From an uncultured Gammaproteobacteria bacterium (lineage in GTDB: Bacteria > Patescibacteriota > Microgenomatia > CAZETR01 > Amesbacteraceae): a stretch of 64,000 nt of DNA. The notes beneath the pieces are model-generated. The model ran no database searches. It was not told the DNA's origin and was given only the letters and a program-made list of their open reading frames with translations. The position numbers and the translations under genes were made by a program. Positions 1 to 64,000 of this stretch are shown piece after piece (positions within the stretch are counted from its first letter, which is position 1; each line of letters starts with the position of its first letter). The stretch is from the NCBI GenBank assembly GCA_964366335.1, contig CAYITQ010000001.1, positions 41,336 to 105,335 of the forward strand, written 5' to 3'.

Positions 1-2
1 GG

Positions 3-860
3 CTCCTACTCAAATTTCTACTCAAGTTTCCATATTTAGTTATAGAAGGTTTGGGAATATGCTGGTTAATAAAGAAAGTAGATTTAAAAGCCAGAGATAA
101 ATTTATTCTGGGACTTGCCCTAAATGTACCCGTTTTGTTTTCGGCCTATATGATGGGTCAATTCGATGTCATTATTGCCATTTTGATTGCGGTCTCTGCA
201 ATAGCGTCACTGAAAAAGCCAACTATTTGGTCAGCTGTTCTTTTGGGAGTAGCGGCTGGTTTTAAGCCTTTTCCCTTATTATTGTTACCGCTTTTGGGTG
301 AAGGTATCAAAGATAAATTAAAATATGTTCTAATCGGTGTAGCTACATATATTCTAATAATTTTTCCCTATTTAGGATCTGCCGGTTTCAGACGGTATGC
401 CCTATTAGCCAGCCAAACAGATAAGATTGAATTTGCCAAGATTTTGGTTTCGGGATCTCAATATCTAGCTTTGTTCTGGGTTTTGTCGATTCTGTTGTGG
501 TGGTGGAACTGGTATGACCACAAGAGGCTGACCTTGGTGGAATGGTATTTGGCCGGACTGCTAGTCTTTTATTCTGTAACCCATTTTCACCCCCAATGGT
601 TTACTTGGGGCAGTTTACTCATCGTTTGGATTGGAGCTCACAAAAAAGAACTTCGTTTGCCACTACTTGTCTTGGTCTTGAGTTTTGTGGCTCTTTTAAT
701 GTTGTTTGAGCCATCTTTGAATTTCGGTCTTTTTGGGATCAAGTTTGATTTATTTGCGGCTATAAATAAACATTTTCCAGCTGATCAATTGGCCTCGATT
801 TTACGGTCCTTGTTTGCCGCTACCGGCATTGTTACTATATTGAGATTACGGAAATCATGA
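3..860 (+). CDS. GT-C/DUF2029-like polytopic membrane protein, 5'-truncated at the window edge
   Basis: The reading frame stays open upstream of the TTG at 51 to position 3, so the gene continues beyond the window. Multiple hydrophobic helices. GVAAGFKPFPLLLLPLL segment typical of GT87/DUF2029-like membrane glycosyltransferases. Confidence 0.5.
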   Translation, partial: LLLKFLLKFPYLVIEGLGICWLIKKVDLKARDKFILGLALNVPVLFSAYMMGQFDVIIAILIAVSAIASLKKPTIWSAVLLGVAAGFKPFPLLLLPLLGEGIKDKLKYVLIGVATYILIIFPYLGSAGFRRYALLASQTDKIEFAKILVSGSQYLALFWVLSILLWWWNWYDHKRLTLVEWYLAGLLVFYSVTHFHPQWFTWGSLLIVWIGAHKKELRLPLLVLVLSFVALLMLFEPSLNFGLFGIKFDLFAAINKHFPADQLASILRSLFAATGIVTILRLRKS

Positions 861-1654
861 TTACCTCTGTCGTTATTCCGGTTTATAACGGTAGAAAATA
901 TTTAGAGGATAATCTGCTATTTGTAAATAAACTCGGTGTCAATGAGATTGTGATAGTGGACGATGCGTCCACTGACGGATCCGCAGAATTTATCGCAAAA
1001 AACTATCCAAATATTAAATTAATAAAACACGATGCAAATAAGCGTTTTCCCATTTCAGTCAATGACGGATTCAAAAATGCCACAGGTGATATTGTGTTTT
1101 TGTTAAATCAGGACCTGAAGCCCCATAGAGATTTGGTAAAGAATGCTCTGAGACATTTTAAAGACGATTGTATATTTGCTGTCACATTCAATGAGGGTGA
1201 TCATTCATGGGCGGATGGCAAATGGATAAGCGGAATGCTCGAATTTACAAACGGAAAGCTGGATGATAAGTTACACGAATCTCTTTGGCCTTCGGGGGGG
1301 GGGAGTGCTATCCGCCGTGATGTCTGGAATAAACTTGGAGGCTTTGACCCGATATTTACCCCAGGTTATTTCGAAGATTTGGATTTGGGACTTAGAGCAT
1401 CAAAGGCGGGGTATAAAAATATCTGGGATCCAAGATGCACGGTAACACATTTGGTCTCGGGAACTTTTCCAAAAGTGTTCACTCCGAAGAAACTTCAATA
1501 TATCAAAGAGCGGAATTATCTGATAGCTGTCTGGAAGAATATTGATTTAAAACTCTGGCCAGCACATATATTTAGTTTAATTAAACGAATTATCCGTGGA
1601 CCTGGTTATTTAGTTCCTGTAGTATGGGCTTTATGGAAAAGATTAGCGTCATAA
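857..1654 (+). CDS. family 2 glycosyltransferase (GT2)
   Basis: N-terminal VVIPVYNGRKYLEDNL...IVIVDDASTDGS is the GT2 Rossmann/DXD signature. ATG overlaps the upstream stop (ATGA). Contains a G10 run at 1294-1303. Confidence 0.85.
   Translation: MITSVVIPVYNGRKYLEDNLLFVNKLGVNEIVIVDDASTDGSAEFIAKNYPNIKLIKHDANKRFPISVNDGFKNATGDIVFLLNQDLKPHRDLVKNALRHFKDDCIFAVTFNEGDHSWADGKWISGMLEFTNGKLDDKLHESLWPSGGGSAIRRDVWNKLGGFDPIFTPGYFEDLDLGLRASKAGYKNIWDPRCTVTHLVSGTFPKVFTPKKLQYIKERNYLIAVWKNIDLKLWPAHIFSLIKRIIRGPGYLVPVVWALWKRLAS
1294..1303 (+). repeat. G10 homopolymeric tract inside the GT2 coding sequence (currently in-frame, encodes GGG)
   Basis: tcGGGGGGGGGGagt read directly from the sequence. Highly atypical for a ~36% GC genome. 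Confidence 0.8.
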
Positions 1655-2424
1655 TAATAAATTGGAATGTGGGGGAGTCTTTTGCGCGCTGTATTAAATC
1701 TGTCTTGGACACCAAGTATCCAAACCTAGAATTAATTTTGATCGATAATAATTCCAATAAGCCTCCCAAGATACCTAAGGATCCGAGAGTTACATATATC
1801 CAAAATGAATCTAATCTTGGCTTTCCGGCAGCGGTAAACCAAGGATTAAAGTTATTTGTAGGGGATTATGTGTTGCTACTTAATCCAGACACCCGGATAC
1901 AAAATGATTTTTTTACCAAAGCAATTGAATCTATACAATTTAATAAAAAGATCGGCATCATGGGACCCAAGTTTGTAGATCCCGATGGCACAACCCAAGG
2001 ATCGGTCTACCGTGAACCTTCAATTATTCGTACTATCCAGGAATATTGGTTTGGAAAAACAAATCTGACTGAAAAATACACACTCAATACAAATAATTTG
2101 ACGGAAGTAGACGTTGTCATTGGCGCATGTATGTTTATGTCAAAGAAAATAGTGAAGAAAGTCGGATTATTCACTGACAAAGTTTTTATTTTTTATGAAG
2201 ATTTTGATTATTGCAGACGAATCCGCAAAGCCGGATATAAAGTAATCTTTAATCCGAATATCACTATTATTCATGAACATGGCCAAAGTACCAAACAAAA
2301 TCCCCTGGCAAATGAACTTTTAATGAAAGCCTCTTTGTGGTACAACGGAATGTTAAAGCACTATATTTTGTGGTTTGTTATATGGACTTCCCAGAAAGTA
2401 AATAAAATTCTACTCAAGTCGTGA
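1633..2424 (+). CDS. family 2 glycosyltransferase (GT2)
   Basis: ISVIIINWNVGESF...LILIDNNS motif. The ORF track starts at 1624; the ATG at 1633 (MEKISVII) is the more typical GT2 N-terminus. Overlaps the upstream gene. Confidence 0.8.
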   Translation: MEKISVIIINWNVGESFARCIKSVLDTKYPNLELILIDNNSNKPPKIPKDPRVTYIQNESNLGFPAAVNQGLKLFVGDYVLLLNPDTRIQNDFFTKAIESIQFNKKIGIMGPKFVDPDGTTQGSVYREPSIIRTIQEYWFGKTNLTEKYTLNTNNLTEVDVVIGACMFMSKKIVKKVGLFTDKVFIFYEDFDYCRRIRKAGYKVIFNPNITIIHEHGQSTKQNPLANELLMKASLWYNGMLKHYILWFVIWTSQKVNKILLKS

Positions 2425-2455
2425 CATTTTGTCACAACTTGAATTGTATACAATT
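2421..2455. repeat. two perfect palindromes at the 3' end of the GT2 gene
   Basis: GTGACA-TTT-TGTCAC (2421-2435, overlapping stop TGA 2422-2424) and AATTGTATACAATT (2442-2455). Confidence 0.6.
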
Positions 2456-2490
2456 TGTAAACAACTCAATTCAAAACTTTAAATGATTTT

Positions 2491-2588
2491 CCACCTTAAG
2501 GGCGAAAAACATGAGTCATCGACAAAGTGTCGACAACTGAGATCTGACAGATAATATCAAAACAGATCAAAAGGTTTGGCCGTTGAGT
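2491..2588 (+). repeat. intergenic repeat family, copy A
   Basis: CCACCTTAAGGGCGAAAAAC...TCGACAaagTGTCGA (palindrome 2519-2533)...AGATCT (2540-2545)...ATCAAAACAGATCAAAAGGTTTGGCCGTTGAG. Aligns with copies at 5111-5211 and 5584-5617. Confidence 0.6.
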
Positions 2589-2593
2589 GATTT

Positions 2594-3265
2594 TTATAAG
2601 ACATAATCTGATTTTACCTCGTAACTAAGATAGGGAGTTGAATCTTTCTTCAAAATACAAATATCAATTTCTGGCCATCGGTTTGGTAATTTTTGAATTT
2701 CCCCAACCGACTTCCAGCTAATCTGCTTATGTAATTTCATTCTCTCTTTTTGTTCATGACTAACATCTACTCTGTAAATTGTGAACGCGTCATCAAATAA
2801 TACTTCTCCATGTGATGTTTTAACGGTTTTTAAATGTAAGGATTGAAACTTAAAATCTTTTTCGTCAAGAATGATACCAGTATTGGATTCAAAAATACGA
2901 ATTAAAGCACTTTCAATTGATTCTCCAAACCTAGGTTTTCCACTGGGCAAATTATAAAAATTGGTTGTTTCTGTGGGATGTTCTTTTATTAAAAATTCAT
3001 CACCGTAGTTACATAGAAATCCGATGAAAAACGTTTTATATCCAGTGTCCTCTATGGTCGGCAAGTCATAATCAGTAATTACTTTAATCCCCGCAGCGGT
3101 TATTAGATATTTATCAGCCTCTTTTTTCATCAGACCTTTGCTAATTAACTGTTTAAGATGAAACACAACGTTATCATCAAAATCATAGTCGACTGTTAAA
3201 ACAGAGTATTTTTGCCTGTTCTGTATAAGCAATCTTTTTAGTAATACTTTTTGAATTTCGTGCAT
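2594..3265 (-). CDS. putative transcriptional regulator: N-terminal winged-helix DNA-binding domain fused to a degenerate Nudix-like domain (NrtR-like logic, reversed domain order)
   Basis: N-terminal ~65 aa has a wHTH-like pattern (LLKRLL...VVFHLKQLISKGLMKK...YLITAAGIKV). C-terminal GKPRFGESIESALIRIFESNTGI fits the Nudix box spacing Gx5Ex7R..xE..G, but the REUxEE glutamates are replaced (RIFESN). This suggests a ligand-sensing, non-catalytic Nudix. Confidence 0.5.
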   Translation of the reverse strand: MHEIQKVLLKRLLIQNRQKYSVLTVDYDFDDNVVFHLKQLISKGLMKKEADKYLITAAGIKVITDYDLPTIEDTGYKTFFIGFLCNYGDEFLIKEHPTETTNFYNLPSGKPRFGESIESALIRIFESNTGIILDEKDFKFQSLHLKTVKTSHGEVLFDDAFTIYRVDVSHEQKERMKLHKQISWKSVGEIQKLPNRWPEIDICILKKDSTPYLSYEVKSDYVL

Positions 3266-3374
3266 ATAAAAGTACTCTGATTATAGATGATTCTTGGTGT
3301 AGTTAACTACTCTAGAGAATACGACACTTAACTGATAACCTTCCTATAAATACTGAGGGGAGGTGATTTAATAT
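3266..3374. promoter_or_regulatory. divergent promoter/operator region between the regulator and VOC genes
   Basis: Perfect 12-bp palindrome GTAGTTAACTAC at 3299-3310. Minus-strand TATAAT (complement of 3280-3285) lies 14 nt from the regulator start codon. Plus-strand TATAAAT at 3345-3351 and a strong SD GGGGAGGTGA at 3357-3366 lie 8 nt before the ATG at 3375. Confidence 0.5.
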
Positions 3375-3743
3375 ATGTTCAATAAACTATTTGCAGTTTG
3401 CCTATTAGTAGCAGATTTCGAGCGTTCTCTGACTTTTTACAGGGATGCTGTTGGTTTGGAGGTAAATTCCACTGATGGCGAATTCGCAGATTTCAAATTG
3501 GAAGGAACCTCTCTGGCTATATTCAGCCGAAAAACAGCCATTGCAATGTTCCCAGCAAAGAATATGGGGAAAACTGGTGGCGCTGTATATGGATTTCAAG
3601 TTTCTAATGTAGCCAAAACTTGCGAAGCATTAAAAGTTAAGAATGTTGAAATCTTTGAAGGCCCAAAAACAACCACGTGGGGACAAACTGTGGCATACTT
3701 TAAGGACCCAGATGGTAATATATGGGAGGTCTCAGGAAAATAA
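3375..3743 (+). CDS. VOC family protein (glyoxalase/bleomycin-resistance/dioxygenase fold)
   Basis: 122 aa. Paired beta-alpha-beta-beta-beta module signature: FERSLTFYRDAVGLEV ... KDPDGNIWEV. Strong SD upstream. Confidence 0.75.
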   Translation: MFNKLFAVCLLVADFERSLTFYRDAVGLEVNSTDGEFADFKLEGTSLAIFSRKTAIAMFPAKNMGKTGGAVYGFQVSNVAKTCEALKVKNVEIFEGPKTTTWGQTVAYFKDPDGNIWEVSGK

Positions 3744-3744
3744 T

Positions 3745-4125
3745 ATGAATTATAAAGGTGTGATAATCGAAGAGAGTCTTGTAAGCAAGAAGTTGCTTAA
3801 ATTATGCCAAATAATTTCGACTCGAGTTGCCAACGATGACGATCCAAAAACCAATGCGGGTGAACCTAAATGGACTTTACATCAAGTGGAAGTAACAGAG
3901 CAAAATATCGGTGAAGTTGTTAGTCAATTAGGTAAAAATCTTAAACTTCCTAATTGGTGGGCAGATTTATCTTTAGAGGACGAAGTTTTTATAGTTTTCC
4001 ACAACAAAATATTTAAAGGTGGAAATTCTGATCTAGATTTTCGAAAGCATGTAATAAATTACGCCCGTTCCTTAAACCTACCAGATGGACAGATACCATT
4101 AGGTGGTTCTTATGAAGTTAACTAA
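3745..4125 (+). CDS. hypothetical protein
   Basis: ATG at 3745, 2 nt after the VOC stop, preceded by GGAGG. The longer ORF-track call (3643) would overlap the VOC gene. No recognisable motif. Confidence 0.5.
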   Translation: MNYKGVIIEESLVSKKLLKLCQIISTRVANDDDPKTNAGEPKWTLHQVEVTEQNIGEVVSQLGKNLKLPNWWADLSLEDEVFIVFHNKIFKGGNSDLDFRKHVINYARSLNLPDGQIPLGGSYEVN

Positions 4126-5080
4126 GATAAAAATTATTGAGTTGGTGCCATCGGCATCGTTTAATTTTGATGCTACTTTTCATAAACCAGATCACTTTAC
4201 GTCTGGTGATAATCTGTGGGAATCTGGAACGCGTTGGCAGACATGGATATGGAAAGAAAAGTGTCTTGGTATTCGGTTTAAAAATATCGGATCTACTTTA
4301 AATCCAAAAATTGAAATTAGTATTTATTCAGAAGAAAAACTGGACAATGCATTTATTAATGATTTTTTTGATGAAGTCAAATATAGATACAACCTGGAGC
4401 TAGATTTAACATCGTTTTATAAAGAATTTGAAAGCGATAAAATCCTTGGACCCATTATTAAAAAGTGGCAAGGGATGAAACCTGGACACCCCAGTTCCTT
4501 ATACGAATATCTCCTTATCGGAATCGTCCTACAAAATGCAACTGTTAGAAGATCTGTTCAAATGTTTAAGGCACTTCTTGAAAATTATGGAACCGAACTA
4601 GAATTTGATGGTAAAAAACTTTGGTGTTTCTTTAAGCCAGGTAGATTGCAAAAAATAACGGAGGAAGAATTAAGAGTATTAAAGCTTGGATACCGTGCCA
4701 AATCAATAAAGAGGATAGACGATTATTTCGCTCAAGGTTTAATGGATGAAATGGAACTTAGAAAAAAAGATAGAGAAACTCAAATGAATGAGTTATTAAA
4801 ACTATATGGCGTTGGACCAGCAACTGTGTGGTATCTGCTTTTTGATGTATTTCATCATTGGGATTTTTTTAACCATGTTTCTCCTTGGGAACAAAAGATT
4901 TATTCTAAAGTATTTTTTGATGTTGATCCCGAAAATCCTGTACCTGTTGCAAAAATTCTCAAACATTTTGATAGATTCGGGAAATATAAACAGCTTGCTG
5001 TGCACTATATCTGGGAAGATCTGTGGTGGAAAAGACAAAACGAGAGTATCCCTTGGTTGGAAAAACAAATCAGAATATAG
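4112..5080 (+). CDS. HhH-GPD superfamily DNA glycosylase (AlkA/Ogg-like)
   Basis: LYEYLLIGIVLQNATVRRSVQMFKALLENYG (HhH-GPD core helix) followed by the LLKLYGVGPATVWYLLFDVF helix-hairpin-helix and Gly/Pro loop with a following Asp, laid out as in AlkA. N-terminal mixed alpha/beta domain as in AlkA/OGG1. Confidence 0.7.
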   Translation: MKLTKIKIIELVPSASFNFDATFHKPDHFTSGDNLWESGTRWQTWIWKEKCLGIRFKNIGSTLNPKIEISIYSEEKLDNAFINDFFDEVKYRYNLELDLTSFYKEFESDKILGPIIKKWQGMKPGHPSSLYEYLLIGIVLQNATVRRSVQMFKALLENYGTELEFDGKKLWCFFKPGRLQKITEEELRVLKLGYRAKSIKRIDDYFAQGLMDEMELRKKDRETQMNELLKLYGVGPATVWYLLFDVFHHWDFFNHVSPWEQKIYSKVFFDVDPENPVPVAKILKHFDRFGKYKQLAVHYIWEDLWWKRQNESIPWLEKQIRI

Positions 5081-5110
5081 ATGTTTTCACCTCAGAAGTG
5101 GAAAGTATGA

Positions 5111-5211
5111 ACCGTCGACAAGATGTCGACAGTCCAGATCTAGTGAATACTATCAAAGTAGATCAAAAAGGTGTGGCCTTTGAATTTACGCTTCACCTGA
5201 AAGGTGGAAAC
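5111..5211 (+). repeat. intergenic repeat family, copy B
   Basis: CGTCGACAagaTGTCGACA (palindrome 5115-5129)...AGATCT (5136-5141)...ATCAAAGTAGATCAAAAAGGTGTGGCCTTTGAA...CACCTGAAAGGTGGAAAC. Same modules as copy A, partly reordered. Confidence 0.6.
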
Positions 5212-5220
5212 TGTTGAATT

Positions 5221-5249
5221 GTTCCATCCCCGAGGTGGAACTTTGGTTT
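5221..5249 (+). terminator. putative intrinsic terminator downstream of the glycosylase gene
   Basis: GTTCCA (5221-5226), 9-nt loop, TGGAAC (5236-5241), followed by TTTGGTTT. Confidence 0.45.
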
Positions 5250-5293
5250 ACAAATTAGACTATTAACTAAGTTAAGAATAAAATGGGTCACAC

Positions 5294-5578
5294 ATGGAAA
5301 TAAGGAGATTACCGTCTTCACTTTTAGAAGGAAAGTTCTTACATTGCCAGCCGGTCGAAGATGGTCCGATTATAGAGGCGCCGATTGTTTCGTCTGAAGA
5401 AGGATCAACGCCGGTATTTAATGTTGTAATCGTTTGCCCAGTGAGACGGCCTTCAAGTAATTGCGCATTGAGGATGGTAGCAGGGAGTCAAGACGTTAAA
5501 TGTCAATATTGGGAAGGTGATTCTTGTGGTCAATATCAAATAGTTGGACCAAAAATGGATAGAAAGTCAGAATATTGA
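5294..5578 (+). CDS. hypothetical small Cys-rich protein (94 aa). Coding status uncertain; could instead be a noncoding element.
   Basis: The only ORF of at least 60 aa in 5217-5623. Locally GC-richer than the surroundings. No SD. Preceded by a perfect palindrome TTAACTaAGTTAA (5263-5275). Bounded by repeat copies B and C. Confidence 0.25.
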   Translation: MEIRRLPSSLLEGKFLHCQPVEDGPIIEAPIVSSEEGSTPVFNVVIVCPVRRPSSNCALRMVAGSQDVKCQYWEGDSCGQYQIVGPKMDRKSEY

Positions 5579-5583
5579 ATGGT

Positions 5584-5617
5584 ATCAAAACAGATCAAAA
5601 GGGCGTGGCCTTTTGAG
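5584..5617 (+). repeat. intergenic repeat family, copy C (core only). Hairpin with bidirectional terminator character.
   Basis: ATCAAAACAGATCAAAAGGGCGTGGCCTTTTGAG. AAAAGG/CCTTTT stem with a 6-nt loop, A-run on the left and T-run on the right. Sits between convergent genes. Confidence 0.5.
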
Positions 5618-5623
5618 CCGGGA

Positions 5624-6487
5624 CTAAAATTCTCTGATCAGCTGGGGTAAGACTTGGATATAGGATTTGACCAGGTCCCATTTGCCCCAGACAGACCAGG
5701 CTGGGATGCGGATGGCACAGCCAAAGAGCAAGACGAGTTTTAACAAAAATTGTTCAAGAGGGGACTTATATTTTTTGAATAGATATAGATAACCTTTCAT
5801 TTCACCGATAAACATTCCCGCTTTAGTGCCAATGCTTTTGCCCTGGAGGTGAACACATTTTGCATCGGGATAATAGAAAATTCCGAAATTGTTTTTTGAC
5901 ATTCTATACATCCACTCGGTTTCCTCACCGTACATATAGAAATTCTCATCAAAACCACCAGTTTTTTCGTACACTATGCGCTTGAGCATTGTAAATGCCC
6001 CCATTACCCAATCTACCTTCTGGGTTTTTTGAAATCTGGATAAATCGCGGACATGGATAGAATCTATATACTTGCGAATGATTGGGAAGTTGTCCACAAA
6101 GACTTGAAACTGAAAAATTCTCCGCAGAGTCGGGAAATAACCCCAAGATGGTTGAATAGACAGGTCTTCATTGAGCAACTGACAACCCAGGACATCATAG
6201 TCCTGGGCATAACACTTGGCTAGAGTATCGGGATAGACATAGGCATCACTATTTAATAACAAAATCTTGTCACCTTTGGCAATTTTCATACCTTGATTGT
6301 TGTTGGCACCAAAACCCAATGGTTTTTTGTTATTGACGATTTTTACACCCGAAAAATTAAATTTGTCTTTTGGTGTGTTGTTCACCAGTATTATTTCCAG
6401 ATTGATATCTCGGGACTTGAGCACACACTCCACACATTTCTTGGTAATTTCAGGGGTATTGTGGTTTATAATGATTACAGATAGCAT
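5624..6487 (-). CDS. family 2 glycosyltransferase (GT2)
   Basis: MLSVIIINHNTPEITKKCVECVLKS...LVNNTP. The start codon abuts the divergent gene start (CATATG at 6485-6490). Confidence 0.85.
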   Translation of the reverse strand: MLSVIIINHNTPEITKKCVECVLKSRDINLEIILVNNTPKDKFNFSGVKIVNNKKPLGFGANNNQGMKIAKGDKILLLNSDAYVYPDTLAKCYAQDYDVLGCQLLNEDLSIQPSWGYFPTLRRIFQFQVFVDNFPIIRKYIDSIHVRDLSRFQKTQKVDWVMGAFTMLKRIVYEKTGGFDENFYMYGEETEWMYRMSKNNFGIFYYPDAKCVHLQGKSIGTKAGMFIGEMKGYLYLFKKYKSPLEQFLLKLVLLFGCAIRIPAWSVWGKWDLVKSYIQVLPQLIREF

Positions 6488-8041
6488 ATGTTAAGGAAAC
6501 TTGGTTTTATTTTAGCACTTGGGTTGGTCTTGAGGATAGGACTTTTGACCAAAGTTCCGTCTGAGCTGTTTGGAGACGAAGTTGATGTGGGTTATCAAGC
6601 GTATTCTTTATTGAAAACCGGCCAAGACATTTACCGCCAAACTCTGCCTTTTTATGTTCATTCCCTAGCTGAATGGCGGGCACCCCTTCTCATGTATGCC
6701 ACCGTCCCGACAATTGCAGTAGCCGGTCTCAATGAATACGGCGCCCGCCTGCCAGAAGTGATTTTTGGGGTTTTAGGCATAGCCATAATATTTTTATTGA
6801 CGAGGAAATATTCTGTGGCTCTAGCTTTGGCAATTATGCCCTGGCATATTCACTATTCTAGGGCTGCTTTTGAAGTTGTACTCATGCTTGATCTAATCAT
6901 GCTGGGAACACTCTTGTTTCTCAAAAAACGTTTTTTGTTAGGTTTTATATTTTTTGCCCTGAGTCTTTATACATATAGTACTGCCATGTTGTTTGTCCCG
7001 CTGTGGATAGGCTATTTACTTATCAAAGAAAAAGCTTTTCCAATCTTGCAGGGACTGGTTTTTGGATTGTTGATAACACCACTTATTTATTTTATTTTTT
7101 TGGGTCCTGCCCGCGACCGGTTTGGGATTCTGAGCCTGACAAACAACCGCGAAATAATTGACAAAGTCTTTACACTCAGAAAAGAATCTTCTTCTCCTTA
7201 CATAAAATTCTTTGTAAATAAATATTTCATGGTCGGGGGAGAATGGTTTATGAATTATTTACGGCCCTTCTCGTCCGAATTTTTGTTTGTCAGGGGAGAC
7301 CCTGTTATGCGCCATAGCATTCAAGCGATCGGACAATTATTACCCCTGATGGCACCATTTTTGTTAATTGGTCTCTATGTCTTGGCCAAGAAAAGACAAT
7401 GGCTGTGGCTTGTCTGGTTGGCTCTTGCTCCCATCCCAGCATCTCTGACTTCTGATGGTGGCTATCATGCCACCCGCCTGTTTCTAATGGTCCCGCCACT
7501 TGCTGTCGCCATCGGCACCGGTCTCTCTCAAATTAAAAACCGCCTGTTACTTGTCTCCTGTCTCCTGTTACTATCAGCCCAACTGGTTTGGGCCGGCTAC
7601 TATTACCTCAATCATTATTCCAAACAATCCTGGCGTTGGTGGCATGTGGGTTACAAAAATATTCTTACCCAAATCCCCGCTCTCAGTGAAAATTATTCCA
7701 GGATATTTATAAACAACACTTATGAGCCGGCCCTGATGCGGTTTTTGTTTTGGACCAAATATGATCCTGCTAAGTTTCATAAGAACTTTACGGATGACAA
7801 ACCCTTAGACAATATTGTTCCCGGATATGACGGCTTTAGTCTGGATGGTAAATATTTCTTTGGCGCTTTCAACGGAAAAGAAAAACTTTTTCTTCCGGGA
7901 AGTCTATATATGATATCCCAGCGCGATGATGTGGGGGGAGATTGGGATTGGCGGGAATCACCTCCTGATAACATAAATCTAATAGGCGCCAGTAGCAATC
8001 TGTACGGTCAAGCGGTATTTTATTTGGTATCCAAAAAATGA
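6488..8041 (+). CDS. GT-C fold membrane glycosyltransferase, PMT/ArnT-like (GT39/GT83-type)
   Basis: About 12 TM helices. Loop-1 GDEVDVGYQAYSLLKTGQD 'DE' motif characteristic of the PMT/ArnT family. C-terminal soluble domain. Confidence 0.8.
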   Translation: MLRKLGFILALGLVLRIGLLTKVPSELFGDEVDVGYQAYSLLKTGQDIYRQTLPFYVHSLAEWRAPLLMYATVPTIAVAGLNEYGARLPEVIFGVLGIAIIFLLTRKYSVALALAIMPWHIHYSRAAFEVVLMLDLIMLGTLLFLKKRFLLGFIFFALSLYTYSTAMLFVPLWIGYLLIKEKAFPILQGLVFGLLITPLIYFIFLGPARDRFGILSLTNNREIIDKVFTLRKESSSPYIKFFVNKYFMVGGEWFMNYLRPFSSEFLFVRGDPVMRHSIQAIGQLLPLMAPFLLIGLYVLAKKRQWLWLVWLALAPIPASLTSDGGYHATRLFLMVPPLAVAIGTGLSQIKNRLLLVSCLLLLSAQLVWAGYYYLNHYSKQSWRWWHVGYKNILTQIPALSENYSRIFINNTYEPALMRFLFWTKYDPAKFHKNFTDDKPLDNIVPGYDGFSLDGKYFFGAFNGKEKLFLPGSLYMISQRDDVGGDWDWRESPPDNINLIGASSNLYGQAVFYLVSKK

Positions 8042-9258
8042 TTCGTAAATTACTTATATTTTCGGTAGTGATTATATTATTTGTCTGGCGGATTTTTCTT
8101 TCGGTCAACGCCAAGCATGGCGACATGTACAATAATATTAGCTGGGGAAGGGTAGCCTACAAACAGGAAGGTCTGGCCGGATATTATGAATTACCCAAAG
8201 AGGTCTGGTCTCACAGCCGGCCCAACCAGCCACCTGGTAGCATTTGGCTTCATCTTGCATCAGAAAATATTTATTACTCAACTGATAAACTGATAAACTG
8301 GCTAAACGGTAAACTACCGGTGTTTCCCTCAACGCTGGTTTGGTTTTGGCAGGATCATGGTGAGGTTATCTCGATCAAAATATTTTCAATATTAGCTGAC
8401 TTTGCGATAGCCCTTTTATTGTATAAAGCCGGCGGAAAAGGATTGGCTTTGATTTACCTGGTTAGTCCACCCATGTGGTACAACTCAAGCTACTGGGGCC
8501 AGACGGATCCGATTGTAGCGGCCTTAGCACTCTGGTCAATATACTTTCTGATCAAGGGAAAACTAGCCAGATCCGGCATACTTCTCGGACTTTCTTTGAT
8601 TACCAAGGCTTCGTGGGCGCCACTAACACTCTTCTATTTAATTTATTTTTGTCAAAATTTTCCCAGAAAAGTCTATAATTTGGTATTTATACCAGTAACG
8701 GCTATTTTGACTGCTTGGCCGTTTCACCCACAAACAGATCTCGTTTTTTGGCTGTACGATTTGTTTGTGACCAGAATACTGCCGGGAGAAACTGCTTTAG
8801 CTACCGTGGGTGCTTTTAATCTACATCACATAATCTGGGGTCAGATGGTCAACCATTGGTTTTCGACTATTTTAGCCATGATTATCTTAATTCCCTTAAT
8901 TATATATATGGCCATTAATTTGTTTCGGAAATCCGACCCCTTGAGACTTATTTATTGGCTGGCTCTCTTATTTTGGGCTTTCTTTTTGTTTAATACCAAA
9001 ATGCACGAACGCTACCTTTATCCCATTTTTCCGTTATTATCTTTTTTATTGGTTTTGAAACCGACTATAAAATTATTGATAATATACGTGCTAATCTCGC
9101 TGGTATTTTTGTTTAATATGTACTACATGTGGTATGCGCCCAATATCCCATGGTTGATGTCGCTGTATACACCCGAAGTTCTAGATTTCGTGAGTTTGGT
9201 TAATATTATTTTGTTTATCGCCTTTTTTAAGCTAAAATCAAGTTATGTTCAAGACTAA
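8038..9258 (+). CDS. polytopic membrane protein, probable GT-C-like glycosyltransferase
   Basis: 406 aa, many TM helices. HGDMYNNISWG loop near the N-terminus. Translationally coupled (ATGA) to the upstream PMT-like gene. Confidence 0.45.
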   Translation: MIRKLLIFSVVIILFVWRIFLSVNAKHGDMYNNISWGRVAYKQEGLAGYYELPKEVWSHSRPNQPPGSIWLHLASENIYYSTDKLINWLNGKLPVFPSTLVWFWQDHGEVISIKIFSILADFAIALLLYKAGGKGLALIYLVSPPMWYNSSYWGQTDPIVAALALWSIYFLIKGKLARSGILLGLSLITKASWAPLTLFYLIYFCQNFPRKVYNLVFIPVTAILTAWPFHPQTDLVFWLYDLFVTRILPGETALATVGAFNLHHIIWGQMVNHWFSTILAMIILIPLIIYMAINLFRKSDPLRLIYWLALLFWAFFLFNTKMHERYLYPIFPLLSFLLVLKPTIKLLIIYVLISLVFLFNMYYMWYAPNIPWLMSLYTPEVLDFVSLVNIILFIAFFKLKSSYVQD

Positions 9259-10828
9259 CTGGATAGTGGTAGGATTTATGGTCTTGGGATTTGTGCTTCG
9301 AACAGTTTGGCTTGCTAAATATCCGGCTGGTTTCACCCCGGACGAGGCTGCCTTTGGCTACAATGCCTATTCAATCTTGCAAACAGGTAAGGATGAGTGG
9401 GGAACTCCTTGGTGGCAATTGTTTTCCTCAAATATGCGCTCTTTTGGCGATTACAAGCTTCCCCTCTATACTTTCTTGGCCATTCCTAGTATAAAACTGT
9501 TTGGTTTAAATGAATTTGCCACCAGACTTCCAAATGCGATTATTGGGACATTGGCCATAGGGGCGATATATTTATTGACAAAGAGATTGTCCGCTGCCGT
9601 AATTCTGACACTCTCGCCCTGGGCAATTAGTATGTCCCGGGGGGCATTTGAAGCCAATCTCGCCACCTTGTTTTTGCCTCTGGGAATATATTTATTTTTG
9701 AGAAACAAATATTGGCTCAGCGCAATTATTTTTGCTTTGAGCTTTTATTCATATCATTCAGCAAGACTCGTGACACCAATAATCATTCTCATTCTGGTTT
9801 TGTATAAAAAAGTGAATAAAGAAGTATTACTACCAAGTTTACTTTTGGGTATTTTGTTAATTCCGGGATTATTCTCGATGGTGTCTCGAGGTAGTGCCCG
9901 GACGGCCGATGTCAGTATCATCAGTCCGACTGGTGGTTGGAGTGCAGTAGCCGATCGGAGATTTGAAGCCATTGTTGTTGGACTTCCGGATTCTGTCAGC
10001 AGATTCTTTTCCAACAAACCAATTTATGTAGTATCTGCTTTTGTCAAAAATTATTTGTCATATTGGTCACCACAATTCTGGTTTACTAGTGGGGCTGGCG
10101 AAGCTACTTATGGCATGATTACCGGCCGCGGGACATTTTATTATGTTGAAATCATATTCTTGGCTGGATTTTTAATATTATTTATCCGAAACCCCAATAA
10201 AGAATATTTGTTTATCCTGTTACTGGCAGCTATCAGCTTTGTTCCATCAGCTTTATCCAAAGGTCCTGGATATGCTGCCAACCGTGCCGTCATCGCCCTG
10301 CCATTTTTAATTATGATGCTCTCTCTGGGATCAGAATTTATATTAAAGAAAAAATCCTTAATTATTCTAACTTCTATCTTCTACCTTCTATCTTCCGTAT
10401 ATTTTATAGAGGACTACCTCTACCATGCACCCAAAAATAGTGCTAGGTCAATGAATTATGGCTGGACGGATTTGATGCCGAGGCTAATGCCAATAGCCAG
10501 TAGATTTGAAGACGTCAGATTTAGCAGATCACTTTCCGAGCCACATATATTTCTGGCTTTTTATACCAAGGCCGATCCAAAAGTTTATCAGCAGTATTCT
10601 TCGGGGTGGCTGGAATTTGAAAAGAAGGGCCTGAAATTTCTGGATCAATATGATGGTTATTATTTGGAAAAATTCCGCTTTGGGGATTTGAAGTATGGAG
10701 AACAGGTAACTAAACCAACCTTATATATAGGTAGACCGGATGAATTTCCGGACGATACCGGTTACTATATCAAAACGTTTTATCCGGACGGAACGCCAGA
10801 CATGATGGTAGCAGAAAAACAACCATGA
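9245..10828 (+). CDS. GT-C fold membrane glycosyltransferase, PMT/ArnT-like
   Basis: FTPDEAAFGYNAYSILQTGKDEWG DE motif. Multi-TM core plus C-terminal domain. Paralog of 6488, 12351, 14518 and 16020. Confidence 0.8.
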   Translation: MFKTNWIVVGFMVLGFVLRTVWLAKYPAGFTPDEAAFGYNAYSILQTGKDEWGTPWWQLFSSNMRSFGDYKLPLYTFLAIPSIKLFGLNEFATRLPNAIIGTLAIGAIYLLTKRLSAAVILTLSPWAISMSRGAFEANLATLFLPLGIYLFLRNKYWLSAIIFALSFYSYHSARLVTPIIILILVLYKKVNKEVLLPSLLLGILLIPGLFSMVSRGSARTADVSIISPTGGWSAVADRRFEAIVVGLPDSVSRFFSNKPIYVVSAFVKNYLSYWSPQFWFTSGAGEATYGMITGRGTFYYVEIIFLAGFLILFIRNPNKEYLFILLLAAISFVPSALSKGPGYAANRAVIALPFLIMMLSLGSEFILKKKSLIILTSIFYLLSSVYFIEDYLYHAPKNSARSMNYGWTDLMPRLMPIASRFEDVRFSRSLSEPHIFLAFYTKADPKVYQQYSSGWLEFEKKGLKFLDQYDGYYLEKFRFGDLKYGEQVTKPTLYIGRPDEFPDDTGYYIKTFYPDGTPDMMVAEKQP

Positions 10829-12372
10829 ATAAATTTCTATTAGTTTTAGTCCTGCTTTTGATTCCTGCTTTTGGCTTGATGCTTAGACCTGGAGTTTATA
10901 CCATGCATGATTTTCATGTCTTCCGCCAGCAACAATTTGAAAAATGTTTGCAGATAACCAAAAACTTTCCGTGCCGATGGTCCGGCGATGCCGGATTAGG
11001 TTATGGAGAACCAGTCTTTAATTTTTATGGTCAATTCCCATATTGGATTGGAGAAGTATTCAGAATATCAGGATTGTCAATTTTGGATTCTGTCAAAGCC
11101 AATTTTATATTGACATTAATTGCATCGGCGGTGGCGATGTACTTTCTTGCCCGGAAATTTTGGTCAAATTCAGGAGCCTTAGTCTCTGCGGTATTCTATG
11201 CCTATGCACCTTATCGGGCTGTCGATATTTGGGTGCGGGGAGCACTCAATGAATCTCTGGCTTTTATCTTTTTTCCTTTGATACTTTTATTTATCAAAGA
11301 ATTTATATCTACAAACAAGAATAAATATTTATTTTGGCTAATATTATCACTGGCAGGACTGACACTGACACATAATTTGTCGCTTTTGGTTTTTGCTCCA
11401 TTTGCAATTATATGGAGTATATTTTGGTGGTGGAAGAGCAATAGATCTATTCATTTAATTTATGATTTGACTAGCGCAGGATTAGCAAGCGTTCTGTTAT
11501 CAGCCTTTTATTTATTGCCTGTCATATTTGAAAGTAGTTTAGTAACTCTAAATCAGACAACTTCCGGTTATTATGATTTTCATTTGCATTACGCGACTCT
11601 GCGACAATTATTTCTTTCCACTTTTTGGGGATTTGGCGGATCTACCTGGGGTCCCAATGATACCATGAGTTTTGCGGTCGGACATTTACATTGGATATTG
11701 GCAATAATATTAGTCGTGTTCGTGTTGATAAAAAAAAGAAACAAAGAAATATTATTTTTTATCTCTCTCGGTCTCTTTGCTATCTTTCTTACTCACGGTA
11801 AATCAGACTTTATCTGGAATCTGGTTAAACCCATGGCTTATATCCAGTTTCCCTGGCGGTTTTTGACTATGTCCACCTTATTTTTATCGCTGGCGATGGG
11901 AGCCGTTACAAAATTGATTCCAAAACCGATATGGATTGTTTTATTGGTGCTGGGAATAACATTTTATGCTGGGAATTTCCACTCGGATATCTGGAGAGAT
12001 ATTACAGACAGTCAGCAATTCAGTGGCCAATTATGGGATGAGCAGAGAAGCTCGGCCCTGTCAGACTTCTGGCCAAAATCGGCCAAGCTTCCAAATAATT
12101 TCGCTCCCAAATCACCTGAAATAATTCTGGAGACTGACAGCTATCAAAAAATCCGCTATCCGATTGTTTATTTTCCGGGTTGGACGGCACGAAGCAATAA
12201 ACAAAAATTATTTATTTATCCAAGTGGGGAATTAGGTTTGATTACTGTGAGGGCTCCGGTAAATTCAAATATAAAATTATCTTTTGAAGATTCGCCGGTC
12301 AGAAAAATCGGAAACATTGTCAGTCTGATTACCTTATTTGGATTAATGATTTGGATGTGGAAAAAATCTTAA
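10825..12372 (+). CDS. polytopic membrane protein (possible YfhO/GT-C-like)
   Basis: 515 aa. N-terminal TMHDFHVFRQ loop. About 12 TM helices. C-terminal soluble domain ending in a TM anchor. Confidence 0.45.
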   Translation: MNKFLLVLVLLLIPAFGLMLRPGVYTMHDFHVFRQQQFEKCLQITKNFPCRWSGDAGLGYGEPVFNFYGQFPYWIGEVFRISGLSILDSVKANFILTLIASAVAMYFLARKFWSNSGALVSAVFYAYAPYRAVDIWVRGALNESLAFIFFPLILLFIKEFISTNKNKYLFWLILSLAGLTLTHNLSLLVFAPFAIIWSIFWWWKSNRSIHLIYDLTSAGLASVLLSAFYLLPVIFESSLVTLNQTTSGYYDFHLHYATLRQLFLSTFWGFGGSTWGPNDTMSFAVGHLHWILAIILVVFVLIKKRNKEILFFISLGLFAIFLTHGKSDFIWNLVKPMAYIQFPWRFLTMSTLFLSLAMGAVTKLIPKPIWIVLLVLGITFYAGNFHSDIWRDITDSQQFSGQLWDEQRSSALSDFWPKSAKLPNNFAPKSPEIILETDSYQKIRYPIVYFPGWTARSNKQKLFIYPSGELGLITVRAPVNSNIKLSFEDSPVRKIGNIVSLITLFGLMIWMWKKS

Positions 12373-13841
12373 TAATAATTATTCTTGTGACCGGCATCGT
12401 TTGGAGATTGCCGTATTTTGCACCCTCTAGTTTCAATTGGGATGAAGTTTCTCTCGGATATAATTCTTATTCAATGTTGAAGTCTGGAGCGGATGAATGG
12501 GGTATAAAAATGCCAACAATATTTCGAGCTTATGGTGATTACAAGCTTCCGGTATATGTCTACATGACCACACTCTGGCCGCAATTCCCCCGCACTACAT
12601 CTATCATTGCAGGCGTACTGACAATGCTGATTTCCTATTTATTGGTCCGAAAAATATTTAATAAAGAAACTGCGCTTGTTACTTTGGCACTTGTCACTCT
12701 GTCACCCTGGACAGTCATGCTCTCTCGTTTGGCTCTCGAGGCAAACTTAGCCGTTTTATTTATTTCCTTGGGCATGCTCTGCTTGGTCTCCAAAAAACAC
12801 CTCTGGTCAATAATCTTTTTTGGCATCTCGGTTTGGACTTACAACAGTGCGCGAGTATTTACTCCTTTATTTTTAGCTTGTTATTTAATCATAAACAAAA
12901 ATTATAAAAAGTTTACTTCTATGAACTATATACTATTAATTATTTTCTTTTTGCCGATGATATATCAATTATTAAACTCCACAGGTCAAGCACGATACAG
13001 TAAATTGTCACTTATAGACGACGGAGCTATAGGCAAAATAAATAAATTACAAACAACTCAATGGGGAGGACGCATGGTTTACAACAAAGCCACTTATTTT
13101 GCAGCCGCTTTTGCCAAAAATTATGTATCATATTTATCACCCAGTTTTTTGTTTATCAAAGGTGGCGATCACTATCAATTCAGCGTCCAAAATTATGGTC
13201 TTTTGTATCTAATATGTCTGCCTTTTTATTATATTGGATTAACAAAAGTTTTTAATAATAAATTACTTTTATTGTGGCTCTTAATAGCTCCAATCGCAGG
13301 AAGTATTACCCGTGATAGTCCTCACACCCTTCGAGCCATCACAATGCTGCCATTGCCAATGATACTTACCGCTCTTGGTGTAGTATCTATATTAAAAAAA
13401 TATTATTTAGTAATATTGCCAATTATTATATTATCTTCGATAAACTATCAACTAGCTACTAACTCCTATCTCCTAAACTACTCATGGTCTTGGCAATATG
13501 GCTATAAAGAAGTAGTTCAATTAATCAAACAAGACTACGATAAATACGATCAGATTATTTTTACCAAAAAATATGGTGAACCGCATGAATTTGTAGCCTT
13601 TTATTGGCCCTGGGATCCGGCTGATTTTGCCAAAAGTAAATCCTGGGACTATCATGCCAATTGGTATTGGGTCAACGAACTGGATAAAATTAAATTTGTA
13701 AATGATTGGGAAATGAAATCATATGTATATAAACCCAAGACACTAATTATCGCCAGTCCGGAAAATATTCCCGCGGGATCCGAAATCAAGCGAATTAATT
13801 TCCTAGACGGCAAACCCGCTTTTATAATTAAAGAATTATGA
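12351..13841 (+). CDS. GT-C fold membrane glycosyltransferase, PMT/ArnT-like
   Basis: FNWDEVSLGYNSYSMLKSGADEWG DE motif. Start is TTG at 12351 (alternative GTG at 12357). Overlaps the upstream gene. Confidence 0.75.
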   Translation: MDVEKILIIIILVTGIVWRLPYFAPSSFNWDEVSLGYNSYSMLKSGADEWGIKMPTIFRAYGDYKLPVYVYMTTLWPQFPRTTSIIAGVLTMLISYLLVRKIFNKETALVTLALVTLSPWTVMLSRLALEANLAVLFISLGMLCLVSKKHLWSIIFFGISVWTYNSARVFTPLFLACYLIINKNYKKFTSMNYILLIIFFLPMIYQLLNSTGQARYSKLSLIDDGAIGKINKLQTTQWGGRMVYNKATYFAAAFAKNYVSYLSPSFLFIKGGDHYQFSVQNYGLLYLICLPFYYIGLTKVFNNKLLLLWLLIAPIAGSITRDSPHTLRAITMLPLPMILTALGVVSILKKYYLVILPIIILSSINYQLATNSYLLNYSWSWQYGYKEVVQLIKQDYDKYDQIIFTKKYGEPHEFVAFYWPWDPADFAKSKSWDYHANWYWVNELDKIKFVNDWEMKSYVYKPKTLIIASPENIPAGSEIKRINFLDGKPAFIIKEL

Positions 13842-14443
13842 TAGTATTTATTGATGAGTCTGGGATTCATAAGCAAATAGGTCATTCGAGTGCTTCGGTA
13901 GTTTACGTTTGGACTCAGGATTTGGATAAATTTGAAAAAGGAATTGAGAGTTTAAATCAAAAGTTGAAAATAAATTATTTTCATTGGACTGAAAGTAGTT
14001 GGGAATTAAAAGAAAAATTTTTAGTCGGTGTCAGAAAATTAGATTTTCTATTTAAAGTTATCGTTTTTGATAACCCCATTAAATATCAGCAAATAATCGA
14101 GGTGGTCTTTAAGCATTTATTGGTGGAAAATGTGGATAAAGTATTCATTGACGGCAAAAAACCCGAATGGTATGAACGGAAACTAAAAAAAGTTTTAAGG
14201 GATATGGGAAACTCGGTTAAAAAACTGAAGACGATAAGAAATGAGTCGGCACATCCAGGAATCCAATTGGCAGATGCAATTGCTGGTTTATATAGGTACC
14301 AAGCCGATAATCCAAATTCTAAAATTGCGTCGGAGTTAGTGAAGAAATTAAATAAAAATGAAGTAATGTCAAGTAGCTTTAATGCCGATAATTATTTTAC
14401 CAAGAAAAACCCCGACAAAAGCCGGGGTCAGCGTCCCGGATAG
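13838..14443 (+). CDS. DUF3800-like protein (predicted RNase-H-like fold, soluble)
   Basis: N-terminal MIVFIDESGI and C-terminal HPGIQLADAIAGLY motifs match the DUF3800 pattern (YIDESG ... QLADxxAG). No TM segments. ATGA-coupled to the upstream PMT gene. Confidence 0.5.
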   Translation: MIVFIDESGIHKQIGHSSASVVYVWTQDLDKFEKGIESLNQKLKINYFHWTESSWELKEKFLVGVRKLDFLFKVIVFDNPIKYQQIIEVVFKHLLVENVDKVFIDGKKPEWYERKLKKVLRDMGNSVKKLKTIRNESAHPGIQLADAIAGLYRYQADNPNSKIASELVKKLNKNEVMSSSFNADNYFTKKNPDKSRGQRPG

Positions 14444-14517
14444 TTCACCATTGGTGTACTTTTCCACACGGGAATTTGTCACCGGTAGCTAGTTATGAGA
14501 TTATTATACGATAACTT

Positions 14518-16023
14518 ATGAAAATGTCAAGATTAATGATACTAATTTTTATTGTTTCTCTTGGTCTTACACTTAGACTGTTTTACTTAGACTCGCGTCC
14601 GGTGGGTTTTACCTGGGATGAAGCGGCCTTGGGATACAACGCCTATTCATTACTAAAGACGGGAAAGGATGAATATGGGAAAATTTTGCCGGTGGTATTT
14701 AAATCCTTTGGCGATTACAAGCCCGGATTATATATATATCTTACTGTCCCGGCCATAAAAATATTTGGTCTGTCAGAATTCGCCACCCGATTACCATCAG
14801 CGATCTTTGGAACGTTATTAATTGTCGTTGTGTATTTATTGGTTTCGAAATTACTTAGCGCTCAGCACCTAGCCCTTAGCACGGCATTTCTTCTTGCGAT
14901 TAATCCCTGGTCCATTCACTTCTCCCGTGGTGCCTGGGAAGCCAACATAGCGCTATTTCTGACGACATTAGCTACATTATTGTTTATAAAAAAGCGCTAT
15001 ATATATTCAAGTTTATTTTTTGGATTAACGCTATTTACCTATCAGGGGGCCAAGATGTTTACCCCGCTCTTAGTTTTATCACTTTTGATAATTTATAAAC
15101 CAAATATTAAAAAACTGTTTTGGCCAGGAGTATTAGGATTACTTCTGTTATTACCAATCCTTTGGAATCTTGATTCACAATCCGGAAGGTTGAAGGTCTT
15201 TAGTATCTTTAATTATCAGGGAAATTTAGTCAGGGGAATTACCCAGCGTTACCTAAATCACCTTTCTCCGAAATATTTGTTTTTTACGGGAGACTGGTCA
15301 AATTTGCGTCAGAGTATTCCCTATTATGGCTACTTCCACCTGCCCGAAATTATCACCATCGCAATCGGTCTGATTGTTCTTCTAAGAACTAATAACCAAG
15401 TAACCAAGCTACTAATAACATGGCTATTAATTGTTATTTTACCTTCCGCCCTATCCCGTGATATTGTCTCTGGTGTCCGCTCTCTGCCTATGGTAATACC
15501 GTTAGTAATTATGTCCGGAATCGGACTTGCAAAATTATTTTATTATCACCGCCTTTTATACATTTATACATTTATACTTTTATCCTTATTTATTTTATTC
15601 TTGGATCTCTATTTTATCCATGCTCCCAATTTCGTAGCCCGTGACATGATGTATGGTTATAAACAAGCTCTTCAAATAATCAAACCGTACTTAGATAGGT
15701 ATGATAGGGTAATATTTACAGACAAACTTGGTCAGCCGTATATATATACTTTATTCTATTACACAATAGACCCAGGCAGTTATCAAAAACAAGCAAATTT
15801 AATATTAGATTCCCAGGGGGATGTAGGAAAAGTGGAAAAGTGGGGTAAGTTTTTGTATCAGCCACCCGATTGGCGATATCAGCGGGGTGACAACTCAACC
15901 ATATTTGTGGGTGATAATTACGAATTGCCCGATCAGGATATGAATCCGGTAAATTTAATTAAATTGGGTGAAGTTTACTATCCAAATGGCAAACACGCGC
16001 TTAGAATAGTGGCTCTAAAATGA
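14518..16023 (+). CDS. GT-C fold membrane glycosyltransferase, PMT/ArnT-like
   Basis: FTWDEAALGYNAYSLLKTGKDEYG DE motif. Contains a heptamer-repeat tract at 14854-14882. Confidence 0.8.
   Translation: MKMSRLMILIFIVSLGLTLRLFYLDSRPVGFTWDEAALGYNAYSLLKTGKDEYGKILPVVFKSFGDYKPGLYIYLTVPAIKIFGLSEFATRLPSAIFGTLLIVVVYLLVSKLLSAQHLALSTAFLLAINPWSIHFSRGAWEANIALFLTTLATLLFIKKRYIYSSLFFGLTLFTYQGAKMFTPLLVLSLLIIYKPNIKKLFWPGVLGLLLLLPILWNLDSQSGRLKVFSIFNYQGNLVRGITQRYLNHLSPKYLFFTGDWSNLRQSIPYYGYFHLPEIITIAIGLIVLLRTNNQVTKLLITWLLIVILPSALSRDIVSGVRSLPMVIPLVIMSGIGLAKLFYYHRLLYIYTFILLSLFILFLDLYFIHAPNFVARDMMYGYKQALQIIKPYLDRYDRVIFTDKLGQPYIYTLFYYTIDPGSYQKQANLILDSQGDVGKVEKWGKFLYQPPDWRYQRGDNSTIFVGDNYELPDQDMNPVNLIKLGEVYYPNGKHALRIVALK
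14854..14882 (+). repeat. degenerate heptanucleotide tandem tract (CTTAGCG CTCAGCA CCTAGCC CTTAGCA C) within the coding sequence
   Basis: 7-nt periodicity read directly from the sequence. Shares the core AGCACTTAGCCCTTAGCAC with tracts at 16351, 16513 and 17003. Confidence 0.55.
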
Positions 16024-17630
16024 AAAAATATATTCCATTATTTTTGATTTTAATTTTGGCTACAGTATTACGTGTCTGGAATATCTCTGGTAGCCCTTCG
16101 GGGCTCAATGCCGACGAAGCAGCTCTGGGCTACAACGCTTATTCTCTGATGTTGACTGGAAAAGATGAGCATGGCCATCCTTGGCCCGTTAATCTGGAAT
16201 CTTTTGGCGATTTCAAACCGGCTGGTTATGCCTATATATTAATTCCCTTTGTCAAAATCTTTGGTCTTACCGAATTCGCCGTCCGCCTCCCCTCGGTAAT
16301 ATTTGGGGTATTGGGAGTATTGGGAATTTATTTGTTAACCTACGAACTACTTAGCACTTGGCCCATAGCCCTTAGCACTGCTCTTATGCTCACAATTTCC
16401 CCTTGGCATTTACACTTTTCTAGAGGAGCTTGGGAAGTAAATGTCTCAACAACGTTTATAGTTTATGGTTTATGGTTCATAGTAAAATGGCTCAAAAGTC
16501 CAAAGTTTATATACTTAGCCCTTAGCACCTGGCACCTAGCACTGGCAATGTATTTCTATCAATCTTCCCGCGTCATCGTTCCACTATTGGGTCTAGGAAT
16601 ATTTATCATGTATTTCAAGAATTTTAAAACAAACCTCAAGCAAACAATAGTTTCTGGATTATTGTTGTTGGTATTATTATTACCTTTAATAATTTCGGTT
16701 ATAAGATCTGACGCTACATCCAGATTGAGCGGCGTAGGCTTATTAGCCGATTCGGGACCTACTGAGCGAGCCAAGGAACTTCGTATTCAGCATGGGGATC
16801 TCAAATCTATTCCTTCCAAGCTTTTGCACAATAGACCCGTACAATATGGTCTAAGATTTATTCAAAACTATCTCGATCATTTCGATGGTAATTTTCTGTT
16901 TGTAAACGGCGACGTCATCGAGCGTAGTAAGGTCCCGGAAATGGGTCTCTTTTATCTGACCGATTTTATTTTTCTAGCTCTTGGAATCGTTTATCTGCTT
17001 CGTACTCAGCACTTAGCCCCTAGCACTAATATAATCTGGCTCTGGCTTCTAATCGCACCAGTAGCTTCCGCCATGACATTCCAGACTCCTCACTCTCTCC
17101 GCGCCTTCAATATGGTAATTCCTATGACAATAATAATCTCTGTGGGAGTGTATCAAGTAATAAAATTTAAAAAACTATTTATCATTTTAATTGTTCCGTT
17201 ATATGTATATCAGCTTTCAGACTATTTGTATAAATATTACGTCCGTTATCCAAAAGAATATCCAGCCGCTTGGGAATATGGTTTTAAAGAACTGGTGGCC
17301 TATACAGAAAGTGTCAAAGACAAATATCCCAAAATCTGGGTGACAGACAAATATGACCAGCCCTATATATTGTTTCTATTTTATTCAAAATATGACCCAC
17401 GAAAGTTTCAGGGCAACCACACCCTTACATTTCGCGACAAATTCAATTTTTCTACTGTACGCGACTTCGATAAATATCATTTTGAATCCGCTCCTTGGGA
17501 CAAAGTCCGCAATCAGCATTCGGCATTGATAGTAGCTGCGCCAGAGGATATTCCAGATCTGGGAGTGGATGTGATAAAAACCATCAATTTCCCAAATGGC
17601 CTCCCGGCGTTTAAAATAGTATCAAATTGA
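16020..17630 (+). CDS. GT-C fold membrane glycosyltransferase, PMT/ArnT-like
   Basis: LNADEAALGYNAYSLMLTGKDEHG DE motif. ATGA-coupled. Contains three heptamer-repeat tracts. Confidence 0.8.
   Translation: MKKYIPLFLILILATVLRVWNISGSPSGLNADEAALGYNAYSLMLTGKDEHGHPWPVNLESFGDFKPAGYAYILIPFVKIFGLTEFAVRLPSVIFGVLGVLGIYLLTYELLSTWPIALSTALMLTISPWHLHFSRGAWEVNVSTTFIVYGLWFIVKWLKSPKFIYLALSTWHLALAMYFYQSSRVIVPLLGLGIFIMYFKNFKTNLKQTIVSGLLLLVLLLPLIISVIRSDATSRLSGVGLLADSGPTERAKELRIQHGDLKSIPSKLLHNRPVQYGLRFIQNYLDHFDGNFLFVNGDVIERSKVPEMGLFYLTDFIFLALGIVYLLRTQHLAPSTNIIWLWLLIAPVASAMTFQTPHSLRAFNMVIPMTIIISVGVYQVIKFKKLFIILIVPLYVYQLSDYLYKYYVRYPKEYPAAWEYGFKELVAYTESVKDKYPKIWVTDKYDQPYILFLFYSKYDPRKFQGNHTLTFRDKFNFSTVRDFDKYHFESAPWDKVRNQHSALIVAAPEDIPDLGVDVIKTINFPNGLPAFKIVSN
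16351..16379 (+). repeat. heptanucleotide tandem tract (ACTTAGC ACTTGGC CCATAGC CCTTAGC ACT)
   Basis: Same repeat family as 14854-14882, at the homologous position of the paralog. Confidence 0.55.
16513..16546 (+). repeat. heptanucleotide tandem tract (ACTTAGC CCTTAGC ACCTGGC ACCTAGC ACTGGC)
   Basis: Same family. Non-homologous position within the same gene. Confidence 0.55.
17003..17027 (+). repeat. heptanucleotide tandem tract (ACTCAGC ACTTAGC CCCTAGC ACT)
   Basis: Same family. Third tract in gene 16020-17630. Confidence 0.5.
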
Positions 17631-17631
17631 T

Positions 17632-18429
17632 ATGAAGAAAATCTTACTATCAGTAGTCCTCGCTACTTACAACGAAGAACGGAATATCGCCAGATGTCTG
17701 GATTCAGTTTGGGAGTTGGCAGATGAAATACTAATTGTAGACGGCAAGTCTACCGATGATACCGTCAAAATAGCCAAAAAATACAAGGCTAAGATTATTT
17801 TAGTTGACAATAATCCCACCCACTTTCATGCTCAGAAAAAAATCGCCATAGACAAAGCCTCTGGTGATTGGATCCTCCAGCTCGATGCTGATGAATGCTT
17901 GACCCCCGAGTTGGTCAATGAAATAAAGGGACACCTCCGAGGTGGCCGAATGGACTCCTCGGAGGTGAATGGGTATTGGTTGCCGAGAAAAAATTACTTT
18001 TTGGGACGGTTTTTGACCAAAGGTGGTCAATATCCCGATTACACCATGCGTCTGTATAGAAACGGCAAAGGTAATTTGCCGGCCCTCGATGTCCATGAGC
18101 AGGCAGTAATTGAGGGAGAAGTAGGGTATTTGATAAACCCCATGTTGCATTATGGCACTCCCGACTTTGAAAATTATCTCGTCCGCAACAATAAATATAC
18201 ATCTCTCATGGCTGAGCAATTTGCCGAGCAAAAAGTTCCCATTAATCTCCTTTACACTTTTATACATTTATTCTTTTATCCATTGCGCGAGTTTGTCTGG
18301 ATATATTTCAGACATCGTGGCTATGTAGACGGGTTTCCAGGCTTTGTCTTTGCCCTATTTTCCGGACTTCGCTTTGCTATTGCTTACATCAAATACTGGC
18401 AAGTTACTAAATATTCGGCACATGATTAA
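17632..18429 (+). CDS. family 2 glycosyltransferase (WaaE/KdtX-like subtype)
   Basis: LLSVVLATYNEERNIARCLDSV...ILIVDGKSTDDT. C-terminal YFRHRGYVDGFPGF amphipathic tail typical of the KdtX/WaaE-type GT2. Confidence 0.8.
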   Translation: MKKILLSVVLATYNEERNIARCLDSVWELADEILIVDGKSTDDTVKIAKKYKAKIILVDNNPTHFHAQKKIAIDKASGDWILQLDADECLTPELVNEIKGHLRGGRMDSSEVNGYWLPRKNYFLGRFLTKGGQYPDYTMRLYRNGKGNLPALDVHEQAVIEGEVGYLINPMLHYGTPDFENYLVRNNKYTSLMAEQFAEQKVPINLLYTFIHLFFYPLREFVWIYFRHRGYVDGFPGFVFALFSGLRFAIAYIKYWQVTKYSAHD

Positions 18430-19408
18430 AGTAGGCTTTATCACAAAATCCATGACCGATGACAATGCCCAGAGAGGAGTCGGTTTCTATGCCAAGCGTC
18501 TGCTCGAAAGGCTAAAGGCTCAAGGCTCAAGGCTCAATATTGAGATTTTAGAAGACAAATATAGTGAAGTGGATATAGTTCACTATCCATATTTTGATTT
18601 GTTCTACCACACTCTCCCCTTATTCCCAAAGACAAAAACAGTAGTCACGGTCCACGACGTCATACCTCTGGAATTTCCAAACGTATATAAGCAAGGTCTA
18701 AAAGCAAAGCTTAATTTGTACTTGCAAGGCCTGGCCTTGCAAACTGTTGGCACTGTTATTACCGATTCATTTTATTCACTCAAAAATATTCATAAATATT
18801 TAGGTGTCCCTCACGAAAAATTGAAATTAGTTTATCTGGCTGCGGATGAAATATTTAAACCAAAAAAAGTTACTAAAAAATATAATTTACCCAAAGATTT
18901 TGTATTGTATGTGGGGGATGTTAATTACAACAAAAATATTCCGGGACTGATCCAAGCCGCGAAGCTTGCAAATTTACCATTAGTCATGGTTGGTAAACAA
19001 GCAGCCGAAGTTGAATCAATGGATTTGAATCACCCAGAACTTGTCCATCTTTCTATGAACTATGAACTAATAACTAATTACCCGATACGGTTGGGATTTG
19101 TCCCAGATGAGGATTTGGTAGATATTTATAATTTGGCAAGCGTATATTGCCAGGCATCATTCTCAGAAGGCTTTGGTCTCAATCCTTTGGAGGCATTGGC
19201 CTGTGGGACACCTGTGGCATCAAGTAATCGTGGCTCTCTACCAGAAATATTGGGTGAAAATGCTGTCTATTTTGATCCCGATGACACTTCACAAATAGCT
19301 AGTGCCATATTGAAGGCCAAAAATAGTAAAATAGACTTCAAATCAAATTTGACTTGGGAAAAAACAGCAAAAGAAACGTTAATGATCTACAAATCACTAT
19401 GTCCATAA
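18422..19408 (+). CDS. family 4 glycosyltransferase (GT4, GT-B fold)
   Basis: C-terminal EGFGLNPLEALACGTPVASSNRGSLPEI (E-x7-E GT4 signature). ATG at 18422 overlaps the upstream stop. Confidence 0.8.
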   Translation: MIKVGFITKSMTDDNAQRGVGFYAKRLLERLKAQGSRLNIEILEDKYSEVDIVHYPYFDLFYHTLPLFPKTKTVVTVHDVIPLEFPNVYKQGLKAKLNLYLQGLALQTVGTVITDSFYSLKNIHKYLGVPHEKLKLVYLAADEIFKPKKVTKKYNLPKDFVLYVGDVNYNKNIPGLIQAAKLANLPLVMVGKQAAEVESMDLNHPELVHLSMNYELITNYPIRLGFVPDEDLVDIYNLASVYCQASFSEGFGLNPLEALACGTPVASSNRGSLPEILGENAVYFDPDDTSQIASAILKAKNSKIDFKSNLTWEKTAKETLMIYKSLCP

Positions 19409-20502
19409 AAACAATTTTTAAATATATTCTCACTTGGCAGATGGCCATAATTATTGTTTCCCGCTCAGCGGGATTATTTTTGCCTCTGCAGGAAACCTAT
19501 ATTGGTGGCGCCACCCAAGCCTATGTCGAAAACCCCCTGCTCTATTCCAGAGCCAATTTTGATGGTAATCATTATCTGACTATTGCCAGACGGGGTTATG
19601 GCTATGCCCAGCAAGCCTTCTTTCCGCTTTATCCAAACTTAATCCGTTATTTTTCCAAATACATGCTTCCGGTTACCTCGGGTGTGGCCATTAGCATTGT
19701 TAGCTTTTTTATCGCCATTATATTTTTGGTCAAACTGGTTAAACTAGACGATTCTGATCCAAATATTGCCAAGTGGACAATAATCAGTTTATTAACCTTT
19801 CCCACAAGCTTCTTTTTGGGCAGTGTTTATACCGAAGGCTTGTTTCTGATGCTGGTGGTTTTGAGTTTTTATTGTGCTAGGACTGGCCGCTGGTGGCTAG
19901 CCGGTATCTTTGGGGCATTCGCCAGCTATACCCGCTTTGTAGGTATATTTTTATTACCAGCTTTATTGTTTGAATGGTTTGAGACTTCAAAAAACAAGAA
20001 AAATTTAATACCAATATTATTAATCCCAATAGGTTTATTAATCTATATGCAGTTTTTGGACAAAACTACTGGAGATCCTTTTGCCTTCATTCATGTCCAA
20101 AAACTATTTGGCCAAGGCAGAAGTGAGAAGTTTATCTTGCTCTACCAAGTATTTTGGAGATATATCAAGATGGTTTTTACAGTAGATCTCAACAATCCTA
20201 TTTATCCCACGGTGGTTCTGGAATTTGTGACTGGTATTGCCTTCCTGTGGGCTTCAATAGCAGTCGCAATTAAGCAACGCCGTTCATATGCTGTCTTTGC
20301 CGTCCTTTCCTACCTTATACCCACTCTCACAGGCAATCTGGTGTCTCTGCCCCGCTATATCCTGACTGCATTTCCTTTTTTTATAGGTTATGGTAGATTT
20401 TTAACACAATATAAACATCTTCGTCTGATTATATTACCTGTCAGTGGACTACTGTTAGTTATTTATTTAGGGATGTTTATACGAGGTTATTGGGTTGCAT
20501 GA
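19399..20502 (+). CDS. polytopic membrane protein, PIG-V/GT76-like mannosyltransferase family (putative)
   Basis: ANFDGNHYLTIARRGY...FFPLYP loop-1 segment resembling PIG-V-type GT-C enzymes. About 8-10 TM helices. Confidence 0.45.
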   Translation: MSIKTIFKYILTWQMAIIIVSRSAGLFLPLQETYIGGATQAYVENPLLYSRANFDGNHYLTIARRGYGYAQQAFFPLYPNLIRYFSKYMLPVTSGVAISIVSFFIAIIFLVKLVKLDDSDPNIAKWTIISLLTFPTSFFLGSVYTEGLFLMLVVLSFYCARTGRWWLAGIFGAFASYTRFVGIFLLPALLFEWFETSKNKKNLIPILLIPIGLLIYMQFLDKTTGDPFAFIHVQKLFGQGRSEKFILLYQVFWRYIKMVFTVDLNNPIYPTVVLEFVTGIAFLWASIAVAIKQRRSYAVFAVLSYLIPTLTGNLVSLPRYILTAFPFFIGYGRFLTQYKHLRLIILPVSGLLLVIYLGMFIRGYWVA

Positions 20503-21779
20503 AAGAAAAGATAAAATCTGTTTGGACAAATCCAGCTCTACGTGGGACGTCAATATTTATGGTGGGTAACGTTGTGGTCAGTGGTTTGGCTTTTACCTAT
20601 CATTTCTTGTTAGCCAGATTATTGGGCCCACATGAATATGGTATTTTGGCCGCCTTATTTGGTTTGTTGTACTTTGTTCAAGTTCCTATAAATACTGTAG
20701 ATTTTTTGATTACAAAATTAATATCTAGTTTTGAAGCCGAAAAAATTGTTAGCCACACCCGAGGGTTGATAAGTTATTTAGTACAAAAGGTAGGTTTAGT
20801 ATCTTTACTGGTATTTCCAGTTTTATTATTACTATCTAAGTTTGTGCAAGATTTTCTCAAACTTCCGGAAATAGGTCCAGTGATTGCCATTTGGTTATTT
20901 ATCTATCTACTATTAATTATTACTGTCTTACGGGCGGTGCTTAAAGCATGGCTACGGTTTACTGACCTAGTCTTGAATCAAATCATTGAAATGGTTGCAA
21001 GACTTGGACTCTCAGTGGTTTTTATTTATTTTGTTTCAGCTTGGTATGGTTGGGGTTTAGTAGGAGTTATTCTGGCTTCGTTGCTAGTTTTATTTATAAG
21101 TTTGTTTCAGGTGCGCGAAATATTATCAGTACCAACAGATAAATTTGAACATCACAAATGGCCGATTAAATCTCTGGGGATCGGGGGATTAGTATTGTCA
21201 CTTGCTTATACTCTCATGTATTCAATTGACATTTTATTAGTCAAACATTTTTTTAGTGATTATTGGACCGGTATTTATGCAGTACTGGTTACAGCCGGTA
21301 AAGTGGTCTATTTTGCTCAATCGCCCTTGAGTACAGCAATGATCCCGGTGGTGGCTAGAAAATCCCAGCATCCGGCTCACGCCAGAAATGACCTATGGTT
21401 TTTACTTGGAATTTCAGGATTAATCGGGACGTCGATCGTGGGCTTGTATTTTGTTGCCTCGCAAGCATTAGTTATATCGGTGTTTTCGAGTAAGTTTATC
21501 GCGGCCGCCCCTTTGATGGCTTGGATGGGCCTGGCAATTTTTGGTTATGCCCTAGCCAATACCTGCGCCGGATTTTTATTGGCCTTAAATAAGACAAAGG
21601 CTGCCTGGATTTCATTGCTTGGATTGTTTGCCGAAGCAACCGGAATCTATTTATTTCATGCCAGTTTGACTCAGGTTGTATTATCTTTGGGAATTGTTTT
21701 TGGTATACTTGCCCTAGTTTTAATAATTTATAGCTTCTATGTCACGCGTCCAGCTATCAATAGTAGTCCCGGCTTATAA
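20499..21779 (+). CDS. Wzx-like oligosaccharide/polysaccharide flippase (MOP superfamily)
   Basis: 429 aa, 12-14 TM helices. N-terminal LRGTSIFMVGNVVVSGLAFTYHFLLARLLGPHEYG typical of Wzx/polysaccharide biosynthesis proteins. ATGA-coupled. Confidence 0.7.
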   Translation: MKEKIKSVWTNPALRGTSIFMVGNVVVSGLAFTYHFLLARLLGPHEYGILAALFGLLYFVQVPINTVDFLITKLISSFEAEKIVSHTRGLISYLVQKVGLVSLLVFPVLLLLSKFVQDFLKLPEIGPVIAIWLFIYLLLIITVLRAVLKAWLRFTDLVLNQIIEMVARLGLSVVFIYFVSAWYGWGLVGVILASLLVLFISLFQVREILSVPTDKFEHHKWPIKSLGIGGLVLSLAYTLMYSIDILLVKHFFSDYWTGIYAVLVTAGKVVYFAQSPLSTAMIPVVARKSQHPAHARNDLWFLLGISGLIGTSIVGLYFVASQALVISVFSSKFIAAAPLMAWMGLAIFGYALANTCAGFLLALNKTKAAWISLLGLFAEATGIYLFHASLTQVVLSLGIVFGILALVLIIYSFYVTRPAINSSPGL

Positions 21780-22479
21780 ACAGGAAAAACAGATTGTAAA
21801 AAATCTGCAAGATTTAGATGGGGTTCTGAAGGGAATGGGAGTGAGCTATGAGATTATTTGTGTCGTAGATGGATTTCTGGATAAGACCTTTGAAAAAGCC
21901 AAATCAATTGTTTCAAAAAATATTAAGGTCATAGGTTATCCCAACAATTCCGGTAAAGGATTTGCTGTTCGTTACGGAATGTCTCACGCCAGCGGCAGTA
22001 TAATTGGTTTCGTAGATTCTGGAGAGTTAGATTACGGTATGATCCCAATGATGTTGGAACACTTCAAATGGTATAAAGCGGATGTTATTATCGCCTCAAA
22101 ACGCCATCCAGTGTCTCAAGTTTATTATCCTTGGCAAAGAAAAATTTTATCATTTGGTTATCAGATGGGAGTAAAATTACTATTTGGATTAAATGTTCGT
22201 GATACTCAAGTGGGAATGAAATTATACAAAAAAGCACTCATAAAAGCAGTACTTCCCCGACTTTTAGTAAAGAAATTCGCTTTTGACATTGAAATTCTTG
22301 CCGTAGCCCACCATTTGGGCTTCACTAAAATATTTGAAGCCCCCGTTAAACTTTCTATGAAATTTTTACACACCTCTTCAATCTTTAATACAGGTTTCAT
22401 TAAAACTGCCTTTAATATGGCTTGGGACACTCTGGCCGTTTTTTACCGTTTGAAAATAATGCATTTTTATGATGCGTAA
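21739..22479 (+). CDS. family 2 glycosyltransferase (polyprenyl-phosphate sugar synthase-like, DPM1/GtrB type)
   Basis: LSIVVPAYKQEKQIVKNL...VDGFLDKT. Size and motifs fit the Dpm1/GtrB-like GT2 that make lipid-phosphate sugar donors for GT-C enzymes. Confidence 0.7.
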   Translation: MSRVQLSIVVPAYKQEKQIVKNLQDLDGVLKGMGVSYEIICVVDGFLDKTFEKAKSIVSKNIKVIGYPNNSGKGFAVRYGMSHASGSIIGFVDSGELDYGMIPMMLEHFKWYKADVIIASKRHPVSQVYYPWQRKILSFGYQMGVKLLFGLNVRDTQVGMKLYKKALIKAVLPRLLVKKFAFDIEILAVAHHLGFTKIFEAPVKLSMKFLHTSSIFNTGFIKTAFNMAWDTLAVFYRLKIMHFYDA

Positions 22480-24226
22480 TTTATTAGTAATCGCGATATC
22501 GTTTTTCATCTTTGTTCCTAGCGTATATGCCTCGGAAAGATTTATAAATATTGTCAATCCCGTCAGGGTATCCAAGTACAATCTAAACACCTCAGTCAGT
22601 ATCAATGCTCAATATGAAATAATAAATAAGTTTAATTTACCAGCAACATGGCTTCTCACCTTAGATGTTTTAGGTGACAAAAATGCAATTAATACTTTAA
22701 AAAATTTTGATAAAAATCAAGAATTAGGAATATTCTTAGAAATAAGTCAAGATTCAGCCGATAAATCTGGAATCGTTTACCATAATACTGGATCTTGGCA
22801 TTTTGCCAATGCGGTATTTTTATCAGGCTATACCCAAGAAGAAAGAATCAAGTTTATAGACACTGTGTTTGCAGAGTTCAAAGAGCAATTTGGTTATTAC
22901 CCTGTCTCTGTAGGGGCCTGGTGGGTGGATAGTTTTTCTCTGCAATACATGCACGATAAATATGGTGTCATTGCCAATTTATCCTGCGCTGATCAATATT
23001 CTACAGATAATTATCAGATTTGGGGGACTTATTGGTCCACCCCTTATTATCCGAGTATTATCCATGCCGGAATTCCTGCCCAGAGCCCGGAAAATAAAAT
23101 AGGAGTGGTTACTATGCAGTGGGCACCCCGTGATCCCCGCCGGGGCTATTACAGCAGTCTGTACAGTACCCAGGATTATTTTACGACCCCCAAACTTGAT
23201 ATCAATTATTTTTCTAATCTGATAGATGTATTTTCTCAGGTTACTGTGGGACTAGAGGGTGATTTTAGTCCCGATGTTTATCGCGGTGAATTTACCAACC
23301 AAATACAGGTTGTGGCTCAAAAAACCGCAACCAAAGTGACCATGGGAGACTTTGCCAAATGGTATAAAAATAAATTTCCCGATGTATCTCCTGAACAAAA
23401 AATTAATTTTGACGGTATGATCTGGTATCAGTCTCCATATTATAGATTGGGTATAGATGAGACGAATAAAAAAATTATTGACCTCAGAATTTATTCGTCA
23501 GAATATAGAGAGGCGTATTATCTCTGGCCAAATAGGGAAAAAGACTTGCGTATCAATATTCCGTCTTTAATTGATTCCGTTCAAGACCCTTTAGAAGTCT
23601 GGCAAATTACGGATGTAAATATCAAAACTATGCCTAAGTATTTTGAGTCTGAAAACAAACCTCCCGCAAGATTTTTTAAATCAGACTTTGTTTCGGTAAA
23701 AAAATCAGGCAATACTTGGCGGGTAGAGATTAACAACAACTTTAAAGACGGAGAGATATTTAGCGACTGGAGTCTGGAAACAAAACACTTACTTAAAGCA
23801 CCCAGAACGCTTATCAGAACGATGATCTCTTTAAACTGGAATAAATTCAAAAAAGAAAACTATTGGATTTCTCCGGAAGAAATTATCGGATTGGACAAAT
23901 TGAGACAATTGCCCGCAGGTAAAGTGCTGGTTTATGATTACGAATGTTTGCAATGTGAGTATTTCGGCAAATCCAAACCAGCTGTTTTTGCTAATTACAG
24001 AGATTATGTAGGTAAATATTCACAGAAAAAAATTGTCTACAACAGTGAGATAGTTGATTCCAGAGACAGAAATATTGTTAAAGACAAGCTAAAGTCTATG
24101 AGAATAGATTATATATATTTAACCAAATATGACCCCTCTGAATTTTTGAAACTTTCCCCTGGCGACTACGGCATCGAGAAAATATTTGAGAACGCCGTCG
24201 TTCAGATTTGGAAAGTAGTAAAATAG
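22469..24226 (+). CDS. exported hypothetical protein (N-terminal signal peptide)
   Basis: MMRNLLVIAISFFIFVPSVYASE signal-like N-terminus. 585 aa, no TM afterwards, Trp/Tyr-rich. Possibly a carbohydrate-active or carbohydrate-binding protein. Confidence 0.5.
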   Translation: MMRNLLVIAISFFIFVPSVYASERFINIVNPVRVSKYNLNTSVSINAQYEIINKFNLPATWLLTLDVLGDKNAINTLKNFDKNQELGIFLEISQDSADKSGIVYHNTGSWHFANAVFLSGYTQEERIKFIDTVFAEFKEQFGYYPVSVGAWWVDSFSLQYMHDKYGVIANLSCADQYSTDNYQIWGTYWSTPYYPSIIHAGIPAQSPENKIGVVTMQWAPRDPRRGYYSSLYSTQDYFTTPKLDINYFSNLIDVFSQVTVGLEGDFSPDVYRGEFTNQIQVVAQKTATKVTMGDFAKWYKNKFPDVSPEQKINFDGMIWYQSPYYRLGIDETNKKIIDLRIYSSEYREAYYLWPNREKDLRINIPSLIDSVQDPLEVWQITDVNIKTMPKYFESENKPPARFFKSDFVSVKKSGNTWRVEINNNFKDGEIFSDWSLETKHLLKAPRTLIRTMISLNWNKFKKENYWISPEEIIGLDKLRQLPAGKVLVYDYECLQCEYFGKSKPAVFANYRDYVGKYSQKKIVYNSEIVDSRDRNIVKDKLKSMRIDYIYLTKYDPSEFLKLSPGDYGIEKIFENAVVQIWKVVK

Positions 24227-24230
24227 CTTC

Positions 24231-25331
24231 ATGAATATCTTAATCTTGTCCTGGCGTGATCCCCGCAATCCCAAAAGCGGAGGAGCAGAAATGGTCATGT
24301 TGAAGTATGCCCTGCATTGGACGAAGTCCGGTCATAAAGTGTTTTGGTTGGGCAGCCGCTATGATAATCTATCTGTTATCGAGAATATAGGTGGATTAAA
24401 TATTCACCGTGTCGGACCGGAATTGCAATTTTATAATACTTGGACAATGCTTCTTACCTACCCTGTATTTTTGTTAAACAGTATTTGGATTGGTTGGGGA
24501 ATTGCCAGACATCAAAATATCAATTTAGTTATAGATGCTATTCATGGATTGCCATTATTTTCTCCGTTTTATGTCAAGTGCCGTAAGGTCCTCTGGGTAT
24601 GTGAGGTAGCTGGCACGATTTGGGACAAAATGTATCCTTTTCCAATCAACTGGATAGGAAAAGTTTTGGAAAAATTGGTGTATTTTATTTATCAGAACAG
24701 CGAAATCTGGGCTATTTCAGAAAGTACAAAGAACGATATCCTTAAGATTAATCCGAAATTGCATGTAAAAATTGTTCCTCTGGGAATAGATATAAAAAGA
24801 TTCTCTCCAATAAAAAAGTTCGGTTTCCCATCAGCTTTATTTGTAGCACGGTTGGTAAAAATGAAAGGAATTGAGTCAGCAATTAAAGCTGCCAGGGAAA
24901 TAAGAAAAAAATTCAATAATTTTGTTCTGTATGTTATCGGTGATGGCGATTCTGATTATATAAAGTCTCTAAACGCCCCATCGTGCGTAATATTCTTAGG
25001 TAGATTATCCGATAAAGATAGAAATAAATATTTATCAAGGTGTCATTTTTTGATTCATCCTTCATTTAAAGAAGGTTTTGGGTTGACAGTTTTGGAAGCT
25101 GCTGCCTCCGGCACTCCGACAATAGCCAGAAGGGGAAGCAGTATGGATGAACTGATAAATGACGGGAATGATGGGTTATTATTTGACAGTGATAAACAAA
25201 TTTCTAATCTCTACTTAAAATATTTTGATAATACTAAATATAAAGCACTAACAAGCAATGCTTTTAAGAGTAGCCATAAATACAATTGGATACAAATATT
25301 ATCTAATTCCCGAAAAATCACTCAAATATGA
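24231..25331 (+). CDS. family 4 glycosyltransferase (GT4)
   Basis: EGFGLTVLEAAASGTPTIARRGSSMDELI GT4 signature. N-terminal ...PRNPKSGGAEMV typical of a GT4 N-domain. Confidence 0.8.
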   Translation: MNILILSWRDPRNPKSGGAEMVMLKYALHWTKSGHKVFWLGSRYDNLSVIENIGGLNIHRVGPELQFYNTWTMLLTYPVFLLNSIWIGWGIARHQNINLVIDAIHGLPLFSPFYVKCRKVLWVCEVAGTIWDKMYPFPINWIGKVLEKLVYFIYQNSEIWAISESTKNDILKINPKLHVKIVPLGIDIKRFSPIKKFGFPSALFVARLVKMKGIESAIKAAREIRKKFNNFVLYVIGDGDSDYIKSLNAPSCVIFLGRLSDKDRNKYLSRCHFLIHPSFKEGFGLTVLEAAASGTPTIARRGSSMDELINDGNDGLLFDSDKQISNLYLKYFDNTKYKALTSNAFKSSHKYNWIQILSNSRKITQI

Positions 25332-26293
25332 AAAAATATCCAAAAATATCAATAATAATTGCTCTTTATAAGGAAACAGCCTATTTTTATGAGTCCGTTG
25401 CCCAATGTTTACAATTGGATTACTCTAATTTTGAAATTTTAATTGGTGTGGATAGGGGAGTGAAACTAAATTTTCGAGATCCTAGGATACGTGTTTTGGA
25501 AACTGGTTTGTTACGTACAGGGCCAGCCGAAAAAAGAGATATAGGAATTATTAGATCAAAGGCTGAATATATTGCTTTTTTAGATGACGACTCTTATCCC
25601 AGACGTGATTGGCTTAAAAAAACGATAAATATATTTGACAAACATCCCGAAATAGCTGCAGTGGGTGGTCCGGGTTTGACTCCACCAATGGATGGCTTTC
25701 GTCAGCAAATAACCGGGGCTATTTTGTCTACTTTTTGGGGGACGGGACCATATGCCTATCGATTTGTACAGAAGCCCAAACGCTTGGTAGACGATTATCC
25801 TGCCTATAATTTGATAGCCAGACGGAAAGACTTGGTATCTGTAGGAGGATTTGATAATAAATTCTATGGCGGTGAGGATACTGCGTTATGTATAAAATTG
25901 ATCAACGCAGGAAAAAAGATTCTTTACCATCCTGAAGTGGTCGTTTACCATCACCGCAGGCATTTTCCGGAAGGATACTTGGCTCAAGTCGGAAATGTCG
26001 GATTGCATCGTGGATATTTCGTAAAAAAATTCCCTTCGACATCATTACGACCTAGCTATTTTATGCCATTGTTTGGGATAGCAACGACTATATTTTTATT
26101 ATTATTTTCGGTAGTTTTTCCGCCACTGATATGGATAGGGGTATTTTTGTATATATTAGGTATTGTTGACGCAATGAAAGTGGCTAACTGGAAAGTTGCC
26201 ATGATTCTACCCCTTTGCATTTATTTGTCACATTTCAGTTATGCATACAATTTTACAAAAGGTCTTTTATTTACAAAATATCTAGAAAAATGA
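25328..26293 (+). CDS. family 2 glycosyltransferase with C-terminal TM helices
   Basis: ISIIIALYKETAYF...ILIGVD, DxD-like FLDDDS. Two C-terminal TM segments. ATGA-coupled. Confidence 0.75.
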   Translation: MKKYPKISIIIALYKETAYFYESVAQCLQLDYSNFEILIGVDRGVKLNFRDPRIRVLETGLLRTGPAEKRDIGIIRSKAEYIAFLDDDSYPRRDWLKKTINIFDKHPEIAAVGGPGLTPPMDGFRQQITGAILSTFWGTGPYAYRFVQKPKRLVDDYPAYNLIARRKDLVSVGGFDNKFYGGEDTALCIKLINAGKKILYHPEVVVYHHRRHFPEGYLAQVGNVGLHRGYFVKKFPSTSLRPSYFMPLFGIATTIFLLLFSVVFPPLIWIGVFLYILGIVDAMKVANWKVAMILPLCIYLSHFSYAYNFTKGLLFTKYLEK

Positions 26294-27243
26294 TTTGGCC
26301 AAAGATTTCAATAGTTATTCCAACCCTTAACGAAGAAGAGAATATCAGAAAATGTCTAGAATCAATTTTCTGTCAGGATTACCCGCGAGATAAACTAGAA
26401 GTTTTAGTAGTCGACGATGATTCAATTGATCAAACAATAAAAATTGTCAAAAAATATCCGATTCGAATTTTGAGAAATGGACATAAACACGGGGAGATTG
26501 GCAAGATGATCGGATTGAAAGCTGCTAAAGGCGAATATTTTATATATTTAGACGCTGACATTGAATTGCGAGGTAAAAATTGGTTAAAGAAAATAGTTAA
26601 ACCTTTGGTTGAAAATCCTAATATAATAGGTAGCTTTACAAAATACTATAGTAAAGTAAATACTTCACCTATAGAGAGATATTTAAACTTTGATCCATTA
26701 CAAAGAGATCAAATCTATCAATTTTTCTCTCCTTCGATTGAAGATACGATAAAATCAAAAAAAGGAGAATATTATATTTGTGAATATAAAATAGGTAACA
26801 TACCTCCAGCTGGTTTGTGTTTATTTAGAAGAAAAGAGTTGTTAGATATAGTTGAGAATTTTGAAATGTTTTTAGAACTGGATTTCTTGGTTTTATTAGT
26901 CAAAAATGGTTTTAATAAATTCGTTTTTGTACCAGAAGCAGGGCTTTATCATCATCATGTAACATCACTGTTTGAATTACTGCGCAAGCGTAAGTACAAC
27001 TTGACAAAAGTATATTTCTTACATGTCAAAAACAAACTTTATACATGGATTGACTGGAAGAATCCTCTTCATTTATTAAAGTTGGGGCTTTGGATAATTT
27101 ATGCAAATTTATTTTTTCCATCACTATTTACGGGTATATATAAATCAATCAAATATCGGGATTGGGTGGGTTTATATGAACCTGTCGTCAACCTTTTTGT
27201 AACAGACTTACTCATTATCTCATTTCTGATACATGATAAATAA
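26290..27243 (+). CDS. family 2 glycosyltransferase
   Basis: ISIVIPTLNEEENIRKCLESIFCQDYP...LVVDDDSIDQT. ATG at 26290 (MIWPKIS) overlaps the upstream stop. Confidence 0.8.
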   Translation: MIWPKISIVIPTLNEEENIRKCLESIFCQDYPRDKLEVLVVDDDSIDQTIKIVKKYPIRILRNGHKHGEIGKMIGLKAAKGEYFIYLDADIELRGKNWLKKIVKPLVENPNIIGSFTKYYSKVNTSPIERYLNFDPLQRDQIYQFFSPSIEDTIKSKKGEYYICEYKIGNIPPAGLCLFRRKELLDIVENFEMFLELDFLVLLVKNGFNKFVFVPEAGLYHHHVTSLFELLRKRKYNLTKVYFLHVKNKLYTWIDWKNPLHLLKLGLWIIYANLFFPSLFTGIYKSIKYRDWVGLYEPVVNLFVTDLLIISFLIHDK

Positions 27244-28765
27244 ACCAGTTATAATCCTGATTTTTTTAGTAGCGTTTTTCAAAACCACCCTTTTCTCATT
27301 TTATGGTTTCGGATTGGTGGACGAAGGAGAGAGCTTGCATAACGCCCAGAGGATATTGGAAGGGGATATACCGTATCGTGATTTTTTTGCCATATTTCCG
27401 CCTATGGACAATTATTATTTCGCTTTGATATTCAAACTATTTGGGGAATCAGTCCTTATACCCAGAATAATTTCCAGTATCATCTTTTCATTTACCCCTG
27501 TATTAATTTTTCTTATCTGTAAGAGATTCGCTCCGACAAAATTATCCACCATTCCAGCTATCTTAATTACATTTTCAGATGTTAATATTGAGCGTCTATA
27601 TATCTTTACTCCGATATTTTTAGGTGTATATCTGTATCTTCAGGCAGTTAATAGAAAAAAGAAGTGGCTTTTTGGCTGGTCAGGTTTTATGCTTGGATTG
27701 TCTAGTCTTATTCGATTGGATATTCCCGGAACATTCGGTGTGTCTGCGGTAATTGTACTGGCCGCTTATCTATTTCTAACCTCACATAAAAACTGGATAA
27801 AAAAATGGTTTATTTACTCGCTGTATATGGGAGTAGGTTTCGGATTACCCATTATGTTAATGATTGCATGGATGATTAATTTGGGTATTGTTGATACTTT
27901 TATAAATATGGCTTTGACTAGTGCTGTCACCATTACCCAGCTTCACCACTTACCCTTCCCATCTGTATTGAATTTAATTCCTTCCCGATTTGATTTAGCC
28001 GCCTTGGGTAGCACATTTACAGCCTATTACGGATATGCCATTCTGGCTACATATTTGGTTAGCACGCTCCTGGTTCTAAAAAAGATAACCGTCATAATCA
28101 AGAACAACATAGAAATTCCGGTCCTTATTCTTGCGGGAATACTCGCTCTGCCTTACATTTTTGGCCGGAGCGAGATGGGTCATCTGGTAAAAGGGGGAAC
28201 GCCATTTCTTATTTTGGGTGTATTTTTACTCAGAAATATTCAAAATTTAAAAATAAAAATAATTATATATGGATTACTTGCTGGTTTATTTTTTGCCACA
28301 ATATTTCAATCAATCTGGTGGATTCGTTTTAATGACCAAAAAATAAAAATAGCTAATCAAACCCTAAATATAAATTCTAAATACCCTACGAATTCGACCA
28401 AAGTTTCAGCAGAAAGTTTGAAAAGGTCAGTACTTTTTCTCCAAGAGAATTCTACTCTAACTGATCCGATATTAGCCTTACCATACATGGCAGGTCTCTA
28501 TTTTTTGGCTGATCGGACTAGTCCCACACAGTTTAATAATCTTTTGGCAGGGTTTATTACTACAGAAGAAGAACAACTAGAATTTGTTAGCAAAATCGAA
28601 GACAGCAACGTCAAAATCGTTATTTATGATCCTAACAATGGCCCCAAAATGAAGACGGCTAGAATGCAAGATTATAATCCACTGATTCACAAATACCTTA
28701 TAGAGAAATTTCAAATAGTTGAGCAAACTCCGGAAGGTTGGTTGTTCATGAAAAGAAAAATATGA
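27233..28765 (+). CDS. GT-C-like polytopic membrane protein with a DE-type loop motif
   Basis: 510 aa, many TM helices. N-terminal loop GLVDEGESLHNAQRILEG resembles the ArnT/PMT DE motif. Confidence 0.5.
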   Translation: MINKPVIILIFLVAFFKTTLFSFYGFGLVDEGESLHNAQRILEGDIPYRDFFAIFPPMDNYYFALIFKLFGESVLIPRIISSIIFSFTPVLIFLICKRFAPTKLSTIPAILITFSDVNIERLYIFTPIFLGVYLYLQAVNRKKKWLFGWSGFMLGLSSLIRLDIPGTFGVSAVIVLAAYLFLTSHKNWIKKWFIYSLYMGVGFGLPIMLMIAWMINLGIVDTFINMALTSAVTITQLHHLPFPSVLNLIPSRFDLAALGSTFTAYYGYAILATYLVSTLLVLKKITVIIKNNIEIPVLILAGILALPYIFGRSEMGHLVKGGTPFLILGVFLLRNIQNLKIKIIIYGLLAGLFFATIFQSIWWIRFNDQKIKIANQTLNINSKYPTNSTKVSAESLKRSVLFLQENSTLTDPILALPYMAGLYFLADRTSPTQFNNLLAGFITTEEEQLEFVSKIEDSNVKIVIYDPNNGPKMKTARMQDYNPLIHKYLIEKFQIVEQTPEGWLFMKRKI

Positions 28766-29388
28766 CCAAGATAAATTATATTTTGACCCGCGTTTGCTAT
28801 AAGACAGAAACTCCTGACGATTTAGATATCTTAGTTCATCCTGAAGATTTTGAAAGGTTTATTCTAAAACATCAGAAAATAGGATATAAGCGATTGTCGC
28901 ACGATCACGCTCTCGGTGGTAGAATCGCGGGGATGCAAGTAAATCTGGTAAAGCCCGGAAAGATAAAGATTGATTTGCATCAGGATTTTACTTGGCGTCG
29001 CACACAATATGTTGATTTAAATAAACTCTGGGAAAATTCTCAAAAAAACAGGCTCGACTCTACTTGGGATGCGTTTTTAATTATGATAAACGTAATTTTT
29101 GAAAAGACCTATTTTATGCCGGACGAATTTGAATTATTAATTTCTCAATGGCAAAAAATTAATAAATCTCCGGAATTTAGTCAACAAGCCATCAAATATG
29201 GTTGGAATAATACATTTATTAATTTCAAAAATTGGATGGAAAAATATCAACAAAAAACCAAATTCCCGTTGTTTTTACCTATCAGATTAGTACTAAGTTC
29301 TTATCTTGATAAATTTGATTTTGTGAGTTTGGCTTACTACCTTTTTTTCCGTATTAGATACGAGGTTAATAATAAATTACCTTATTAA
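28762..29388 (+). CDS. putative nucleotidyltransferase-fold protein (uncharacterised NTase family seen in polysaccharide loci)
   Basis: TPDDLDILVHPEDFERF resembles the hG[GS]...DhDhhV motif of pol-beta-like NTases. ATG at 28762 overlaps the upstream stop. Confidence 0.35.
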   Translation: MTKINYILTRVCYKTETPDDLDILVHPEDFERFILKHQKIGYKRLSHDHALGGRIAGMQVNLVKPGKIKIDLHQDFTWRRTQYVDLNKLWENSQKNRLDSTWDAFLIMINVIFEKTYFMPDEFELLISQWQKINKSPEFSQQAIKYGWNNTFINFKNWMEKYQQKTKFPLFLPIRLVLSSYLDKFDFVSLAYYLFFRIRYEVNNKLPY

Positions 29389-29393
29389 AAGAT

Positions 29394-30014
29394 ATGATTT
29401 TTAAAAGAGGGATTTTAATAACATTTACGGGGATTGATGGTGTCGGGAAAAGCACTCAAGTAAAACTTTTGTCCAATTATCTAATTAAGTGTGGTAACAA
29501 AGTTAATGTGGGAGAATCGATGTTTACATATTTCTTGCTTAAACCATTGATGGGACTTTTGAGATTAACAACAGGTAGTTTATCATCGGGCCCGGTTAAG
29601 CGTAACAAAAACCCATTTTTGAAATTATGGTTTATATTTGCTTTTATAGATATTTGGGCAGCATATATTTTCAAAATACGTCCAATTATCGTAAATAACG
29701 ATTTTGTCATTGCAGATAGGTTTTATACTGATATTTGGGCTAATCTTTTTTATTATGGTTATTGCCCGGCTTGGGCATTTAATTTCTTTGTAAAACTATT
29801 ACCTAAGTCCGATATACCTATAATGCTGTCAGCAGAGCCCAAAACTATTTTTAAACGCGAACAAGAATTTCCTCCAGATTATTATTATGAACAGCAAAAG
29901 ATATATCAAAGTTTAGCCAAACTTATCAAATTCCATATTATTGATGCAAATGGAGATAAGAATAGTGTATTTAAGAACGTTAAGAAAATTTTGACCCATT
30001 ATAATGTTTTTTAA
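29394..30014 (+). CDS. thymidylate-kinase-like P-loop kinase
   Basis: P-loop ITFTGIDGVGKST (GxDGxGKST of Tmk) and the DRY-like VIADRFYTD motif. Hydrophobic insert. Confidence 0.55.
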   Translation: MIFKRGILITFTGIDGVGKSTQVKLLSNYLIKCGNKVNVGESMFTYFLLKPLMGLLRLTTGSLSSGPVKRNKNPFLKLWFIFAFIDIWAAYIFKIRPIIVNNDFVIADRFYTDIWANLFYYGYCPAWAFNFFVKLLPKSDIPIMLSAEPKTIFKREQEFPPDYYYEQQKIYQSLAKLIKFHIIDANGDKNSVFKNVKKILTHYNVF

Positions 30015-30888
30015 CTATATTAAATTACTTCGGGTTAACCACTGGTTCAAAAATATTTTTATTATTCCCGGGGTATTCTTGGCAATAATGTCAAATAATA
30101 ACTTCGATATCTCGCCAAATCTATTTGTGAGTATAATTGGAGCATTTTTATTAACCTCAGTTATATCCTCCGTTAATTATATTGTAAACCAAATTGCAGA
30201 TGTAAAATTTGACGCAAAACACCCAGATAAAAAAAATAGGCCGATTCCTTCTGGAACAATTTCCATAGTAAGTGCAAGCTTAACCGCGATTTTTTTGTTA
30301 TTAATTAGTGGTGCGATTGCATACATATACTTTAGTGTTAATTTCTTCTCCACACTTTTGGTTCTATGGCTTGCCGGTATTGTATACAACATTAGGCCTA
30401 TTAGGCTTAAAGATATTCCTTACATAGATGTAATTTCAGAATCTTTTAACAATCCACTTAGGTTTCTGTTGGGATGGTTTGTTGTGGTGAAATCAGAGTA
30501 TCCGTCTCTAATGGTTATATTATTGACTTGGACATTTGGAGCCGTATTCATGACGGCAAAAAGATATGACGAACTAAGGTATTATGGAAAAAAACTGGTA
30601 CCATATAGGCATACCTTTAATACCTATTCCCTTAAAAGCCTTTTAGTTATGATGTATTTCTATGTTTCTTTATCGACGATCTTAGTATTATATTTGATTT
30701 TTAAATATAACAATTCTCTTTTAGTTGGAGTCCCATTTATGTTAATGTTTCTGTTGTGGATAGTGGAGAAAGCAAAATCGGGTGATGCCAGAACGAGAGA
30801 TGTAGAGGCATTTGTCTTTAATCATAAATTTGTTTTATATTTTATTTTGACCTTACTATTCTTTGGTTTTCTCTATTTCTACAATTAA
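30004..30888 (+). CDS. UbiA-family prenyltransferase (decaprenyl-phosphate phosphoribosyltransferase-like)
   Basis: 8-9 TM helices. NQIADVKFD (NxxxDxxxD) first Asp-rich motif and a second motif near ...MTAKRYDELRYYGKK. Confidence 0.7.
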   Translation: MFFNYIKLLRVNHWFKNIFIIPGVFLAIMSNNNFDISPNLFVSIIGAFLLTSVISSVNYIVNQIADVKFDAKHPDKKNRPIPSGTISIVSASLTAIFLLLISGAIAYIYFSVNFFSTLLVLWLAGIVYNIRPIRLKDIPYIDVISESFNNPLRFLLGWFVVVKSEYPSLMVILLTWTFGAVFMTAKRYDELRYYGKKLVPYRHTFNTYSLKSLLVMMYFYVSLSTILVLYLIFKYNNSLLVGVPFMLMFLLWIVEKAKSGDARTRDVEAFVFNHKFVLYFILTLLFFGFLYFYN

Positions 30889-30893
30889 GGGAT

Positions 30894-32435
30894 ATGAAAC
30901 GAAAAATTAAAATAGAATTTCATGTTCATACAAATTATTCATATGACAGTGCTACTTCATTTCAAGACTTAATTGATCGTTGTATTCAAAAAAGGATTGA
31001 TGTATTAGTAATCACAGATCATAATCAAATTGAAGGAGCATTACGGCTTCAGTCAATTGCTCCCTTCAGAGTAATAGTAGGTGAAGAGGTGCTGACTCAG
31101 GAGGGTGAGATTATTGGACTATTTCTAAAAAAACACATCGTTTCGGGATTTTCAATGACAGACACGATAAAGGAAATTAAACGACAGGGCGGAATTGTAT
31201 ATTTACCTCACCCTTTTGATACCACCTCACGGAAAACAGCAATTCATAAGAGCTCCTTGATTAAAAACATAAATGATATTGACATAATTGAAGTGTTTAA
31301 CGGTAGAACTATAAAACCTTGGGACAATCTGAGAGCTGAGAAGTTTGCTAATCAAATTAAGAAAATTAGATGTATTGGTAGCGATGCCCACACAAAATAT
31401 GAGATTGGCAGAAACTTTGTGATCATGGAAGACTTTGCTGGTACCGACGAGTTTTTGAGAAATCTCTCCCAGGCTACCATGCACAGAGCCTTGGTTATAC
31501 CTTGGGTTTTTTTACTAACAAAATATCACCGGTTTATCAAAAGAAGATTTCCACAAACAGAATCGACAATTCATATTTGCGATCTTTGTGGCAGTATTAG
31601 GTCTAAGCTGGTATACAAAAAGAGAGGGGTCGCGCAAAAAAGCTATTTTATTTCCGATAATTCTTATGGAGATCATTTACAAATAGTCCAATGTTTGGAC
31701 TGCAATTTGGTTTATTGTTCACCAAGAGTCGAGAATGAGAAACTGACAGAGCGGTACTCGGCTTTTAAAGACCCAAACTATGAACAGGAAAGACTGGCCC
31801 GGAAAAAAACACACTCGAGACTGTTTACAAAAATACAGGCTGAATATCCCAGGCCTGGTAAATTATTGGATGTCGGTTGCGCAACAGGGACATTTTTAGA
31901 AGTTGTTAAAACCAATGGTTGGACAGGGGTGGGGTTAGAACCTTCAGCTTGGGCTTCCCGGCTTGGTCGGAGTAAATATGGCTTAAATATTATTAAGGGT
32001 GCAATTGAGGCGGTAAAATTACCGGCCAATCAATTTGATGTGGTAACCTGCCTTGATGTTATTGAGCATGTTGCTTCGCCAAAGACATTATTAAAAACTA
32101 TCCATCGGGTTTTAAGAAAAGACGGGTTGTTGTGCCTTGTGACGCCAGATCTGGGTAGCCTAATGTCTCAATTATTGGGGGAGAACTGGTGGCATATCCG
32201 ACCGGATCATATCTATTATTTCACGAAAGAGACATTAAGGCTGTTGCTTGAAGCGCAGGGATTTAAGATAGAAAAGATTGACAAATATAGCTGGACATTT
32301 AGCCTAAATTACTGGATTTCGCGATTGCAAAATAAAGTCCCCGGATTGTATAAGATTCTGGGATTTTTTCGTAATAATCAGTTTTTGACCATAAACTTTT
32401 GGGACTCACTGGAAGTATATGCCCGTAAAGTGTAA
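30894..32435 (+). CDS. fusion protein: N-terminal PHP-domain phosphoesterase plus C-terminal class I SAM-dependent methyltransferase
   Basis: IEFHVHTNYSYDSATSFQDLI...VLVITDHN (PHP HxH...DH metal-binding motifs). Central CDLCGS/CLDCNL zinc-ribbon. C-terminal LLDVGCATGTFLE...FDVVTCLDVIEHV (MT motifs I and II). Confidence 0.75.
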   Translation: MKRKIKIEFHVHTNYSYDSATSFQDLIDRCIQKRIDVLVITDHNQIEGALRLQSIAPFRVIVGEEVLTQEGEIIGLFLKKHIVSGFSMTDTIKEIKRQGGIVYLPHPFDTTSRKTAIHKSSLIKNINDIDIIEVFNGRTIKPWDNLRAEKFANQIKKIRCIGSDAHTKYEIGRNFVIMEDFAGTDEFLRNLSQATMHRALVIPWVFLLTKYHRFIKRRFPQTESTIHICDLCGSIRSKLVYKKRGVAQKSYFISDNSYGDHLQIVQCLDCNLVYCSPRVENEKLTERYSAFKDPNYEQERLARKKTHSRLFTKIQAEYPRPGKLLDVGCATGTFLEVVKTNGWTGVGLEPSAWASRLGRSKYGLNIIKGAIEAVKLPANQFDVVTCLDVIEHVASPKTLLKTIHRVLRKDGLLCLVTPDLGSLMSQLLGENWWHIRPDHIYYFTKETLRLLLEAQGFKIEKIDKYSWTFSLNYWISRLQNKVPGLYKILGFFRNNQFLTINFWDSLEVYARKV

Positions 32436-32446
32436 AATACCTCGAA

Positions 32447-34114
32447 ATGCATAAATATCGCTTGGCACTTACGAGCTCAATATTGATTATTTTGGTTTCC
32501 TTAATTTCATTTTGGAAAATAAATCAGATTTTTTTCCAACAAGACGAATGGCTTGGGCTAGGTGGGGCAATTTATAGACAAGAAACCTTAGGGACACTAG
32601 GAAGTATTTTCCAAGTTTTTAATTTTCAAAATAGAAATGAGTCTACTCGTTTTTTACCAATAACTTCAATAGCAAATCACTTTCTTTACAATAATTTTAG
32701 ATTAAATACTGGTGCTTATGGATTATTATCCCTGACGATTGTCATAATCTGCGCACTTTTGATTAATAGCATCGTTTACAAATTGACAAACTCCCATTTG
32801 ATTTCCACGATCACCTCTCTTTTATGGATAACCAATAATTTAGCTTATCAAGCCATTACTTGGATCGGTACTATGGTGCCTTCATTGCTTACAGTGCTGT
32901 TTTTTCTCTTAGGTTTATATTTTTTACTGGTTTATAACAAAAAAAAGAAAAGTTATTTATATGTGGTATCTATCATTTGTGTTACGCTATCTTTATTTTC
33001 CAAAGAATCCAGTGTTTTTTATTTAATAACCTATTCAATGGTCATATGCTTTTTCTTTAAAGAGGGATTTAACAAATTTAAAAAAATAAAACTAGTTGTA
33101 TTACTTTTTATTCCATTATTTATAGGTTTAATCTTTCCAAGGTTACTTTTCTCCCTATATAACCAAAATAATTTTTCCCCGTCAGTAGCCTCTGCCAATA
33201 AAGTAGAGATCGTCTATAACTTTTTCTTAATTCCTGCTAAGAGTTTGTTCCATGTCTACTTTCCTCAAAAAAAGATTTATGAGCTAACATATTTAGCCAA
33301 CAACATTCATTATTCAGCTCAAACAAATGGTTTTGTGGTGGAGAGTATTATCACAGACGCACTATCTTTGTTAATTGCTTTTTATTTTATGCTAATAATT
33401 TTTATTGTTATTTTATTGACTAAAATCGAACATCGGAAAATTATCCTTTTTTCTTTAATATCTTTTTTTGCTTCAACTTTACCATTTGTAATTTTTAAAA
33501 ACGATGCAGCTGTTTTAGAAAACAGATTTTATATTTTTCTTGCACTTTGGGCAAGTTTACTTTTAAGCTCAATTATTTTTGCCCTTTTTTCCAGATTTGG
33601 AAAATTCAGAAACATATTAATGATATCGGTATTGGGACCGATTATTTTTTATTATGTTTCTGGCATACATAAATCTCTGGCCCAGGATATATTAGTGGGC
33701 AACTATAGAAAAGATATTATAAATACAGTTTCAGAGATTAAATCAGAGCTTAAGAAAAATAATGTATTTTATTTTTATACTAATAATAACGGTTTTTACG
33801 AGTTTCAATCCGGCTTTGGGCAGACATTGGCAGTTTTTCTCTACGACAGTGGTAAGATACCCAAAGGGGTTTTGATTGATAAAGACTACTGGGATCCATC
33901 CTTTGAAGGTTTAAAAAGTTTTAATCAAGGTAAATTTGGTTATTTTATGACTTATACTAGATTAGTTGAGGCGCTTAAAAATAATAAAGATATAAACTTA
34001 GACTCGGTTTATAGTTTTTATTGGGATCCTCAAAAGCATACAGTAAAGAATGTTTCTGATGATATTAGAGAGAAGTTAAAAAAAGACACTACAAATGAAA
34101 AAACTTCTCTCTAA
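32447..34114 (+). CDS. GT-C-like polytopic membrane protein with a DE motif
   Basis: 555 aa, more than 10 TM helices. N-terminal loop NQIFFQQDEWLGLGGAIY (DE motif). Confidence 0.5.
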   Translation: MHKYRLALTSSILIILVSLISFWKINQIFFQQDEWLGLGGAIYRQETLGTLGSIFQVFNFQNRNESTRFLPITSIANHFLYNNFRLNTGAYGLLSLTIVIICALLINSIVYKLTNSHLISTITSLLWITNNLAYQAITWIGTMVPSLLTVLFFLLGLYFLLVYNKKKKSYLYVVSIICVTLSLFSKESSVFYLITYSMVICFFFKEGFNKFKKIKLVVLLFIPLFIGLIFPRLLFSLYNQNNFSPSVASANKVEIVYNFFLIPAKSLFHVYFPQKKIYELTYLANNIHYSAQTNGFVVESIITDALSLLIAFYFMLIIFIVILLTKIEHRKIILFSLISFFASTLPFVIFKNDAAVLENRFYIFLALWASLLLSSIIFALFSRFGKFRNILMISVLGPIIFYYVSGIHKSLAQDILVGNYRKDIINTVSEIKSELKKNNVFYFYTNNNGFYEFQSGFGQTLAVFLYDSGKIPKGVLIDKDYWDPSFEGLKSFNQGKFGYFMTYTRLVEALKNNKDINLDSVYSFYWDPQKHTVKNVSDDIREKLKKDTTNEKTSL

Positions 34115-37100
34115 ATTCAATGTATACCACATCGAGATACTTTTTTTGTTAATCGTGGGTTTAATCCCACTCTTGTGGTACAAGGTTGGTTACATTGGTT
34201 TGGGTCACGATATGGGTTTCCCCCTCGCCCCAGTAGGTCATTTTTTAGACAGACTTTATACATGGACAGATAGACTTGGTCCGTTCGGTTCAAATGCTGT
34301 ACAAGTTCTTCCAGGTGTGTTTATACATGGATTAGAGGCTTTGCTGTCATCTATTGGATTTTCACTGCTAACGGTTCAAAAAATAACTTATATCTTTTGG
34401 TTTATTCTTCCTGGAATTACCATGTATACACTTCTTCGTTACCTCCATCCAAACAAGGAAGATTATCCGATCAGAGTATCAGGTAGCATGTTTTACATGA
34501 TGAATCATTACCTTCTTCAAGCCTGGACTATCGCGGAAAGAACCAAGTTTTCAATTGTCGCAGCTCTGCCAATAGTTGTACTTTTAATAATTAAAGTATT
34601 ACACAAAAAAGAGTCTCCTGTAAAAAACTCAATACTTTTTGCTTTAACTTTATTTTTTCTAAATGGCGGGGAGGGCATTCCGCTATTAATTAGCTTATTT
34701 GTAGCGGTTATAACGACAATTATAACATACTTCTTTTTGTCGAACGAGAATTTTTGGCCTAAGGCAAAAAGGCTACTTATTTTTTCTTTTTTAGCTGCCT
34801 TATTCTGGATATTGTTAAGCGGCTACTGGCTTTATCCTTACTTTAAGTCTTATAGCCAAGCATTTGGACAAAGATCGGATGTAGCAGGGGGAACCGCGGG
34901 AGCTATTTCTTGGAGCCAGGGAATAAGCGCAAACACTAGTTGGATAAACCTGTTTAGGCTGAGGGGAATACCGGATTGGTATGCCAGTCCCGATCATCCA
35001 TACGCAAATGAGTTTTTCAAAAATCCACTATTATTGTTTTTAAACATTCTTTTTCCGGCAATAGCTTTAATTAGTCTTTTAAGTCCCAATAAAATAAAAA
35101 TTTACTTTTTAGGCTTGTTACTGATCTCAATTCCGCTTTCTGCAGGAAGTCATCCTCCCTTGGGAATACTTTACGATTACTTGCTGGTTAATGTGCCGGG
35201 TTTTATTATGTTTCGCTCTGGTTTTTTTAAATTTGGAATGATTATTTGGTTTGCCTATGCTTATTTGATCGCCGTAGGAGTCAAAGACACAATAGTCCGG
35301 TTAAAACAAATCCCCTTGGTTTTGCTTGGTGGATTTATAGTTTCACTTTTTATATATAATTATCCCTTTTTGTCAGGAGTTTTTTTCGATTATTCTAAAG
35401 GAAAATCTACAATGGTAAAGGTACCTGATTATATCTTTGAAGCGAAAAAAGAGCTTGATAGTAATAAATTTTCGACTAGAACTTTGTATTTACCAAATGC
35501 AGACATAAGGACTGAATATATAGAGTACGATTGGGACTATTTTAGTCTAAGTGAACTCACAGATATTATGGGGAGGAAGTCTTCAATAAGAAACGGTGTC
35601 TTAGCAAGACCCAACGAGAGAGATTTAATGGTTGGCGTCTTGTCAGAATACATTAAATTCGGAAACTCCAATTTAGTTAAACTTATAGGTGCTGACAGAG
35701 CCGTAGTGCAAAATGACTTTATTTCACCAGATTATGAAGGCAATCCTTTAAGCGGGATAAAAGAATCATTTAAGAAATCCAAGGATTTTACTTTTAAGAA
35801 TAGTTTAGGAAAATGGGATTTTTATGACTACAACAAGGATATTCTTCCTCAAATTTACTCTCCATCGACTGTTACATTTATTTCGTCTGATCAAAAAGAA
35901 TTAAGCTTAGTCGCAAATATGCCGGGGGCTTTAGATAGCAACGCTTTTTTGTGGTCTGACTCTCCGGAAGACAGCAATAAGAAAGAAATTTTCTCTAAGC
36001 TTATTATCCAAGCCCGATGTGCCGATTGTCCTCCTGTAGATAACTATCAAATATACTTCGCCACATCAAAGGTGTTAATACCCGGTACCGTTTTTTATCC
36101 GCTTGGTAAATTTGTAACTGACGCGAGAACACTCCTTGCTGGTAATCCAATTACTAGACTAGATATTAATTTGTCTACCTCTACAACTTTAATTTCTGAT
36201 CTGGGTTCCCTTCAAGCCAAAAGTGATGAAAAAGGGATAAAGGTAGCAACGGGAGATCTGGCTAAAAACTTAGAAGAAATAAAAAATAACTTAGAAGACA
36301 TTTCTGATCCGAAAATTAAAAAAGAGGTTCTCAAAAAAGTGCGTTTTTTCTTGTCGTTTTTTGTTTCTTATGAGACTCAGTGGGCAGTTGCTGCCCAGCC
36401 GGGACCGATAAAGTCAGACTTGGAAAGTCTTGAGACTGAATTGAGAAAGTCAGTGGCTGAAATTGAAGGAGAGACAGGATACCCCAAAGTAGAAAAGGAT
36501 GCTTTATTATATAAATACAGCCTTGACATTTCCCAAGCGGGTGATTACGATCTCTATCTCTACAATCCATCTTCCTTAAGCGATGGAATAACATTGAATG
36601 TTAATAACCGTATTTTTAGAGCACGAAAGCTTAATTCAAATTGGTACAAAATTACCAAAGTGCCTTTGGGGAATACTCCGACATTAATAGAGATTACAAA
36701 AACTCAAGCTTCTGAAACAAGACCAGTAATTTTTGTTGAGCTAGAGACGGGTGCTCCTGATTTAGGCTCACCGAATATTGAGTTTGTGGCCTTAAACCAA
36801 ACCAAGTATTTAGTGCAAGCAAAAGGAAGTGAACATTTTTTGTTGGGTTTTAACTCGCGTTTTGATCCAAATTGGAGTCTAAGAGAGATAAGTTCAAAAC
36901 TGGCAAATAAATATTTTGTGGGAGACAAAAGAATTTTCTTAAAGGGGAAAGTTATTGAATATGAAAGAGGCGATAAACATGTAATTACAGATTTAGTGTT
37001 TCCAAAGAGCAAATATAAACTAACACCATCGTTTCAGCTTAATGGCTTTTCAAATGGTTGGCTAGTAGATTCTAACGATGCTAATAGCGAAAAAACTTTT

Positions 37101-37211
37101 CTTTTAGAATATAATAACCAAAATGATTATTACAAAGCTCTCGCAGTGAGTCTTGCTACTCTCATTTTTATCTTAGGAATGTTAATATACTTAAATAATG
37201 AAACTACCTAA
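34095..37211 (+). CDS. giant GT-C-type membrane protein (YfhO/AftD-like): multi-TM N-domain plus large extracytoplasmic C-domain plus C-terminal TM anchor
   Basis: 1038 aa. N-terminal GHDMGFPLAP loop. About 13 TM helices in the first ~450 aa. C-terminal IEFVALNQTKYL...FNSRFDPNWS...VIEYERGDKH domain shared with 37198 and 49832. Final TM helix. Confidence 0.6.
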   Translation: MKKLLSKFNVYHIEILFLLIVGLIPLLWYKVGYIGLGHDMGFPLAPVGHFLDRLYTWTDRLGPFGSNAVQVLPGVFIHGLEALLSSIGFSLLTVQKITYIFWFILPGITMYTLLRYLHPNKEDYPIRVSGSMFYMMNHYLLQAWTIAERTKFSIVAALPIVVLLIIKVLHKKESPVKNSILFALTLFFLNGGEGIPLLISLFVAVITTIITYFFLSNENFWPKAKRLLIFSFLAALFWILLSGYWLYPYFKSYSQAFGQRSDVAGGTAGAISWSQGISANTSWINLFRLRGIPDWYASPDHPYANEFFKNPLLLFLNILFPAIALISLLSPNKIKIYFLGLLLISIPLSAGSHPPLGILYDYLLVNVPGFIMFRSGFFKFGMIIWFAYAYLIAVGVKDTIVRLKQIPLVLLGGFIVSLFIYNYPFLSGVFFDYSKGKSTMVKVPDYIFEAKKELDSNKFSTRTLYLPNADIRTEYIEYDWDYFSLSELTDIMGRKSSIRNGVLARPNERDLMVGVLSEYIKFGNSNLVKLIGADRAVVQNDFISPDYEGNPLSGIKESFKKSKDFTFKNSLGKWDFYDYNKDILPQIYSPSTVTFISSDQKELSLVANMPGALDSNAFLWSDSPEDSNKKEIFSKLIIQARCADCPPVDNYQIYFATSKVLIPGTVFYPLGKFVTDARTLLAGNPITRLDINLSTSTTLISDLGSLQAKSDEKGIKVATGDLAKNLEEIKNNLEDISDPKIKKEVLKKVRFFLSFFVSYETQWAVAAQPGPIKSDLESLETELRKSVAEIEGETGYPKVEKDALLYKYSLDISQAGDYDLYLYNPSSLSDGITLNVNNRIFRARKLNSNWYKITKVPLGNTPTLIEITKTQASETRPVIFVELETGAPDLGSPNIEFVALNQTKYLVQAKGSEHFLLGFNSRFDPNWSLREISSKLANKYFVGDKRIFLKGKVIEYERGDKHVITDLVFPKSKYKLTPSFQLNGFSNGWLVDSNDANSEKTFLLEYNNQNDYYKALAVSLATLIFILGMLIYLNNETT

Positions 37212-40200
37212 ATTCAATCGATACTGGTTGGAAATAATATTTATCCTTCTCGTGGGACTAGTGCCACTTTTGTGGTTTAAGGAGGGATATTTAGCTGCCG
37301 GCCATGATATGAGCTATCCATTAGCACCTATAGATTTTTGGCTTGATAGGTTATTTGTTTGGACAGATAGGATAGGAAGTTTTGGTTCAAATCAGACTGA
37401 TGCAATCCCTGGTATTTTTATACACGGACTGCAGGCACTTTTTTATTATGTTACAGGTTCATTACAACTAGCCCAAAAACTTGATTTTATTTTTTGGTTT
37501 GCCCTCCCGGGAATAACAATGTATATTTTACTTCGATCTCTCCACTCCAAAAAAGAAGAGTACATTATAAGAATATCGGGTTCTTTGTTCTATATGTTGA
37601 ACCACTATTTACTCCAAGGATGGATTATTGCTGAGATGTCAAAGTTTTCTATAGTTGCCGCCATTCCACTGATAGTACTTTTTACCGTGAATGTAATGTA
37701 TAAAGAGATGTCTATTATTAAGAACGCACTCCTTGTTGGATTTACTCTTTTTTTTCTCAATGGCGGAGCCGGAATTCCTTTGTGGGGTGGTTTGGCCATA
37801 GTCTGGATAACTACCATTGTGGTGTTGTTTATATTAAATCCTCGGCTTATATGGCACAAACTGCGCCGGGGACTGGTCTTTATTTTTCTTTCCACTCTTT
37901 TTATTGGTGTCCTCAACTGGTATTGGATTTATCCTTATGTGCAGTCCTTTAGCCAGAACTATACCACCAGAGTGGCATCCAGTGGTGGTAACGAAGGGGC
38001 AATTAGATGGAGTCAGGAAATAAGTAAAAACGCCAGTTTTGATAATTTAATCAAATTACAAAGTATTCCCGATTGGTACGACAACCCCGAACATCCTTAT
38101 GCTAATAATTTTTTTAACAACGACTTCTTAATCTTTCTAAGTGTGGTGATCCCCCTGGTTAGCTTTGTGGGTCTCTGGAGCAAGAAGAATGAACAAAGAC
38201 ACCAATTGGTGTATAAAGTGCTGGCTCTGGGAATTATCATAGTGGCCTTACCTTTTGTAGCGGGGAGTCATTTACCTACCGGTGTAGTCTACGACTTTCT
38301 GCTTAAGAATCTTCCCGGGTTTTCCATATTCCGTACTCCATTTTATAAATTTGCCATGGTTTTGTGGTTTGCCTATTCTTATTTATTTGGTGTCGGTCTA
38401 AAAAACATTATTGACACTATTAAAGTTCGTCAATTTTTTACCATCGGAATTTTTGGTGTTTCCCTAATAATGCTTGGTATCTATAATTATCCATTCTTTA
38501 CGGGGTCTTTTTTCAACTGGTCAAAAAAATACTCAACCATGGTCAAAGTACCTAGTTATATTTTCTCCGCGAAAGACCAGATAGACAGTAACAAATTCTC
38601 CACCCACACTCTTATTTTACCACAGCTTGACCCTAGAACTAAGTACGAGACTAATGATTGGAAATATTTTAGTCTCTCCACCATTCCCAGCATACTTACC
38701 CGCCGGCCGGTAGTAATCAATGATGCCACTCTTATAAATTGGGAAGACGTTTTGGTCAGTGCTGTGTATACTCAATTGCAAAAGAAAGGTGACTCTCAGC
38801 TGTTAGATTATACTGGCGTGGACACGGCAATTTGGAGAAATGACTTTTCTAGCCGTGATGACACACAGTATTCTATTAAAGCAAATAGAACCATCCTTGA
38901 TAACAATAAAAAGTTTACATTCCGAAAAAGAATTGGTCAATGGGATTTTTATGATATAGCCAGCGAAAACTTAAAGCCCTTAATATATTTTCCACAATCC
39001 GTTGTCTATATCAAATCCGAACCCGCATACCTGGCTTATATTGCCGATATTCCTAGTCTGGATTCTCTGGGTGATGCCTTTGCTTTGGCTGATCCGGTAA
39101 ACCCCATGGATATTATTAAGAACAAGATTTCACAATATGTGGTTCAGGCTTCGTGTATTAATTGTGATCTGAAAAAAACCGAAAGTGTGTCCATTATAAG
39201 TTCAAAGCCTCCCAGGATTATGCCGGGCGGCAAGTTGTATTGGCTTATTAGACTTAGGGAAAAGAATGTGAGAAAAAAGATTGTTGAGGTGCCAAAGTTG
39301 ATAGACTTTGATTTAGGTATCATGGCCAAAAATGCCGCAGCCTTGAAAGTGTTAATTGTAAACAAAAGCAAAGATAAAGCAGTTGAAAGCATAATAAATG
39401 ACTGGTATGCCCGTTTGGACAAAATCAAGTCAAACTATCTTTCAATTCAAGATCAAAGTTTAAAACAAGAAAAATCAAAAGATATTTATCGTTATTTGTG
39501 GTCTTTCGTTCTCGGTAGTCAGGAGTGGAAACATCTTGCAGAAAGCCCATCAACAGTCGAAAAACTGTCAGCTTTTGAAAATGATACCCGTTTGTATATT
39601 AACGAGTTGGGTTTGAAACCTGCTACGCTCCCGCCTTCTTTTGTCGAAAAAATGGTCTACAAAGTGACTATTCCTGTAGAGGGAAATTACCAAATCAGCC
39701 TCTATTCGGATCTTTTGACAAAAAGTAGCGTTGTCATTCTGGATGATAATCCAATCGGCATTAGTCGGTATTCCCCGGTCCGTAAATGGTTTCAGAGTGA
39801 GTTTATAAAACTTAGTGCGGGGGAACATACTCTTTCTTTGTCGAAATCCACGAAAAAACCTGAAGTCTATAATAATGTAGAATTGGAAGCTCCGTCTGCT
39901 AAATTAGTATGTTCTGACATTGATCTGGGTAATGTTGATCCAGAAAACACCTACACAATCCGATTCAATTATAGCAGCATTTCGGATCGGCCGCTTAATT
40001 TTCAAGCTCTTGAAAAGAGTGAGACCGCAACTGAATGGACTGTCAATAAAGTTTATCCAAATGTAAAGGAGTTATCAAAATCATATCAGGTCGATTTCAA
40101 ATATGAACCGGGAGCGCTTGCTGGGACCCTGTCTTTACGGTTCTGTATGGATGGATATTATTTATCACCAACATATGCCAAAGTCGAAGACTTGTCCATG

Positions 40201-40719
40201 GAAGAAGTCTCACCTGAACCGTTAGTGTTTATCACGTCTACGAAGAAGACTATTGCTCAGGATGCCCCCCCAATAGAGTTTGTGGCTCTAAATCAAACTA
40301 AGTATTTGATTAATTTGTCTAAAAACTCTAATGATTTTATCCTAAATTTTAACTCCCGCTTTGACCAGCAATGGAGAATTAGGGAAGTGGATACAATGAC
40401 AGCCAATAAGTTTTTTACCGGAGAAACTAAGGCCTACTTGAGTGGAAAAGTGATTGAATACGAAAGACAGGATAAGCATATTTTCACAGATAACCTTTTT
40501 CCCAGATTAACCAGATCGGAGTATGTTCCTCAATTTACTCTTAATGTTTTTAGTAATGCTTGGTTCTTAGAAGGAAATACTGACTCTGGTCCCAAGACCT
40601 ATCTTTTGGAATATATTTATCAAAATACTCTCTATAAAACAAGCATATTCAGTGGGGTAGCATTTGTATTATTGTTGGTCCTTTACTTTTGGATTAATAA
40701 ACATGAGAAATTTAATTAA
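37198..40719 (+). CDS. giant GT-C-type membrane protein, tandem paralog of 34095-37211
   Basis: 1173 aa. N-terminal ~120 aa about 60% identical to the upstream paralog (GHDMSYPLAP). Conserved C-terminal IEFVALNQTKYL...FNSRFDQQW...VIEYERQDKH. ATGA-coupled. Confidence 0.6.
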   Translation: MKLPKFNRYWLEIIFILLVGLVPLLWFKEGYLAAGHDMSYPLAPIDFWLDRLFVWTDRIGSFGSNQTDAIPGIFIHGLQALFYYVTGSLQLAQKLDFIFWFALPGITMYILLRSLHSKKEEYIIRISGSLFYMLNHYLLQGWIIAEMSKFSIVAAIPLIVLFTVNVMYKEMSIIKNALLVGFTLFFLNGGAGIPLWGGLAIVWITTIVVLFILNPRLIWHKLRRGLVFIFLSTLFIGVLNWYWIYPYVQSFSQNYTTRVASSGGNEGAIRWSQEISKNASFDNLIKLQSIPDWYDNPEHPYANNFFNNDFLIFLSVVIPLVSFVGLWSKKNEQRHQLVYKVLALGIIIVALPFVAGSHLPTGVVYDFLLKNLPGFSIFRTPFYKFAMVLWFAYSYLFGVGLKNIIDTIKVRQFFTIGIFGVSLIMLGIYNYPFFTGSFFNWSKKYSTMVKVPSYIFSAKDQIDSNKFSTHTLILPQLDPRTKYETNDWKYFSLSTIPSILTRRPVVINDATLINWEDVLVSAVYTQLQKKGDSQLLDYTGVDTAIWRNDFSSRDDTQYSIKANRTILDNNKKFTFRKRIGQWDFYDIASENLKPLIYFPQSVVYIKSEPAYLAYIADIPSLDSLGDAFALADPVNPMDIIKNKISQYVVQASCINCDLKKTESVSIISSKPPRIMPGGKLYWLIRLREKNVRKKIVEVPKLIDFDLGIMAKNAAALKVLIVNKSKDKAVESIINDWYARLDKIKSNYLSIQDQSLKQEKSKDIYRYLWSFVLGSQEWKHLAESPSTVEKLSAFENDTRLYINELGLKPATLPPSFVEKMVYKVTIPVEGNYQISLYSDLLTKSSVVILDDNPIGISRYSPVRKWFQSEFIKLSAGEHTLSLSKSTKKPEVYNNVELEAPSAKLVCSDIDLGNVDPENTYTIRFNYSSISDRPLNFQALEKSETATEWTVNKVYPNVKELSKSYQVDFKYEPGALAGTLSLRFCMDGYYLSPTYAKVEDLSMEEVSPEPLVFITSTKKTIAQDAPPIEFVALNQTKYLINLSKNSNDFILNFNSRFDQQWRIREVDTMTANKFFTGETKAYLSGKVIEYERQDKHIFTDNLFPRLTRSEYVPQFTLNVFSNAWFLEGNTDSGPKTYLLEYIYQNTLYKTSIFSGVAFVLLLVLYFWINKHEKFN

Positions 40720-41017
40720 AATCGCAATCAATTTGATAGCTAACGCTCCAAAACTTTCTTTGCTTATAATTTTTTATATTGCACTCAGAGACATTGCAAT
40801 TTTTATTCCTTATCTTAATTTATTTATCCAGGGTTTGGAAAATAGGCTCGCGATAGTGTGGCTATTGGCTTTAATCATATATAGATTTTCTCAAAACTCT
40901 ATCGTGGCTTGGATTCTAATTTTCTTGTTTTTGAGTATGTTTGGAATTCGCGTCGGTTTGATAATTTATACTTCCTCAATACTAATGTTCTTTAAGCATT
41001 TAAGGAGAATGAGATGA
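40706..41017 (+). CDS. small hypothetical membrane protein (~104 aa)
   Basis: ATG at 40706 inside the tail of the upstream gene, in a different frame. Three hydrophobic helices. Fills the gap and is coupled (ATGA) to the downstream GT2. Confidence 0.35.
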   Translation, partial: RNLIKIAINLIANAPKLSLLIIFYIALRDIAIFIPYLNLFIQGLENRLAIVWLLALIIYRFSQNSIVAWILIFLFLSMFGIRVGLIIYTSSILMFFKHLRRMR

Positions 41018-42750
41018 AAGATTTAATTTCAATAATTATTCCCACCAAAAATGCTGCAGGACATCTTAAGAATTTATTGCCTTCACTTGTTGGTCAAACT
41101 TATAAAGATTTTGAAGTAATCATAAATGATGACAAGGCTACGAGTGACGATACGAAAAGTTTATTAAAAAAGTTTGAAAACAAGATCAAAATTAAGTATG
41201 TCCATGAAAATGTCAGTATGGCGCAGGGAAGAAAAAGTGGCGCAAAACACACCGGCGGAAAATATCAGCTCCATCTTGATGCCGATATGTCTTTATCACC
41301 AAGGGTTTTAAAATTCTGTCTCAAAGAAATTCACAAAGGATATGATGCGTTAGTAATTCCTGAAATTTCATACGGAAAAGGATATTGGACTAAAGTAAAA
41401 GCTTTTGAAAGAAGCCTCTATGTGGGAGACAGCACAAGGGAATCAGCACGGTTTATTAAAAGTGCTGTTTATGAAAGTATCGGAGGACATAATCCCAAAA
41501 TGGTTTTGTCGGAAGATAAAGACTTAGACTTAAGAGTCCGAAAAGCCGGTTTTAGGGTGGGTAGAATCAACGAACCTATTTATCATAATGAAGGAAATTT
41601 AAGTCTAAAAAAGGATCTACAAAAAAAGTTTTTTTACGGCCAGACGGCTCATGTGTTTATAGCTGAAAACCCAAAACACGCCTTCAATCAGGCTAATTTA
41701 ATTTTCAGAGCTGCGTATTTTAGACATTGGAAGAAATTGTTAACTCATCCTGACTTATCACTGGGCATGTTTTTAATGAAAATACTGGAAACACTTGCCG
41801 CTCTTTGGGGTTTAATAACCACTATTCAAGTAATATTTACAAATAAGACTCTTGAAAATCTTAAGGATTATGAACCCATGAAGGAAAGTAGGGTGGAAAA
41901 AGGCTTAATATCAGTTATTGTTCCAGCCTTAAACGCATGTAAACATTTAGAAATACTATTAGTTTCGCTTGAAAAACAAACATACAAAAATTTTGAAGTT
42001 GTAATTAATGATGATAAAAAAACTACAGACGATACAAAAGAAGTATTAAAAAAATTTAGCAAAAAACTAAAAATTAAATACTTTCAGGAGAATATCAGTA
42101 TGGCACAAGGAAGAAGATCCGCTTCCATATCGGCTAAAGGTGAATACCTGTTTCATTTAGATGCTGATATGAAACTAGCTCCTCGAGTATTAGAGCATTG
42201 TTTTAAGAAAACAAGAGATTTTGACGCTCTTGTCATCCCTGAAGTCTCATATGGGGAGGGCTTTTGGGCGAAAGTAAAAATTTTTGAAAGAAGTATGTAT
42301 ATTGGTGACGATACGATAGAATCGGCCCGTTTTTTCAAGACCTCTGTTTACAGATCAGTTGGAGGGCATAATGAAAAAATGGTGCTTTCTGAAGATAAGG
42401 ACTTGGATTTAAGGGTAAGGAAGTCAGGCTTTAATGTTGGTCGAATAAGTAAACCAATATATCACAATGAAGGAAATTTTAGCATCCTTAATTCTATTAA
42501 GAAAAAGTTTTTTTACGGAAGGACTGCAAGTGTACTTATGCTGGCAAACCCGGCCTTTGCCTTAAAATATGGAAACATAGTTTTTAGACCGGCATTTTTT
42601 AGAAATTGGAGAAAACTTCTGTCCCACCCTATTTTAGCAAGTGGTGTTTTTTTAATGAAATCTCTTCAAACAATTGCGGGTCTTTTGGGGATGTTTACTT
42701 CCAAGGTCCCCTTTCTTAAAGAAGATATTAAAGTTGGTATATGGAAATGA
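41014..42750 (+). CDS. two-module family 2 glycosyltransferase (internal tandem duplication)
   Basis: Residues ~1-290 and ~296-578 are clear paralogs (ISIIIPTKNAAGHLKNLLPSLVGQTYKDFEVIINDDKATSDDTK vs ISVIVPALNACKHLEILLVSLEKQTYKNFEVVINDDKKTTDDTK, ...SEDKDLDLRVRK.GF.VGRI..PIYHNEG in both). Confidence 0.8.
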   Translation: MKDLISIIIPTKNAAGHLKNLLPSLVGQTYKDFEVIINDDKATSDDTKSLLKKFENKIKIKYVHENVSMAQGRKSGAKHTGGKYQLHLDADMSLSPRVLKFCLKEIHKGYDALVIPEISYGKGYWTKVKAFERSLYVGDSTRESARFIKSAVYESIGGHNPKMVLSEDKDLDLRVRKAGFRVGRINEPIYHNEGNLSLKKDLQKKFFYGQTAHVFIAENPKHAFNQANLIFRAAYFRHWKKLLTHPDLSLGMFLMKILETLAALWGLITTIQVIFTNKTLENLKDYEPMKESRVEKGLISVIVPALNACKHLEILLVSLEKQTYKNFEVVINDDKKTTDDTKEVLKKFSKKLKIKYFQENISMAQGRRSASISAKGEYLFHLDADMKLAPRVLEHCFKKTRDFDALVIPEVSYGEGFWAKVKIFERSMYIGDDTIESARFFKTSVYRSVGGHNEKMVLSEDKDLDLRVRKSGFNVGRISKPIYHNEGNFSILNSIKKKFFYGRTASVLMLANPAFALKYGNIVFRPAFFRNWRKLLSHPILASGVFLMKSLQTIAGLLGMFTSKVPFLKEDIKVGIWK

Positions 42751-43760
42751 CTTATCCTAAAGTTTCAATAATTGTCGTAAATTTTAACCAAAAGCAGTTT
42801 ACTTTAAATTGTTTGAAGTCACTGGGGAAAATAACCTATCCCAATTACGAGGTGATTGTTGTCGATAATAATTCTCAAGATGGATCCGTAGGGGCAATTA
42901 CAAAAATGTTTCCAAAAGTCAGGCAAGTTTTGAACAAAAGCAATTCCGGTTATGTGGGTGGAAATAATGCCGGTATCAGACAGGCAAAAGGAAAATATTT
43001 ATTGATTTTAAATAATGATACCTTAGTAACTCCTGGTTTTATTGAACCATTGGTGGCAGATCTCGAAAAGGATCACAGTTTGGGAATAGTTCAAAGTAAG
43101 ATATTTATCATGGATAATCCAAAACAACTGGATAATGTAGCATCTTATTTGACGAATATAGGTTTCTTGTTTCATATAGGATATTTGAATAAAGATAAAC
43201 CAGAATATCAAAAATATCAAGAAATATTCGCTGCTAAAGGAGCTTGTATGATGGTCAGAAAAGCGGTTTTTAAATTAGGTGCTTTTGATGAGGAATATTG
43301 GTGTTATTTTGAGGAGTCGGATCTTTGTTGGCGGGCTTGGGTCATGGGGTATCATGTTGCCTTTGAACCCAGGTCAATAATTTACCACAAAATGGGAGCA
43401 ACCAGCGCAACCATGAGAAGTGCGTTCATTCATTATCACTCGTTCAAAAACAGAATAAGAACGATTATCAAGAATGCATCTTTGACAACTTTACTCTGGA
43501 TACTTCCTGTTCATATTACAACTTGTGTAGTATTGTCAGCTTATTTTTTCTTATCAGGACAGACTGGTGGATCAAAAGCGATACTTAAAGCAATTTGGTG
43601 GAATATATTAACCATTGGTGATACATTAGAAAAACGAAGTATTATTCAAAAAAGACGCAAGCTGGATGATAATGAGATTTTTGACAAGGTTATGAAAAAT
43701 CCGCCATTATCATTTTATTTACATCATCTTTCGTTAGTTAGAGAAAATTTAACAAAATGA
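42741..43760 (+). CDS. family 2 glycosyltransferase
   Basis: VSIIVVNFNQKQFTLNCLKSL...VIVVDNNSQDGS. C-terminal TM helix. Confidence 0.8.
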   Translation: MEMTYPKVSIIVVNFNQKQFTLNCLKSLGKITYPNYEVIVVDNNSQDGSVGAITKMFPKVRQVLNKSNSGYVGGNNAGIRQAKGKYLLILNNDTLVTPGFIEPLVADLEKDHSLGIVQSKIFIMDNPKQLDNVASYLTNIGFLFHIGYLNKDKPEYQKYQEIFAAKGACMMVRKAVFKLGAFDEEYWCYFEESDLCWRAWVMGYHVAFEPRSIIYHKMGATSATMRSAFIHYHSFKNRIRTIIKNASLTTLLWILPVHITTCVVLSAYFFLSGQTGGSKAILKAIWWNILTIGDTLEKRSIIQKRRKLDDNEIFDKVMKNPPLSFYLHHLSLVRENLTK

Positions 43761-44404
43761 CCGGAAGACTTGAAGCCTGCATCAGGCTTGCTCGAAAAGT
43801 TGGTATTAAGAATAAGGTAATATTAGATATAGGTTGCTCGTTTGGTTGGTTTTGTAAGATTGCTGTAGAGGCGAAAGCAAAACAAGTCTTTGGAATAGAA
43901 CCTGATGGAAAAAAAATCCAACTCGCTAAAAAGACAGCCCCGTCAGCAATAATAAAAGTTGGAATTGCTGAAAAATTAGATTTTCCTAAAAATAAATTTG
44001 ATTTCGTGACTCTTTTTGATGTCATCGAACATGTTCCCAAAAATACTGAACCTAAAGTCTTTGCTGAAATTAATAGAGTTTTAAAATCCGGCGGATATTT
44101 ACTTATTTCTACTCCTTTTCAAAATTTCCTATCCAATATTGTTGATCCAGCCTGGTATTTTGGGCACCGCCATTATTCTGAAAACCAACTGTCAGAAATG
44201 CTGAAAAAAACCGGGTTTAAAGTGAAGAGCGTAGTGACACATGGCGGAATTTGGGAAATTATAGGGATGTGGGTGCTGTATATTTCAAAATGGCTTTTAA
44301 GAATAAAAATGCCTTTTGAAAACTGGTTTGATTCAAAGAGAAAAAAAGAGTTTAAGAGTAGAGGCCTTACTCACATTATGCTGATTGCTCAGAAAACTAC
44401 TTAA
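43757..44404 (+). CDS. class I SAM-dependent methyltransferase
   Basis: ILDIGCSFGWF (motif I) and FDFVTLFDVIEHV (motif II/III). Confidence 0.8.
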   Translation: MTGRLEACIRLARKVGIKNKVILDIGCSFGWFCKIAVEAKAKQVFGIEPDGKKIQLAKKTAPSAIIKVGIAEKLDFPKNKFDFVTLFDVIEHVPKNTEPKVFAEINRVLKSGGYLLISTPFQNFLSNIVDPAWYFGHRHYSENQLSEMLKKTGFKVKSVVTHGGIWEIIGMWVLYISKWLLRIKMPFENWFDSKRKKEFKSRGLTHIMLIAQKTT

Positions 44405-45412
44405 TTATTTTTCCCAACCATTAGGTCGGTTAGTGTACCAACACATCAAGGCTTTGACAGAATCTTCTATACTCCTTTCAGGCCTCCACCCTAGGAGTTT
44501 TTTTGCCTTGTGGTTTGAAGCCGTTATTTTGGCATCCTCTCCCAACCGAGAAACACCTTTATTAATTTTTAATTTGGATCCGGTAATATTTTGTACTATC
44601 TTGACTATTTCTAGAACAGAACTACCCTTATTTGTACCTAGATTGATAATTTGATTTCCTTTCCCTTCCAATAATAATTCCAGGGCTTTTAAATGAGCTA
44701 TGTTTAAGTCCACCACATTCACATAATCACGTATGGGCGTGTTATCTTGAGTATTAACGTGAGAACAAGTCAAGAAAAAAGGTTCCAACCCCATTGCTCC
44801 ACGGACGGAATTTTGCATCATATGAATAGATGGTTTTTTAGAATCACCAAAGTCACCATTATCACTGGCTCCACAAACATTAAAGTATCTCAAAATCATA
44901 TAATTAATACCCAGTGACTTGCTGAACCATTGGACAATTTGTTCAGACATTAATTTAGATTGACCATATGGATTACTGGGAACAGTGGGGTGATTTTCGT
45001 CAATGGGTACCCGCGTAGCCTTATCATAAACTGTACATGACGAAGAAAACACTATGTTTTTAATTTTAAACTTAACCATCTGGTTTAACAGATTGTTAGT
45101 TCCGGCAGTATTGACAGAAAAATATTTATATGGACTGAGCATTGATTCACTTACAGAGCAAACTCCAGCATAATGTATAACTGCTTTAATATTCTGCTCT
45201 TTATTAAACACATCAGAAAGATCTTCACGAATGTCCCGGGCATAAAAACGGATTTTTTTACTACCGTACCGCTTCATAAGTAACTCAAGAGGCTGACGAT
45301 AACCAGAAGAAAAATCGTCTACTACTACCAATTCGTACCCACCATCCAATAATTGTTTACAAGCATTTGAACCAATATATCCTCCACCTCCGGTAACTAA
45401 AATTTTTATCAT
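44405..45412 (-). CDS. galE: NAD-dependent epimerase/dehydratase, UDP-hexose 4-epimerase (GalE)-like
   Basis: ILVTGGGGYIGSNACKQLL Rossmann motif. Catalytic YGQSK (YxxxK). 335 aa extended-SDR length. The stop abuts the convergent methyltransferase stop with 0 nt spacing. Confidence 0.8.
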   Translation of the reverse strand: MIKILVTGGGGYIGSNACKQLLDGGYELVVVDDFSSGYRQPLELLMKRYGSKKIRFYARDIREDLSDVFNKEQNIKAVIHYAGVCSVSESMLSPYKYFSVNTAGTNNLLNQMVKFKIKNIVFSSSCTVYDKATRVPIDENHPTVPSNPYGQSKLMSEQIVQWFSKSLGINYMILRYFNVCGASDNGDFGDSKKPSIHMMQNSVRGAMGLEPFFLTCSHVNTQDNTPIRDYVNVVDLNIAHLKALELLLEGKGNQIINLGTNKGSSVLEIVKIVQNITGSKLKINKGVSRLGEDAKITASNHKAKKLLGWRPERSIEDSVKALMCWYTNRPNGWEK

Positions 45413-46086
45413 ATAGAATTTGCAATTTTTTTAACTGCAAGTAAACCTATAGAATATTTTGGGTTTCTCTTAGTATACAAATGATGAGTTATTTCTACTA
45501 AGATTCCCCAAACCAAGGCCCAAAAAAGTTTTGGTTTCCACCTTAGCTCCGCTTCGTCAGTCCTTAGTATATTACAAAATTTAGTGCCATATATACCTTC
45601 TACACAGTAGCCTCTGTTTATAAAATCCTCAATAGTCCATCCTGAAAGATGCGCCTGGAGCTTGTTGTCTTTATTGTATTGGGGGATAAAGCCATTTGGT
45701 GTGACTAAAATTACTTTTTTTCGTGCTGCCCTTTCCATATCATCAAGTAGTTTATATCCATCATCTTTTTCCAGATGTTCTATCACGTCCAGTGCCACAA
45801 CCGCATCAAATGATTTTTTCTTTACCAAAAAATTCAGCTTTTTTATATCACCTAGTATATAAGCGTTATGGATTTTACGTTTTTTACTCTCTTCAATCGA
45901 AGGCTTATAAGCATCTACACCAACAGTAGTATATTTTTTTTCCAATAAACCAATTGGCGAATCATTCCCGCAACCAACATCTAAGATTGTCTTGCAATCT
46001 TCCAAGTGTTTTTCGACTTCTAATACGAAAGTTGCCAAAACAAAACGGGGAAAAGTTTTTTTAAATATCCTAATAAATCTTTTCAT
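45409..46086 (-). CDS. class I SAM-dependent methyltransferase
   Basis: ILDVGCGNDSPIG ... FDAVVALDVIEHLEKDD. Confidence 0.75.
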   Translation of the reverse strand: MKRFIRIFKKTFPRFVLATFVLEVEKHLEDCKTILDVGCGNDSPIGLLEKKYTTVGVDAYKPSIEESKKRKIHNAYILGDIKKLNFLVKKKSFDAVVALDVIEHLEKDDGYKLLDDMERAARKKVILVTPNGFIPQYNKDNKLQAHLSGWTIEDFINRGYCVEGIYGTKFCNILRTDEAELRWKPKLFWALVWGILVEITHHLYTKRNPKYSIGLLAVKKIANSI

Positions 46087-46102
46087 AAGGAATATGGATT
46101 AA

Positions 46103-47050
46103 TCATTTTTTGATTCCTCGTAGGATCACGATGTCTCCGACTTTTAATTTATCCAATATCCACTCTATCGGATATAAAATAACAAAAAGCAAAGTATACT
46201 TATTAGTATCCATTTTTTTCTTAAATATTTCATTTAGAGTGTAAATAATACTTCTACCCAAACCGTCACTTGAACAATATACCATAGACAGATGTGAAAA
46301 GCCTTCAGTTTTAACGATCATTGATAGCGTATTAGGCGAAAAAACAAAAAGATGTCTCGGTATATCCAGATTATACCAAAACTTGCCAAACAGTTTACTT
46401 ACCGCACTATCGATATTTGGGGTTCCTAATATGACTTCACCTCCCGGCTTCAGCTTCTGGTAAATGAGTTGTAAACAAGCTCGAGGATTAGGTATATGTT
46501 CGATTACATGATACAACCGAATACAGTCAAAATAATTGTTCGGAAAGTTCGATATCTTTTCATACCCACCCAACTTAACGCTCACGAGCCCTCTTTCCCT
46601 GGCTACTTTTACAGCGTTTTTGTCAATTTCAAGTCCATACACGTCCCAGTCTAACTTTTTCAGAAGTGCTAGGGTTGTACCCGAACCACATCCTACATCA
46701 AGGATTTTTGCGGATATACTTTTTGGTTTTTTGGGTATTGCAGGAACTCCCTGGACAAGAACAGAAAAAATCCTACTTAAAATTGTTGGTTCGTAATAAT
46801 GTCTTATGAGGTACGAACGGAATTTACTTATAAGTCCACTGAGCCCCTTAATCGACATTTTGTAAGAATAATATTGTTGGCGTGGATAGTGTTTTCTTAA
46901 TACTTCTTGTGATGGTTGTGGATCCAAAAAAACCAGACCGCACCCGTGACATCTTTTGACATCAAAAAATGCCGGAATGTCAAACATTCTGTCCCTTGTC
47001 TTAAAAAGGAGGGAAAATATTTTTTCTTTACAGACAATACAACTTGACAT
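46103..47050 (-). CDS. class I SAM-dependent methyltransferase with an N-terminal Cys4 zinc-ribbon
   Basis: CIVCKEK...CHGCGLVF followed by ILDVGCGSGTTLALL ... FDCIRLYHVIEHIPNP. Confidence 0.75.
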   Translation of the reverse strand: MSSCIVCKEKIFSLLFKTRDRMFDIPAFFDVKRCHGCGLVFLDPQPSQEVLRKHYPRQQYYSYKMSIKGLSGLISKFRSYLIRHYYEPTILSRIFSVLVQGVPAIPKKPKSISAKILDVGCGSGTTLALLKKLDWDVYGLEIDKNAVKVARERGLVSVKLGGYEKISNFPNNYFDCIRLYHVIEHIPNPRACLQLIYQKLKPGGEVILGTPNIDSAVSKLFGKFWYNLDIPRHLFVFSPNTLSMIVKTEGFSHLSMVYCSSDGLGRSIIYTLNEIFKKKMDTNKYTLLFVILYPIEWILDKLKVGDIVILRGIKK

Positions 47051-47051
47051 C

Positions 47052-47822
47052 TTAATTATTTTTTCTAATTATCATTATAAAGCCCTTGGAGAAATTCCAA
47101 AAAAATGGATGGAGACGAATAAGCTTTAATCCCAGTTTTTTTATAAGAGTGAAGCCTAGTTGGTTTTTACCACAACCAATATAGGCACTATTTTTGTCAA
47201 ATGGCAGAATAAATTCATATTGACAATCGTATTGATCAAAAAAGGTCTTCATGCCTCCATATCCCCGTGAATAGGAGCAATCTTCATATGATTTTTTTCC
47301 TTTTGTTAATTCTAAATATTTATTTGCAATTGGTAATGGTAGCCACGACAAGAACGGCAAACCATAATGTTGTTCAAAGAGCCAATATTTATTCGGAGCA
47401 GTCAGATAAATAATCCCGTTCTTATTGAGAAGGGAAAATATGCGGTCAAAACCCTGTTTTGGGGTAGACATATGTTCAAATACTGTAAAATGAGTGACGA
47501 GATCAAATTTAGTTTTTGATTTAAAATCTTCAATTTTGGAATGGAAAAACTTTAGATTTTTCGACTCGCCCTTTTTTTGAACAGCTGTTTTGTAAGCATC
47601 TTCAAAGGGTTCTACCCCTGTTACATTCCAAAAAAATTTTGCCATTTCTGTTGAATATTCTCCATGTCCGGAACCCACATCCAATACAGATACAGACTTT
47701 GGGGGTTTATTTAAATAGCGTTTACTGGCCTCTAGCACCTCTTTGACTGCTCCTTTTACAATCTCTCCTTCTCCCCCCCACGGATTTGGGGGTAGCCCAT
47801 AACGATCTGTATGATTAGCCAT
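47052..47822 (-). CDS. class I SAM-dependent methyltransferase
   Basis: VLDVGSGHGEYSTEMAKFF ... FDLVTHFTVFEHMSTP. First gene of a minus-strand methyltransferase x3 plus GalE string. Confidence 0.75.
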   Translation of the reverse strand: MANHTDRYGLPPNPWGGEGEIVKGAVKEVLEASKRYLNKPPKSVSVLDVGSGHGEYSTEMAKFFWNVTGVEPFEDAYKTAVQKKGESKNLKFFHSKIEDFKSKTKFDLVTHFTVFEHMSTPKQGFDRIFSLLNKNGIIYLTAPNKYWLFEQHYGLPFLSWLPLPIANKYLELTKGKKSYEDCSYSRGYGGMKTFFDQYDCQYEFILPFDKNSAYIGCGKNQLGFTLIKKLGLKLIRLHPFFWNFSKGFIMIIRKNN

Positions 47823-47862
47823 CGCGTTATTTTCACATAAAATCGTGGTAGAATCAACAGCA

Positions 47863-48579
47863 ATGGCTAGGCCTAAACTGACGATTTTCTTTCCTTATCT
47901 CAACGATTGGGGAACAGTAGGAAGTATGGTCTTATTGGCGTCTGCTACAGCCAAGAAAATTACCGACAACTTTGAAATATTGGTAGTTGATGACGGAAGC
48001 GATATTTCATCAGCAAAGGCCTTAGATCAAATTAAACCCCTAGTACCGCAATTGAGGGTGATTCGTCACTCGAGGAATACCGGATATGGGGGAGCTTTAC
48101 GTGCGGGTTTCACGCATGCTCGTGGTGAATTAATTTTCTATACTGATTGTGACGCCCAATATGACGTCAGGGAATTGCTATCTTTATATCGTGCCTATAA
48201 ATCCGGAATCGGAATGGTCAACGGTTATAAGCTAGAAAGACATGATCCTTGGTACCGGATAGTTTTGGGATTGGTTTATCAGCATTTAGTGAAAGTTGCT
48301 TTTAGATTACCAATCATTGACACCGATTGTGATTTTAGATTGATTGAAAAAAAAGTGTTTGACAAAGTAAGATTATTTGAAACAACGGGAACAATTTGTG
48401 TTGAACTCGTCAAAAAAATTAGCCATTTCGGTTTTAAGATTGTTGAGGTACCTGTAAATCATTATGATCGCCCGAGTGGCTTTAGTCAGTTTTTCAATCT
48501 TCACAGACTGTATAATACTTTTGTAAACTTAGGAAAGTTATGGTGGAAATTAAACGTATTGCAGGATTATTTGCACTGA
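47863..48579 (+). CDS. family 2 glycosyltransferase (DPM1/GtrB-like)
   Basis: LTIFFPYLNDWGTVGS...ILVVDDGSDISSAK...DCDAQYD. ATG at 47863 (the ORF track starts at a GTG at 47845). TGgTAGAAT extended -10-like element at 47846-47854. Confidence 0.65.
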   Translation: MARPKLTIFFPYLNDWGTVGSMVLLASATAKKITDNFEILVVDDGSDISSAKALDQIKPLVPQLRVIRHSRNTGYGGALRAGFTHARGELIFYTDCDAQYDVRELLSLYRAYKSGIGMVNGYKLERHDPWYRIVLGLVYQHLVKVAFRLPIIDTDCDFRLIEKKVFDKVRLFETTGTICVELVKKISHFGFKIVEVPVNHYDRPSGFSQFFNLHRLYNTFVNLGKLWWKLNVLQDYLH

Positions 48580-49835
48580 TTATCGGGGTGGGTTTGCTGT
48601 TGCGACAAATATCTTTCTTTCCTTATCCCGAGATGCTTACTGAAACTTATTTTTTGTCCAAGGGGATGCTGCCCTATGTTCAAATAAACGATCAGCATTT
48701 CCCGGGTTTGTCTTTATTACCTGTCAATTTGAGAACATTGGGGTTTGATAATATAGAGAAATTGCGGTGGTTACATTTGGGTCTGATTGGATTTACAACT
48801 CTAATATTATATAAATTGATAGGGAAATTACGTTGGATTGTTCTTTTTCTAGTCTTTTTTCTGCTTTGGGAGGGGAACACTCTATGGGTAGATTCTTTTG
48901 TGACGCCTCTGGTTTTATTGGTATTTTATGGGTTATGGTCAAAAGGGTCATTTAAATCCGTACAAAATATATTTTTAACAGGAACTTTATTGGGTATAGT
49001 GTTGGTATTTAAACAACATGCTCTTATAATTTGTGTGGCAGTCGCAGTCTGGGTTTTGGATCAAAAAGTTTCCTGGAAGTATTGGCTGGGTTTTGTGATC
49101 GGTGGAATATTGCCGATGAGTCTTGTAGGAATATATTATTATCAATTGGGAGTATGGCCAGATTTTTGGTTTTGGACAGTGGTTCACAATTTGACTGGTT
49201 ACACATCTTTGGAAGGAAGAATTCCAGGATTGGGGGAATTGGCAAGGTTTTCGCTCTTAGCAGTCCCCGCTGCTTTTGGGCTGCAAGGGTCGGCTGGTTT
49301 GTTTATTCTGGCTAGTCTAATATATTTAATTCCGCGCTTTGGTCTGATTCATGCTCAAATAGCCCTACCGTTATTAATTTTTTTACTAAGTTTTAAACCT
49401 CGGCTCTATTGGCCAATAATGGGATTAGCATTGTTGTTAATGGCTCGTATCTTTGCCAAAGAAATTCCAGGAAAAGTCCTTTTTTATGATCAATCGGCAA
49501 TGCTTACAGTAGAGTATGTCGAGGAAAGGGTTGACAAATCCCGCCCTATTTATGTCTATGGAGTAAATGACAATATTTATCATCTAACTAATACTCTCCC
49601 CCCCAATAGATTCTGGATAGAACTTCTGCGAGGAAATATAATCCCTGGCGTCGAAGAACGGTTGATACAAACTCTAAAAATAGATCCGCCACAATTTGTA
49701 TTGGTAGATAGACAAGCGAGTATTGATGGAAAAAAAGTGTCAGAATTTACGCCACAAATATGGCGATATTTACAAATGAACTTTATTTTTAAAGAAAAGT
49801 TATCTAATGATGTCGAAGTTTGGTATCCGATATGA
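48540..49835 (+). CDS. polytopic membrane protein (possible GT-C-like)
   Basis: 431 aa, about 11 TM helices. C-terminal soluble ~100 aa. Confidence 0.45.
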   Translation: MVEIKRIAGLFALIIGVGLLLRQISFFPYPEMLTETYFLSKGMLPYVQINDQHFPGLSLLPVNLRTLGFDNIEKLRWLHLGLIGFTTLILYKLIGKLRWIVLFLVFFLLWEGNTLWVDSFVTPLVLLVFYGLWSKGSFKSVQNIFLTGTLLGIVLVFKQHALIICVAVAVWVLDQKVSWKYWLGFVIGGILPMSLVGIYYYQLGVWPDFWFWTVVHNLTGYTSLEGRIPGLGELARFSLLAVPAAFGLQGSAGLFILASLIYLIPRFGLIHAQIALPLLIFLLSFKPRLYWPIMGLALLLMARIFAKEIPGKVLFYDQSAMLTVEYVEERVDKSRPIYVYGVNDNIYHLTNTLPPNRFWIELLRGNIIPGVEERLIQTLKIDPPQFVLVDRQASIDGKKVSEFTPQIWRYLQMNFIFKEKLSNDVEVWYPI

Positions 49836-52618
49836 AAGTTAAATTAATTTGGTTTGGAATAATGGCACCTATTTTGACATTTGGAGCAATATTGCTGGCC
49901 ACCGGGCACAGTGGTCGTGCAGATCAAATATTTAATATTTCAATGTCGGTCATATTAATAACAATAATCCTACGCTTGTTTAGCCAAACAAAGTTAGATA
50001 ATATTTCTATCGAAAAACAAAACGTTCTAATTTGGCCCTTGTTAGCTGTAGTGTTTTTGATCGTGTTCAAATCTTTTTTCTTTTCATCTTTTGCTAATTT
50101 GGGTAATGATTCCAATTTTGTTTCTCCTTCGCTTCTTAAAAATATGTCAATTATGCCGCAGACCTGGGAATCGGAGCTCGGAGGAGTGGACTTGGGTCAC
50201 AATCAGGTGGTTAATATGTGGATGCAACCGCTCTGGATTTTTATTTCGGGTTTAGCCAGGCTTGGAGTGATATACCCGCTATTGGTTAAAGGGTTAATGA
50301 CAATTCAAATATTGATTGGATCTTTTGGTATATATCATTTGTTCAAAAAACTAAATATGGCCAGTTGGACTATACCCATAGGGGTAATATTTTATTTTCT
50401 CAATACCTATTATTTAGTTAATGTCGATGGAGGGTTGATATTTCTTTCTTTTGCGTACGCGTGCTTTCCTGGAAGTCTATATTTATTCATAAAACTTATT
50501 GAAAATAATACATTTAAAAATTGGTTGCTTTTTAGCTTTTGGGTAGTTATGGTATCTTTTTTTGATATTCGAAGTACAGTTTTAACATATGTGACAACTT
50601 TTATTTGGATAATTATTGTAAAGAAGTATCGTGGTCTACTTTTGCTTTTGGGGGTAGGATTGTTTTTAATTACAAGTCACTTTTATTGGTTGTTGCCAGC
50701 GTTAAAGACGGGCGTATCGTTGCCAACATCTTATGTATCCAATAATAGTGTTGAGCAATTTAGCTTCTTTTCTTCTGGTCACCTGTTGTTTGTGTCTCAA
50801 CCCCATTGGTATTCCAATGTTTTTGGAGACATTCAAATTCCCAGGTGGTACTTTGTGGGCATTCCTTTGTTGATTGTACTGGCTTTGGGGTTTGCAAAAG
50901 TGACTCAAAAATATAAATTGTTCATATGTTTGACGATCATTGGGCTGTTTTTGATGAAAGGTGGTCAACTTTATCTCTGGTTATACAAATATTTACCAGG
51001 ATTTGTATTCTTTCGTGATCCATCTAAATTTAGTCCGCTATTGACTTTGGGTTATGCCGGTCTGATATGTATGGCACTCGATATTTTGGGAAAAAGATTA
51101 CCCAAATTTAAAAACCTACTTTTACTCAGCGCAGGCGTCTATTTTTTCGCCATGGTTAGTCCTGTTTATACAAATCGTACTACTGGGGCGTTTGTACGCT
51201 CACCCTCAGAGGTTGATTACGAAAAGTTCTCTCAAACGATCAAACAAAAAGACTTTTCTAGGGTACTTTGGTTGCCTACCAAACCTCCGCAGGCAGTTGT
51301 GGATTTGTCACCAGTCTGGACTGAGGCAGGATGGTTATTGGCAAAAAGACCTTTTCTTTCAGCTATCGATGGGACTTATGAACTATATAATTTTGTACGG
51401 GCCTCCGAATCAGCGAGCTTATTTGATGTGACGGGCATTAAATATCTCTTGTATCCGCAGTCAGACCAGCGTAAACACATCCTCAAACCGGATGAGAAAG
51501 AATATTATCAATGGCAATATGATTGGTTTAAATCACAAAACTGGTTAAAGGACATTTCACCATTTGAAGGTTTGGGGGCTTTTGAGGTGGCAACAGTGTC
51601 AGGAAAGTTTTACCAGCCAAAAGACTGGTTATGGGTTGTCGGTCCCGATGACACATATTCACAACTATCCAAATTATTCAACTTCAGATTGGCTGATATA
51701 GGAGTCACCCATCTTAACAATTTTACTCCTAATTTAACAAAATCGGATGGATATCTATTCTTTAATAAAGTTGGTTTTTTGGATTTAGTAATGACCCAGG
51801 TAGAGAAAAAGAATCTAATCGGTCTTTATCCTTTTGTGTCTCCAACAGCCGACGGTAGGAAAGAATGGTGGGGAAGAGATTTAGGCAATTTTCTCTTCGT
51901 GAAAAATTATCTCAGAGATCACTATGAAGTAAATAACAATGACTATGACTTAGAAATGGGTTATGTAATAGCCGAGGGAGAGAAAACTTTACAAATAAAT
52001 CACAATTTTTCGAAAGGACATATATTTGCTAGGATACTTCAGAGTCGAGCGGGAGGTAATTTAGAATTTGTTCTTAATAATAAACAGACGACATTTACCA
52101 CTATTTCAGATAATGAGGTGTTGGTGTGGAAGGACCTCGGGGTATATCCGGAAATAACAAAAATTGAAATAAAAAGCATAGGATTAATAAATATGATCAA
52201 TGCTCTGGCAATTATTCCAGAATCAGAATATGAGCAATTGATAACAAGTGCCAAATCAGTTGTATCTACATCAAAAGTCATCACAGACCTAAAAAGTCTG
52301 TCAGGGACTATTTTCAACTCACCTGAAATACCTTATTCTAAGATTAGCCAAACGGAATATCGAATCGAAGTTCAAAATGCACCAACATGGGTTGTGTTTT
52401 CGGAGTCATACGATCCCAAATGGCAAATAAATGCGCCTAAAAGTTCTCCAATACCGGCTTATGATATGTTGAATGCATTTTGGGTCGAAAAACCAGGCTC
52501 GTACCGTATATTCTATACTCCGCAAATATGGGTCAAGCGGGGTCTGGGAATAACAGCTGGAATATTTTTGCTATCAGCGTTTGTTTTATTGTGGAGGTAT
52601 AAAAATGGAAAAATCTGA
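49832..52618 (+). CDS. giant YfhO/AftD-like GT-C-type membrane protein (third member)
   Basis: About 930 aa. Multi-TM N-domain. C-terminal domain with FSESYDPKWQ (compare FNSRFDPNWS / FNSRFDQQW in 34095/37198). Final TM anchor. Confidence 0.55.
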   Translation: MKVKLIWFGIMAPILTFGAILLATGHSGRADQIFNISMSVILITIILRLFSQTKLDNISIEKQNVLIWPLLAVVFLIVFKSFFFSSFANLGNDSNFVSPSLLKNMSIMPQTWESELGGVDLGHNQVVNMWMQPLWIFISGLARLGVIYPLLVKGLMTIQILIGSFGIYHLFKKLNMASWTIPIGVIFYFLNTYYLVNVDGGLIFLSFAYACFPGSLYLFIKLIENNTFKNWLLFSFWVVMVSFFDIRSTVLTYVTTFIWIIIVKKYRGLLLLLGVGLFLITSHFYWLLPALKTGVSLPTSYVSNNSVEQFSFFSSGHLLFVSQPHWYSNVFGDIQIPRWYFVGIPLLIVLALGFAKVTQKYKLFICLTIIGLFLMKGGQLYLWLYKYLPGFVFFRDPSKFSPLLTLGYAGLICMALDILGKRLPKFKNLLLLSAGVYFFAMVSPVYTNRTTGAFVRSPSEVDYEKFSQTIKQKDFSRVLWLPTKPPQAVVDLSPVWTEAGWLLAKRPFLSAIDGTYELYNFVRASESASLFDVTGIKYLLYPQSDQRKHILKPDEKEYYQWQYDWFKSQNWLKDISPFEGLGAFEVATVSGKFYQPKDWLWVVGPDDTYSQLSKLFNFRLADIGVTHLNNFTPNLTKSDGYLFFNKVGFLDLVMTQVEKKNLIGLYPFVSPTADGRKEWWGRDLGNFLFVKNYLRDHYEVNNNDYDLEMGYVIAEGEKTLQINHNFSKGHIFARILQSRAGGNLEFVLNNKQTTFTTISDNEVLVWKDLGVYPEITKIEIKSIGLINMINALAIIPESEYEQLITSAKSVVSTSKVITDLKSLSGTIFNSPEIPYSKISQTEYRIEVQNAPTWVVFSESYDPKWQINAPKSSPIPAYDMLNAFWVEKPGSYRIFYTPQIWVKRGLGITAGIFLLSAFVLLWRYKNGKI

Positions 52619-53324
52619 ATATCCCCGAATATTTGTGAGTGAAGGAACCCATTTTTGGTATCGGGTAAACCGTGAGTTTAGCTTGGATCTTATTGATAAA
52701 TATTGTCACTTACCAGCCAAGAGTCAAATCTTGGATGCCGGGTGTGGTGCAGGGGGAACAACTATGGCTTTGAAAAAATATGGTCATGTTACCGGCATAG
52801 ACGCACATTCCTTAGCCATTAAATTTTCCAGAAAATATCCGATTGACCGTTTAATTAAAGCAGATGTAAACAAACTACCTTTTTCAAAGGAAAGTTTTGA
52901 TCTAGTGACTAGTTTTGATGTTTTGTATCATAAAAATGTAAACCCAACAAAAGCGTTGGAAGAGGCGTACAGAGTTCTAAAGAAAAATGGTTGGATCTTG
53001 ATTCGTGTACCAGCATTTAAATTCTTGCGCGGAGGTCATGATACTGTGGTACAGACAGGTAGGAGATTCACGGCAACCCAGTTAGCCAACTTAGTGAAAA
53101 GCCAAGATTTCAAAATTGATTACATATCGTATTTTAATTTGACCTTATTTTTTCCCAGTTTGTTTTGGAGAAACTTAAAATCGTCACAAAGCTCCGATGT
53201 TCGACCGCTCTGGTCACCTTTAAACTGGTTATTATATATAATGTTAAAAACAGAAGCTATACTGGCTAAAGTTATAAAACTTCCATTTGGAACCTCAGTT
53301 TATTGTTTGGCTCAAAAGGTATGA
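52605..53324 (+). CDS. class I SAM-dependent methyltransferase
   Basis: ILDAGCGAGGTTMAL ... FDLVTSFDVLYH. ATG at 52605. Confidence 0.75.
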   Translation: MEKSEYPRIFVSEGTHFWYRVNREFSLDLIDKYCHLPAKSQILDAGCGAGGTTMALKKYGHVTGIDAHSLAIKFSRKYPIDRLIKADVNKLPFSKESFDLVTSFDVLYHKNVNPTKALEEAYRVLKKNGWILIRVPAFKFLRGGHDTVVQTGRRFTATQLANLVKSQDFKIDYISYFNLTLFFPSLFWRNLKSSQSSDVRPLWSPLNWLLYIMLKTEAILAKVIKLPFGTSVYCLAQKV

Positions 53325-54151
53325 AAATATCTGTCCAGATGATAGTTAAAAACGAAGAGAGGTGGATCTGGTATTCACTAATGTCGGTTATTGATTATGT
53401 GGATGAAATTATGGTCTGGGATACTGGTTCGACAGATAATACTGTGAATATTATTAAATCTATAGCCAATCCCAAAATAAAATTCAAGCGGGTAAATCAA
53501 AAGAGCGCTTCTGAATTTACTATGTTTAGAAATAAAATGTTAAACGAGACAAAAGCGGATTGGCTGATGATTCTGGATGGTGATGAAATTTGGCCGCAAC
53601 AATCCATCAATAAAACTGCAAAATTTATTAAAAGTAATAAAATTCAAAACTTGGAATATTTAATCCATCCTTATTACGATCTATTGGGAGATGTTTATCA
53701 CTATCAGGAACCCGGCGGGGGAAAATATCACATAGACAAGTATTCAGGCCATATCACTATCAGATTTTTTAATTTATCTCTTCTATCCGGGCTTCATTTT
53801 GGCAAGCCCCATGGTCAGCAGGGAGTCTTTGATCAAAATCAAACGCTTGTCCAAGACCGCGTACCCCGTAAATATAAATTCATGGATGATTGTGCTTATT
53901 TGCACGCTACCCATTTACACAGGTCGCCCAATGACACCAACGTCATAAAACGCAATTTTAAATTTAAATACGAAATGGGCCTAAGATTTTCTGAAAACTT
54001 TGCATATCCTGTGTCTTTTTATCTGCCCCATTCACCGGAAATTGTTTCCGTCTGGAAACCGGCAGATCTTTCTTATTGGCTCAAGGCTTCCTGGCAGACT
54101 CCCCTCAAATGGCTACGCCGTAAAATTTTTGCTTCGCCTTCAGGCTATTGA
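53321..54151 (+). CDS. GT2-like glycosyltransferase (KNEE-motif subtype)
   Basis: ISVQMIVKNEERWIWYSLMSV...IMVWDTGSTDNT...LDGDEIW (DxD). Confidence 0.6.
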   Translation: MKISVQMIVKNEERWIWYSLMSVIDYVDEIMVWDTGSTDNTVNIIKSIANPKIKFKRVNQKSASEFTMFRNKMLNETKADWLMILDGDEIWPQQSINKTAKFIKSNKIQNLEYLIHPYYDLLGDVYHYQEPGGGKYHIDKYSGHITIRFFNLSLLSGLHFGKPHGQQGVFDQNQTLVQDRVPRKYKFMDDCAYLHATHLHRSPNDTNVIKRNFKFKYEMGLRFSENFAYPVSFYLPHSPEIVSVWKPADLSYWLKASWQTPLKWLRRKIFASPSGY

Positions 54152-55914
54152 AAATACTTTTTCCACCACAATTCCAACATCAGCAATTTCCAAAGTTGGG
54201 GCCCAAAATCATTTTTTTCACTGTGTTTGTCCAACATTTCTGCAATCTGATCTTTTGGATAAATATTGTTGATATGGGATTTTTTGTCCAATAAAATGGA
54301 TCTGGCATATGAATTTAATTCTTGGGAAAACCATTTGGCCAGGGGAATACTAAAGCCCATTTTTGGCCGGTGCAGGATTTCTTTGGGAAGTATATCTTCC
54401 AGCGATTTTTTGAAAATGTATTTTGCTTGCCCATTTTTTACCTTTAAATTAAAGGGAATTTGGGCAGCCAACTCCACCATTTTGTGATCCAAAAGCGGTG
54501 ACCGGCATTCGAGAGCCACTTTCATACTGGCCAAATCTACTTTGGTTAGTAAATCATCCGGCAAATAATATTTAAAATCAACAGACAGGATTTTGTCTCT
54601 GATATCTGTGGCTTTTGCATTTTGATAGGCGTTTCTGTAAATATCTTTTGGATCTGCAAAATTAAAATGAGTTTTATATTCAAAATATTTTTCCAATACG
54701 CCAGGGTGAAGACTTTTTAAATATTTGCCCATAGGGAAATATTTTGCCAACGGAGATAATAAATAGTCTCGCTGAAGCTTGAGATGATGCGAATAGCCAG
54801 TAAAGTTTTCGTCTCCGCCATCTCCATTTAAAATAACCGTTACATACTGTCTGGCCAGCCTGCTGACTAGGTAAGTAACTAAGGCACTGCTGTCGCCATA
54901 CGGCTCTTCAAATTGTTCGGCCAGCTGGGGCAAAATATCCACCGACCCGGGTTTTACCTGTAAAATCGTGTGTTGGGTATGAAAGATATTTGCAACTATT
55001 TGGGCATATTCGGATTCGTCATATTGGCTTTCAGAAAAACCGATGGTAAAAGTCTTAACCGGTTTGGCAGACAGTTTTGCCATCGTGGCCACGATACTAC
55101 TGGAGTCGACTCCACCCGATAAAAACGCGCCGACGGGCACGTCTGAAATCATCCGCAATTTGGTGGATTCTTCCAAAGTTTGTAATATTTTTGTTTTCCA
55201 CTCTTGTTCTGATAGCTCAAGTTTTTTAGTAAAATCGATTTCCCAGTAACAATGTTTATTTAAAGTTTTGTGTTTTAGGTCTAAGGTCAAATAGTGTCCG
55301 GGTTCCAATTTGTAGATATTTTTAAAACCCGTTTGCGGAGCAGGGACATAACCATAGGCCAAATAGGTTTCCAGGACAGCGGTATCCGGCTCCGCTTTTA
55401 TTTCCGGCAAGGCCAGCAAGGCTTTAAGTTCTGACGCGAAAGCAAAAATTTCCGGGCTGAAAAAGTACTTGAGCGGTTTTTTACCCACCCGGTCGCGGGC
55501 CAGGAAAACTGTTTGTTTTTGCATATCGTAGATCGCAAAGGCAAACATGCCCCGCAAATGTTCTACACATTTGACTCCCCATTTATCATATAAAGCCAGA
55601 ATTACCTCTGTATCGGACTCAGATCTAAATTTATAACCGTATTTTTCCAATTTTTTCCGTTCTTCTCCAAAGTTATAGATCTCACCATTAAAGGTGATCC
55701 AGCATTTGTTTAGATAATTCATGGGCTGATGCCCTGCCGCTGATAAGTCAATAATTGCCAAGCGGCGGTGAACCAATCCCACTTTTTTGTCCGGGGAAAT
55801 GTATATTCCCCGGTCATCTGGGCCGCGGTGGGTGATTTTATCTGACATTAAAGCCAAATCTCTTTGATCAATTTCTCCAGATTTAAGATAAACTTTACCA
55901 GCAATTCCACACAT
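54145..55914 (-). CDS. asnB: asparagine synthase (glutamine-hydrolysing) family amidotransferase
   Basis: N-terminal MCGIAG (Ntn Cys2). RLAIIDLS. SGGVDSS PP-loop. 589 aa. Overlaps the convergent plus-strand gene by 7 nt. TATAAT 11 nt upstream of the start on the minus strand. Confidence 0.9.
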   Translation of the reverse strand: MCGIAGKVYLKSGEIDQRDLALMSDKITHRGPDDRGIYISPDKKVGLVHRRLAIIDLSAAGHQPMNYLNKCWITFNGEIYNFGEERKKLEKYGYKFRSESDTEVILALYDKWGVKCVEHLRGMFAFAIYDMQKQTVFLARDRVGKKPLKYFFSPEIFAFASELKALLALPEIKAEPDTAVLETYLAYGYVPAPQTGFKNIYKLEPGHYLTLDLKHKTLNKHCYWEIDFTKKLELSEQEWKTKILQTLEESTKLRMISDVPVGAFLSGGVDSSSIVATMAKLSAKPVKTFTIGFSESQYDESEYAQIVANIFHTQHTILQVKPGSVDILPQLAEQFEEPYGDSSALVTYLVSRLARQYVTVILNGDGGDENFTGYSHHLKLQRDYLLSPLAKYFPMGKYLKSLHPGVLEKYFEYKTHFNFADPKDIYRNAYQNAKATDIRDKILSVDFKYYLPDDLLTKVDLASMKVALECRSPLLDHKMVELAAQIPFNLKVKNGQAKYIFKKSLEDILPKEILHRPKMGFSIPLAKWFSQELNSYARSILLDKKSHINNIYPKDQIAEMLDKHSEKNDFGPQLWKLLMLELWWKKYFQ

Positions 55915-55958
55915 ATTTATTGATTATTATATACTTAAAAGTGAGTTCCTGTGAATGA

Positions 55959-56654
55959 TTAGTTTATCGAATATTTAAATAAGCACCAGAGAGTAATCAG
56001 GCCGTCTTTCCAAGTAATTTTTTTACCTTCAGCGTAGCTCCGGCCAGAATAGCCTATTCCCACTTCATAAATCCGAGAGCCCATTTTGGCTACCTTGATA
56101 CTAAATTCCGGTTCAAAACCAAATCTAGATTCTTTCAAATACAGTTTCTTGGCTACTTCTTTAGTAAAAACCTTGTAGCAAGTTTCCATATCTGTCAGAT
56201 TTAGATTAGTGAGAATATTGGCAATAAGTGTCAAAAACTGGTTTCCTAACATATGCCAGAAATAAAGGACCCGATGAGCACCGTTGCCCATAAATCTTGA
56301 ACCATATACTACATCTGCTTTATTATCTAGGATTGGCTTGATTAATCTAACATATTCTGTTGGGTCATATTCCAAATCTGCGTCCTGAATGACAAAAATG
56401 TTCCCCTTAGCTATTTTCAGTCCGTCTCTGATCGCTGCTCCCTTCCCCTCATTTATTGTCTTATTGATGACACGGATACGATCAGATTTAACGGATTTGA
56501 TTTTTATTAATGTCTTATCGGAGGAGCCATCATTTACAACGATTATTTCTTTGCCTGAAATGCCTGTCTTTGCTTGTAATACCCGTTGGATTGCCTGCCG
56601 GACAGTCCTTTCCTCGTTGTAGGCTGGTATAATAACGGTTAGTGAATATTTCAT
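55959..56654 (-). CDS. family 2 glycosyltransferase (DPM1/GtrB-like)
   Basis: LTVIIPAYNEERTVRQAIQRV...IIVVNDGSSDKT...QDADLEYDP. Confidence 0.8.
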   Translation of the reverse strand: MKYSLTVIIPAYNEERTVRQAIQRVLQAKTGISGKEIIVVNDGSSDKTLIKIKSVKSDRIRVINKTINEGKGAAIRDGLKIAKGNIFVIQDADLEYDPTEYVRLIKPILDNKADVVYGSRFMGNGAHRVLYFWHMLGNQFLTLIANILTNLNLTDMETCYKVFTKEVAKKLYLKESRFGFEPEFSIKVAKMGSRIYEVGIGYSGRSYAEGKKITWKDGLITLWCLFKYSIN

Positions 56655-57529
56655 TTTTGTGCGAGAATTATAACAAAATATCCAGAGGAGCGGAGACTTT
56701 CGTGGGTGAACTATCCAAAAAACTAATTTCCCTAGGTCACGAAGTCACGATATACAAGAATATATTTGGTGGAATAAATAAAAACACTAACGTTCTGATT
56801 TCAACCAATGGCCGCCTCGATGCAATATTAGCTAGGTTCTGGTGCATGTTCCACGGTAAGAAACTTATTATTCCCGGCCAGTCCGGTTTTGGCTGGGATG
56901 ACAAACTAAATCTCTGGGTGTTTCCTGATGTCTTTGTAGGCTTAACTCAATATCAATGTGATTGGGCTCACAAAATAAATCCCTATGTAAAGGTGGTAAA
57001 AATTCCAAATGGTGTGGATCTGGATAAATTTAATCCAAAAAATAAACCTCTAAAAATTGATAAACCTAAACCAGTTATTTTATGCGTTGGGGCGGTTAAG
57101 ACTTCAAAAATCGGAGAAATTTCCAAAAGACAGAAATTATTAATAAGTGCTACAAAGACTATCACAGCTTCTGTGTTATTGGTAGGAATTGGTGGAGATG
57201 TGGAATATAAACATGACGAGATGCCAAGTGTCTATACTGCGTGTGATTTGTTTTCGTATCCTACGTCAGAAAGAGAATCATTCGGTATTGCCATGCTGGA
57301 AGCCATGGCTTCGGGACTGCCGGTCGTAACTACAAACGATCCAATCCGACGTGAGATAGTAGGGGATGCAGGACTGTTTGTAGATCCTACTGATACGGCA
57401 AAATATACACAAGCCTTAGATAGAGCCTTGTTAATTAAATGGGGTGACAAACCCCGGTTACAAGCCGAAAAGTTCTCATGGGATAAAATAGCAAAGCTTT
57501 ATGAAGATATCTGTAACAATAATATCTAG
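56642..57529 (+). CDS. family 4 glycosyltransferase (GT4)
   Basis: ESFGIAMLEAMASGLPVVTTNDPIRREIV GT4 signature. GTG start at 56642 overlaps the first codons of the divergent GT2 (start CAT 56652-56654). The true start may be a little downstream. Confidence 0.65.
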   Translation: MNISFLCENYNKISRGAETFVGELSKKLISLGHEVTIYKNIFGGINKNTNVLISTNGRLDAILARFWCMFHGKKLIIPGQSGFGWDDKLNLWVFPDVFVGLTQYQCDWAHKINPYVKVVKIPNGVDLDKFNPKNKPLKIDKPKPVILCVGAVKTSKIGEISKRQKLLISATKTITASVLLVGIGGDVEYKHDEMPSVYTACDLFSYPTSERESFGIAMLEAMASGLPVVTTNDPIRREIVGDAGLFVDPTDTAKYTQALDRALLIKWGDKPRLQAEKFSWDKIAKLYEDICNNNI

Positions 57530-58148
57530 AGATAAAAATAAAATATTGCCACAATGTTTTGCGACGGCCGGACAAGTGTCTGATGATGTGGTTATCGTTG
57601 ATAATACAGATCATAAATTTGTAAATTATTCGGATCAAAAAAATTATGCAGCTGCTCTTTGTAAACATGATTGGATACTATCTCTGGATGATGATGAGTG
57701 GCTGTCTCCCGAACTTATCGATGAACTACAAACTATAAACGATGAACAATATACTGCCTATAAAATCCCAAGACTTAATTATATTTTTGGCAAAGCCATT
57801 TATCATACCAATTGGGGACCCGATGTGGATAGACATGTCTGGTTATACGACAGAAAAAGTTGTGAGTGGGTGGGTAGTGTGCATGAAGAAATTAAAACAA
57901 AAAGGAAGATTGGTCGACTCAAGGGTTTCAAGATTCACCAAAACTATACAACAGTTGAACAGTTTATGAATAAATTAAATGACTACACATCACGCGAGAC
58001 AACAGCCGTCAATCCTGCTTTTGATTTTATTCGCCGGTATATTTGGCACAGAGGATTTCTGGATGGTTGGCATGGATTGTTTTTGAGTTATTTGATGATG
58101 ATCTATCATATTGTGGTATGGGTAAAGAAAAAGTCCTCATCGTCTTAA
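57501..58148 (+). CDS. short GT2-like glycosyltransferase (KdtX/WaaE-like C-terminus)
   Basis: MKISVTIISRDK...VVIVDNTD...LDDDE. C-terminal RRYIWHRGFLDGWHGLFLSY parallels the tail of 17632-18429. Confidence 0.6.
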   Translation: MKISVTIISRDKNKILPQCFATAGQVSDDVVIVDNTDHKFVNYSDQKNYAAALCKHDWILSLDDDEWLSPELIDELQTINDEQYTAYKIPRLNYIFGKAIYHTNWGPDVDRHVWLYDRKSCEWVGSVHEEIKTKRKIGRLKGFKIHQNYTTVEQFMNKLNDYTSRETTAVNPAFDFIRRYIWHRGFLDGWHGLFLSYLMMIYHIVVWVKKKSSSS

Positions 58149-59416
58149 TTTTAATATTGGGACTAGGGTTAAGACTCGTAAACTTAAACCAGAGTTTGTG
58201 GCTAGATGAAGCGGCACAAGCTGTAATGTCTGAAAAGAGTGTAGATGAAATATGGTCTGCACGTCAAGCTGATTTTCACCCACCCTTATTTTATATCCTG
58301 GCTCATTATTGGATACAGGTCAATCGTTTGGAAATATGGTTACGATTATTACCAGTAATGTTTGGGGTAATTTCGATCGGATTAATATATTTATTAGCCG
58401 GAAGAAATAAGTTTGGACTACTCTCTGCATTTTTTCTGGCCATCAATCCCTATCACATTTATTATTCACAAGAATTTAGGAGTTACTCTATGCTCGCGAT
58501 GCTTGGTTTGCTTTCCATGCTTTTTCTGAAACAGAAAAAATATATATTTATGGCGGTCACCAATACCTTGATTTTGTACACTCATTATTCAGGTATGTTT
58601 CTGATTTTAGCTCAAATACTTATTCGCCCTATTACTATTCCCTATTTACTAGTGCCTATTGCCTTATATTCACCTTGGATTCTCAAGTTTGCGGAGCAAC
58701 TCCGGAGCGGAGTAAATATAGATAGCTATTTACCTGGCTGGAGAAATGTCCTGACTCTCTCTCCCGCCAAAGCTATTCCGGAAATAATATTCAAATTTAT
58801 GGCCGGACGGATTAACTTGATGCCTAAATGGATATATGCCATATATATAATTTTTGTATTGGGGGTAACGTCCGCTGGAATATTCCTGAATAGATTGGAA
58901 AGAAAGTTTTTGTGGGTGTGGTTAGGAATACCTATATTGGTTAGTTTTATTTTATCTTTTTGGATTCCTCAAACCCAGCCATTTAGATTACTGTATTGTT
59001 TGCCGGCTCTGATTATGATAATGGCAGGTGCAGCCACCAAATTTCCCAAAACTTTTATCACGCTGATGGTATATATCAGCGTTGTAGGTAATGTATTGTA
59101 TTTCACAAGACCTAGGTTACAGCGTGAGCAGTGGAGACAGGCGATTGATTTTATGCGTATGCAAAATGTTACAGTCGTAGTCAAGTTTTTTGATAAATTT
59201 GCCCCATTTTACTGGTATGATCCCAATTTAAAAGTAGTGACAAGTGACAAAGTAACAAGCGACATGAAGAAGTTTTGGTATATGGAATATCTTACTGGTC
59301 TTACTGACCCTGCCAAATTGACGCAGAAGAAGTTGGAAGCTGGAGGTTGGAAAATAACAGATACTAAAAACTTTGAGGGAGTTGGGTTAATATATAAATA
59401 TGAAAGTCGGAATTGA
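58118..59416 (+). CDS. GT-C fold membrane glycosyltransferase, PMT/ArnT-like (sixth copy)
   Basis: ATG at 58118 (MGKEKVLIVLIL...). LWLDEAAQAVMSEKSVDE DE motif. About 11 TM helices. Confidence 0.7.
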   Translation: MGKEKVLIVLILILGLGLRLVNLNQSLWLDEAAQAVMSEKSVDEIWSARQADFHPPLFYILAHYWIQVNRLEIWLRLLPVMFGVISIGLIYLLAGRNKFGLLSAFFLAINPYHIYYSQEFRSYSMLAMLGLLSMLFLKQKKYIFMAVTNTLILYTHYSGMFLILAQILIRPITIPYLLVPIALYSPWILKFAEQLRSGVNIDSYLPGWRNVLTLSPAKAIPEIIFKFMAGRINLMPKWIYAIYIIFVLGVTSAGIFLNRLERKFLWVWLGIPILVSFILSFWIPQTQPFRLLYCLPALIMIMAGAATKFPKTFITLMVYISVVGNVLYFTRPRLQREQWRQAIDFMRMQNVTVVVKFFDKFAPFYWYDPNLKVVTSDKVTSDMKKFWYMEYLTGLTDPAKLTQKKLEAGGWKITDTKNFEGVGLIYKYESRN

Positions 59417-60335
59417 TATATCATCAATAATTTATGGCACTGGAGTGTCTAATTATACCCAGGAGTTGATTAATAATCTGCAACCATTGGTTGATCTAAA
59501 AACATTTAAATTTTCCAGATATCCACTCATGGCCATGGAATTTTTGTGGAACTGGCTACACATTGTGGACGTAGAGACTTTTACGGGTCCAATCGATATC
59601 TATCATTCGTCAGATTGGATTCAGGGGCCAAGTAATGCTAAAAAAGTGACGACCATTCATGATCTGACTCCTTTTATATATCCAGCTGAGCTGGATCCAA
59701 AAATTGTGGAGGTGCATACTGCCAAGATGAAGTGGGCAGTCAAAGAGTGCGACGCATTTATATGTGTCTCTCAGAATACTGCATCTGATTTGAGAAGACT
59801 ATTTAATATACATCCCGATAAGATTCATGTGATTTATGAAGCCATGTCCACTAGACACAAATTAAGTAAACAAATAACCAAATATTCAAATTACATAATG
59901 GCGGTAGGAGCACGCCAACCTCGCAAAAAGATTGAACACCTGAAGAAAGCCTGTGAAATCGCAGGACTTAAATTGATAGTTGTTGGTGAAGGAAGTGATC
60001 TGGGTTATATCTCAGACCAAGATTATGTCAATTATTTGGCTGGCGCCTCAGCTTTTGTTTATCCTTCTCTTTATGAAGGTTTTGGTCTGCCTATATTAGA
60101 GGCTTTTTATCATAAGACTCCTGTTGCTTGTTCAAATACTTCTTCGTTGCCTGAGGTTGCCGGGGACGCTGCAATATATTTTGATCCGTATAATATTGAG
60201 CAAATGGCCAAAGCCATCACAGAGGCTATTAAAAACAGACAAAAACTAGTTGAGTTGGGGACTAAGCAATTAGCCAAATTCAGCTGGGACAAATGCGCAA
60301 AAGAAACACTTGAAGTTTATAAATCATTAATATGA
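59400..60335 (+). CDS. family 4 glycosyltransferase (GT4)
   Basis: EGFGLPILEAFYHKTPVACSNTSSLPEVAG. ATGA-coupled. Confidence 0.8.
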   Translation: MKVGIDISSIIYGTGVSNYTQELINNLQPLVDLKTFKFSRYPLMAMEFLWNWLHIVDVETFTGPIDIYHSSDWIQGPSNAKKVTTIHDLTPFIYPAELDPKIVEVHTAKMKWAVKECDAFICVSQNTASDLRRLFNIHPDKIHVIYEAMSTRHKLSKQITKYSNYIMAVGARQPRKKIEHLKKACEIAGLKLIVVGEGSDLGYISDQDYVNYLAGASAFVYPSLYEGFGLPILEAFYHKTPVACSNTSSLPEVAGDAAIYFDPYNIEQMAKAITEAIKNRQKLVELGTKQLAKFSWDKCAKETLEVYKSLI

Positions 60336-60946
60336 AATTAAATATTCCATTTATCCAAAACCGGGGGTTTGAGTGCGGACAGACTTGTGTTGCCATGATG
60401 ATTAAATATTATTATCCAGATTTCGAGTCGGATTTCGATGAATTTAATAAAATTGTTGGTCACCAAAAAGGAATGTATACATTTTTATCACAAGAGGTAG
60501 TTTTGCTTGACCATTTTGGATTGAAGGCAATATGTTTCTCCAAAAAAGACTATTTTATTAATGAAGAAGAATTTAGGGTGAATTGGGGAGAGAAGAATTG
60601 GGAAGAACAAAAGAGATATATTGATTTGGAAAATCATGAAAAGTTCAGATCAAAAATGATTGAATTGGGACTTTTTGAAAAAAAAGATCATACGGTTCAA
60701 CAACTATTGGAATACACCGAAAAAGGATTTCTTGTTCAGGTGTGTATTGACTGGAATACACTAGTAGATAAAACGGGGCCATATCAAGGACATTTTGTGG
60801 TAATTTCTGGTATTGAAGGTGAAGATGTTTTGATTCATGATCCGGACGATGTCCCATATGTAAGATATGCGAGAAATAAACTTGAAAAAGCTTTTAAACA
60901 CCCTGTAATCGATGATGATGTTATAGTAGTATTTGGAAAAAAGTAA
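60332..60946 (+). CDS. peptidase C39-like (papain-fold Cys peptidase) domain protein, standalone
   Basis: IQNRGFECGQTCVAMMIKYYY fits the C39 Q-x5-CG-x2-A-x2-M motif (catalytic Cys). Downstream QGHFVVISG...IHDPDD provides the His and Asp. No transporter domain. Confidence 0.5.
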   Translation: MKLNIPFIQNRGFECGQTCVAMMIKYYYPDFESDFDEFNKIVGHQKGMYTFLSQEVVLLDHFGLKAICFSKKDYFINEEEFRVNWGEKNWEEQKRYIDLENHEKFRSKMIELGLFEKKDHTVQQLLEYTEKGFLVQVCIDWNTLVDKTGPYQGHFVVISGIEGEDVLIHDPDDVPYVRYARNKLEKAFKHPVIDDDVIVVFGKK

Positions 60947-60947
60947 T

Positions 60948-61754
60948 ATGTTGTCTGATGCTACAAAGATTGCATTATTTAAAGGAAAAGAGATTAGAAA
61001 ACTGATCTATAAAAATGAGTGGTGGTTTGTTATAGAAGATGTAGTTTTGGCACTTATTGATTCTACTGATTCCAAACAATATATCCAACGAATGAAATTA
61101 CGCGATATGGAATTGGCAAAAGGGTGGGTACAAATTGTACATACCCTTTCTATAAAAACTGCCGGTGGAAATCAACAAATGAATTGTGCTAATACTGAAG
61201 GAATATTTCGTATCATTCAATCAATCCCCTCATCAAAAGCAGAACCATTAAAAAGATGGTTGGCAAAAGTTGGATATGAGAGAATTCAAGAAATAGAGGA
61301 TCCTGAATTGGCCACAAAGCGTACACGAGTATTGTATAAATTAAAGGGATACCGTGGTGATTGGATAGAAAAAAGAATGCGAGGCATAGCAATTCGCGGA
61401 GAACTAACTGACGAGTGGAAGAATAGAGGAGTAAAGCAACAGAGAGAGTATGAGATATTAACAGCAGAGATTTCCAAAGCCACATTTGGAGTAACGCCCA
61501 GTGAATACAAGAAATTAAAGGGACTCAAGAGACAAAACTTACGAGATCATATGGATGATTTTGAATTGATCTTTACAATGCTTGGAGAAAGATCAACAAC
61601 AGAAATTCATCGCACAGAAAATTCCCAGGGCATGAATAAACTCGCAAGAGATGCTAAAGTTGGTGGTGATATTGCAGGGGGAGCTAGGAAAAAGTTGGAA
61701 AAGCGTCTCAAGCGGTCGATTGTTAGTAAAAATAATTATAAAAAATTAGTATGA
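60948..61754 (+). CDS. Bro-N domain protein (DinD / phage antirepressor-like)
   Basis: N-terminal ALFKGKEIRKLIYKNEWWFVIEDVVLAL matches the Bro-N pattern (ir...dge.wF.a.Dva.aLg). About 270 aa with a Lys/Arg-rich C-terminal domain as in DinD-like proteins. ATG at 60948 (the ORF track starts at a TTG at 60933). Confidence 0.5.
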   Translation: MLSDATKIALFKGKEIRKLIYKNEWWFVIEDVVLALIDSTDSKQYIQRMKLRDMELAKGWVQIVHTLSIKTAGGNQQMNCANTEGIFRIIQSIPSSKAEPLKRWLAKVGYERIQEIEDPELATKRTRVLYKLKGYRGDWIEKRMRGIAIRGELTDEWKNRGVKQQREYEILTAEISKATFGVTPSEYKKLKGLKRQNLRDHMDDFELIFTMLGERSTTEIHRTENSQGMNKLARDAKVGGDIAGGARKKLEKRLKRSIVSKNNYKKLV

Positions 61755-62842
61755 TTATCGGAATTGATGCCAATGAAGCCAATCTGACCCAGAATAGAGT
61801 GGGGATAAATGAGTATGCCTACAATTTGCTCTGGGCCCTCTCTCAATTAAAAACTAAGCACCAGTTTGTAATTTATCTTAAAAATCCACCCCAGAAAGAC
61901 TTGCCGGATTTGAATTACAGAGTAATTCCCTTTTTTAAATTGTGGACTCAGACACGTCTCCCCTTAGATCTTTATATCCATAATCCTAGACCAGACGTAT
62001 TTTTCAGCATGACCCACTATGCCCCGAGATTTGCTCCCATGCCGACAGTTGTCTCGATAATGGACCTGGGCTTTTTGTCCACTCCTGATCAATTTACTGC
62101 AAAGGATTTTAATCAATTGAAGAGTTGGACCACTTACTCTATAAAAAATGCCAGCAAAGTCATGGCCATATCAGATTACACCCGTGATGCAATAATCAAA
62201 ATTTATAATAAAAACCCAACTGATGTAATTACTGCTCATTTGGCGTGTAATCCGGCGATAGACGGACCAGTTCACAATAAATCAGTCTTGAAAAAATATG
62301 GTATCTCCAAACCCTATTTTATTTTTGTAGGAAGCTTAAAACCCAGTAAAAATGTAGAGGGGCTAGTCAAAGCCTTTGCCAAACTGGATGAAAATTATAA
62401 TTTAGTAATTGTTGGCAAAAAAGCCTGGCTCTACGCCGGAATATTTGGCCTGGTTAGAAGTTTGAAGTTAGACGAAAGAGTTGTATTTACCGGTTTTGTA
62501 GAAGAATGGGAAAAACAAGTCTTATTGTCTGAAAGTATGGCTTTTGTCCTACCGTCTTTTGTAGAAGGCTTTGGAATTCCCATTTTAGAGGCCATGGTTT
62601 GTCAGACACCTGTGGTGGTCTCAGCCGTGGCCAGTCTGCCCGAAGTAGCAAGTACTGCCGGTATCTATGTACAGCCAGATGACATAGATAGTATTACCGC
62701 CGGAATGCAAAAAGCAGTCACCGACCGCGAAAAATTTGTAAAGTTAGGTCTAGAAAGAGTAAAATCATTCAGTTGGGCCAAATGCGCCCAGGAAACCTTG
62801 GCTGTACTTGAATTATGCTATACGAACAAAACATCAAAATAA
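61751..62842 (+). CDS. family 4 glycosyltransferase (GT4)
   Basis: EGFGIPILEAMVCQTPVVVSAVASLPEVAS. ATGA-coupled. Confidence 0.8.
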   Translation: MIIGIDANEANLTQNRVGINEYAYNLLWALSQLKTKHQFVIYLKNPPQKDLPDLNYRVIPFFKLWTQTRLPLDLYIHNPRPDVFFSMTHYAPRFAPMPTVVSIMDLGFLSTPDQFTAKDFNQLKSWTTYSIKNASKVMAISDYTRDAIIKIYNKNPTDVITAHLACNPAIDGPVHNKSVLKKYGISKPYFIFVGSLKPSKNVEGLVKAFAKLDENYNLVIVGKKAWLYAGIFGLVRSLKLDERVVFTGFVEEWEKQVLLSESMAFVLPSFVEGFGIPILEAMVCQTPVVVSAVASLPEVASTAGIYVQPDDIDSITAGMQKAVTDREKFVKLGLERVKSFSWAKCAQETLAVLELCYTNKTSK

Positions 62843-63456
62843 ACTCAAAAGGAATAGGATTTACCACTAAGGATGGGAAGCCGTTGAATGTAGCTAGTGC
62901 TTTGGGAAAAGCGTGCAGGAGAGTCTTGAATTGGTACTGGGATTTTGAGCTAATGATATTACATTTCGTTTCAGAGCATTGCCCGATTGGACCGGTTCGT
63001 TACGCTTTATTTACCTTATCCGGCTTAAAAATGGGACAAGGATCGACTCTACATATGGGGGTTAGGTTTTTTGATCCCAAGGGTATAAATATTGGCGAAG
63101 ATACAATTGTGGGCTTTGGGACATTTTTGGATGGTAGAAAAGAAATCAAAATCGGAAATCATGTGGATATTGCCTCGGAAGTGATGATATACAATTCGGA
63201 ACATGATTTGGATTCAGAGGAATTTACCGCCCGGGAGGAAGCCGTTGTTATAGGTGACTATGTCTTTATCGGTCCTAGAGCCATTATTATGCCCGGAGTA
63301 AAGATAGGTAAGGGAGCAGTGATTGCGGGTGGAGCGGTAGTAACTAAGGATGTGGATGAGTTTATAGTAGTGGGTGGGATACCAGCTAAAGTAATAGGGG
63401 AGCGGAAAAACAAAAATCCTAAATATCATTTGGGCCGGGCCCGCCTGTTTCAATGA
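62815..63456 (+). CDS. hexapeptide-repeat (left-handed beta-helix) sugar O-acetyltransferase
   Basis: Tandem [LIV]G-x4 hexapeptides: IGEDTIVGFGTF...IGNHVDIASEV...IGDYVFIGPRAIIMPGVKIGKGAVIAGGAVV. Confidence 0.8.
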   Translation: MLYEQNIKINSKGIGFTTKDGKPLNVASALGKACRRVLNWYWDFELMILHFVSEHCPIGPVRYALFTLSGLKMGQGSTLHMGVRFFDPKGINIGEDTIVGFGTFLDGRKEIKIGNHVDIASEVMIYNSEHDLDSEEFTAREEAVVIGDYVFIGPRAIIMPGVKIGKGAVIAGGAVVTKDVDEFIVVGGIPAKVIGERKNKNPKYHLGRARLFQ

Positions 63457-63938
63457 AAATATTTCTGGCCATTATCTGGTTCTTTTGCGCCGCTTACCTT
63501 CTCTATCCTGATAGTAGCTTTCCCCATGATTTACCAAATTCACTAAAGTCTTTTGAGCCGGCAGATACCGAATCACTCAACCGGAAGGCATATTTTACCA
63601 ATATGACCCGTGAGCAAATCATGGATTTTTATAAACGCAATTTTGTAGGTATCTTGAGTTACAGACTAAATTATCCTCCGGAAGAGGCTCAATCTTTGAT
63701 TCGTGATCAAACCCAAAGCAGTTTTTTGGAAGAAATCGTCCATTTTGGCAAGCAGTCTCTGTTTATTAATGGCTTTGTTCCCATCAAACCCACGGAACAG
63801 ATAAATATAAATGGTGTCCATTACACCACCAAAGTTACTGTCCGGTATGTTCCGTCTGAATATATCATCCGTCTGACCACTCTTTTACTTTTGTCACTTG
63901 TTACTTTGTCACTGGTAAAAGCTTATGGAAAAATATAA
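63453..63938 (+). CDS. hypothetical bitopic membrane protein
   Basis: N-terminal TM/signal (IFLAIIWFFCAAYLLY) and C-terminal TM (LTTLLLLSLVTLSLV). ATGA-coupled. Confidence 0.45.
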   Translation: MKIFLAIIWFFCAAYLLYPDSSFPHDLPNSLKSFEPADTESLNRKAYFTNMTREQIMDFYKRNFVGILSYRLNYPPEEAQSLIRDQTQSSFLEEIVHFGKQSLFINGFVPIKPTEQININGVHYTTKVTVRYVPSEYIIRLTTLLLLSLVTLSLVKAYGKI

Positions 63939-64000
63939 ATGGTGGCTGTTATTACTGGTGTTGTTTGTAGTCCCCTTGTATCCCAAGTTTCCTCTTTTGG
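63939..64000 (+). CDS. 5' end of a further gene (hydrophobic N-terminus), truncated by the window end
   Basis: ATG immediately after the upstream stop. MVAVITGVVCSPLVS... Confidence 0.3.
   Translation, partial: MVAVITGVVCSPLVSQVSSF

Follow-up and report, generated by a model that had tools for sequence, protein, structure and literature searches.

Dispersed heptanucleotide repeat arrays lie in frame within glycosyltransferase genes of a Candidatus Amesbacteria glycosylation island

Dispersed heptanucleotide repeats (STRR), known since 1990 from cyanobacteria, were originally defined in heterocystous members of that group. A different kind of repeat, the Rickettsia palindromic element (RPE), is palindromic and about 100-150 bp long; Ogata et al. 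2000 are said to have described it as selfish DNA lying in frame in protein-coding genes. Heptamers also occur inside the coding sequence of neuO in the CUS-3 prophage of E. coli K1, where the copy number of (AAGACTC)n ranges from 3 to 53 with about 20 the commonest, differs both among strains and within them, and places the gene out of frame (OFF) in 65.6% of genomes (PMC13001214). Heptameric SSRs are over-represented in many bacteria, with polymerase slippage proposed as the cause, and slippage is the standing hypothesis for the origin of STRR-type repeats as well (PMC4692102).

We analyzed a 64-kb stretch of DNA (the window) that is a glycosylation island of Candidatus Amesbacteria, a member of the CPR. 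The hosts are ultra-small groundwater CPR bacteria with genomes of ~1 Mb. The glycosyltransferase island of the window is multi-paralog, and four heptanucleotide tracts lie inside two adjacent glycosyltransferase genes:

14518..16023, plus strand: GT-C (PMT_2/GT39-like) membrane glycosyltransferase paralog containing tract 1 (PF13231, PF02366)
16020..17630, plus strand: GT-C (PMT_2/GT39-like) membrane glycosyltransferase paralog containing tracts 2-4
14854..14882, plus strand: tract 1, CTTAGCG CTCAGCA CCTAGCC CTTAGCA, encoding LSAQHLALST; TAGC-family cassette in paralog 14518-16023
16350..16379, plus strand: tract 2, CTTAGCA CTTGGCC CATAGCC CTTAGCA, encoding LSTWPIALST; hotspot 1 of paralog 16020-17630
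16513..16546, plus strand: tract 3, CTTAGCC CTTAGCA CCTGGCA CCTAGCA (from 16514), encoding LALSTWHLAL; hotspot 2
17003..17027, plus strand: tract 4, CTCAGCA CTTAGCC CCTAGCA (from 17005), encoding TQHLAPST; hotspot 3

Both the coordinates and the translations given for these tracts in a first-pass annotation were confirmed. All four align, in identical codon register, as copies (about 28-30 nt) of a single 30-nt cassette in which a CTTAGCA-like unit (consensus CTTAGCA, or TTAGCAC in another phase) is repeated four times. The 19-mer AGCACTTAGCCCTTAGCAC, earlier taken as their core, has no verbatim match; the true common core is the 13-mer TAGCCCTTAGCAC, which is present as three exact copies and one copy with a single mismatch. 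At <=1 mismatch this 13-mer matches 4 sites in the 64 kb, exactly the four tracts, against 0.06 expected, and 0/100 shuffles reached 4 matches. Its confinement to the tracts disposes of the suggestion that it is a frequent codon-pair pattern, abundant everywhere. Since the periodicity is 7 nt, each unit is read in another frame, and in each of the four tracts the deviant unit is the one with a would-be in-frame TAG, which reads CAG or TGG instead. This supports the initial view of the tracts as nucleotide-level, not amino-acid, repeats. Neither strand showed secondary structure at the tracts (folding z -0.28 to +1.66), and Rfam covariance models, searched over 6-20 kb of the window, gave no match at any of the four; the sole match was a DUF3800-II RNA at 14426-14496.

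The remaining three paralogs had been described as lacking such tracts. The TAGC unit family is indeed missing from them, yet each contains heptamer arrays of other families. At a strict threshold the window holds 8 period-7 tandem segments against 0.3 expected, and at a relaxed threshold 14 against 1.2 expected. Arrays beyond the four tracts are as follows:

7541..7572, plus strand: CTGTYWC array in GT-C paralog 6488-8041
10361..10401, plus strand: TTCTAYC array, 4.4 copies, in GT-C paralog 9245-10828
12677..12709, plus strand: TTGTCAC-like array (ALVTLALVTLS, period 7-8) in paralog 12351-13841, in the loop homologous to tracts 1 and 2
13437..13478, plus strand: ACTAYCW array in GT-C paralog 12351-13841
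16448..16489, plus strand: GTTTATR/GTTCATA-family array (TFIVYGLWFIV) in the gene of tracts 2-4 (16020-17630)
18501..18545, plus strand: (AAGGCTC) array, 4.3 copies, in GT4 gene 18344-19408
19049..19084, plus strand: CTATGAA-family array (LSMNYELITN) in the GT4 gene
57719..57754, strand unassigned: GAACTAY array, reverse complement of the GTTCATA family, outside called ORFs
58635..58664, plus strand: CTATTGC-family array in GT-C-like gene 58043-59416
63891..63913, plus strand: TTGTCAC-family array (LLLSLVTLSLV) in ORF 63453-63938

The array at 57719..57754 is spanned by ORF 57501-58148, so it may be coding. That at 16448..16489 is specific to the window, its orthologs having no periodicity there, and its family is found elsewhere at window positions 19049 and 57719 and in four related loci (L011, L094, L113 and L207). 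At the position of the 18501..18545 array, orthologs have arrays with different units. The cassette peptide of the 19049..19084 array recurs in Fmt orthologs and in a membrane protein of L113, and the CTATTGC family recurs in L017, L028, L050 and L071.

Period-7 arrays extend well beyond the window. Related Microgenomates loci totaling 1.515 Mb contain 194 period-7 segments, compared with 44 of period 6, 47 of period 8, 35 of period 9, and 8-12 for periods 4, 5, 10 and 11, an excess of 4-20 times over any other period. Nearly all of the period-7 arrays (188/194) lie inside long ORFs. Their copy number peaks at 4, with mostly 4-5, often imperfect, units, and the resulting cassettes are 28-35 nt long and non-palindromic. 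Array density is 1.85 per 10 kb in GT-C genes, 1.26 per 10 kb in intergenic DNA and 2.4-10 per 10 kb in housekeeping regions; within GT loci, arrays are enriched in glycosylation genes over other genes (odds ratio 12.6, p = 9e-7). Stop patching is seen beyond the four tracts: at 119 would-be in-frame stop codons in 180 arrays, there are 0.41 deviations per nt, against 0.18 elsewhere. Units with a stop triplet on the coding strand are not depleted (41% vs 35-42% expected). Array-rich genomes are patchily distributed, many related genomes carry no arrays, and within array-bearing operons most of the genes have none.

The same unit families recur in genes of unrelated function. The patched TAGC cassette is found, in both orientations, in ORFs of related organisms that read as RNase H, M50 protease, topoisomerase I (TopA) and Fmt; in Fmt and TopA the reverse-complement cassette encodes the unrelated peptide VLSAKCQVLS. 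Unit families also recur in the unrelated essential genes fmt, def and PBP2, and one 32-nt cassette is identical at 31/32 positions between def and fmt. Amesbacteria Fmt has four hotspots filled by a mosaic of recurrent cassettes; the underlying DNA was confirmed to consist of heptamer arrays, which occur in either orientation. Units are shared within a locus in 10.3% of cases vs 5.3% (0/2000 permutations), and between non-homologous gene classes of different genomes in 9.2% vs 3.0 +/- 0.4%. This small repertoire, common to lineages, is enriched about 3-fold over composition. The window has 4 sites of the TAGC family, L113 has 3, and L207 has 3 sites of CCGAATA. For 'house' families no decay with distance was seen over 12 kb; they are a genome-level property. 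Many different families coexist in a single genome. Cassettes that are identical in all else differ in the residue at the patched stop (W, Q, S, E, R; C, W, L). Very diverse bacteria (GC 29-74%) also have pure arrays of the same unit.

Among 77 orthologs of the 16020-17630 gene we found 50 period-7 segments, almost all of them on tracts 2, 3 and 4. Column coverage at these tracts reaches 9, 17 and 13 orthologs, respectively, whereas the maximum under random placement averages 4.7. On the AF2 model, all three hotspots fall at turns between helices: hotspot 1 (tract 2) is the turn between helices H85-111 and H114-126, hotspot 2 (tract 3) is the start of helix H163-179, after a turn, and hotspot 3 (tract 4) is the turn between H313-329 and H334-352. 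Tract 1 is an 8-codon insertion relative to most Amesbacteria orthologs, whose shorter loop has no array; at its position L006 has (TTGTCAC)4, with length unchanged. Across orthologs, the units at tract 3 are TTAGCMC, TCTCTAA, TTGTCAC, CTTGTAT, TTTGCMC and TTTGAGC, and those at tract 4 are AAGACCA, GAACYAW and CACTACT. Each lineage has its own unit, and swaps of the unit reach no further than the tract itself, array length and register staying constant. Array variants differ by whole units, and the differences are not adenine-specific, as they would be in the variable region of a diversity-generating retroelement with its template repeat and nearby reverse transcriptase; a Pfam scan of ~30 window proteins found no reverse transcriptase. 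In P0009, 13/14 residues match tract 3 with flanks 58% identical, and the tract 4 peptide TQHLAPST is found again in P0001, P0009 and P0010 as well as in an RNase H-like ORF of L113. Copy number did not vary among orthologs, four independent assemblies of the same population showed no indels in arrays, and 0/125 arrays in about 430 GT-C genes were out of frame. Some orthologs have RPE-like palindromic in-frame insertions in the same loops, which are a separate element.

These arrays resemble STRR in their 7-nt unit, in forming short tandem arrays whose period is specifically over-represented, in having few unit families at many loci of one genome and in common with related genomes, and in varying in sequence at conserved positions between close relatives. 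STRR-type cases, however, are overwhelmingly intergenic, their arrays can be long, and their hosts are cyanobacteria and Xanthomonas. Here, arrays of 4-5 units lie in frame in ORFs of Candidatus Amesbacteria and other Microgenomates, with every third unit stop-patched and at protein turns. Like RPE, they are DNA-level repeats placed in frame in many unrelated genes, essential ones included, at tolerated positions; unlike RPE, they are short, non-palindromic tandem arrays without folding potential. The dispersed in-frame heptamer cassette family of these bacteria is previously undescribed.

Our preferred reading, to which we assign a probability of roughly 0.55, is that the tracts are four copies of one in-frame cassette from a dispersed, STRR-like and mostly coding heptanucleotide repertoire of Amesbacteria and other Microgenomates. 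Among the three origins first proposed, remnants of a small repeat element came closest, in that the tracts belong to a dispersed heptamer-repeat family found in both orientations in unrelated genes. In the process we envisage, arrays would arise and homogenize in 7-nt register by replication slippage or transient misalignment, and short patches copied in from arrays elsewhere in the genome could overwrite them. They would then be filtered by selection acting on the host protein, such that arrays survive only where about 9-10 arbitrary residues are tolerated, which in the GT-C enzyme would be three short turns between transmembrane helices. Surviving lengths would be those that keep the frame, as a rule 4 units, made of a seed and 21 further nt, or a constant-length replacement, and one base change (here TAG to TGG or CAG) would have to do away with the in-frame stop of every third unit. 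We infer that the cassettes do not act as functional sites and are carried along as neutral or selfish DNA.

Several observations press on the individual steps of this scheme. Slippage from an unrepeated seed to 4 units should pass through frameshifted intermediates that are lethal in fmt, def and PBP2, and no such intermediates were seen among the arrays examined. Undepleted stop-triplet units on the coding strand are unexpected if perfect arrays formed first and were then selected. The small unit repertoire common to lineages is not predicted by a purely mutational process, and the lack of distance decay of the 'house' families leaves purely local template switching unsupported. The about 12-fold bias of arrays to glycosylation genes in GT loci may go beyond differences in tolerance. 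As for copying, the analysis yielded neither a reconstructed donor-recipient event nor an enzyme.

There is a small chance that the cassettes are instead an actively mobile or written mini-element, a dedicated and possibly template-directed machinery installing 4-unit cassettes of defined families in one step. Near-identical 32-nt cassettes in non-homologous genes, the regular 4-unit length, families common to lineages and the presence of cassettes in essential genes, which should not survive the intermediates of stepwise slippage, all point that way, and the patchiness of array-rich genomes is as expected of a factor gained or lost. We identified no candidate gene, however. The cassettes also have neither terminal repeats nor target-site duplications, and the pure arrays of the same unit in very diverse bacteria count against a machinery of this kind. 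The varying residue at the patched stop argues for independent patching and against the copying of one finished element. A Microgenomates mechanism that writes such cassettes genome-wide, in either orientation, into tolerant protein turns is a tentative proposal, to be held well below the preferred one.

Protein binding was another of the suggested roles. More broadly, the cassettes might be functional cis-elements, putative binding sites on DNA or mRNA for a family-specific protein or RNA, kept wherever the protein tolerates them; they might organize the nucleoid, signal recombination, or make translation pause at the turns between membrane helices. Consistent with this are the compositionally enriched common repertoire, the distance-independent, genome-level 'house' families, and a periodicity conserved in position although the unit sequence changes. 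Three 7-nt units make 21 bp, or two helical turns, which would suit a binding site. But one genome holds many unit families, in both orientations relative to the gene, many related genomes and most genes of the same operons do without arrays, and the tracts have neither secondary structure nor an Rfam match. We regard this explanation as unlikely.

We also weighed whether the tracts are hotspots of gene conversion or recombination, at which the neighboring GT-C paralogs exchange sequence or which favor such exchange. As originally noted, tracts 1 and 2 are homologous in position between the paralogs and tracts 3 and 4 are not. Tracts 1 and 2 form the most identical 30-nt window (25/30) of two paralogs with otherwise 50% nucleotide identity; 28 nt is near the minimal length for homologous pairing, and the common codon register of the four tracts would keep any exchange among them in frame. 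Yet the excess identity is confined to the 30-nt tract, with flanks at the ~50% background, so that the proposed paralog shuffling is not borne out. Two of the tracts are at non-homologous positions, no chimeric paralog occurs in 80 loci, the TAGC cassette is found in unrelated genes and organisms, and orthologs hold other unit families at the same sites. Conversion between paralogs thus appears quite improbable.

The location of tracts in glycosyltransferase genes of a multi-paralog island, a unit length that is not a multiple of 3, and the enrichment of arrays in glycosylation genes would all suit contingency loci, that is, slipped-strand phase-variation switches of surface-glycosylation genes in which one-unit changes shift the frame. 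neuO is the precedent (PMC13001214), and like our arrays it has heptamers within the gene of a surface-glycan enzyme, read in all three frames, with the gene in frame only at certain copy numbers. The arrays described here, however, are short and often imperfect, unlike the long, near-perfect tracts expected to slip at a high rate, with about 4 copies that are invariant among orthologs and assemblies and never OFF. A switch would have no need of several arrays in one gene, and cassettes also occur in the essential single-copy genes fmt, def, PBP2 and topA, where OFF states would be lethal. The lack of copy-number variation and of any frameshifted allele makes phase variation very unlikely. A protein-level origin of the similarity, whether from selection on a peptide of Leu-Ala-Leu-Ser-Thr type or from a codon-pair pattern that is simply common, we consider already refuted: the tracts do encode hydrophobic, helix-compatible residues at transmembrane helix ends, but the 13-mer is confined to them, the period shifts the frame unit by unit, the deviant unit is always the would-be stop, the reverse-complement cassette gives an unrelated peptide, and orthologs replace the peptide wholesale.

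The excess of heptamers in bacteria generally has only the tentative explanation of polymerase slippage, and the dispersed repeats of cyanobacteria are still unexplained. The same kind of repeat is now found in a very different lineage, the CPR, in frame at hundreds of coding positions, essential genes included. Because the reading frame records register, copy-number constraints and stop repairs, the origin, turnover and inter-site copying of the repeats can be reconstructed from comparative data. Short variable CPR peptides such as LSTWHLALST, LKIENCKLKI and MNYELITN would be DNA-repeat passengers, not functional motifs, and such peptides will mislead alignments, domain boundaries and the inference of selection. 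Should a dedicated writing mechanism prove true, it would constitute a new type of genetic element, a class of in-frame dispersed elements, or a new mechanism of protein diversification, and no targets would be used more heavily than the GT-C loops of this window.

The window derives from Hainich groundwater, from a member of Candidatus Amesbacteria (Microgenomates, CPR), and its entire 64 kb is a glycosylation island of GT-C, GT2, GT4, flippase and methyltransferase genes, together with genes for large proteins of unknown function. We re-inspected the four heptanucleotide tracts, which lie in two adjacent genes (14518–16023 and 16020–17630) for PMT_2/GT39-like GT-C membrane glycosyltransferases whose proteins are 36% identical. 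The coordinates in the first-pass annotation proved correct, as did its placement of two tracts (1 and 2) at homologous positions of the two paralogs and of the other two (3 and 4) at non-homologous ones; the 19-mer that it proposed as a common core has no verbatim occurrence.

Units of the four heptanucleotide tracts
From 14854: tract 1, CTTAGCG CTCAGCA CCTAGCC CTTAGCA
From 16350: tract 2, CTTAGCA CTTGGCC CATAGCC CTTAGCA
From 16514: tract 3, CTTAGCC CTTAGCA CCTGGCA CCTAGCA
From 17005: tract 4, CTCAGCA CTTAGCC CCTAGCA

A single 30-nt cassette in a common codon register, CTT AGC RCT YRG CMC HTA GCM CYK AGC ACK, fits all four tracts. The 13-mer TAGCCCTTAGCAC, with up to one mismatch, has four matches in the 64 kb, all of them the tracts, against 0.06 expected. 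Shuffles and this confinement rule out chance or a codon-pair artefact, including the frequent codon-pair pattern that the first-pass annotation had named as the alternative. Neither strand of the tracts showed folding potential and Rfam gave no match at them, which rules out a hairpin, a REP or MITE, or a known RNA. The one Rfam hit within 6–20 kb is a separate observation: a DUF3800-II RNA (RF02961) at 14426–14496 on the minus strand, which scored 60.5 bits (gathering score 43.2; E = 1e-10). Lodged between GT-C paralogs, it sits opposite the 3′ end of the DUF3800 gene 13838–14443, on the other strand.

The degeneracy of the tracts has a pattern. A perfect array of CTTAGCA, the consensus unit of this TAGC family, places an in-frame TAG in every third unit, and the "degenerate" unit of each tract is exactly the one with the would-be TAG, which reads CAG in tracts 1 and 4 and TGG in tracts 2 and 3. 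In the wider set of 180 in-gene arrays, we had expected units containing a stop triplet on the coding strand to be depleted and found no such depletion (41%, with a random expectation of 35–42%). Deviations from the consensus instead concentrate at the would-be in-frame stop codons (n = 119; 0.41 per nt vs 0.18 elsewhere), at about the minimum needed, one change per codon. Cassettes that otherwise agree differ in the residue at the patched position: the TAGC family has W, Q, S, E or R there, the AAAATTG family C, W or L. The tracts are repeats at the level of DNA that have been repaired so as to remain readable.

Across the window we counted 8 period-7 tandem segments against 0.3 expected, and relaxing the threshold gave 14 against 1.2; there are further unit families, GTTYATR/CTATGAA, TTGTCAC, TTCTAYC, AAGGCTC and CTATTGC. 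The statement that the paralogs 6488, 9245 and 12351 lack the tracts therefore holds for the TAGC family, but not for heptamer arrays as such: 12351, for example, has a TTGTCAC-like array in the loop that corresponds by homology to that of tracts 1 and 2. At least seven GT-C-type paralogs lie at 6488–28765 (6488, 8038 [GT87], 9245, 10825 [PTPS_related], 12351, 14518 and 16020), in addition to 27233 and 58043, which is unusually many membrane glycosyltransferases for a genome likely of ~1 Mb.

We extended the count to 1.5 Mb of sequence from GTDB genomes, comprising 80 orthologous loci, the best of which is 83% identical to the window. Period 7 accounted for 194 tandem segments, vs 47 for period 8, 44 for period 6, 35 for period 9 and 8–12 each for periods 4, 5, 10 and 11. 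The period-7 arrays lie almost always within long open frames (188/194), peak at 4 units and seldom exceed 5, and are patchily distributed, with 8–12 per 20 kb in some genomes and zero in many, an unevenness that holds even within Woesebacteria. Period 8, the second most enriched period, is represented in the window by 4 segments against 0.1 expected; period-8 arrays at 15555–15583 and 18251–18284, in two different genes, have the common unit TTTATACA. Many of the contigs (L006, L011–L014, L016, L020 and others) are titled "uncultured Gammaproteobacteria" or "Pseudomonadales" though clearly from Amesbacteria/Microgenomates, with orthologs 52–82% identical and gene order kept; these MAG records are apparently mislabelled.

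Orthologs of the 16020 gene (n = 77) contained 50 period-7 segments vs 3–5 for periods 6, 8 and 9, and nearly all of the 50 fall at three sites, those of tracts 2, 3 and 4. Column coverage there reaches 9, 17 and 13 orthologs, respectively, whereas the maximum under random placement averages 4.7. In an AlphaFold model (pTM 0.69), the three hotspots are predicted to be short turns between consecutive transmembrane helices, with the adjoining helix ends. Among Amesbacteria orthologs, array length and register are constant at tracts 3 and 4 and the unit is lineage-specific: TTAGCMC, TCTCTAA, TTGTCAC, CTTGTAT, TTTGCMC, TTTGAGC/TTTGCGY or TTTTGAA at tract 3, and AAGACCA, GAACYAW or CACTACT at tract 4. 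At the position of tract 1, the loop of most orthologs lacks an array and is 8 codons shorter. A perfect (TTGTCAC)4, equal in length to the window cassette, occupies the site in the closest relative (78% identical), and other orthologs carry either (AAAATTG)n or a palindromic insertion there.

Similarity at the tracts does not follow similarity of the proteins. The ortholog P0009, 70% identical overall, matches 13/14 residues at tract 3, with ±25-residue flanks that are 58% identical; in relatives 82–83% identical overall, just 3–7/14 residues match. Since tract variants do not co-vary with their flanks, recombination of segments is ruled out as the source of the mosaic. Gene conversion between the two paralogs, which had been proposed earlier, is likewise ruled out in its extended form: by sliding identity, tracts 1 and 2 are the most identical 30-mer between the paralogs (25/30, mean 15.1), and the excess ends at the tract borders.

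Other insertions occupy the same loops. GC-rich palindromes, such as CCCCTCTCCTAAATTAGGAGAGGGG, are inserted in frame (10–28 residues, e.g. LYLTPSPSPKLGEGGPGRVGEV) in the loop of tracts 1 and 2, at ~10310–10380 and 8770–8830 of related locus L007, in the tract-2 loop of L014, L016 and L018, and in the ortholog proteins P0006, P0007, P0051, P0063 and P0086. In L007, one palindromic element is present in both adjacent paralogs, and related contigs encode peptides resembling the inserted ones, PSPKLGEG and PSPIIGEGAGGEV, within a Wzy-like protein and Fmt. These insertions look like RPE/REP-like in-frame insertions. At ~8560–8640 of L023, a 38-nt element, CCCTCGACTTCGCTCGGGTCGGTTTGCCTGACTGTTTG, interrupts an (AAATTGG) array in a GT-C loop, where the gene is also split; the L016 loop contains the similar CCCTCGACTCCGCTCGGG. 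In cyanobacteria, small elements insert into heptamer repeats, to which the L023 element may be likened.

We considered phase variation, for which neuO is a reference: its repeat copy number ranges over 3–53, and the frame is lost in 65.6% of genomes (PMC13001214). Unlike neuO, the arrays here have ~4 copies and are invariant among orthologs. No array differed by an indel between four assemblies made independently from one population (99.9% identical), and none of the arrays in about 430 GT-C genes coincided with a frameshift, as checked at frameshift junctions and split genes. The only split GT-C gene, in L023, is due to the 38-nt element. With no assembly difference, frameshift or gene split traceable to heptamer copy number, phase variation is unlikely. 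In the comparison contig L003, one nucleotide is deleted at 15571, within the period-8 array 15555–15583, splitting the gene, at a coverage of just 3x. The few differences between the window and the assemblies L001 and L002 are tightly clustered at 10004–10039, 10312–10339 and 25993–26084 (6 SNPs/36 nt, 7/28 nt), which points to patches of recombination between strains or to mixing of strains at contig ends, unrelated to the arrays.

The units themselves are dispersed. Two arrays of one locus have a unit in common (distance ≤1) in 10.3% of cases vs 5.3% for arrays in general, and 0/2000 permutations reached the observed value; sharing shows no distance decay up to 12 kb, which does not support local template switching between nearby arrays. 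Between non-homologous gene classes of different genomes, 9.2% of pairs share a unit vs 3.0 ± 0.4% for random heptamers in the same genes. A metagenome scan with the TAGC cassette as sole query unit gave >120 contigs among the matches listed, a number to be read as a lower bound and not as a frequency. Most of the matches listed are pure non-coding (CACYTAG)n of 4 to >13 copies in unrelated organisms with 29–74% GC; (CACCTAG)n and (CACTTAG)n at times occur at several sites or in both orientations of one contig (L098, L127, L145).

Several of the listed matches are patched in-frame copies in unrelated ORFs of low-GC contigs. With protein names read from sequence motifs, the tract 4 peptide LSTQHLAPSTQ occurs in an RNase H-like ORF, the tract 2 peptide LSTWPLALSTV in an M50-protease-like ORF, and a reverse-orientation cassette, VLSAK(G/C)QVLS, in topoisomerase I and methionyl-tRNA formyltransferase ORFs, the last family also being backed by named Fmt orthologs from Amesbacteria or Patescibacteria. 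Such contigs are array-dense (up to 12 in 14.9 kb), with families common to the window. The topoisomerase I ORF of L094 (5825–7120), an essential gene, also has in-frame tandem duplications (EASFGHIRDLPQN x2, RRGLSA x2) adjoining heptamer arrays.

A 32-nt cassette in def of one genome is 31/32 identical to one in fmt of a related genome, and the fmt site of the former holds a sister-family cassette that differs in length by one codon. Fmt orthologs have four variable sites, a mosaic of recurrent cassettes (VLSAKCQVLSV, LLNAQGLSLCAV, MNYELITN, NSQFSIFNQ, LKIENCKLKI, LALSTSHLAL and LPNTEYRILNI), some of which are also present in the GT genes of the window and related loci. In the DNA of three Fmt-type loci, these peptides are heptamer arrays in both orientations, also found in PBP2, Wzy, Def, M50 and SH3 genes, at 2.4–10 arrays per 10 kb. 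Arrays favour glycosylation genes ~12-fold within the GT loci, but housekeeping regions of related genomes are equally array-rich, which rules out a glycosyltransferase-specific device.

On the best-supported reading, the arrays form a family of dispersed heptanucleotide repeats that resembles the cyanobacterial STRRs but sits in frame within coding DNA. Dispersed heptanucleotide repeats are common to both; the in-frame coding location is what differs here. Bacteria in general have an excess of heptameric SSRs, consistent with an STRR-like reading (PMC4692102). We found no earlier description of in-frame heptamer cassettes in CPR bacteria in the searchable literature, whose coverage is incomplete. 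The arrays would be generated by slippage or misalignment in a 7-nt register, together with short-patch copying between arrays. Slippage and copying do not readily explain the period of 7, the few unit families recurring genome-wide and across lineages, the entry of 4-unit arrays into essential genes without lethal intermediates, or why stop-containing units are not avoided; given these features, a dedicated mechanism that writes the arrays is conceivable, and we consider it unlikely. Whatever their origin, if the arrays are an STRR-like repeat family, selection would admit them only at tolerant protein turns, in frame-preserving lengths and with the stop patched.

Follow-up and report, generated by a model that had tools for sequence, protein, structure and literature searches.

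Arabinofuranosyltransferase D (AftD) helps to build the arabinan of the mycobacterial cell wall. The enzyme of M. abscessus and M. tuberculosis (PF11847, GT-C_AftD/DUF3367; PDB 6W98, 6WBX, 6WBY) is the nearest system to the three genes described here, and its active-site surroundings need K39, D41, E251, K361 and D474, of which K39 and D41 lie in the first outer loop (bioRxiv 10.1101/2019.12.22.885152). Also comparable are the YfhO family (PF09586; Bacillus subtilis YfhO, Listeria GtlB; lipoteichoic acid glycosylation), whose members combine an N-terminal GT-C core with an exported domain and end in a TM anchor; the EmbA/EmbB/EmbC arabinosyltransferases (GT53), which are large GT-Cs with exported CBM domains, paralogous pairs and a cell-wall glycan target; and the three-component pentofuranose system of Citrobacter youngae, made up of ORF15 (PPPRS-PRP), ORF14 (MATE flippase) and ORF12 (GT136) (Kelly et al. 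2024, PMC11127046).

Here, on the grounds of homology, fold, conserved residues and synteny, we consider it likely that three proteins, A, B and C, are integral-membrane GT-Cs of the AftD-like lineage that would move a polyprenyl-phosphate-linked sugar onto a surface glycan. Judged from their sequences and predicted models, they appear to be divergent AftD-like GT-C transferases and credible cell-surface glycan builders; they are not a new kind of system. Family and context suggest that they may polymerise or branch a wall-glycan-like polymer.

The genes belong to a gene island for sugar chains in an uncultured bacterium from groundwater, a member of the candidate phyla radiation (CPR). Besides at least 12 GT-C genes, the window (the whole 64-kb stretch of DNA analysed) encodes GT2 and GT4 enzymes, SAM methyltransferases and a flippase of the Wzx type. 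As the initial annotation had it, A (34095..37211, 1038 aa), B (37198..40719, 1173 aa) and C (49832..52618, or from an alternative start at 49820; 928 aa from the ATG) are open reading frames of the + strand, on which every feature cited below also lies. A and B, which share 14 nt between their reading frames, are indeed tandem paralogs, with 41% identity across approximately the whole length, at the C-terminus and beyond it (BLASTP E = 0), and carry the loop motifs GHDMGFPLAP and GHDMSYPLAP, respectively. As a rule, AftD-like genes come as tandem pairs in CPR relatives (47 of 73 genome loci), and B-type proteins (~1180 aa) are the most frequent form among the relatives. The layout proposed earlier, a membrane core followed by a large exported part and an anchor, holds for A, where a helical core of ~11-13 helices reaches to about residue 427 and is followed by ~580 exported residues and one C-terminal TM helix; the exported part of B has ~705 residues, again followed by a single C-terminal TM helix.

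Confident AF2 models of A and C (pLDDT 88 and 86.9) recover the GT-C fold that had been anticipated, and no evidence was seen for a transporter or protease family. For C, the three best Foldseek matches are all to AftD (E 5e-13 to 2e-10), in agreement with the AftD-like assignment, and STT3 is the next fold (E 1.7e-4), a ranking that applies within libraries that included AftD and contained no YfhO structure. Structural alignments of A and C with AftD have 13-14% identity. A, B and C themselves have no Pfam or NCBIfam family match, and a PDB sequence search with them, family profile included, gave none either, so the link to AftD is drawn from relatives, from profiles and from the predicted structures. 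A protein 85% identical to A (P0002) matches GT-C_AftD (PF11847) at 36.5 bits against a gathering cut-off of 26; eight scanned A/B relatives score 24.6-42.9 bits, seven of them above that cut-off, and many hits carry precomputed PF11847 annotation.

The same comparisons bear on a quite unlikely alternative, namely that A, B and C are protein glycosyltransferases, OST-like (STT3/PglB/AglB) or PMT-like, that modify surface proteins, such as those of the S-layer or pilins, and extend no polysaccharide. Pmt4 and STT3B stand slightly above AftD by Z score for C (18.4 and 18.2 vs 17.7), and a window rich in PMT_2-type GT-C genes fits protein glycosylation, but AftD gives C its longest alignment (616 residues) and its best Foldseek E value, by eight orders of magnitude, and gives A both the highest Z score and by far the longest alignment (694 vs 457 residues). 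Furthermore, no WWD or WWDYG motif is found in A, B or C, the Pfam matches of A/B relatives are to GT-C_AftD and neither to STT3 nor to PMT, and the CBM-like domains indicate a glycan acceptor.

C was said to differ in its N-terminal core, but this fails: hhalign aligns 46 A/B relatives with 28 C relatives from N- to C-terminus (probability 100%, E 3.7e-54, 854 columns), and in the joint family alignment the conserved Asp, W..P, P-x-W and PGFxxFR-x4-KF fall at matching positions; BLASTP of A against C gives E 1e-5 across the region of the last motif. C, a distant full-length homolog of A and B, comes from a large family for which Pfam has no model. It has two additional N-terminal TM helices relative to A/B, and the loop with D93 thus stays outside the membrane. 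The putative catalytic Asp of the first loop proved to be conserved in 46 of 46 A/B relatives and in 96% of C relatives. In A it is D39 of G37-H38-D39 in the first extracytoplasmic loop (34203..34211), a candidate catalytic or cation-binding residue and, by virtue of the shared loop, a candidate equivalent of the AftD loop residues; B has G35-H36-D37 (nt 37300-37308), and D93 of C (50108..50110), which aligns with D39, belongs to a G-N-D in the loop that follows helix three. Candidate donor-phosphate-binding basic residues are found in P368-G-F-x-x-F-R374-x4-K379-F380 of A (35196..35234) and, in the same alignment columns, P389-G-F-V-F-F-R395-D-P-S-K399-F400 of C (50996..51031), with R374 and K379 invariant across the A/B family and R395 and K399 across the C family. 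The sole two cysteines of A form a CxxC in an exported loop (C642-A-D-C645, 36018..36029) and are invariant in 46 of 46 A/B relatives (CINC, 653-656, in B); the motif is absent from the C family.

Might one member of each tandem pair be a pseudo-enzyme, serving a heteromeric complex as an inactive scaffold or as the subunit that binds the acceptor? The conserved pairing fits such a complex, and heterodimeric GT-Cs have precedents in EmbA-EmbB and Pmt1-Pmt2 (PDB 7bvc, 6p2r). We nevertheless hold this to be very improbable, since A, B and C each keep every residue conserved across both families, among them the Asp of the first loop and the R/K motif, which argues that all three are active.

Beyond the core, the predicted exported part of A comprises a mixed alpha/beta GT-C soluble domain (residues ~428-640, 35376..36014), a DUF5667-like five-helix bundle insert (668-794, 36096..36476), a CBM-like beta-sandwich with strands in the predicted model (805-884, 36507..36746), and a C-terminal beta-sandwich module with its TM anchor (894-1006 and 1007-1037, 36774..37205). 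B has an extra domain (~900-1018, 39895..40251) that falls in a gap of the A/B alignment and appears to be a CBM-like beta-sandwich, the A/B family profile matching the hyaluronate lyase CBM 4d0q at these positions (E 0.0018); module and anchor follow (1019-1169, TM 1148-1166, 40252..40704). In C, a CBM6/35/36-like beta-sandwich (711-795, 51962..52216) is followed by module and anchor (835-895 and 898-925, 52334..52606).

The C-terminal module is common to all three proteins, as had been proposed (hhalign of the modules alone, A/B vs C, probability 99.5%, E 2.4e-23), with a ~43-residue insertion in A/B relative to C, and among all window ORFs the module HMM matches A, B and C only (in B at residues ~1018-1168, E 4.5e-48). 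The motif NGFSN.W, reported for A and B, is present in A, and B reads NVFSNAW. The same HMM matches a stretch of P0318 (E 2.2e-12) that passes the Pfam YfhO threshold over the last 80 profile positions; going by this homology, the terminal beta-sandwich and anchor of A, B and C are YfhO-type. The description "YfhO-like" therefore suits the C-terminal module but not the whole protein, for which there is no YfhO match.

It is unlikely that A, B and C are themselves YfhO-type enzymes, which would attach individual side residues of hexose or HexNAc, drawn from a C55-P-sugar, to a teichoic-acid-like polymer, with neither a pentofuranose donor nor polymerisation. The overall layout is YfhO-like, the C-terminus is homologous as described, and the GT2 gene ahead of C is a classic CsbB/GtrB-type partner. 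However, PF09586 is matched at E <= 1 by none of A, B, C or eight relatives, GT-C_AftD being matched instead. Relative to YfhO, the exported region is larger and has CBM-like and helical domains.

Returning to AftD, A, B and C share with it a GT-C membrane core with a conserved first-outer-loop Asp and an exported alpha/beta GT-C domain followed by CBM-type beta-sandwiches, after which the chain returns to the membrane. Unlike AftD, they end in one anchor in place of TM12 and the acyl-carrier-protein-binding TM13-16 bundle, and have a YfhO-type terminal module, a CPR host and conserved tandem gene pairs, while neither the five-helix bundle nor the invariant CxxC of A/B has been described for AftD. 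In the mechanism that we propose, a core of ~11-13 helices would present the Asp (GHD in A/B, GND in C) on its first outward loop, and PGFxxFR-x4-KF would supply basic residues. By analogy with the family, sugar would be taken at the outer face of the membrane from a polyprenyl-phosphate-linked donor and passed to an elongating glycan of the cell surface, which the beta-sandwich domains would hold, the protein ending in the YfhO-type sandwich and single anchor; A/B have the bundle and the CxxC loop in addition. Like the Emb proteins, these are large GT-Cs with exported CBM-like domains that occur as paralogous pairs and may act on a cell-wall glycan.

What might the donors be? Upstream of A lies a UbiA-family gene (30004..30888) whose product is closest to DPPRS/PPPRS and is a candidate maker of a lipid-linked pentofuranose donor, recalling, in the source lineage, the mycobacterial DPA pathway. 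Its best PDB match is M. tuberculosis DPPRS 8j8j (decaprenyl-phosphate phosphoribosyltransferase, E 1e-14), and the alignment takes in the stretches N-x-x-x-D-x-x-x-D, HP.K..RPI..G and KRY.EL; the best NCBIfam matches are three DPPRS models, each below its equivalog cut-off, and in the N-D-x-x-D motif a Q stands at the second position. Next comes a fusion of a PHP phosphoesterase with a SAM methyltransferase (30894..32435; Pfam PHP, PHP_C, Methyltransf_23), which may be the 5-phosphate phosphatase of the donor pathway; it lies ~60 nt after UbiA in all five long loci with a UbiA at least 44% identical. From this gene neighbourhood we tentatively suggest polyprenyl-phosphate-ribofuranose, or a derivative, as the donor of A/B. 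The genes for a UbiA-type phosphoribosyltransferase-like protein, a phosphoesterase and GT-Cs in one operon recall C. youngae, and the proposed logic is the same, in that a pentofuranose donor would first be made on a lipid and its sugar then transferred outside the cytoplasm, but the phosphatase candidate is a PHP-methyltransferase fusion rather than the HAD of ORF15 or the unrelated Rv3807c-type phosphatase, and giant tandem AftD-like GT-Cs stand in place of GT136. No DprE1 or DprE2 gene is found in the window.

The conserved UbiA and PHP neighbours of A/B in the source lineage also speak against YfhO-type enzymes, although the absence of UbiA from most A/B-family loci fits them: UbiA lies within 10 kb in only four of 75 A/B loci, UbiA relatives less than 42% identical have no A/B/C-like neighbour, and the association is limited to one lineage, which also counts against the donor suggested for A/B. 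The block of UbiA, PHP, a 555-aa GT-C, A and B is kept down to 44% UbiA identity. This 555-aa multi-TM, PMT_2/ArnT-like GT-C, encoded directly upstream of A (32447..34114), is a conserved partner of the AftD-like gene; in at least 13 loci, distant ones included, its counterpart precedes the A/B homolog by 0-105 nt, and A and B may act with it in one operon. It has no Pfam match itself; relatives carry PF13231, some with a C-terminal discoidin domain.

The donor of C, again going by gene neighbourhood, is probably a polyprenyl-phosphate-hexose made by the GT2 encoded two genes upstream (47845..48579; Pfam GT2), which is of the polyprenyl-phosphate-sugar synthase type (ArnC/PgfS/Dol-P-hexose transferase-like, all best NCBIfam matches below cut-offs) and precedes C as such a GT2 does in three-component glycosylation systems. 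Between them, overlapping C by 4 nt, lies the gene (48540..49835) for a multi-TM protein of 431 aa, of which ~130 form a soluble tail; the protein has no family match and, from hydropathy and sequence, is probably a small GT-C.

No recognised donor flippase adjoins A/B, and neither a MATE nor an SMR flippase was recognised. Directly after B (40703..41017) is encoded a 104-aa protein with 3-4 TM helices and no family match, a candidate small flippase on the basis of translation and hydropathy; an ORF of its size also follows B in three other loci (L001, L003, L004).

Here, we propose that the three giant membrane proteins A, B and C are divergent members or sisters of the AftD-like GT-C transferases. 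All three open reading frames described in the initial annotation are present and lie on the + strand: A at 34095-37211 (1038 aa), B at 37198-40719 (1173 aa) and C at 49820-52618, with an ATG at 49832 (928 aa). The N-terminal motif claimed for the first two reads GHDMGFPLAP in A and GHDMSYPLAP in B. Their ORFs overlap by 14 nt. The two are tandem paralogs, as had been suggested, and since their 41% identity spans essentially the whole length, they share more than a common C-terminal module. Based on hydropathy and predicted structures, A has a membrane core of helices to about residue 427 followed by ~580 exported residues, the exported part of B comprises ~705 residues, and a single last transmembrane (TM) helix closes the chain after the exported part. 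The C-terminal module (a terminal beta-sandwich plus TM anchor) is indeed common to A, B and C (E 2.4e-23 and probability 99.5% when hhalign is run on the modules only), the A/B version being longer by an insertion of ~43 residues in that alignment, and among all window ORFs the module HMMs match these three only. What has to be given up is the claim that C has a different N-terminal core: the profile of 46 A/B relatives aligns with that of 28 C relatives from N- to C-terminus (854 columns, E 3.7e-54), the conserved positions of the two families coincide in the joint alignment, and C has two additional N-terminal helices with the topology preserved.

Scans of A, B and C against Pfam and NCBIfam gave no significant family match; C had a weak match to MmpA alone (22.6 bits vs a cut-off of 210), and PF11847 (GT-C_AftD, formerly DUF3367) matched none of the three at E <= 1. 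The PF11847 gathering score of 26 bits is passed by 7 of the 8 relatives scanned, including P0002, which is 85% identical to A (36.5 bits, residues 50-577), P0055 (42.9 bits), P0068 (42.4 bits) and P0036 (32.8 bits), with P0095 slightly under at 24.6 bits. The domain is carried by many of the 186 relatives of A, and one CPR relative has already been named 'DUF3367 domain-containing protein' by NCBI; C-family relatives score at most 18.3 bits. Sequence searches of the PDB with A, C, the 46-sequence profile and P0068 returned no AftD or other GT-C match, one CBM and helical bundles being the sole matches. AlphaFold2 models built on the relatives' alignments are confident for both A (pLDDT 88, pTM 0.86) and C (pLDDT 86.9, pTM 0.82), and the top Foldseek matches of model C are three AftD entries (E 5e-13 to 2e-10), followed by STT3 (1.7e-4). 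The models recover the GT-C fold, and the solved structure closest to them is AftD. Two outcomes had been named as grounds for dropping the initial reading, the lack of such a fold and a likeness to transporters or proteases, and neither was seen. As in AftD, the exported GT-C alpha/beta domain is followed by beta-sandwich CBM domains. Taken together, the tests made show A and B as AftD-like, and we consider it solid that A, B and C belong to this fold and family; for their donor, their acceptor and a polymerising or a branching role, we infer from this assignment and from the gene neighbourhood.

The proteins also depart from AftD, which has a C-terminal TM12 and, after it, a TM13-16 bundle for binding acyl carrier protein (bioRxiv 10.1101/2019.12.22.885152): A, B and C have instead one terminal TM helix, and their last beta-sandwich and anchor are of the YfhO type. 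Unlike AftD, A and B have a five-helix bundle (residues 668-794 of A), which is weakly DUF5667-like, and an invariant CxxC, and B has an extra CBM-like beta-sandwich. The CxxC of A (C642-C645, window 36018-36029) contains the only two cysteines in 1038 aa, both invariant in 46/46 relatives and situated in an exported loop of low model confidence; that of B is C653-C656 (window 39154-39165), and C-family members lack the motif. Possible roles are a disulfide bond, redox chemistry or metal binding. These domain variations (helical bundle, CxxC and YfhO-type single anchor), along with a conserved tandem pairing, are what is new in A, B and C, and the literature searched yielded no paper that treats AftD-like or DUF3367 proteins of the CPR.

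The likeness to YfhO put forward in the initial annotation stands for the C-terminal module and fails for the whole protein. Neither A, B and C nor the eight relatives scanned match PF09586 (YfhO) at E <= 1. A C-terminal beta-sandwich and terminal TM anchor are what YfhO and A/B/C have in common, and the C-module HMM matches residues 751-852 of P0318, a protein from the C-family search (E 2.2e-12), a stretch that passes PF09586 on profile positions 755-835 (29.2 bits vs a cut-off of 28.5). P0318 (1541 aa) is itself a natural fusion of two GT-C proteins, with a YfhO-positive first half, including its own C-terminal module and anchor, and a C-family second half; such a fusion fits a pairwise working of these enzymes. 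A YfhO-type side-chain role, especially for C, may apply, and would differ mainly in donor and processivity. The accurate label is 'AftD-like with a YfhO-type C-terminal module'.

Are the three proteins likely to be active? In the GHD motif, 46/46 relatives keep the Asp (D39 in A, D37 in B), and 96% of C relatives keep its counterpart in the alignment, D93 of C. All three lie in the first outward-facing loop, where AftD too has a conserved acidic residue. Mutagenesis of AftD identified K39 and D41 in the first extracytoplasmic loop as essential, plus E251, K361 and D474 (bioRxiv 10.1101/2019.12.22.885152). Going by loop position alone, D39/D37/D93 would be equivalent to AftD D41; all residue equivalences to AftD suggested here are positional in this sense. 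Both families also have a P-G-F-x-x-F-R-x4-K-F motif, which makes R374/K379 in A and R395/K399 in C candidate ligands for the donor phosphate. That one of the paralogs might be a pseudo-enzyme is unlikely because A, B and C keep all of the conserved residues.

Another option is that A, B and C glycosylate proteins, in the manner of oligosaccharyltransferases (OST) or PMTs. Their fold does resemble oligosaccharyltransferases, a likeness that is generic to GT-Cs. Against this possible but less supported role, AftD gives the longest and best matches, the WWDYG-type motif of STT3, PglB or AglB (sought as WWD and W.D[YF]) is not found in A, B or C, and the CBM-like domains suggest a glycan acceptor.

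A word-indexed search for relatives of C found 28, with 0 carrying a Pfam domain, as if the family were rare. An exhaustive profile search overturned this: 18,275 cluster representatives reached E <= 1e-3, and 9,838 of them passed a limit of 1e-10 and 3,640 one of 1e-30. The best matches of nine representatives scanned are sub-threshold ones to AftD, PTPS_related or DUF6541, and C hence belongs to a large family that has no Pfam model yet comprises thousands of 50%-identity clusters in metagenomes.

The AftD-like genes tend to occur in company. Same-strand tandem AftD-like genes are present in 47/73 genome loci, usually B-like then C-like, and the gene order of the window is kept in relatives that are 67-79% identical. 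Directly upstream of A lies a gene for a 555-aa membrane protein (32447-34114), a GT-C whose relatives carry PMT_2 and discoidin domains; it is found 0-105 nt upstream of an A/B homolog in at least 13 loci, distant ones included. Further upstream, at 28738-30014, are an NTP_transf_5 nucleotidyltransferase-like gene and a small P-loop kinase-like gene, which accompany the 555-aa GT-C and the AftD-like gene in other loci, even without UbiA (L005, L006, L008).

What, then, might be the donor of A and B? For the UbiA-family gene at 30004-30888 (+), the nearest match is decaprenyl-phosphate phosphoribosyltransferase (DPPRS; PDB 8j8j, E 1e-14). The two align in the Asp-rich, HP.K..RPI..G and KRY.EL stretches, and the motif of the window protein reads N-Q-x-x-D-x-x-x-D. 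Its three best NCBIfam models are all DPPRS and all score under their equivalog cut-offs (NF008977, 91.5 bits vs 234). A fusion of a PHP phosphoesterase with a SAM methyltransferase (30894-32435, +) lies within ~60 nt downstream, and in 5/5 long metagenome loci with a UbiA at least 44% identical the PHP, 555-aa GT-C and AftD-like genes come next. This set mirrors the mycobacterial logic of DPPRS, phosphatase and AftD, as well as the three-component pentofuranose systems (Kelly et al. 2024, PMC11127046), whose GT-C transferase is of family GT136. A search of the window for a phosphoribose 5-phosphatase gene of the HAD or PAP2 type found none; by analogy, the PHP domain may be a functional substitute for the HAD/Rv3807c-type phosphatase, which would make the fusion a candidate for a new type of phosphatase acting on polyprenyl-P-ribose-5-phosphate. 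Besides the methyltransferase of the fusion there are five nearby methyltransferase genes (at 43757 and 52581, and from 45409, 46103 and 47052), and this abundance hints at methylated sugars.

The idea that UbiA accompanies the A/B family in general was rejected: it is within 10 kb in only 4/75 A/B loci, and the link is limited to one lineage. The neighbours of more distant UbiA relatives are other large membrane proteins, and the A/B and C profiles do not pick up these large multi-TM neighbours. AftD itself draws on decaprenyl-phosphate-arabinofuranose; as to the rest of that donor pathway, the window ORFs scanned include no gene like those of the epimerase DprE1/DprE2. A search of the window for MATE, SMR and GtrA flippases found none; the candidates seen are a Wzx-type gene (20490-21779) and one for a family-less 104-aa protein after B. 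The latter small ORF (40703-41017; ~104-107 aa with 3-4 TM across loci), directly 3' of B, has counterparts in L001 (16652-16966), L003 (16664-16987) and L004 (16750-17073), and is of the size and topology expected for a GtrA/SMR-like lipid-sugar flippase. Because the UbiA link is lineage-limited, DprE1/E2 are missing from the window and no flippase is recognised beside A/B, we put forward a ribofuranose-type donor (polyprenyl-phosphate-ribofuranose) for A and B as a tentative assignment, with the balance somewhat against it.

A GT2 at 42741-43760, relatives of which are near A/B homologs in 51 loci, was considered as donor synthase and rejected since its best PDB and NCBIfam matches are of the chondroitin synthase, GalT1 and PgaC types, not GtrB/ArnC. 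The GalE-like SDR at 44405-45412 scores above the equivalog cut-off for GalE and is thus most simply a UDP-hexose epimerase; an ORF13-like role on a lipid-linked pentose is possible. C is in a separate operon, behind a GT2 and a 431-aa membrane protein. The best matches of this GT2 are ArnC, PgfS and dolichyl-phosphate hexose transferase types, which fits a polyprenyl-phosphate-hexose donor for C.

Heteromeric GT-C complexes are exemplified by EmbA-EmbB and Pmt1-Pmt2. By extension, the AftD-like pairs (A+B here, B-like+C-like in most Microgenomates) might form heteromeric complexes with the upstream PMT_2-like GT-C, and the pair of this lineage might act as polymerase or branching enzyme on a glycan of the cell envelope that contains ribofuranose and is possibly O-methylated. 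Polyprenyl-phosphate-ribofuranose would serve as donor, made by the DPPRS-like UbiA and the new PHP-type phosphoribose phosphatase, and ultra-small CPR bacteria would then have a furanan pathway resembling that for arabinan. As a whole, this is a reading that we regard as unlikely.

CPR/Patescibacteria are uncultured, host-dependent, ultra-small bacteria and, to our knowledge, the chemistry of their cell surface and envelope is almost unknown. AftD is an essential mycobacterial arabinan enzyme, and lipid-linked pentofuranose chemistry has so far been seen in mycobacterial arabinan, Pseudomonas pilin and some O antigens. If the UbiA operon link is true, this chemistry would extend to the CPR and involve a novel phosphatase type. 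Our analysis provides a sound annotation and one lead to pursue, a possible lipid-linked pentofuranose pathway in CPR bacteria. For these hypothetical proteins the annotation is testable, since it names candidate donors, a candidate catalytic Asp and an R/K motif.

Contigs assembled from the 0.1 and 0.2 um filter fractions of Hainich groundwater carry identical genes, and the related loci come from Levy-, Woese-, Gottesman-, Roizman- and Daviesbacteria, Dojkabacteria, Parcubacteria and Saccharimonadales, which are all CPR/Patescibacteria. Many GenBank TPA MAG records (L003, L004, L007, L012 and others) are titled 'uncultured Gammaproteobacteria', and one 'archaeon'; these loci are clearly CPR/Microgenomates by content and relatives, and the record titles are unreliable for taxonomy.

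The entire window is a glycosylation island, in which a single CPR bacterium devotes at least 12 GT-C genes to surface glycans, three giant AftD relatives among them. In addition to A, B, C and their neighbours, the GT-C genes are GT87-like (51 and 8038), PMT_2 (9245, 12351, 14518, 16020 and 27233), PTPS_related (10825) and PIG-V-like (19354), and three family-less multi-TM proteins (6488, 48540 and 58043) are probably also GT-Cs. The window also has many GT2 and GT4 genes, the Wzx-type flippase, the GalE-like epimerase and seven SAM methyltransferase domains. GT-C genes are unusually dense at 51-28765, 48540-49835 and 58043-59416. Two further genes lie between GT4 genes of the island at 60332-61754, one C39 peptidase-like and also Guanylate_cyc_2-like, the other with a Bro-N domain.
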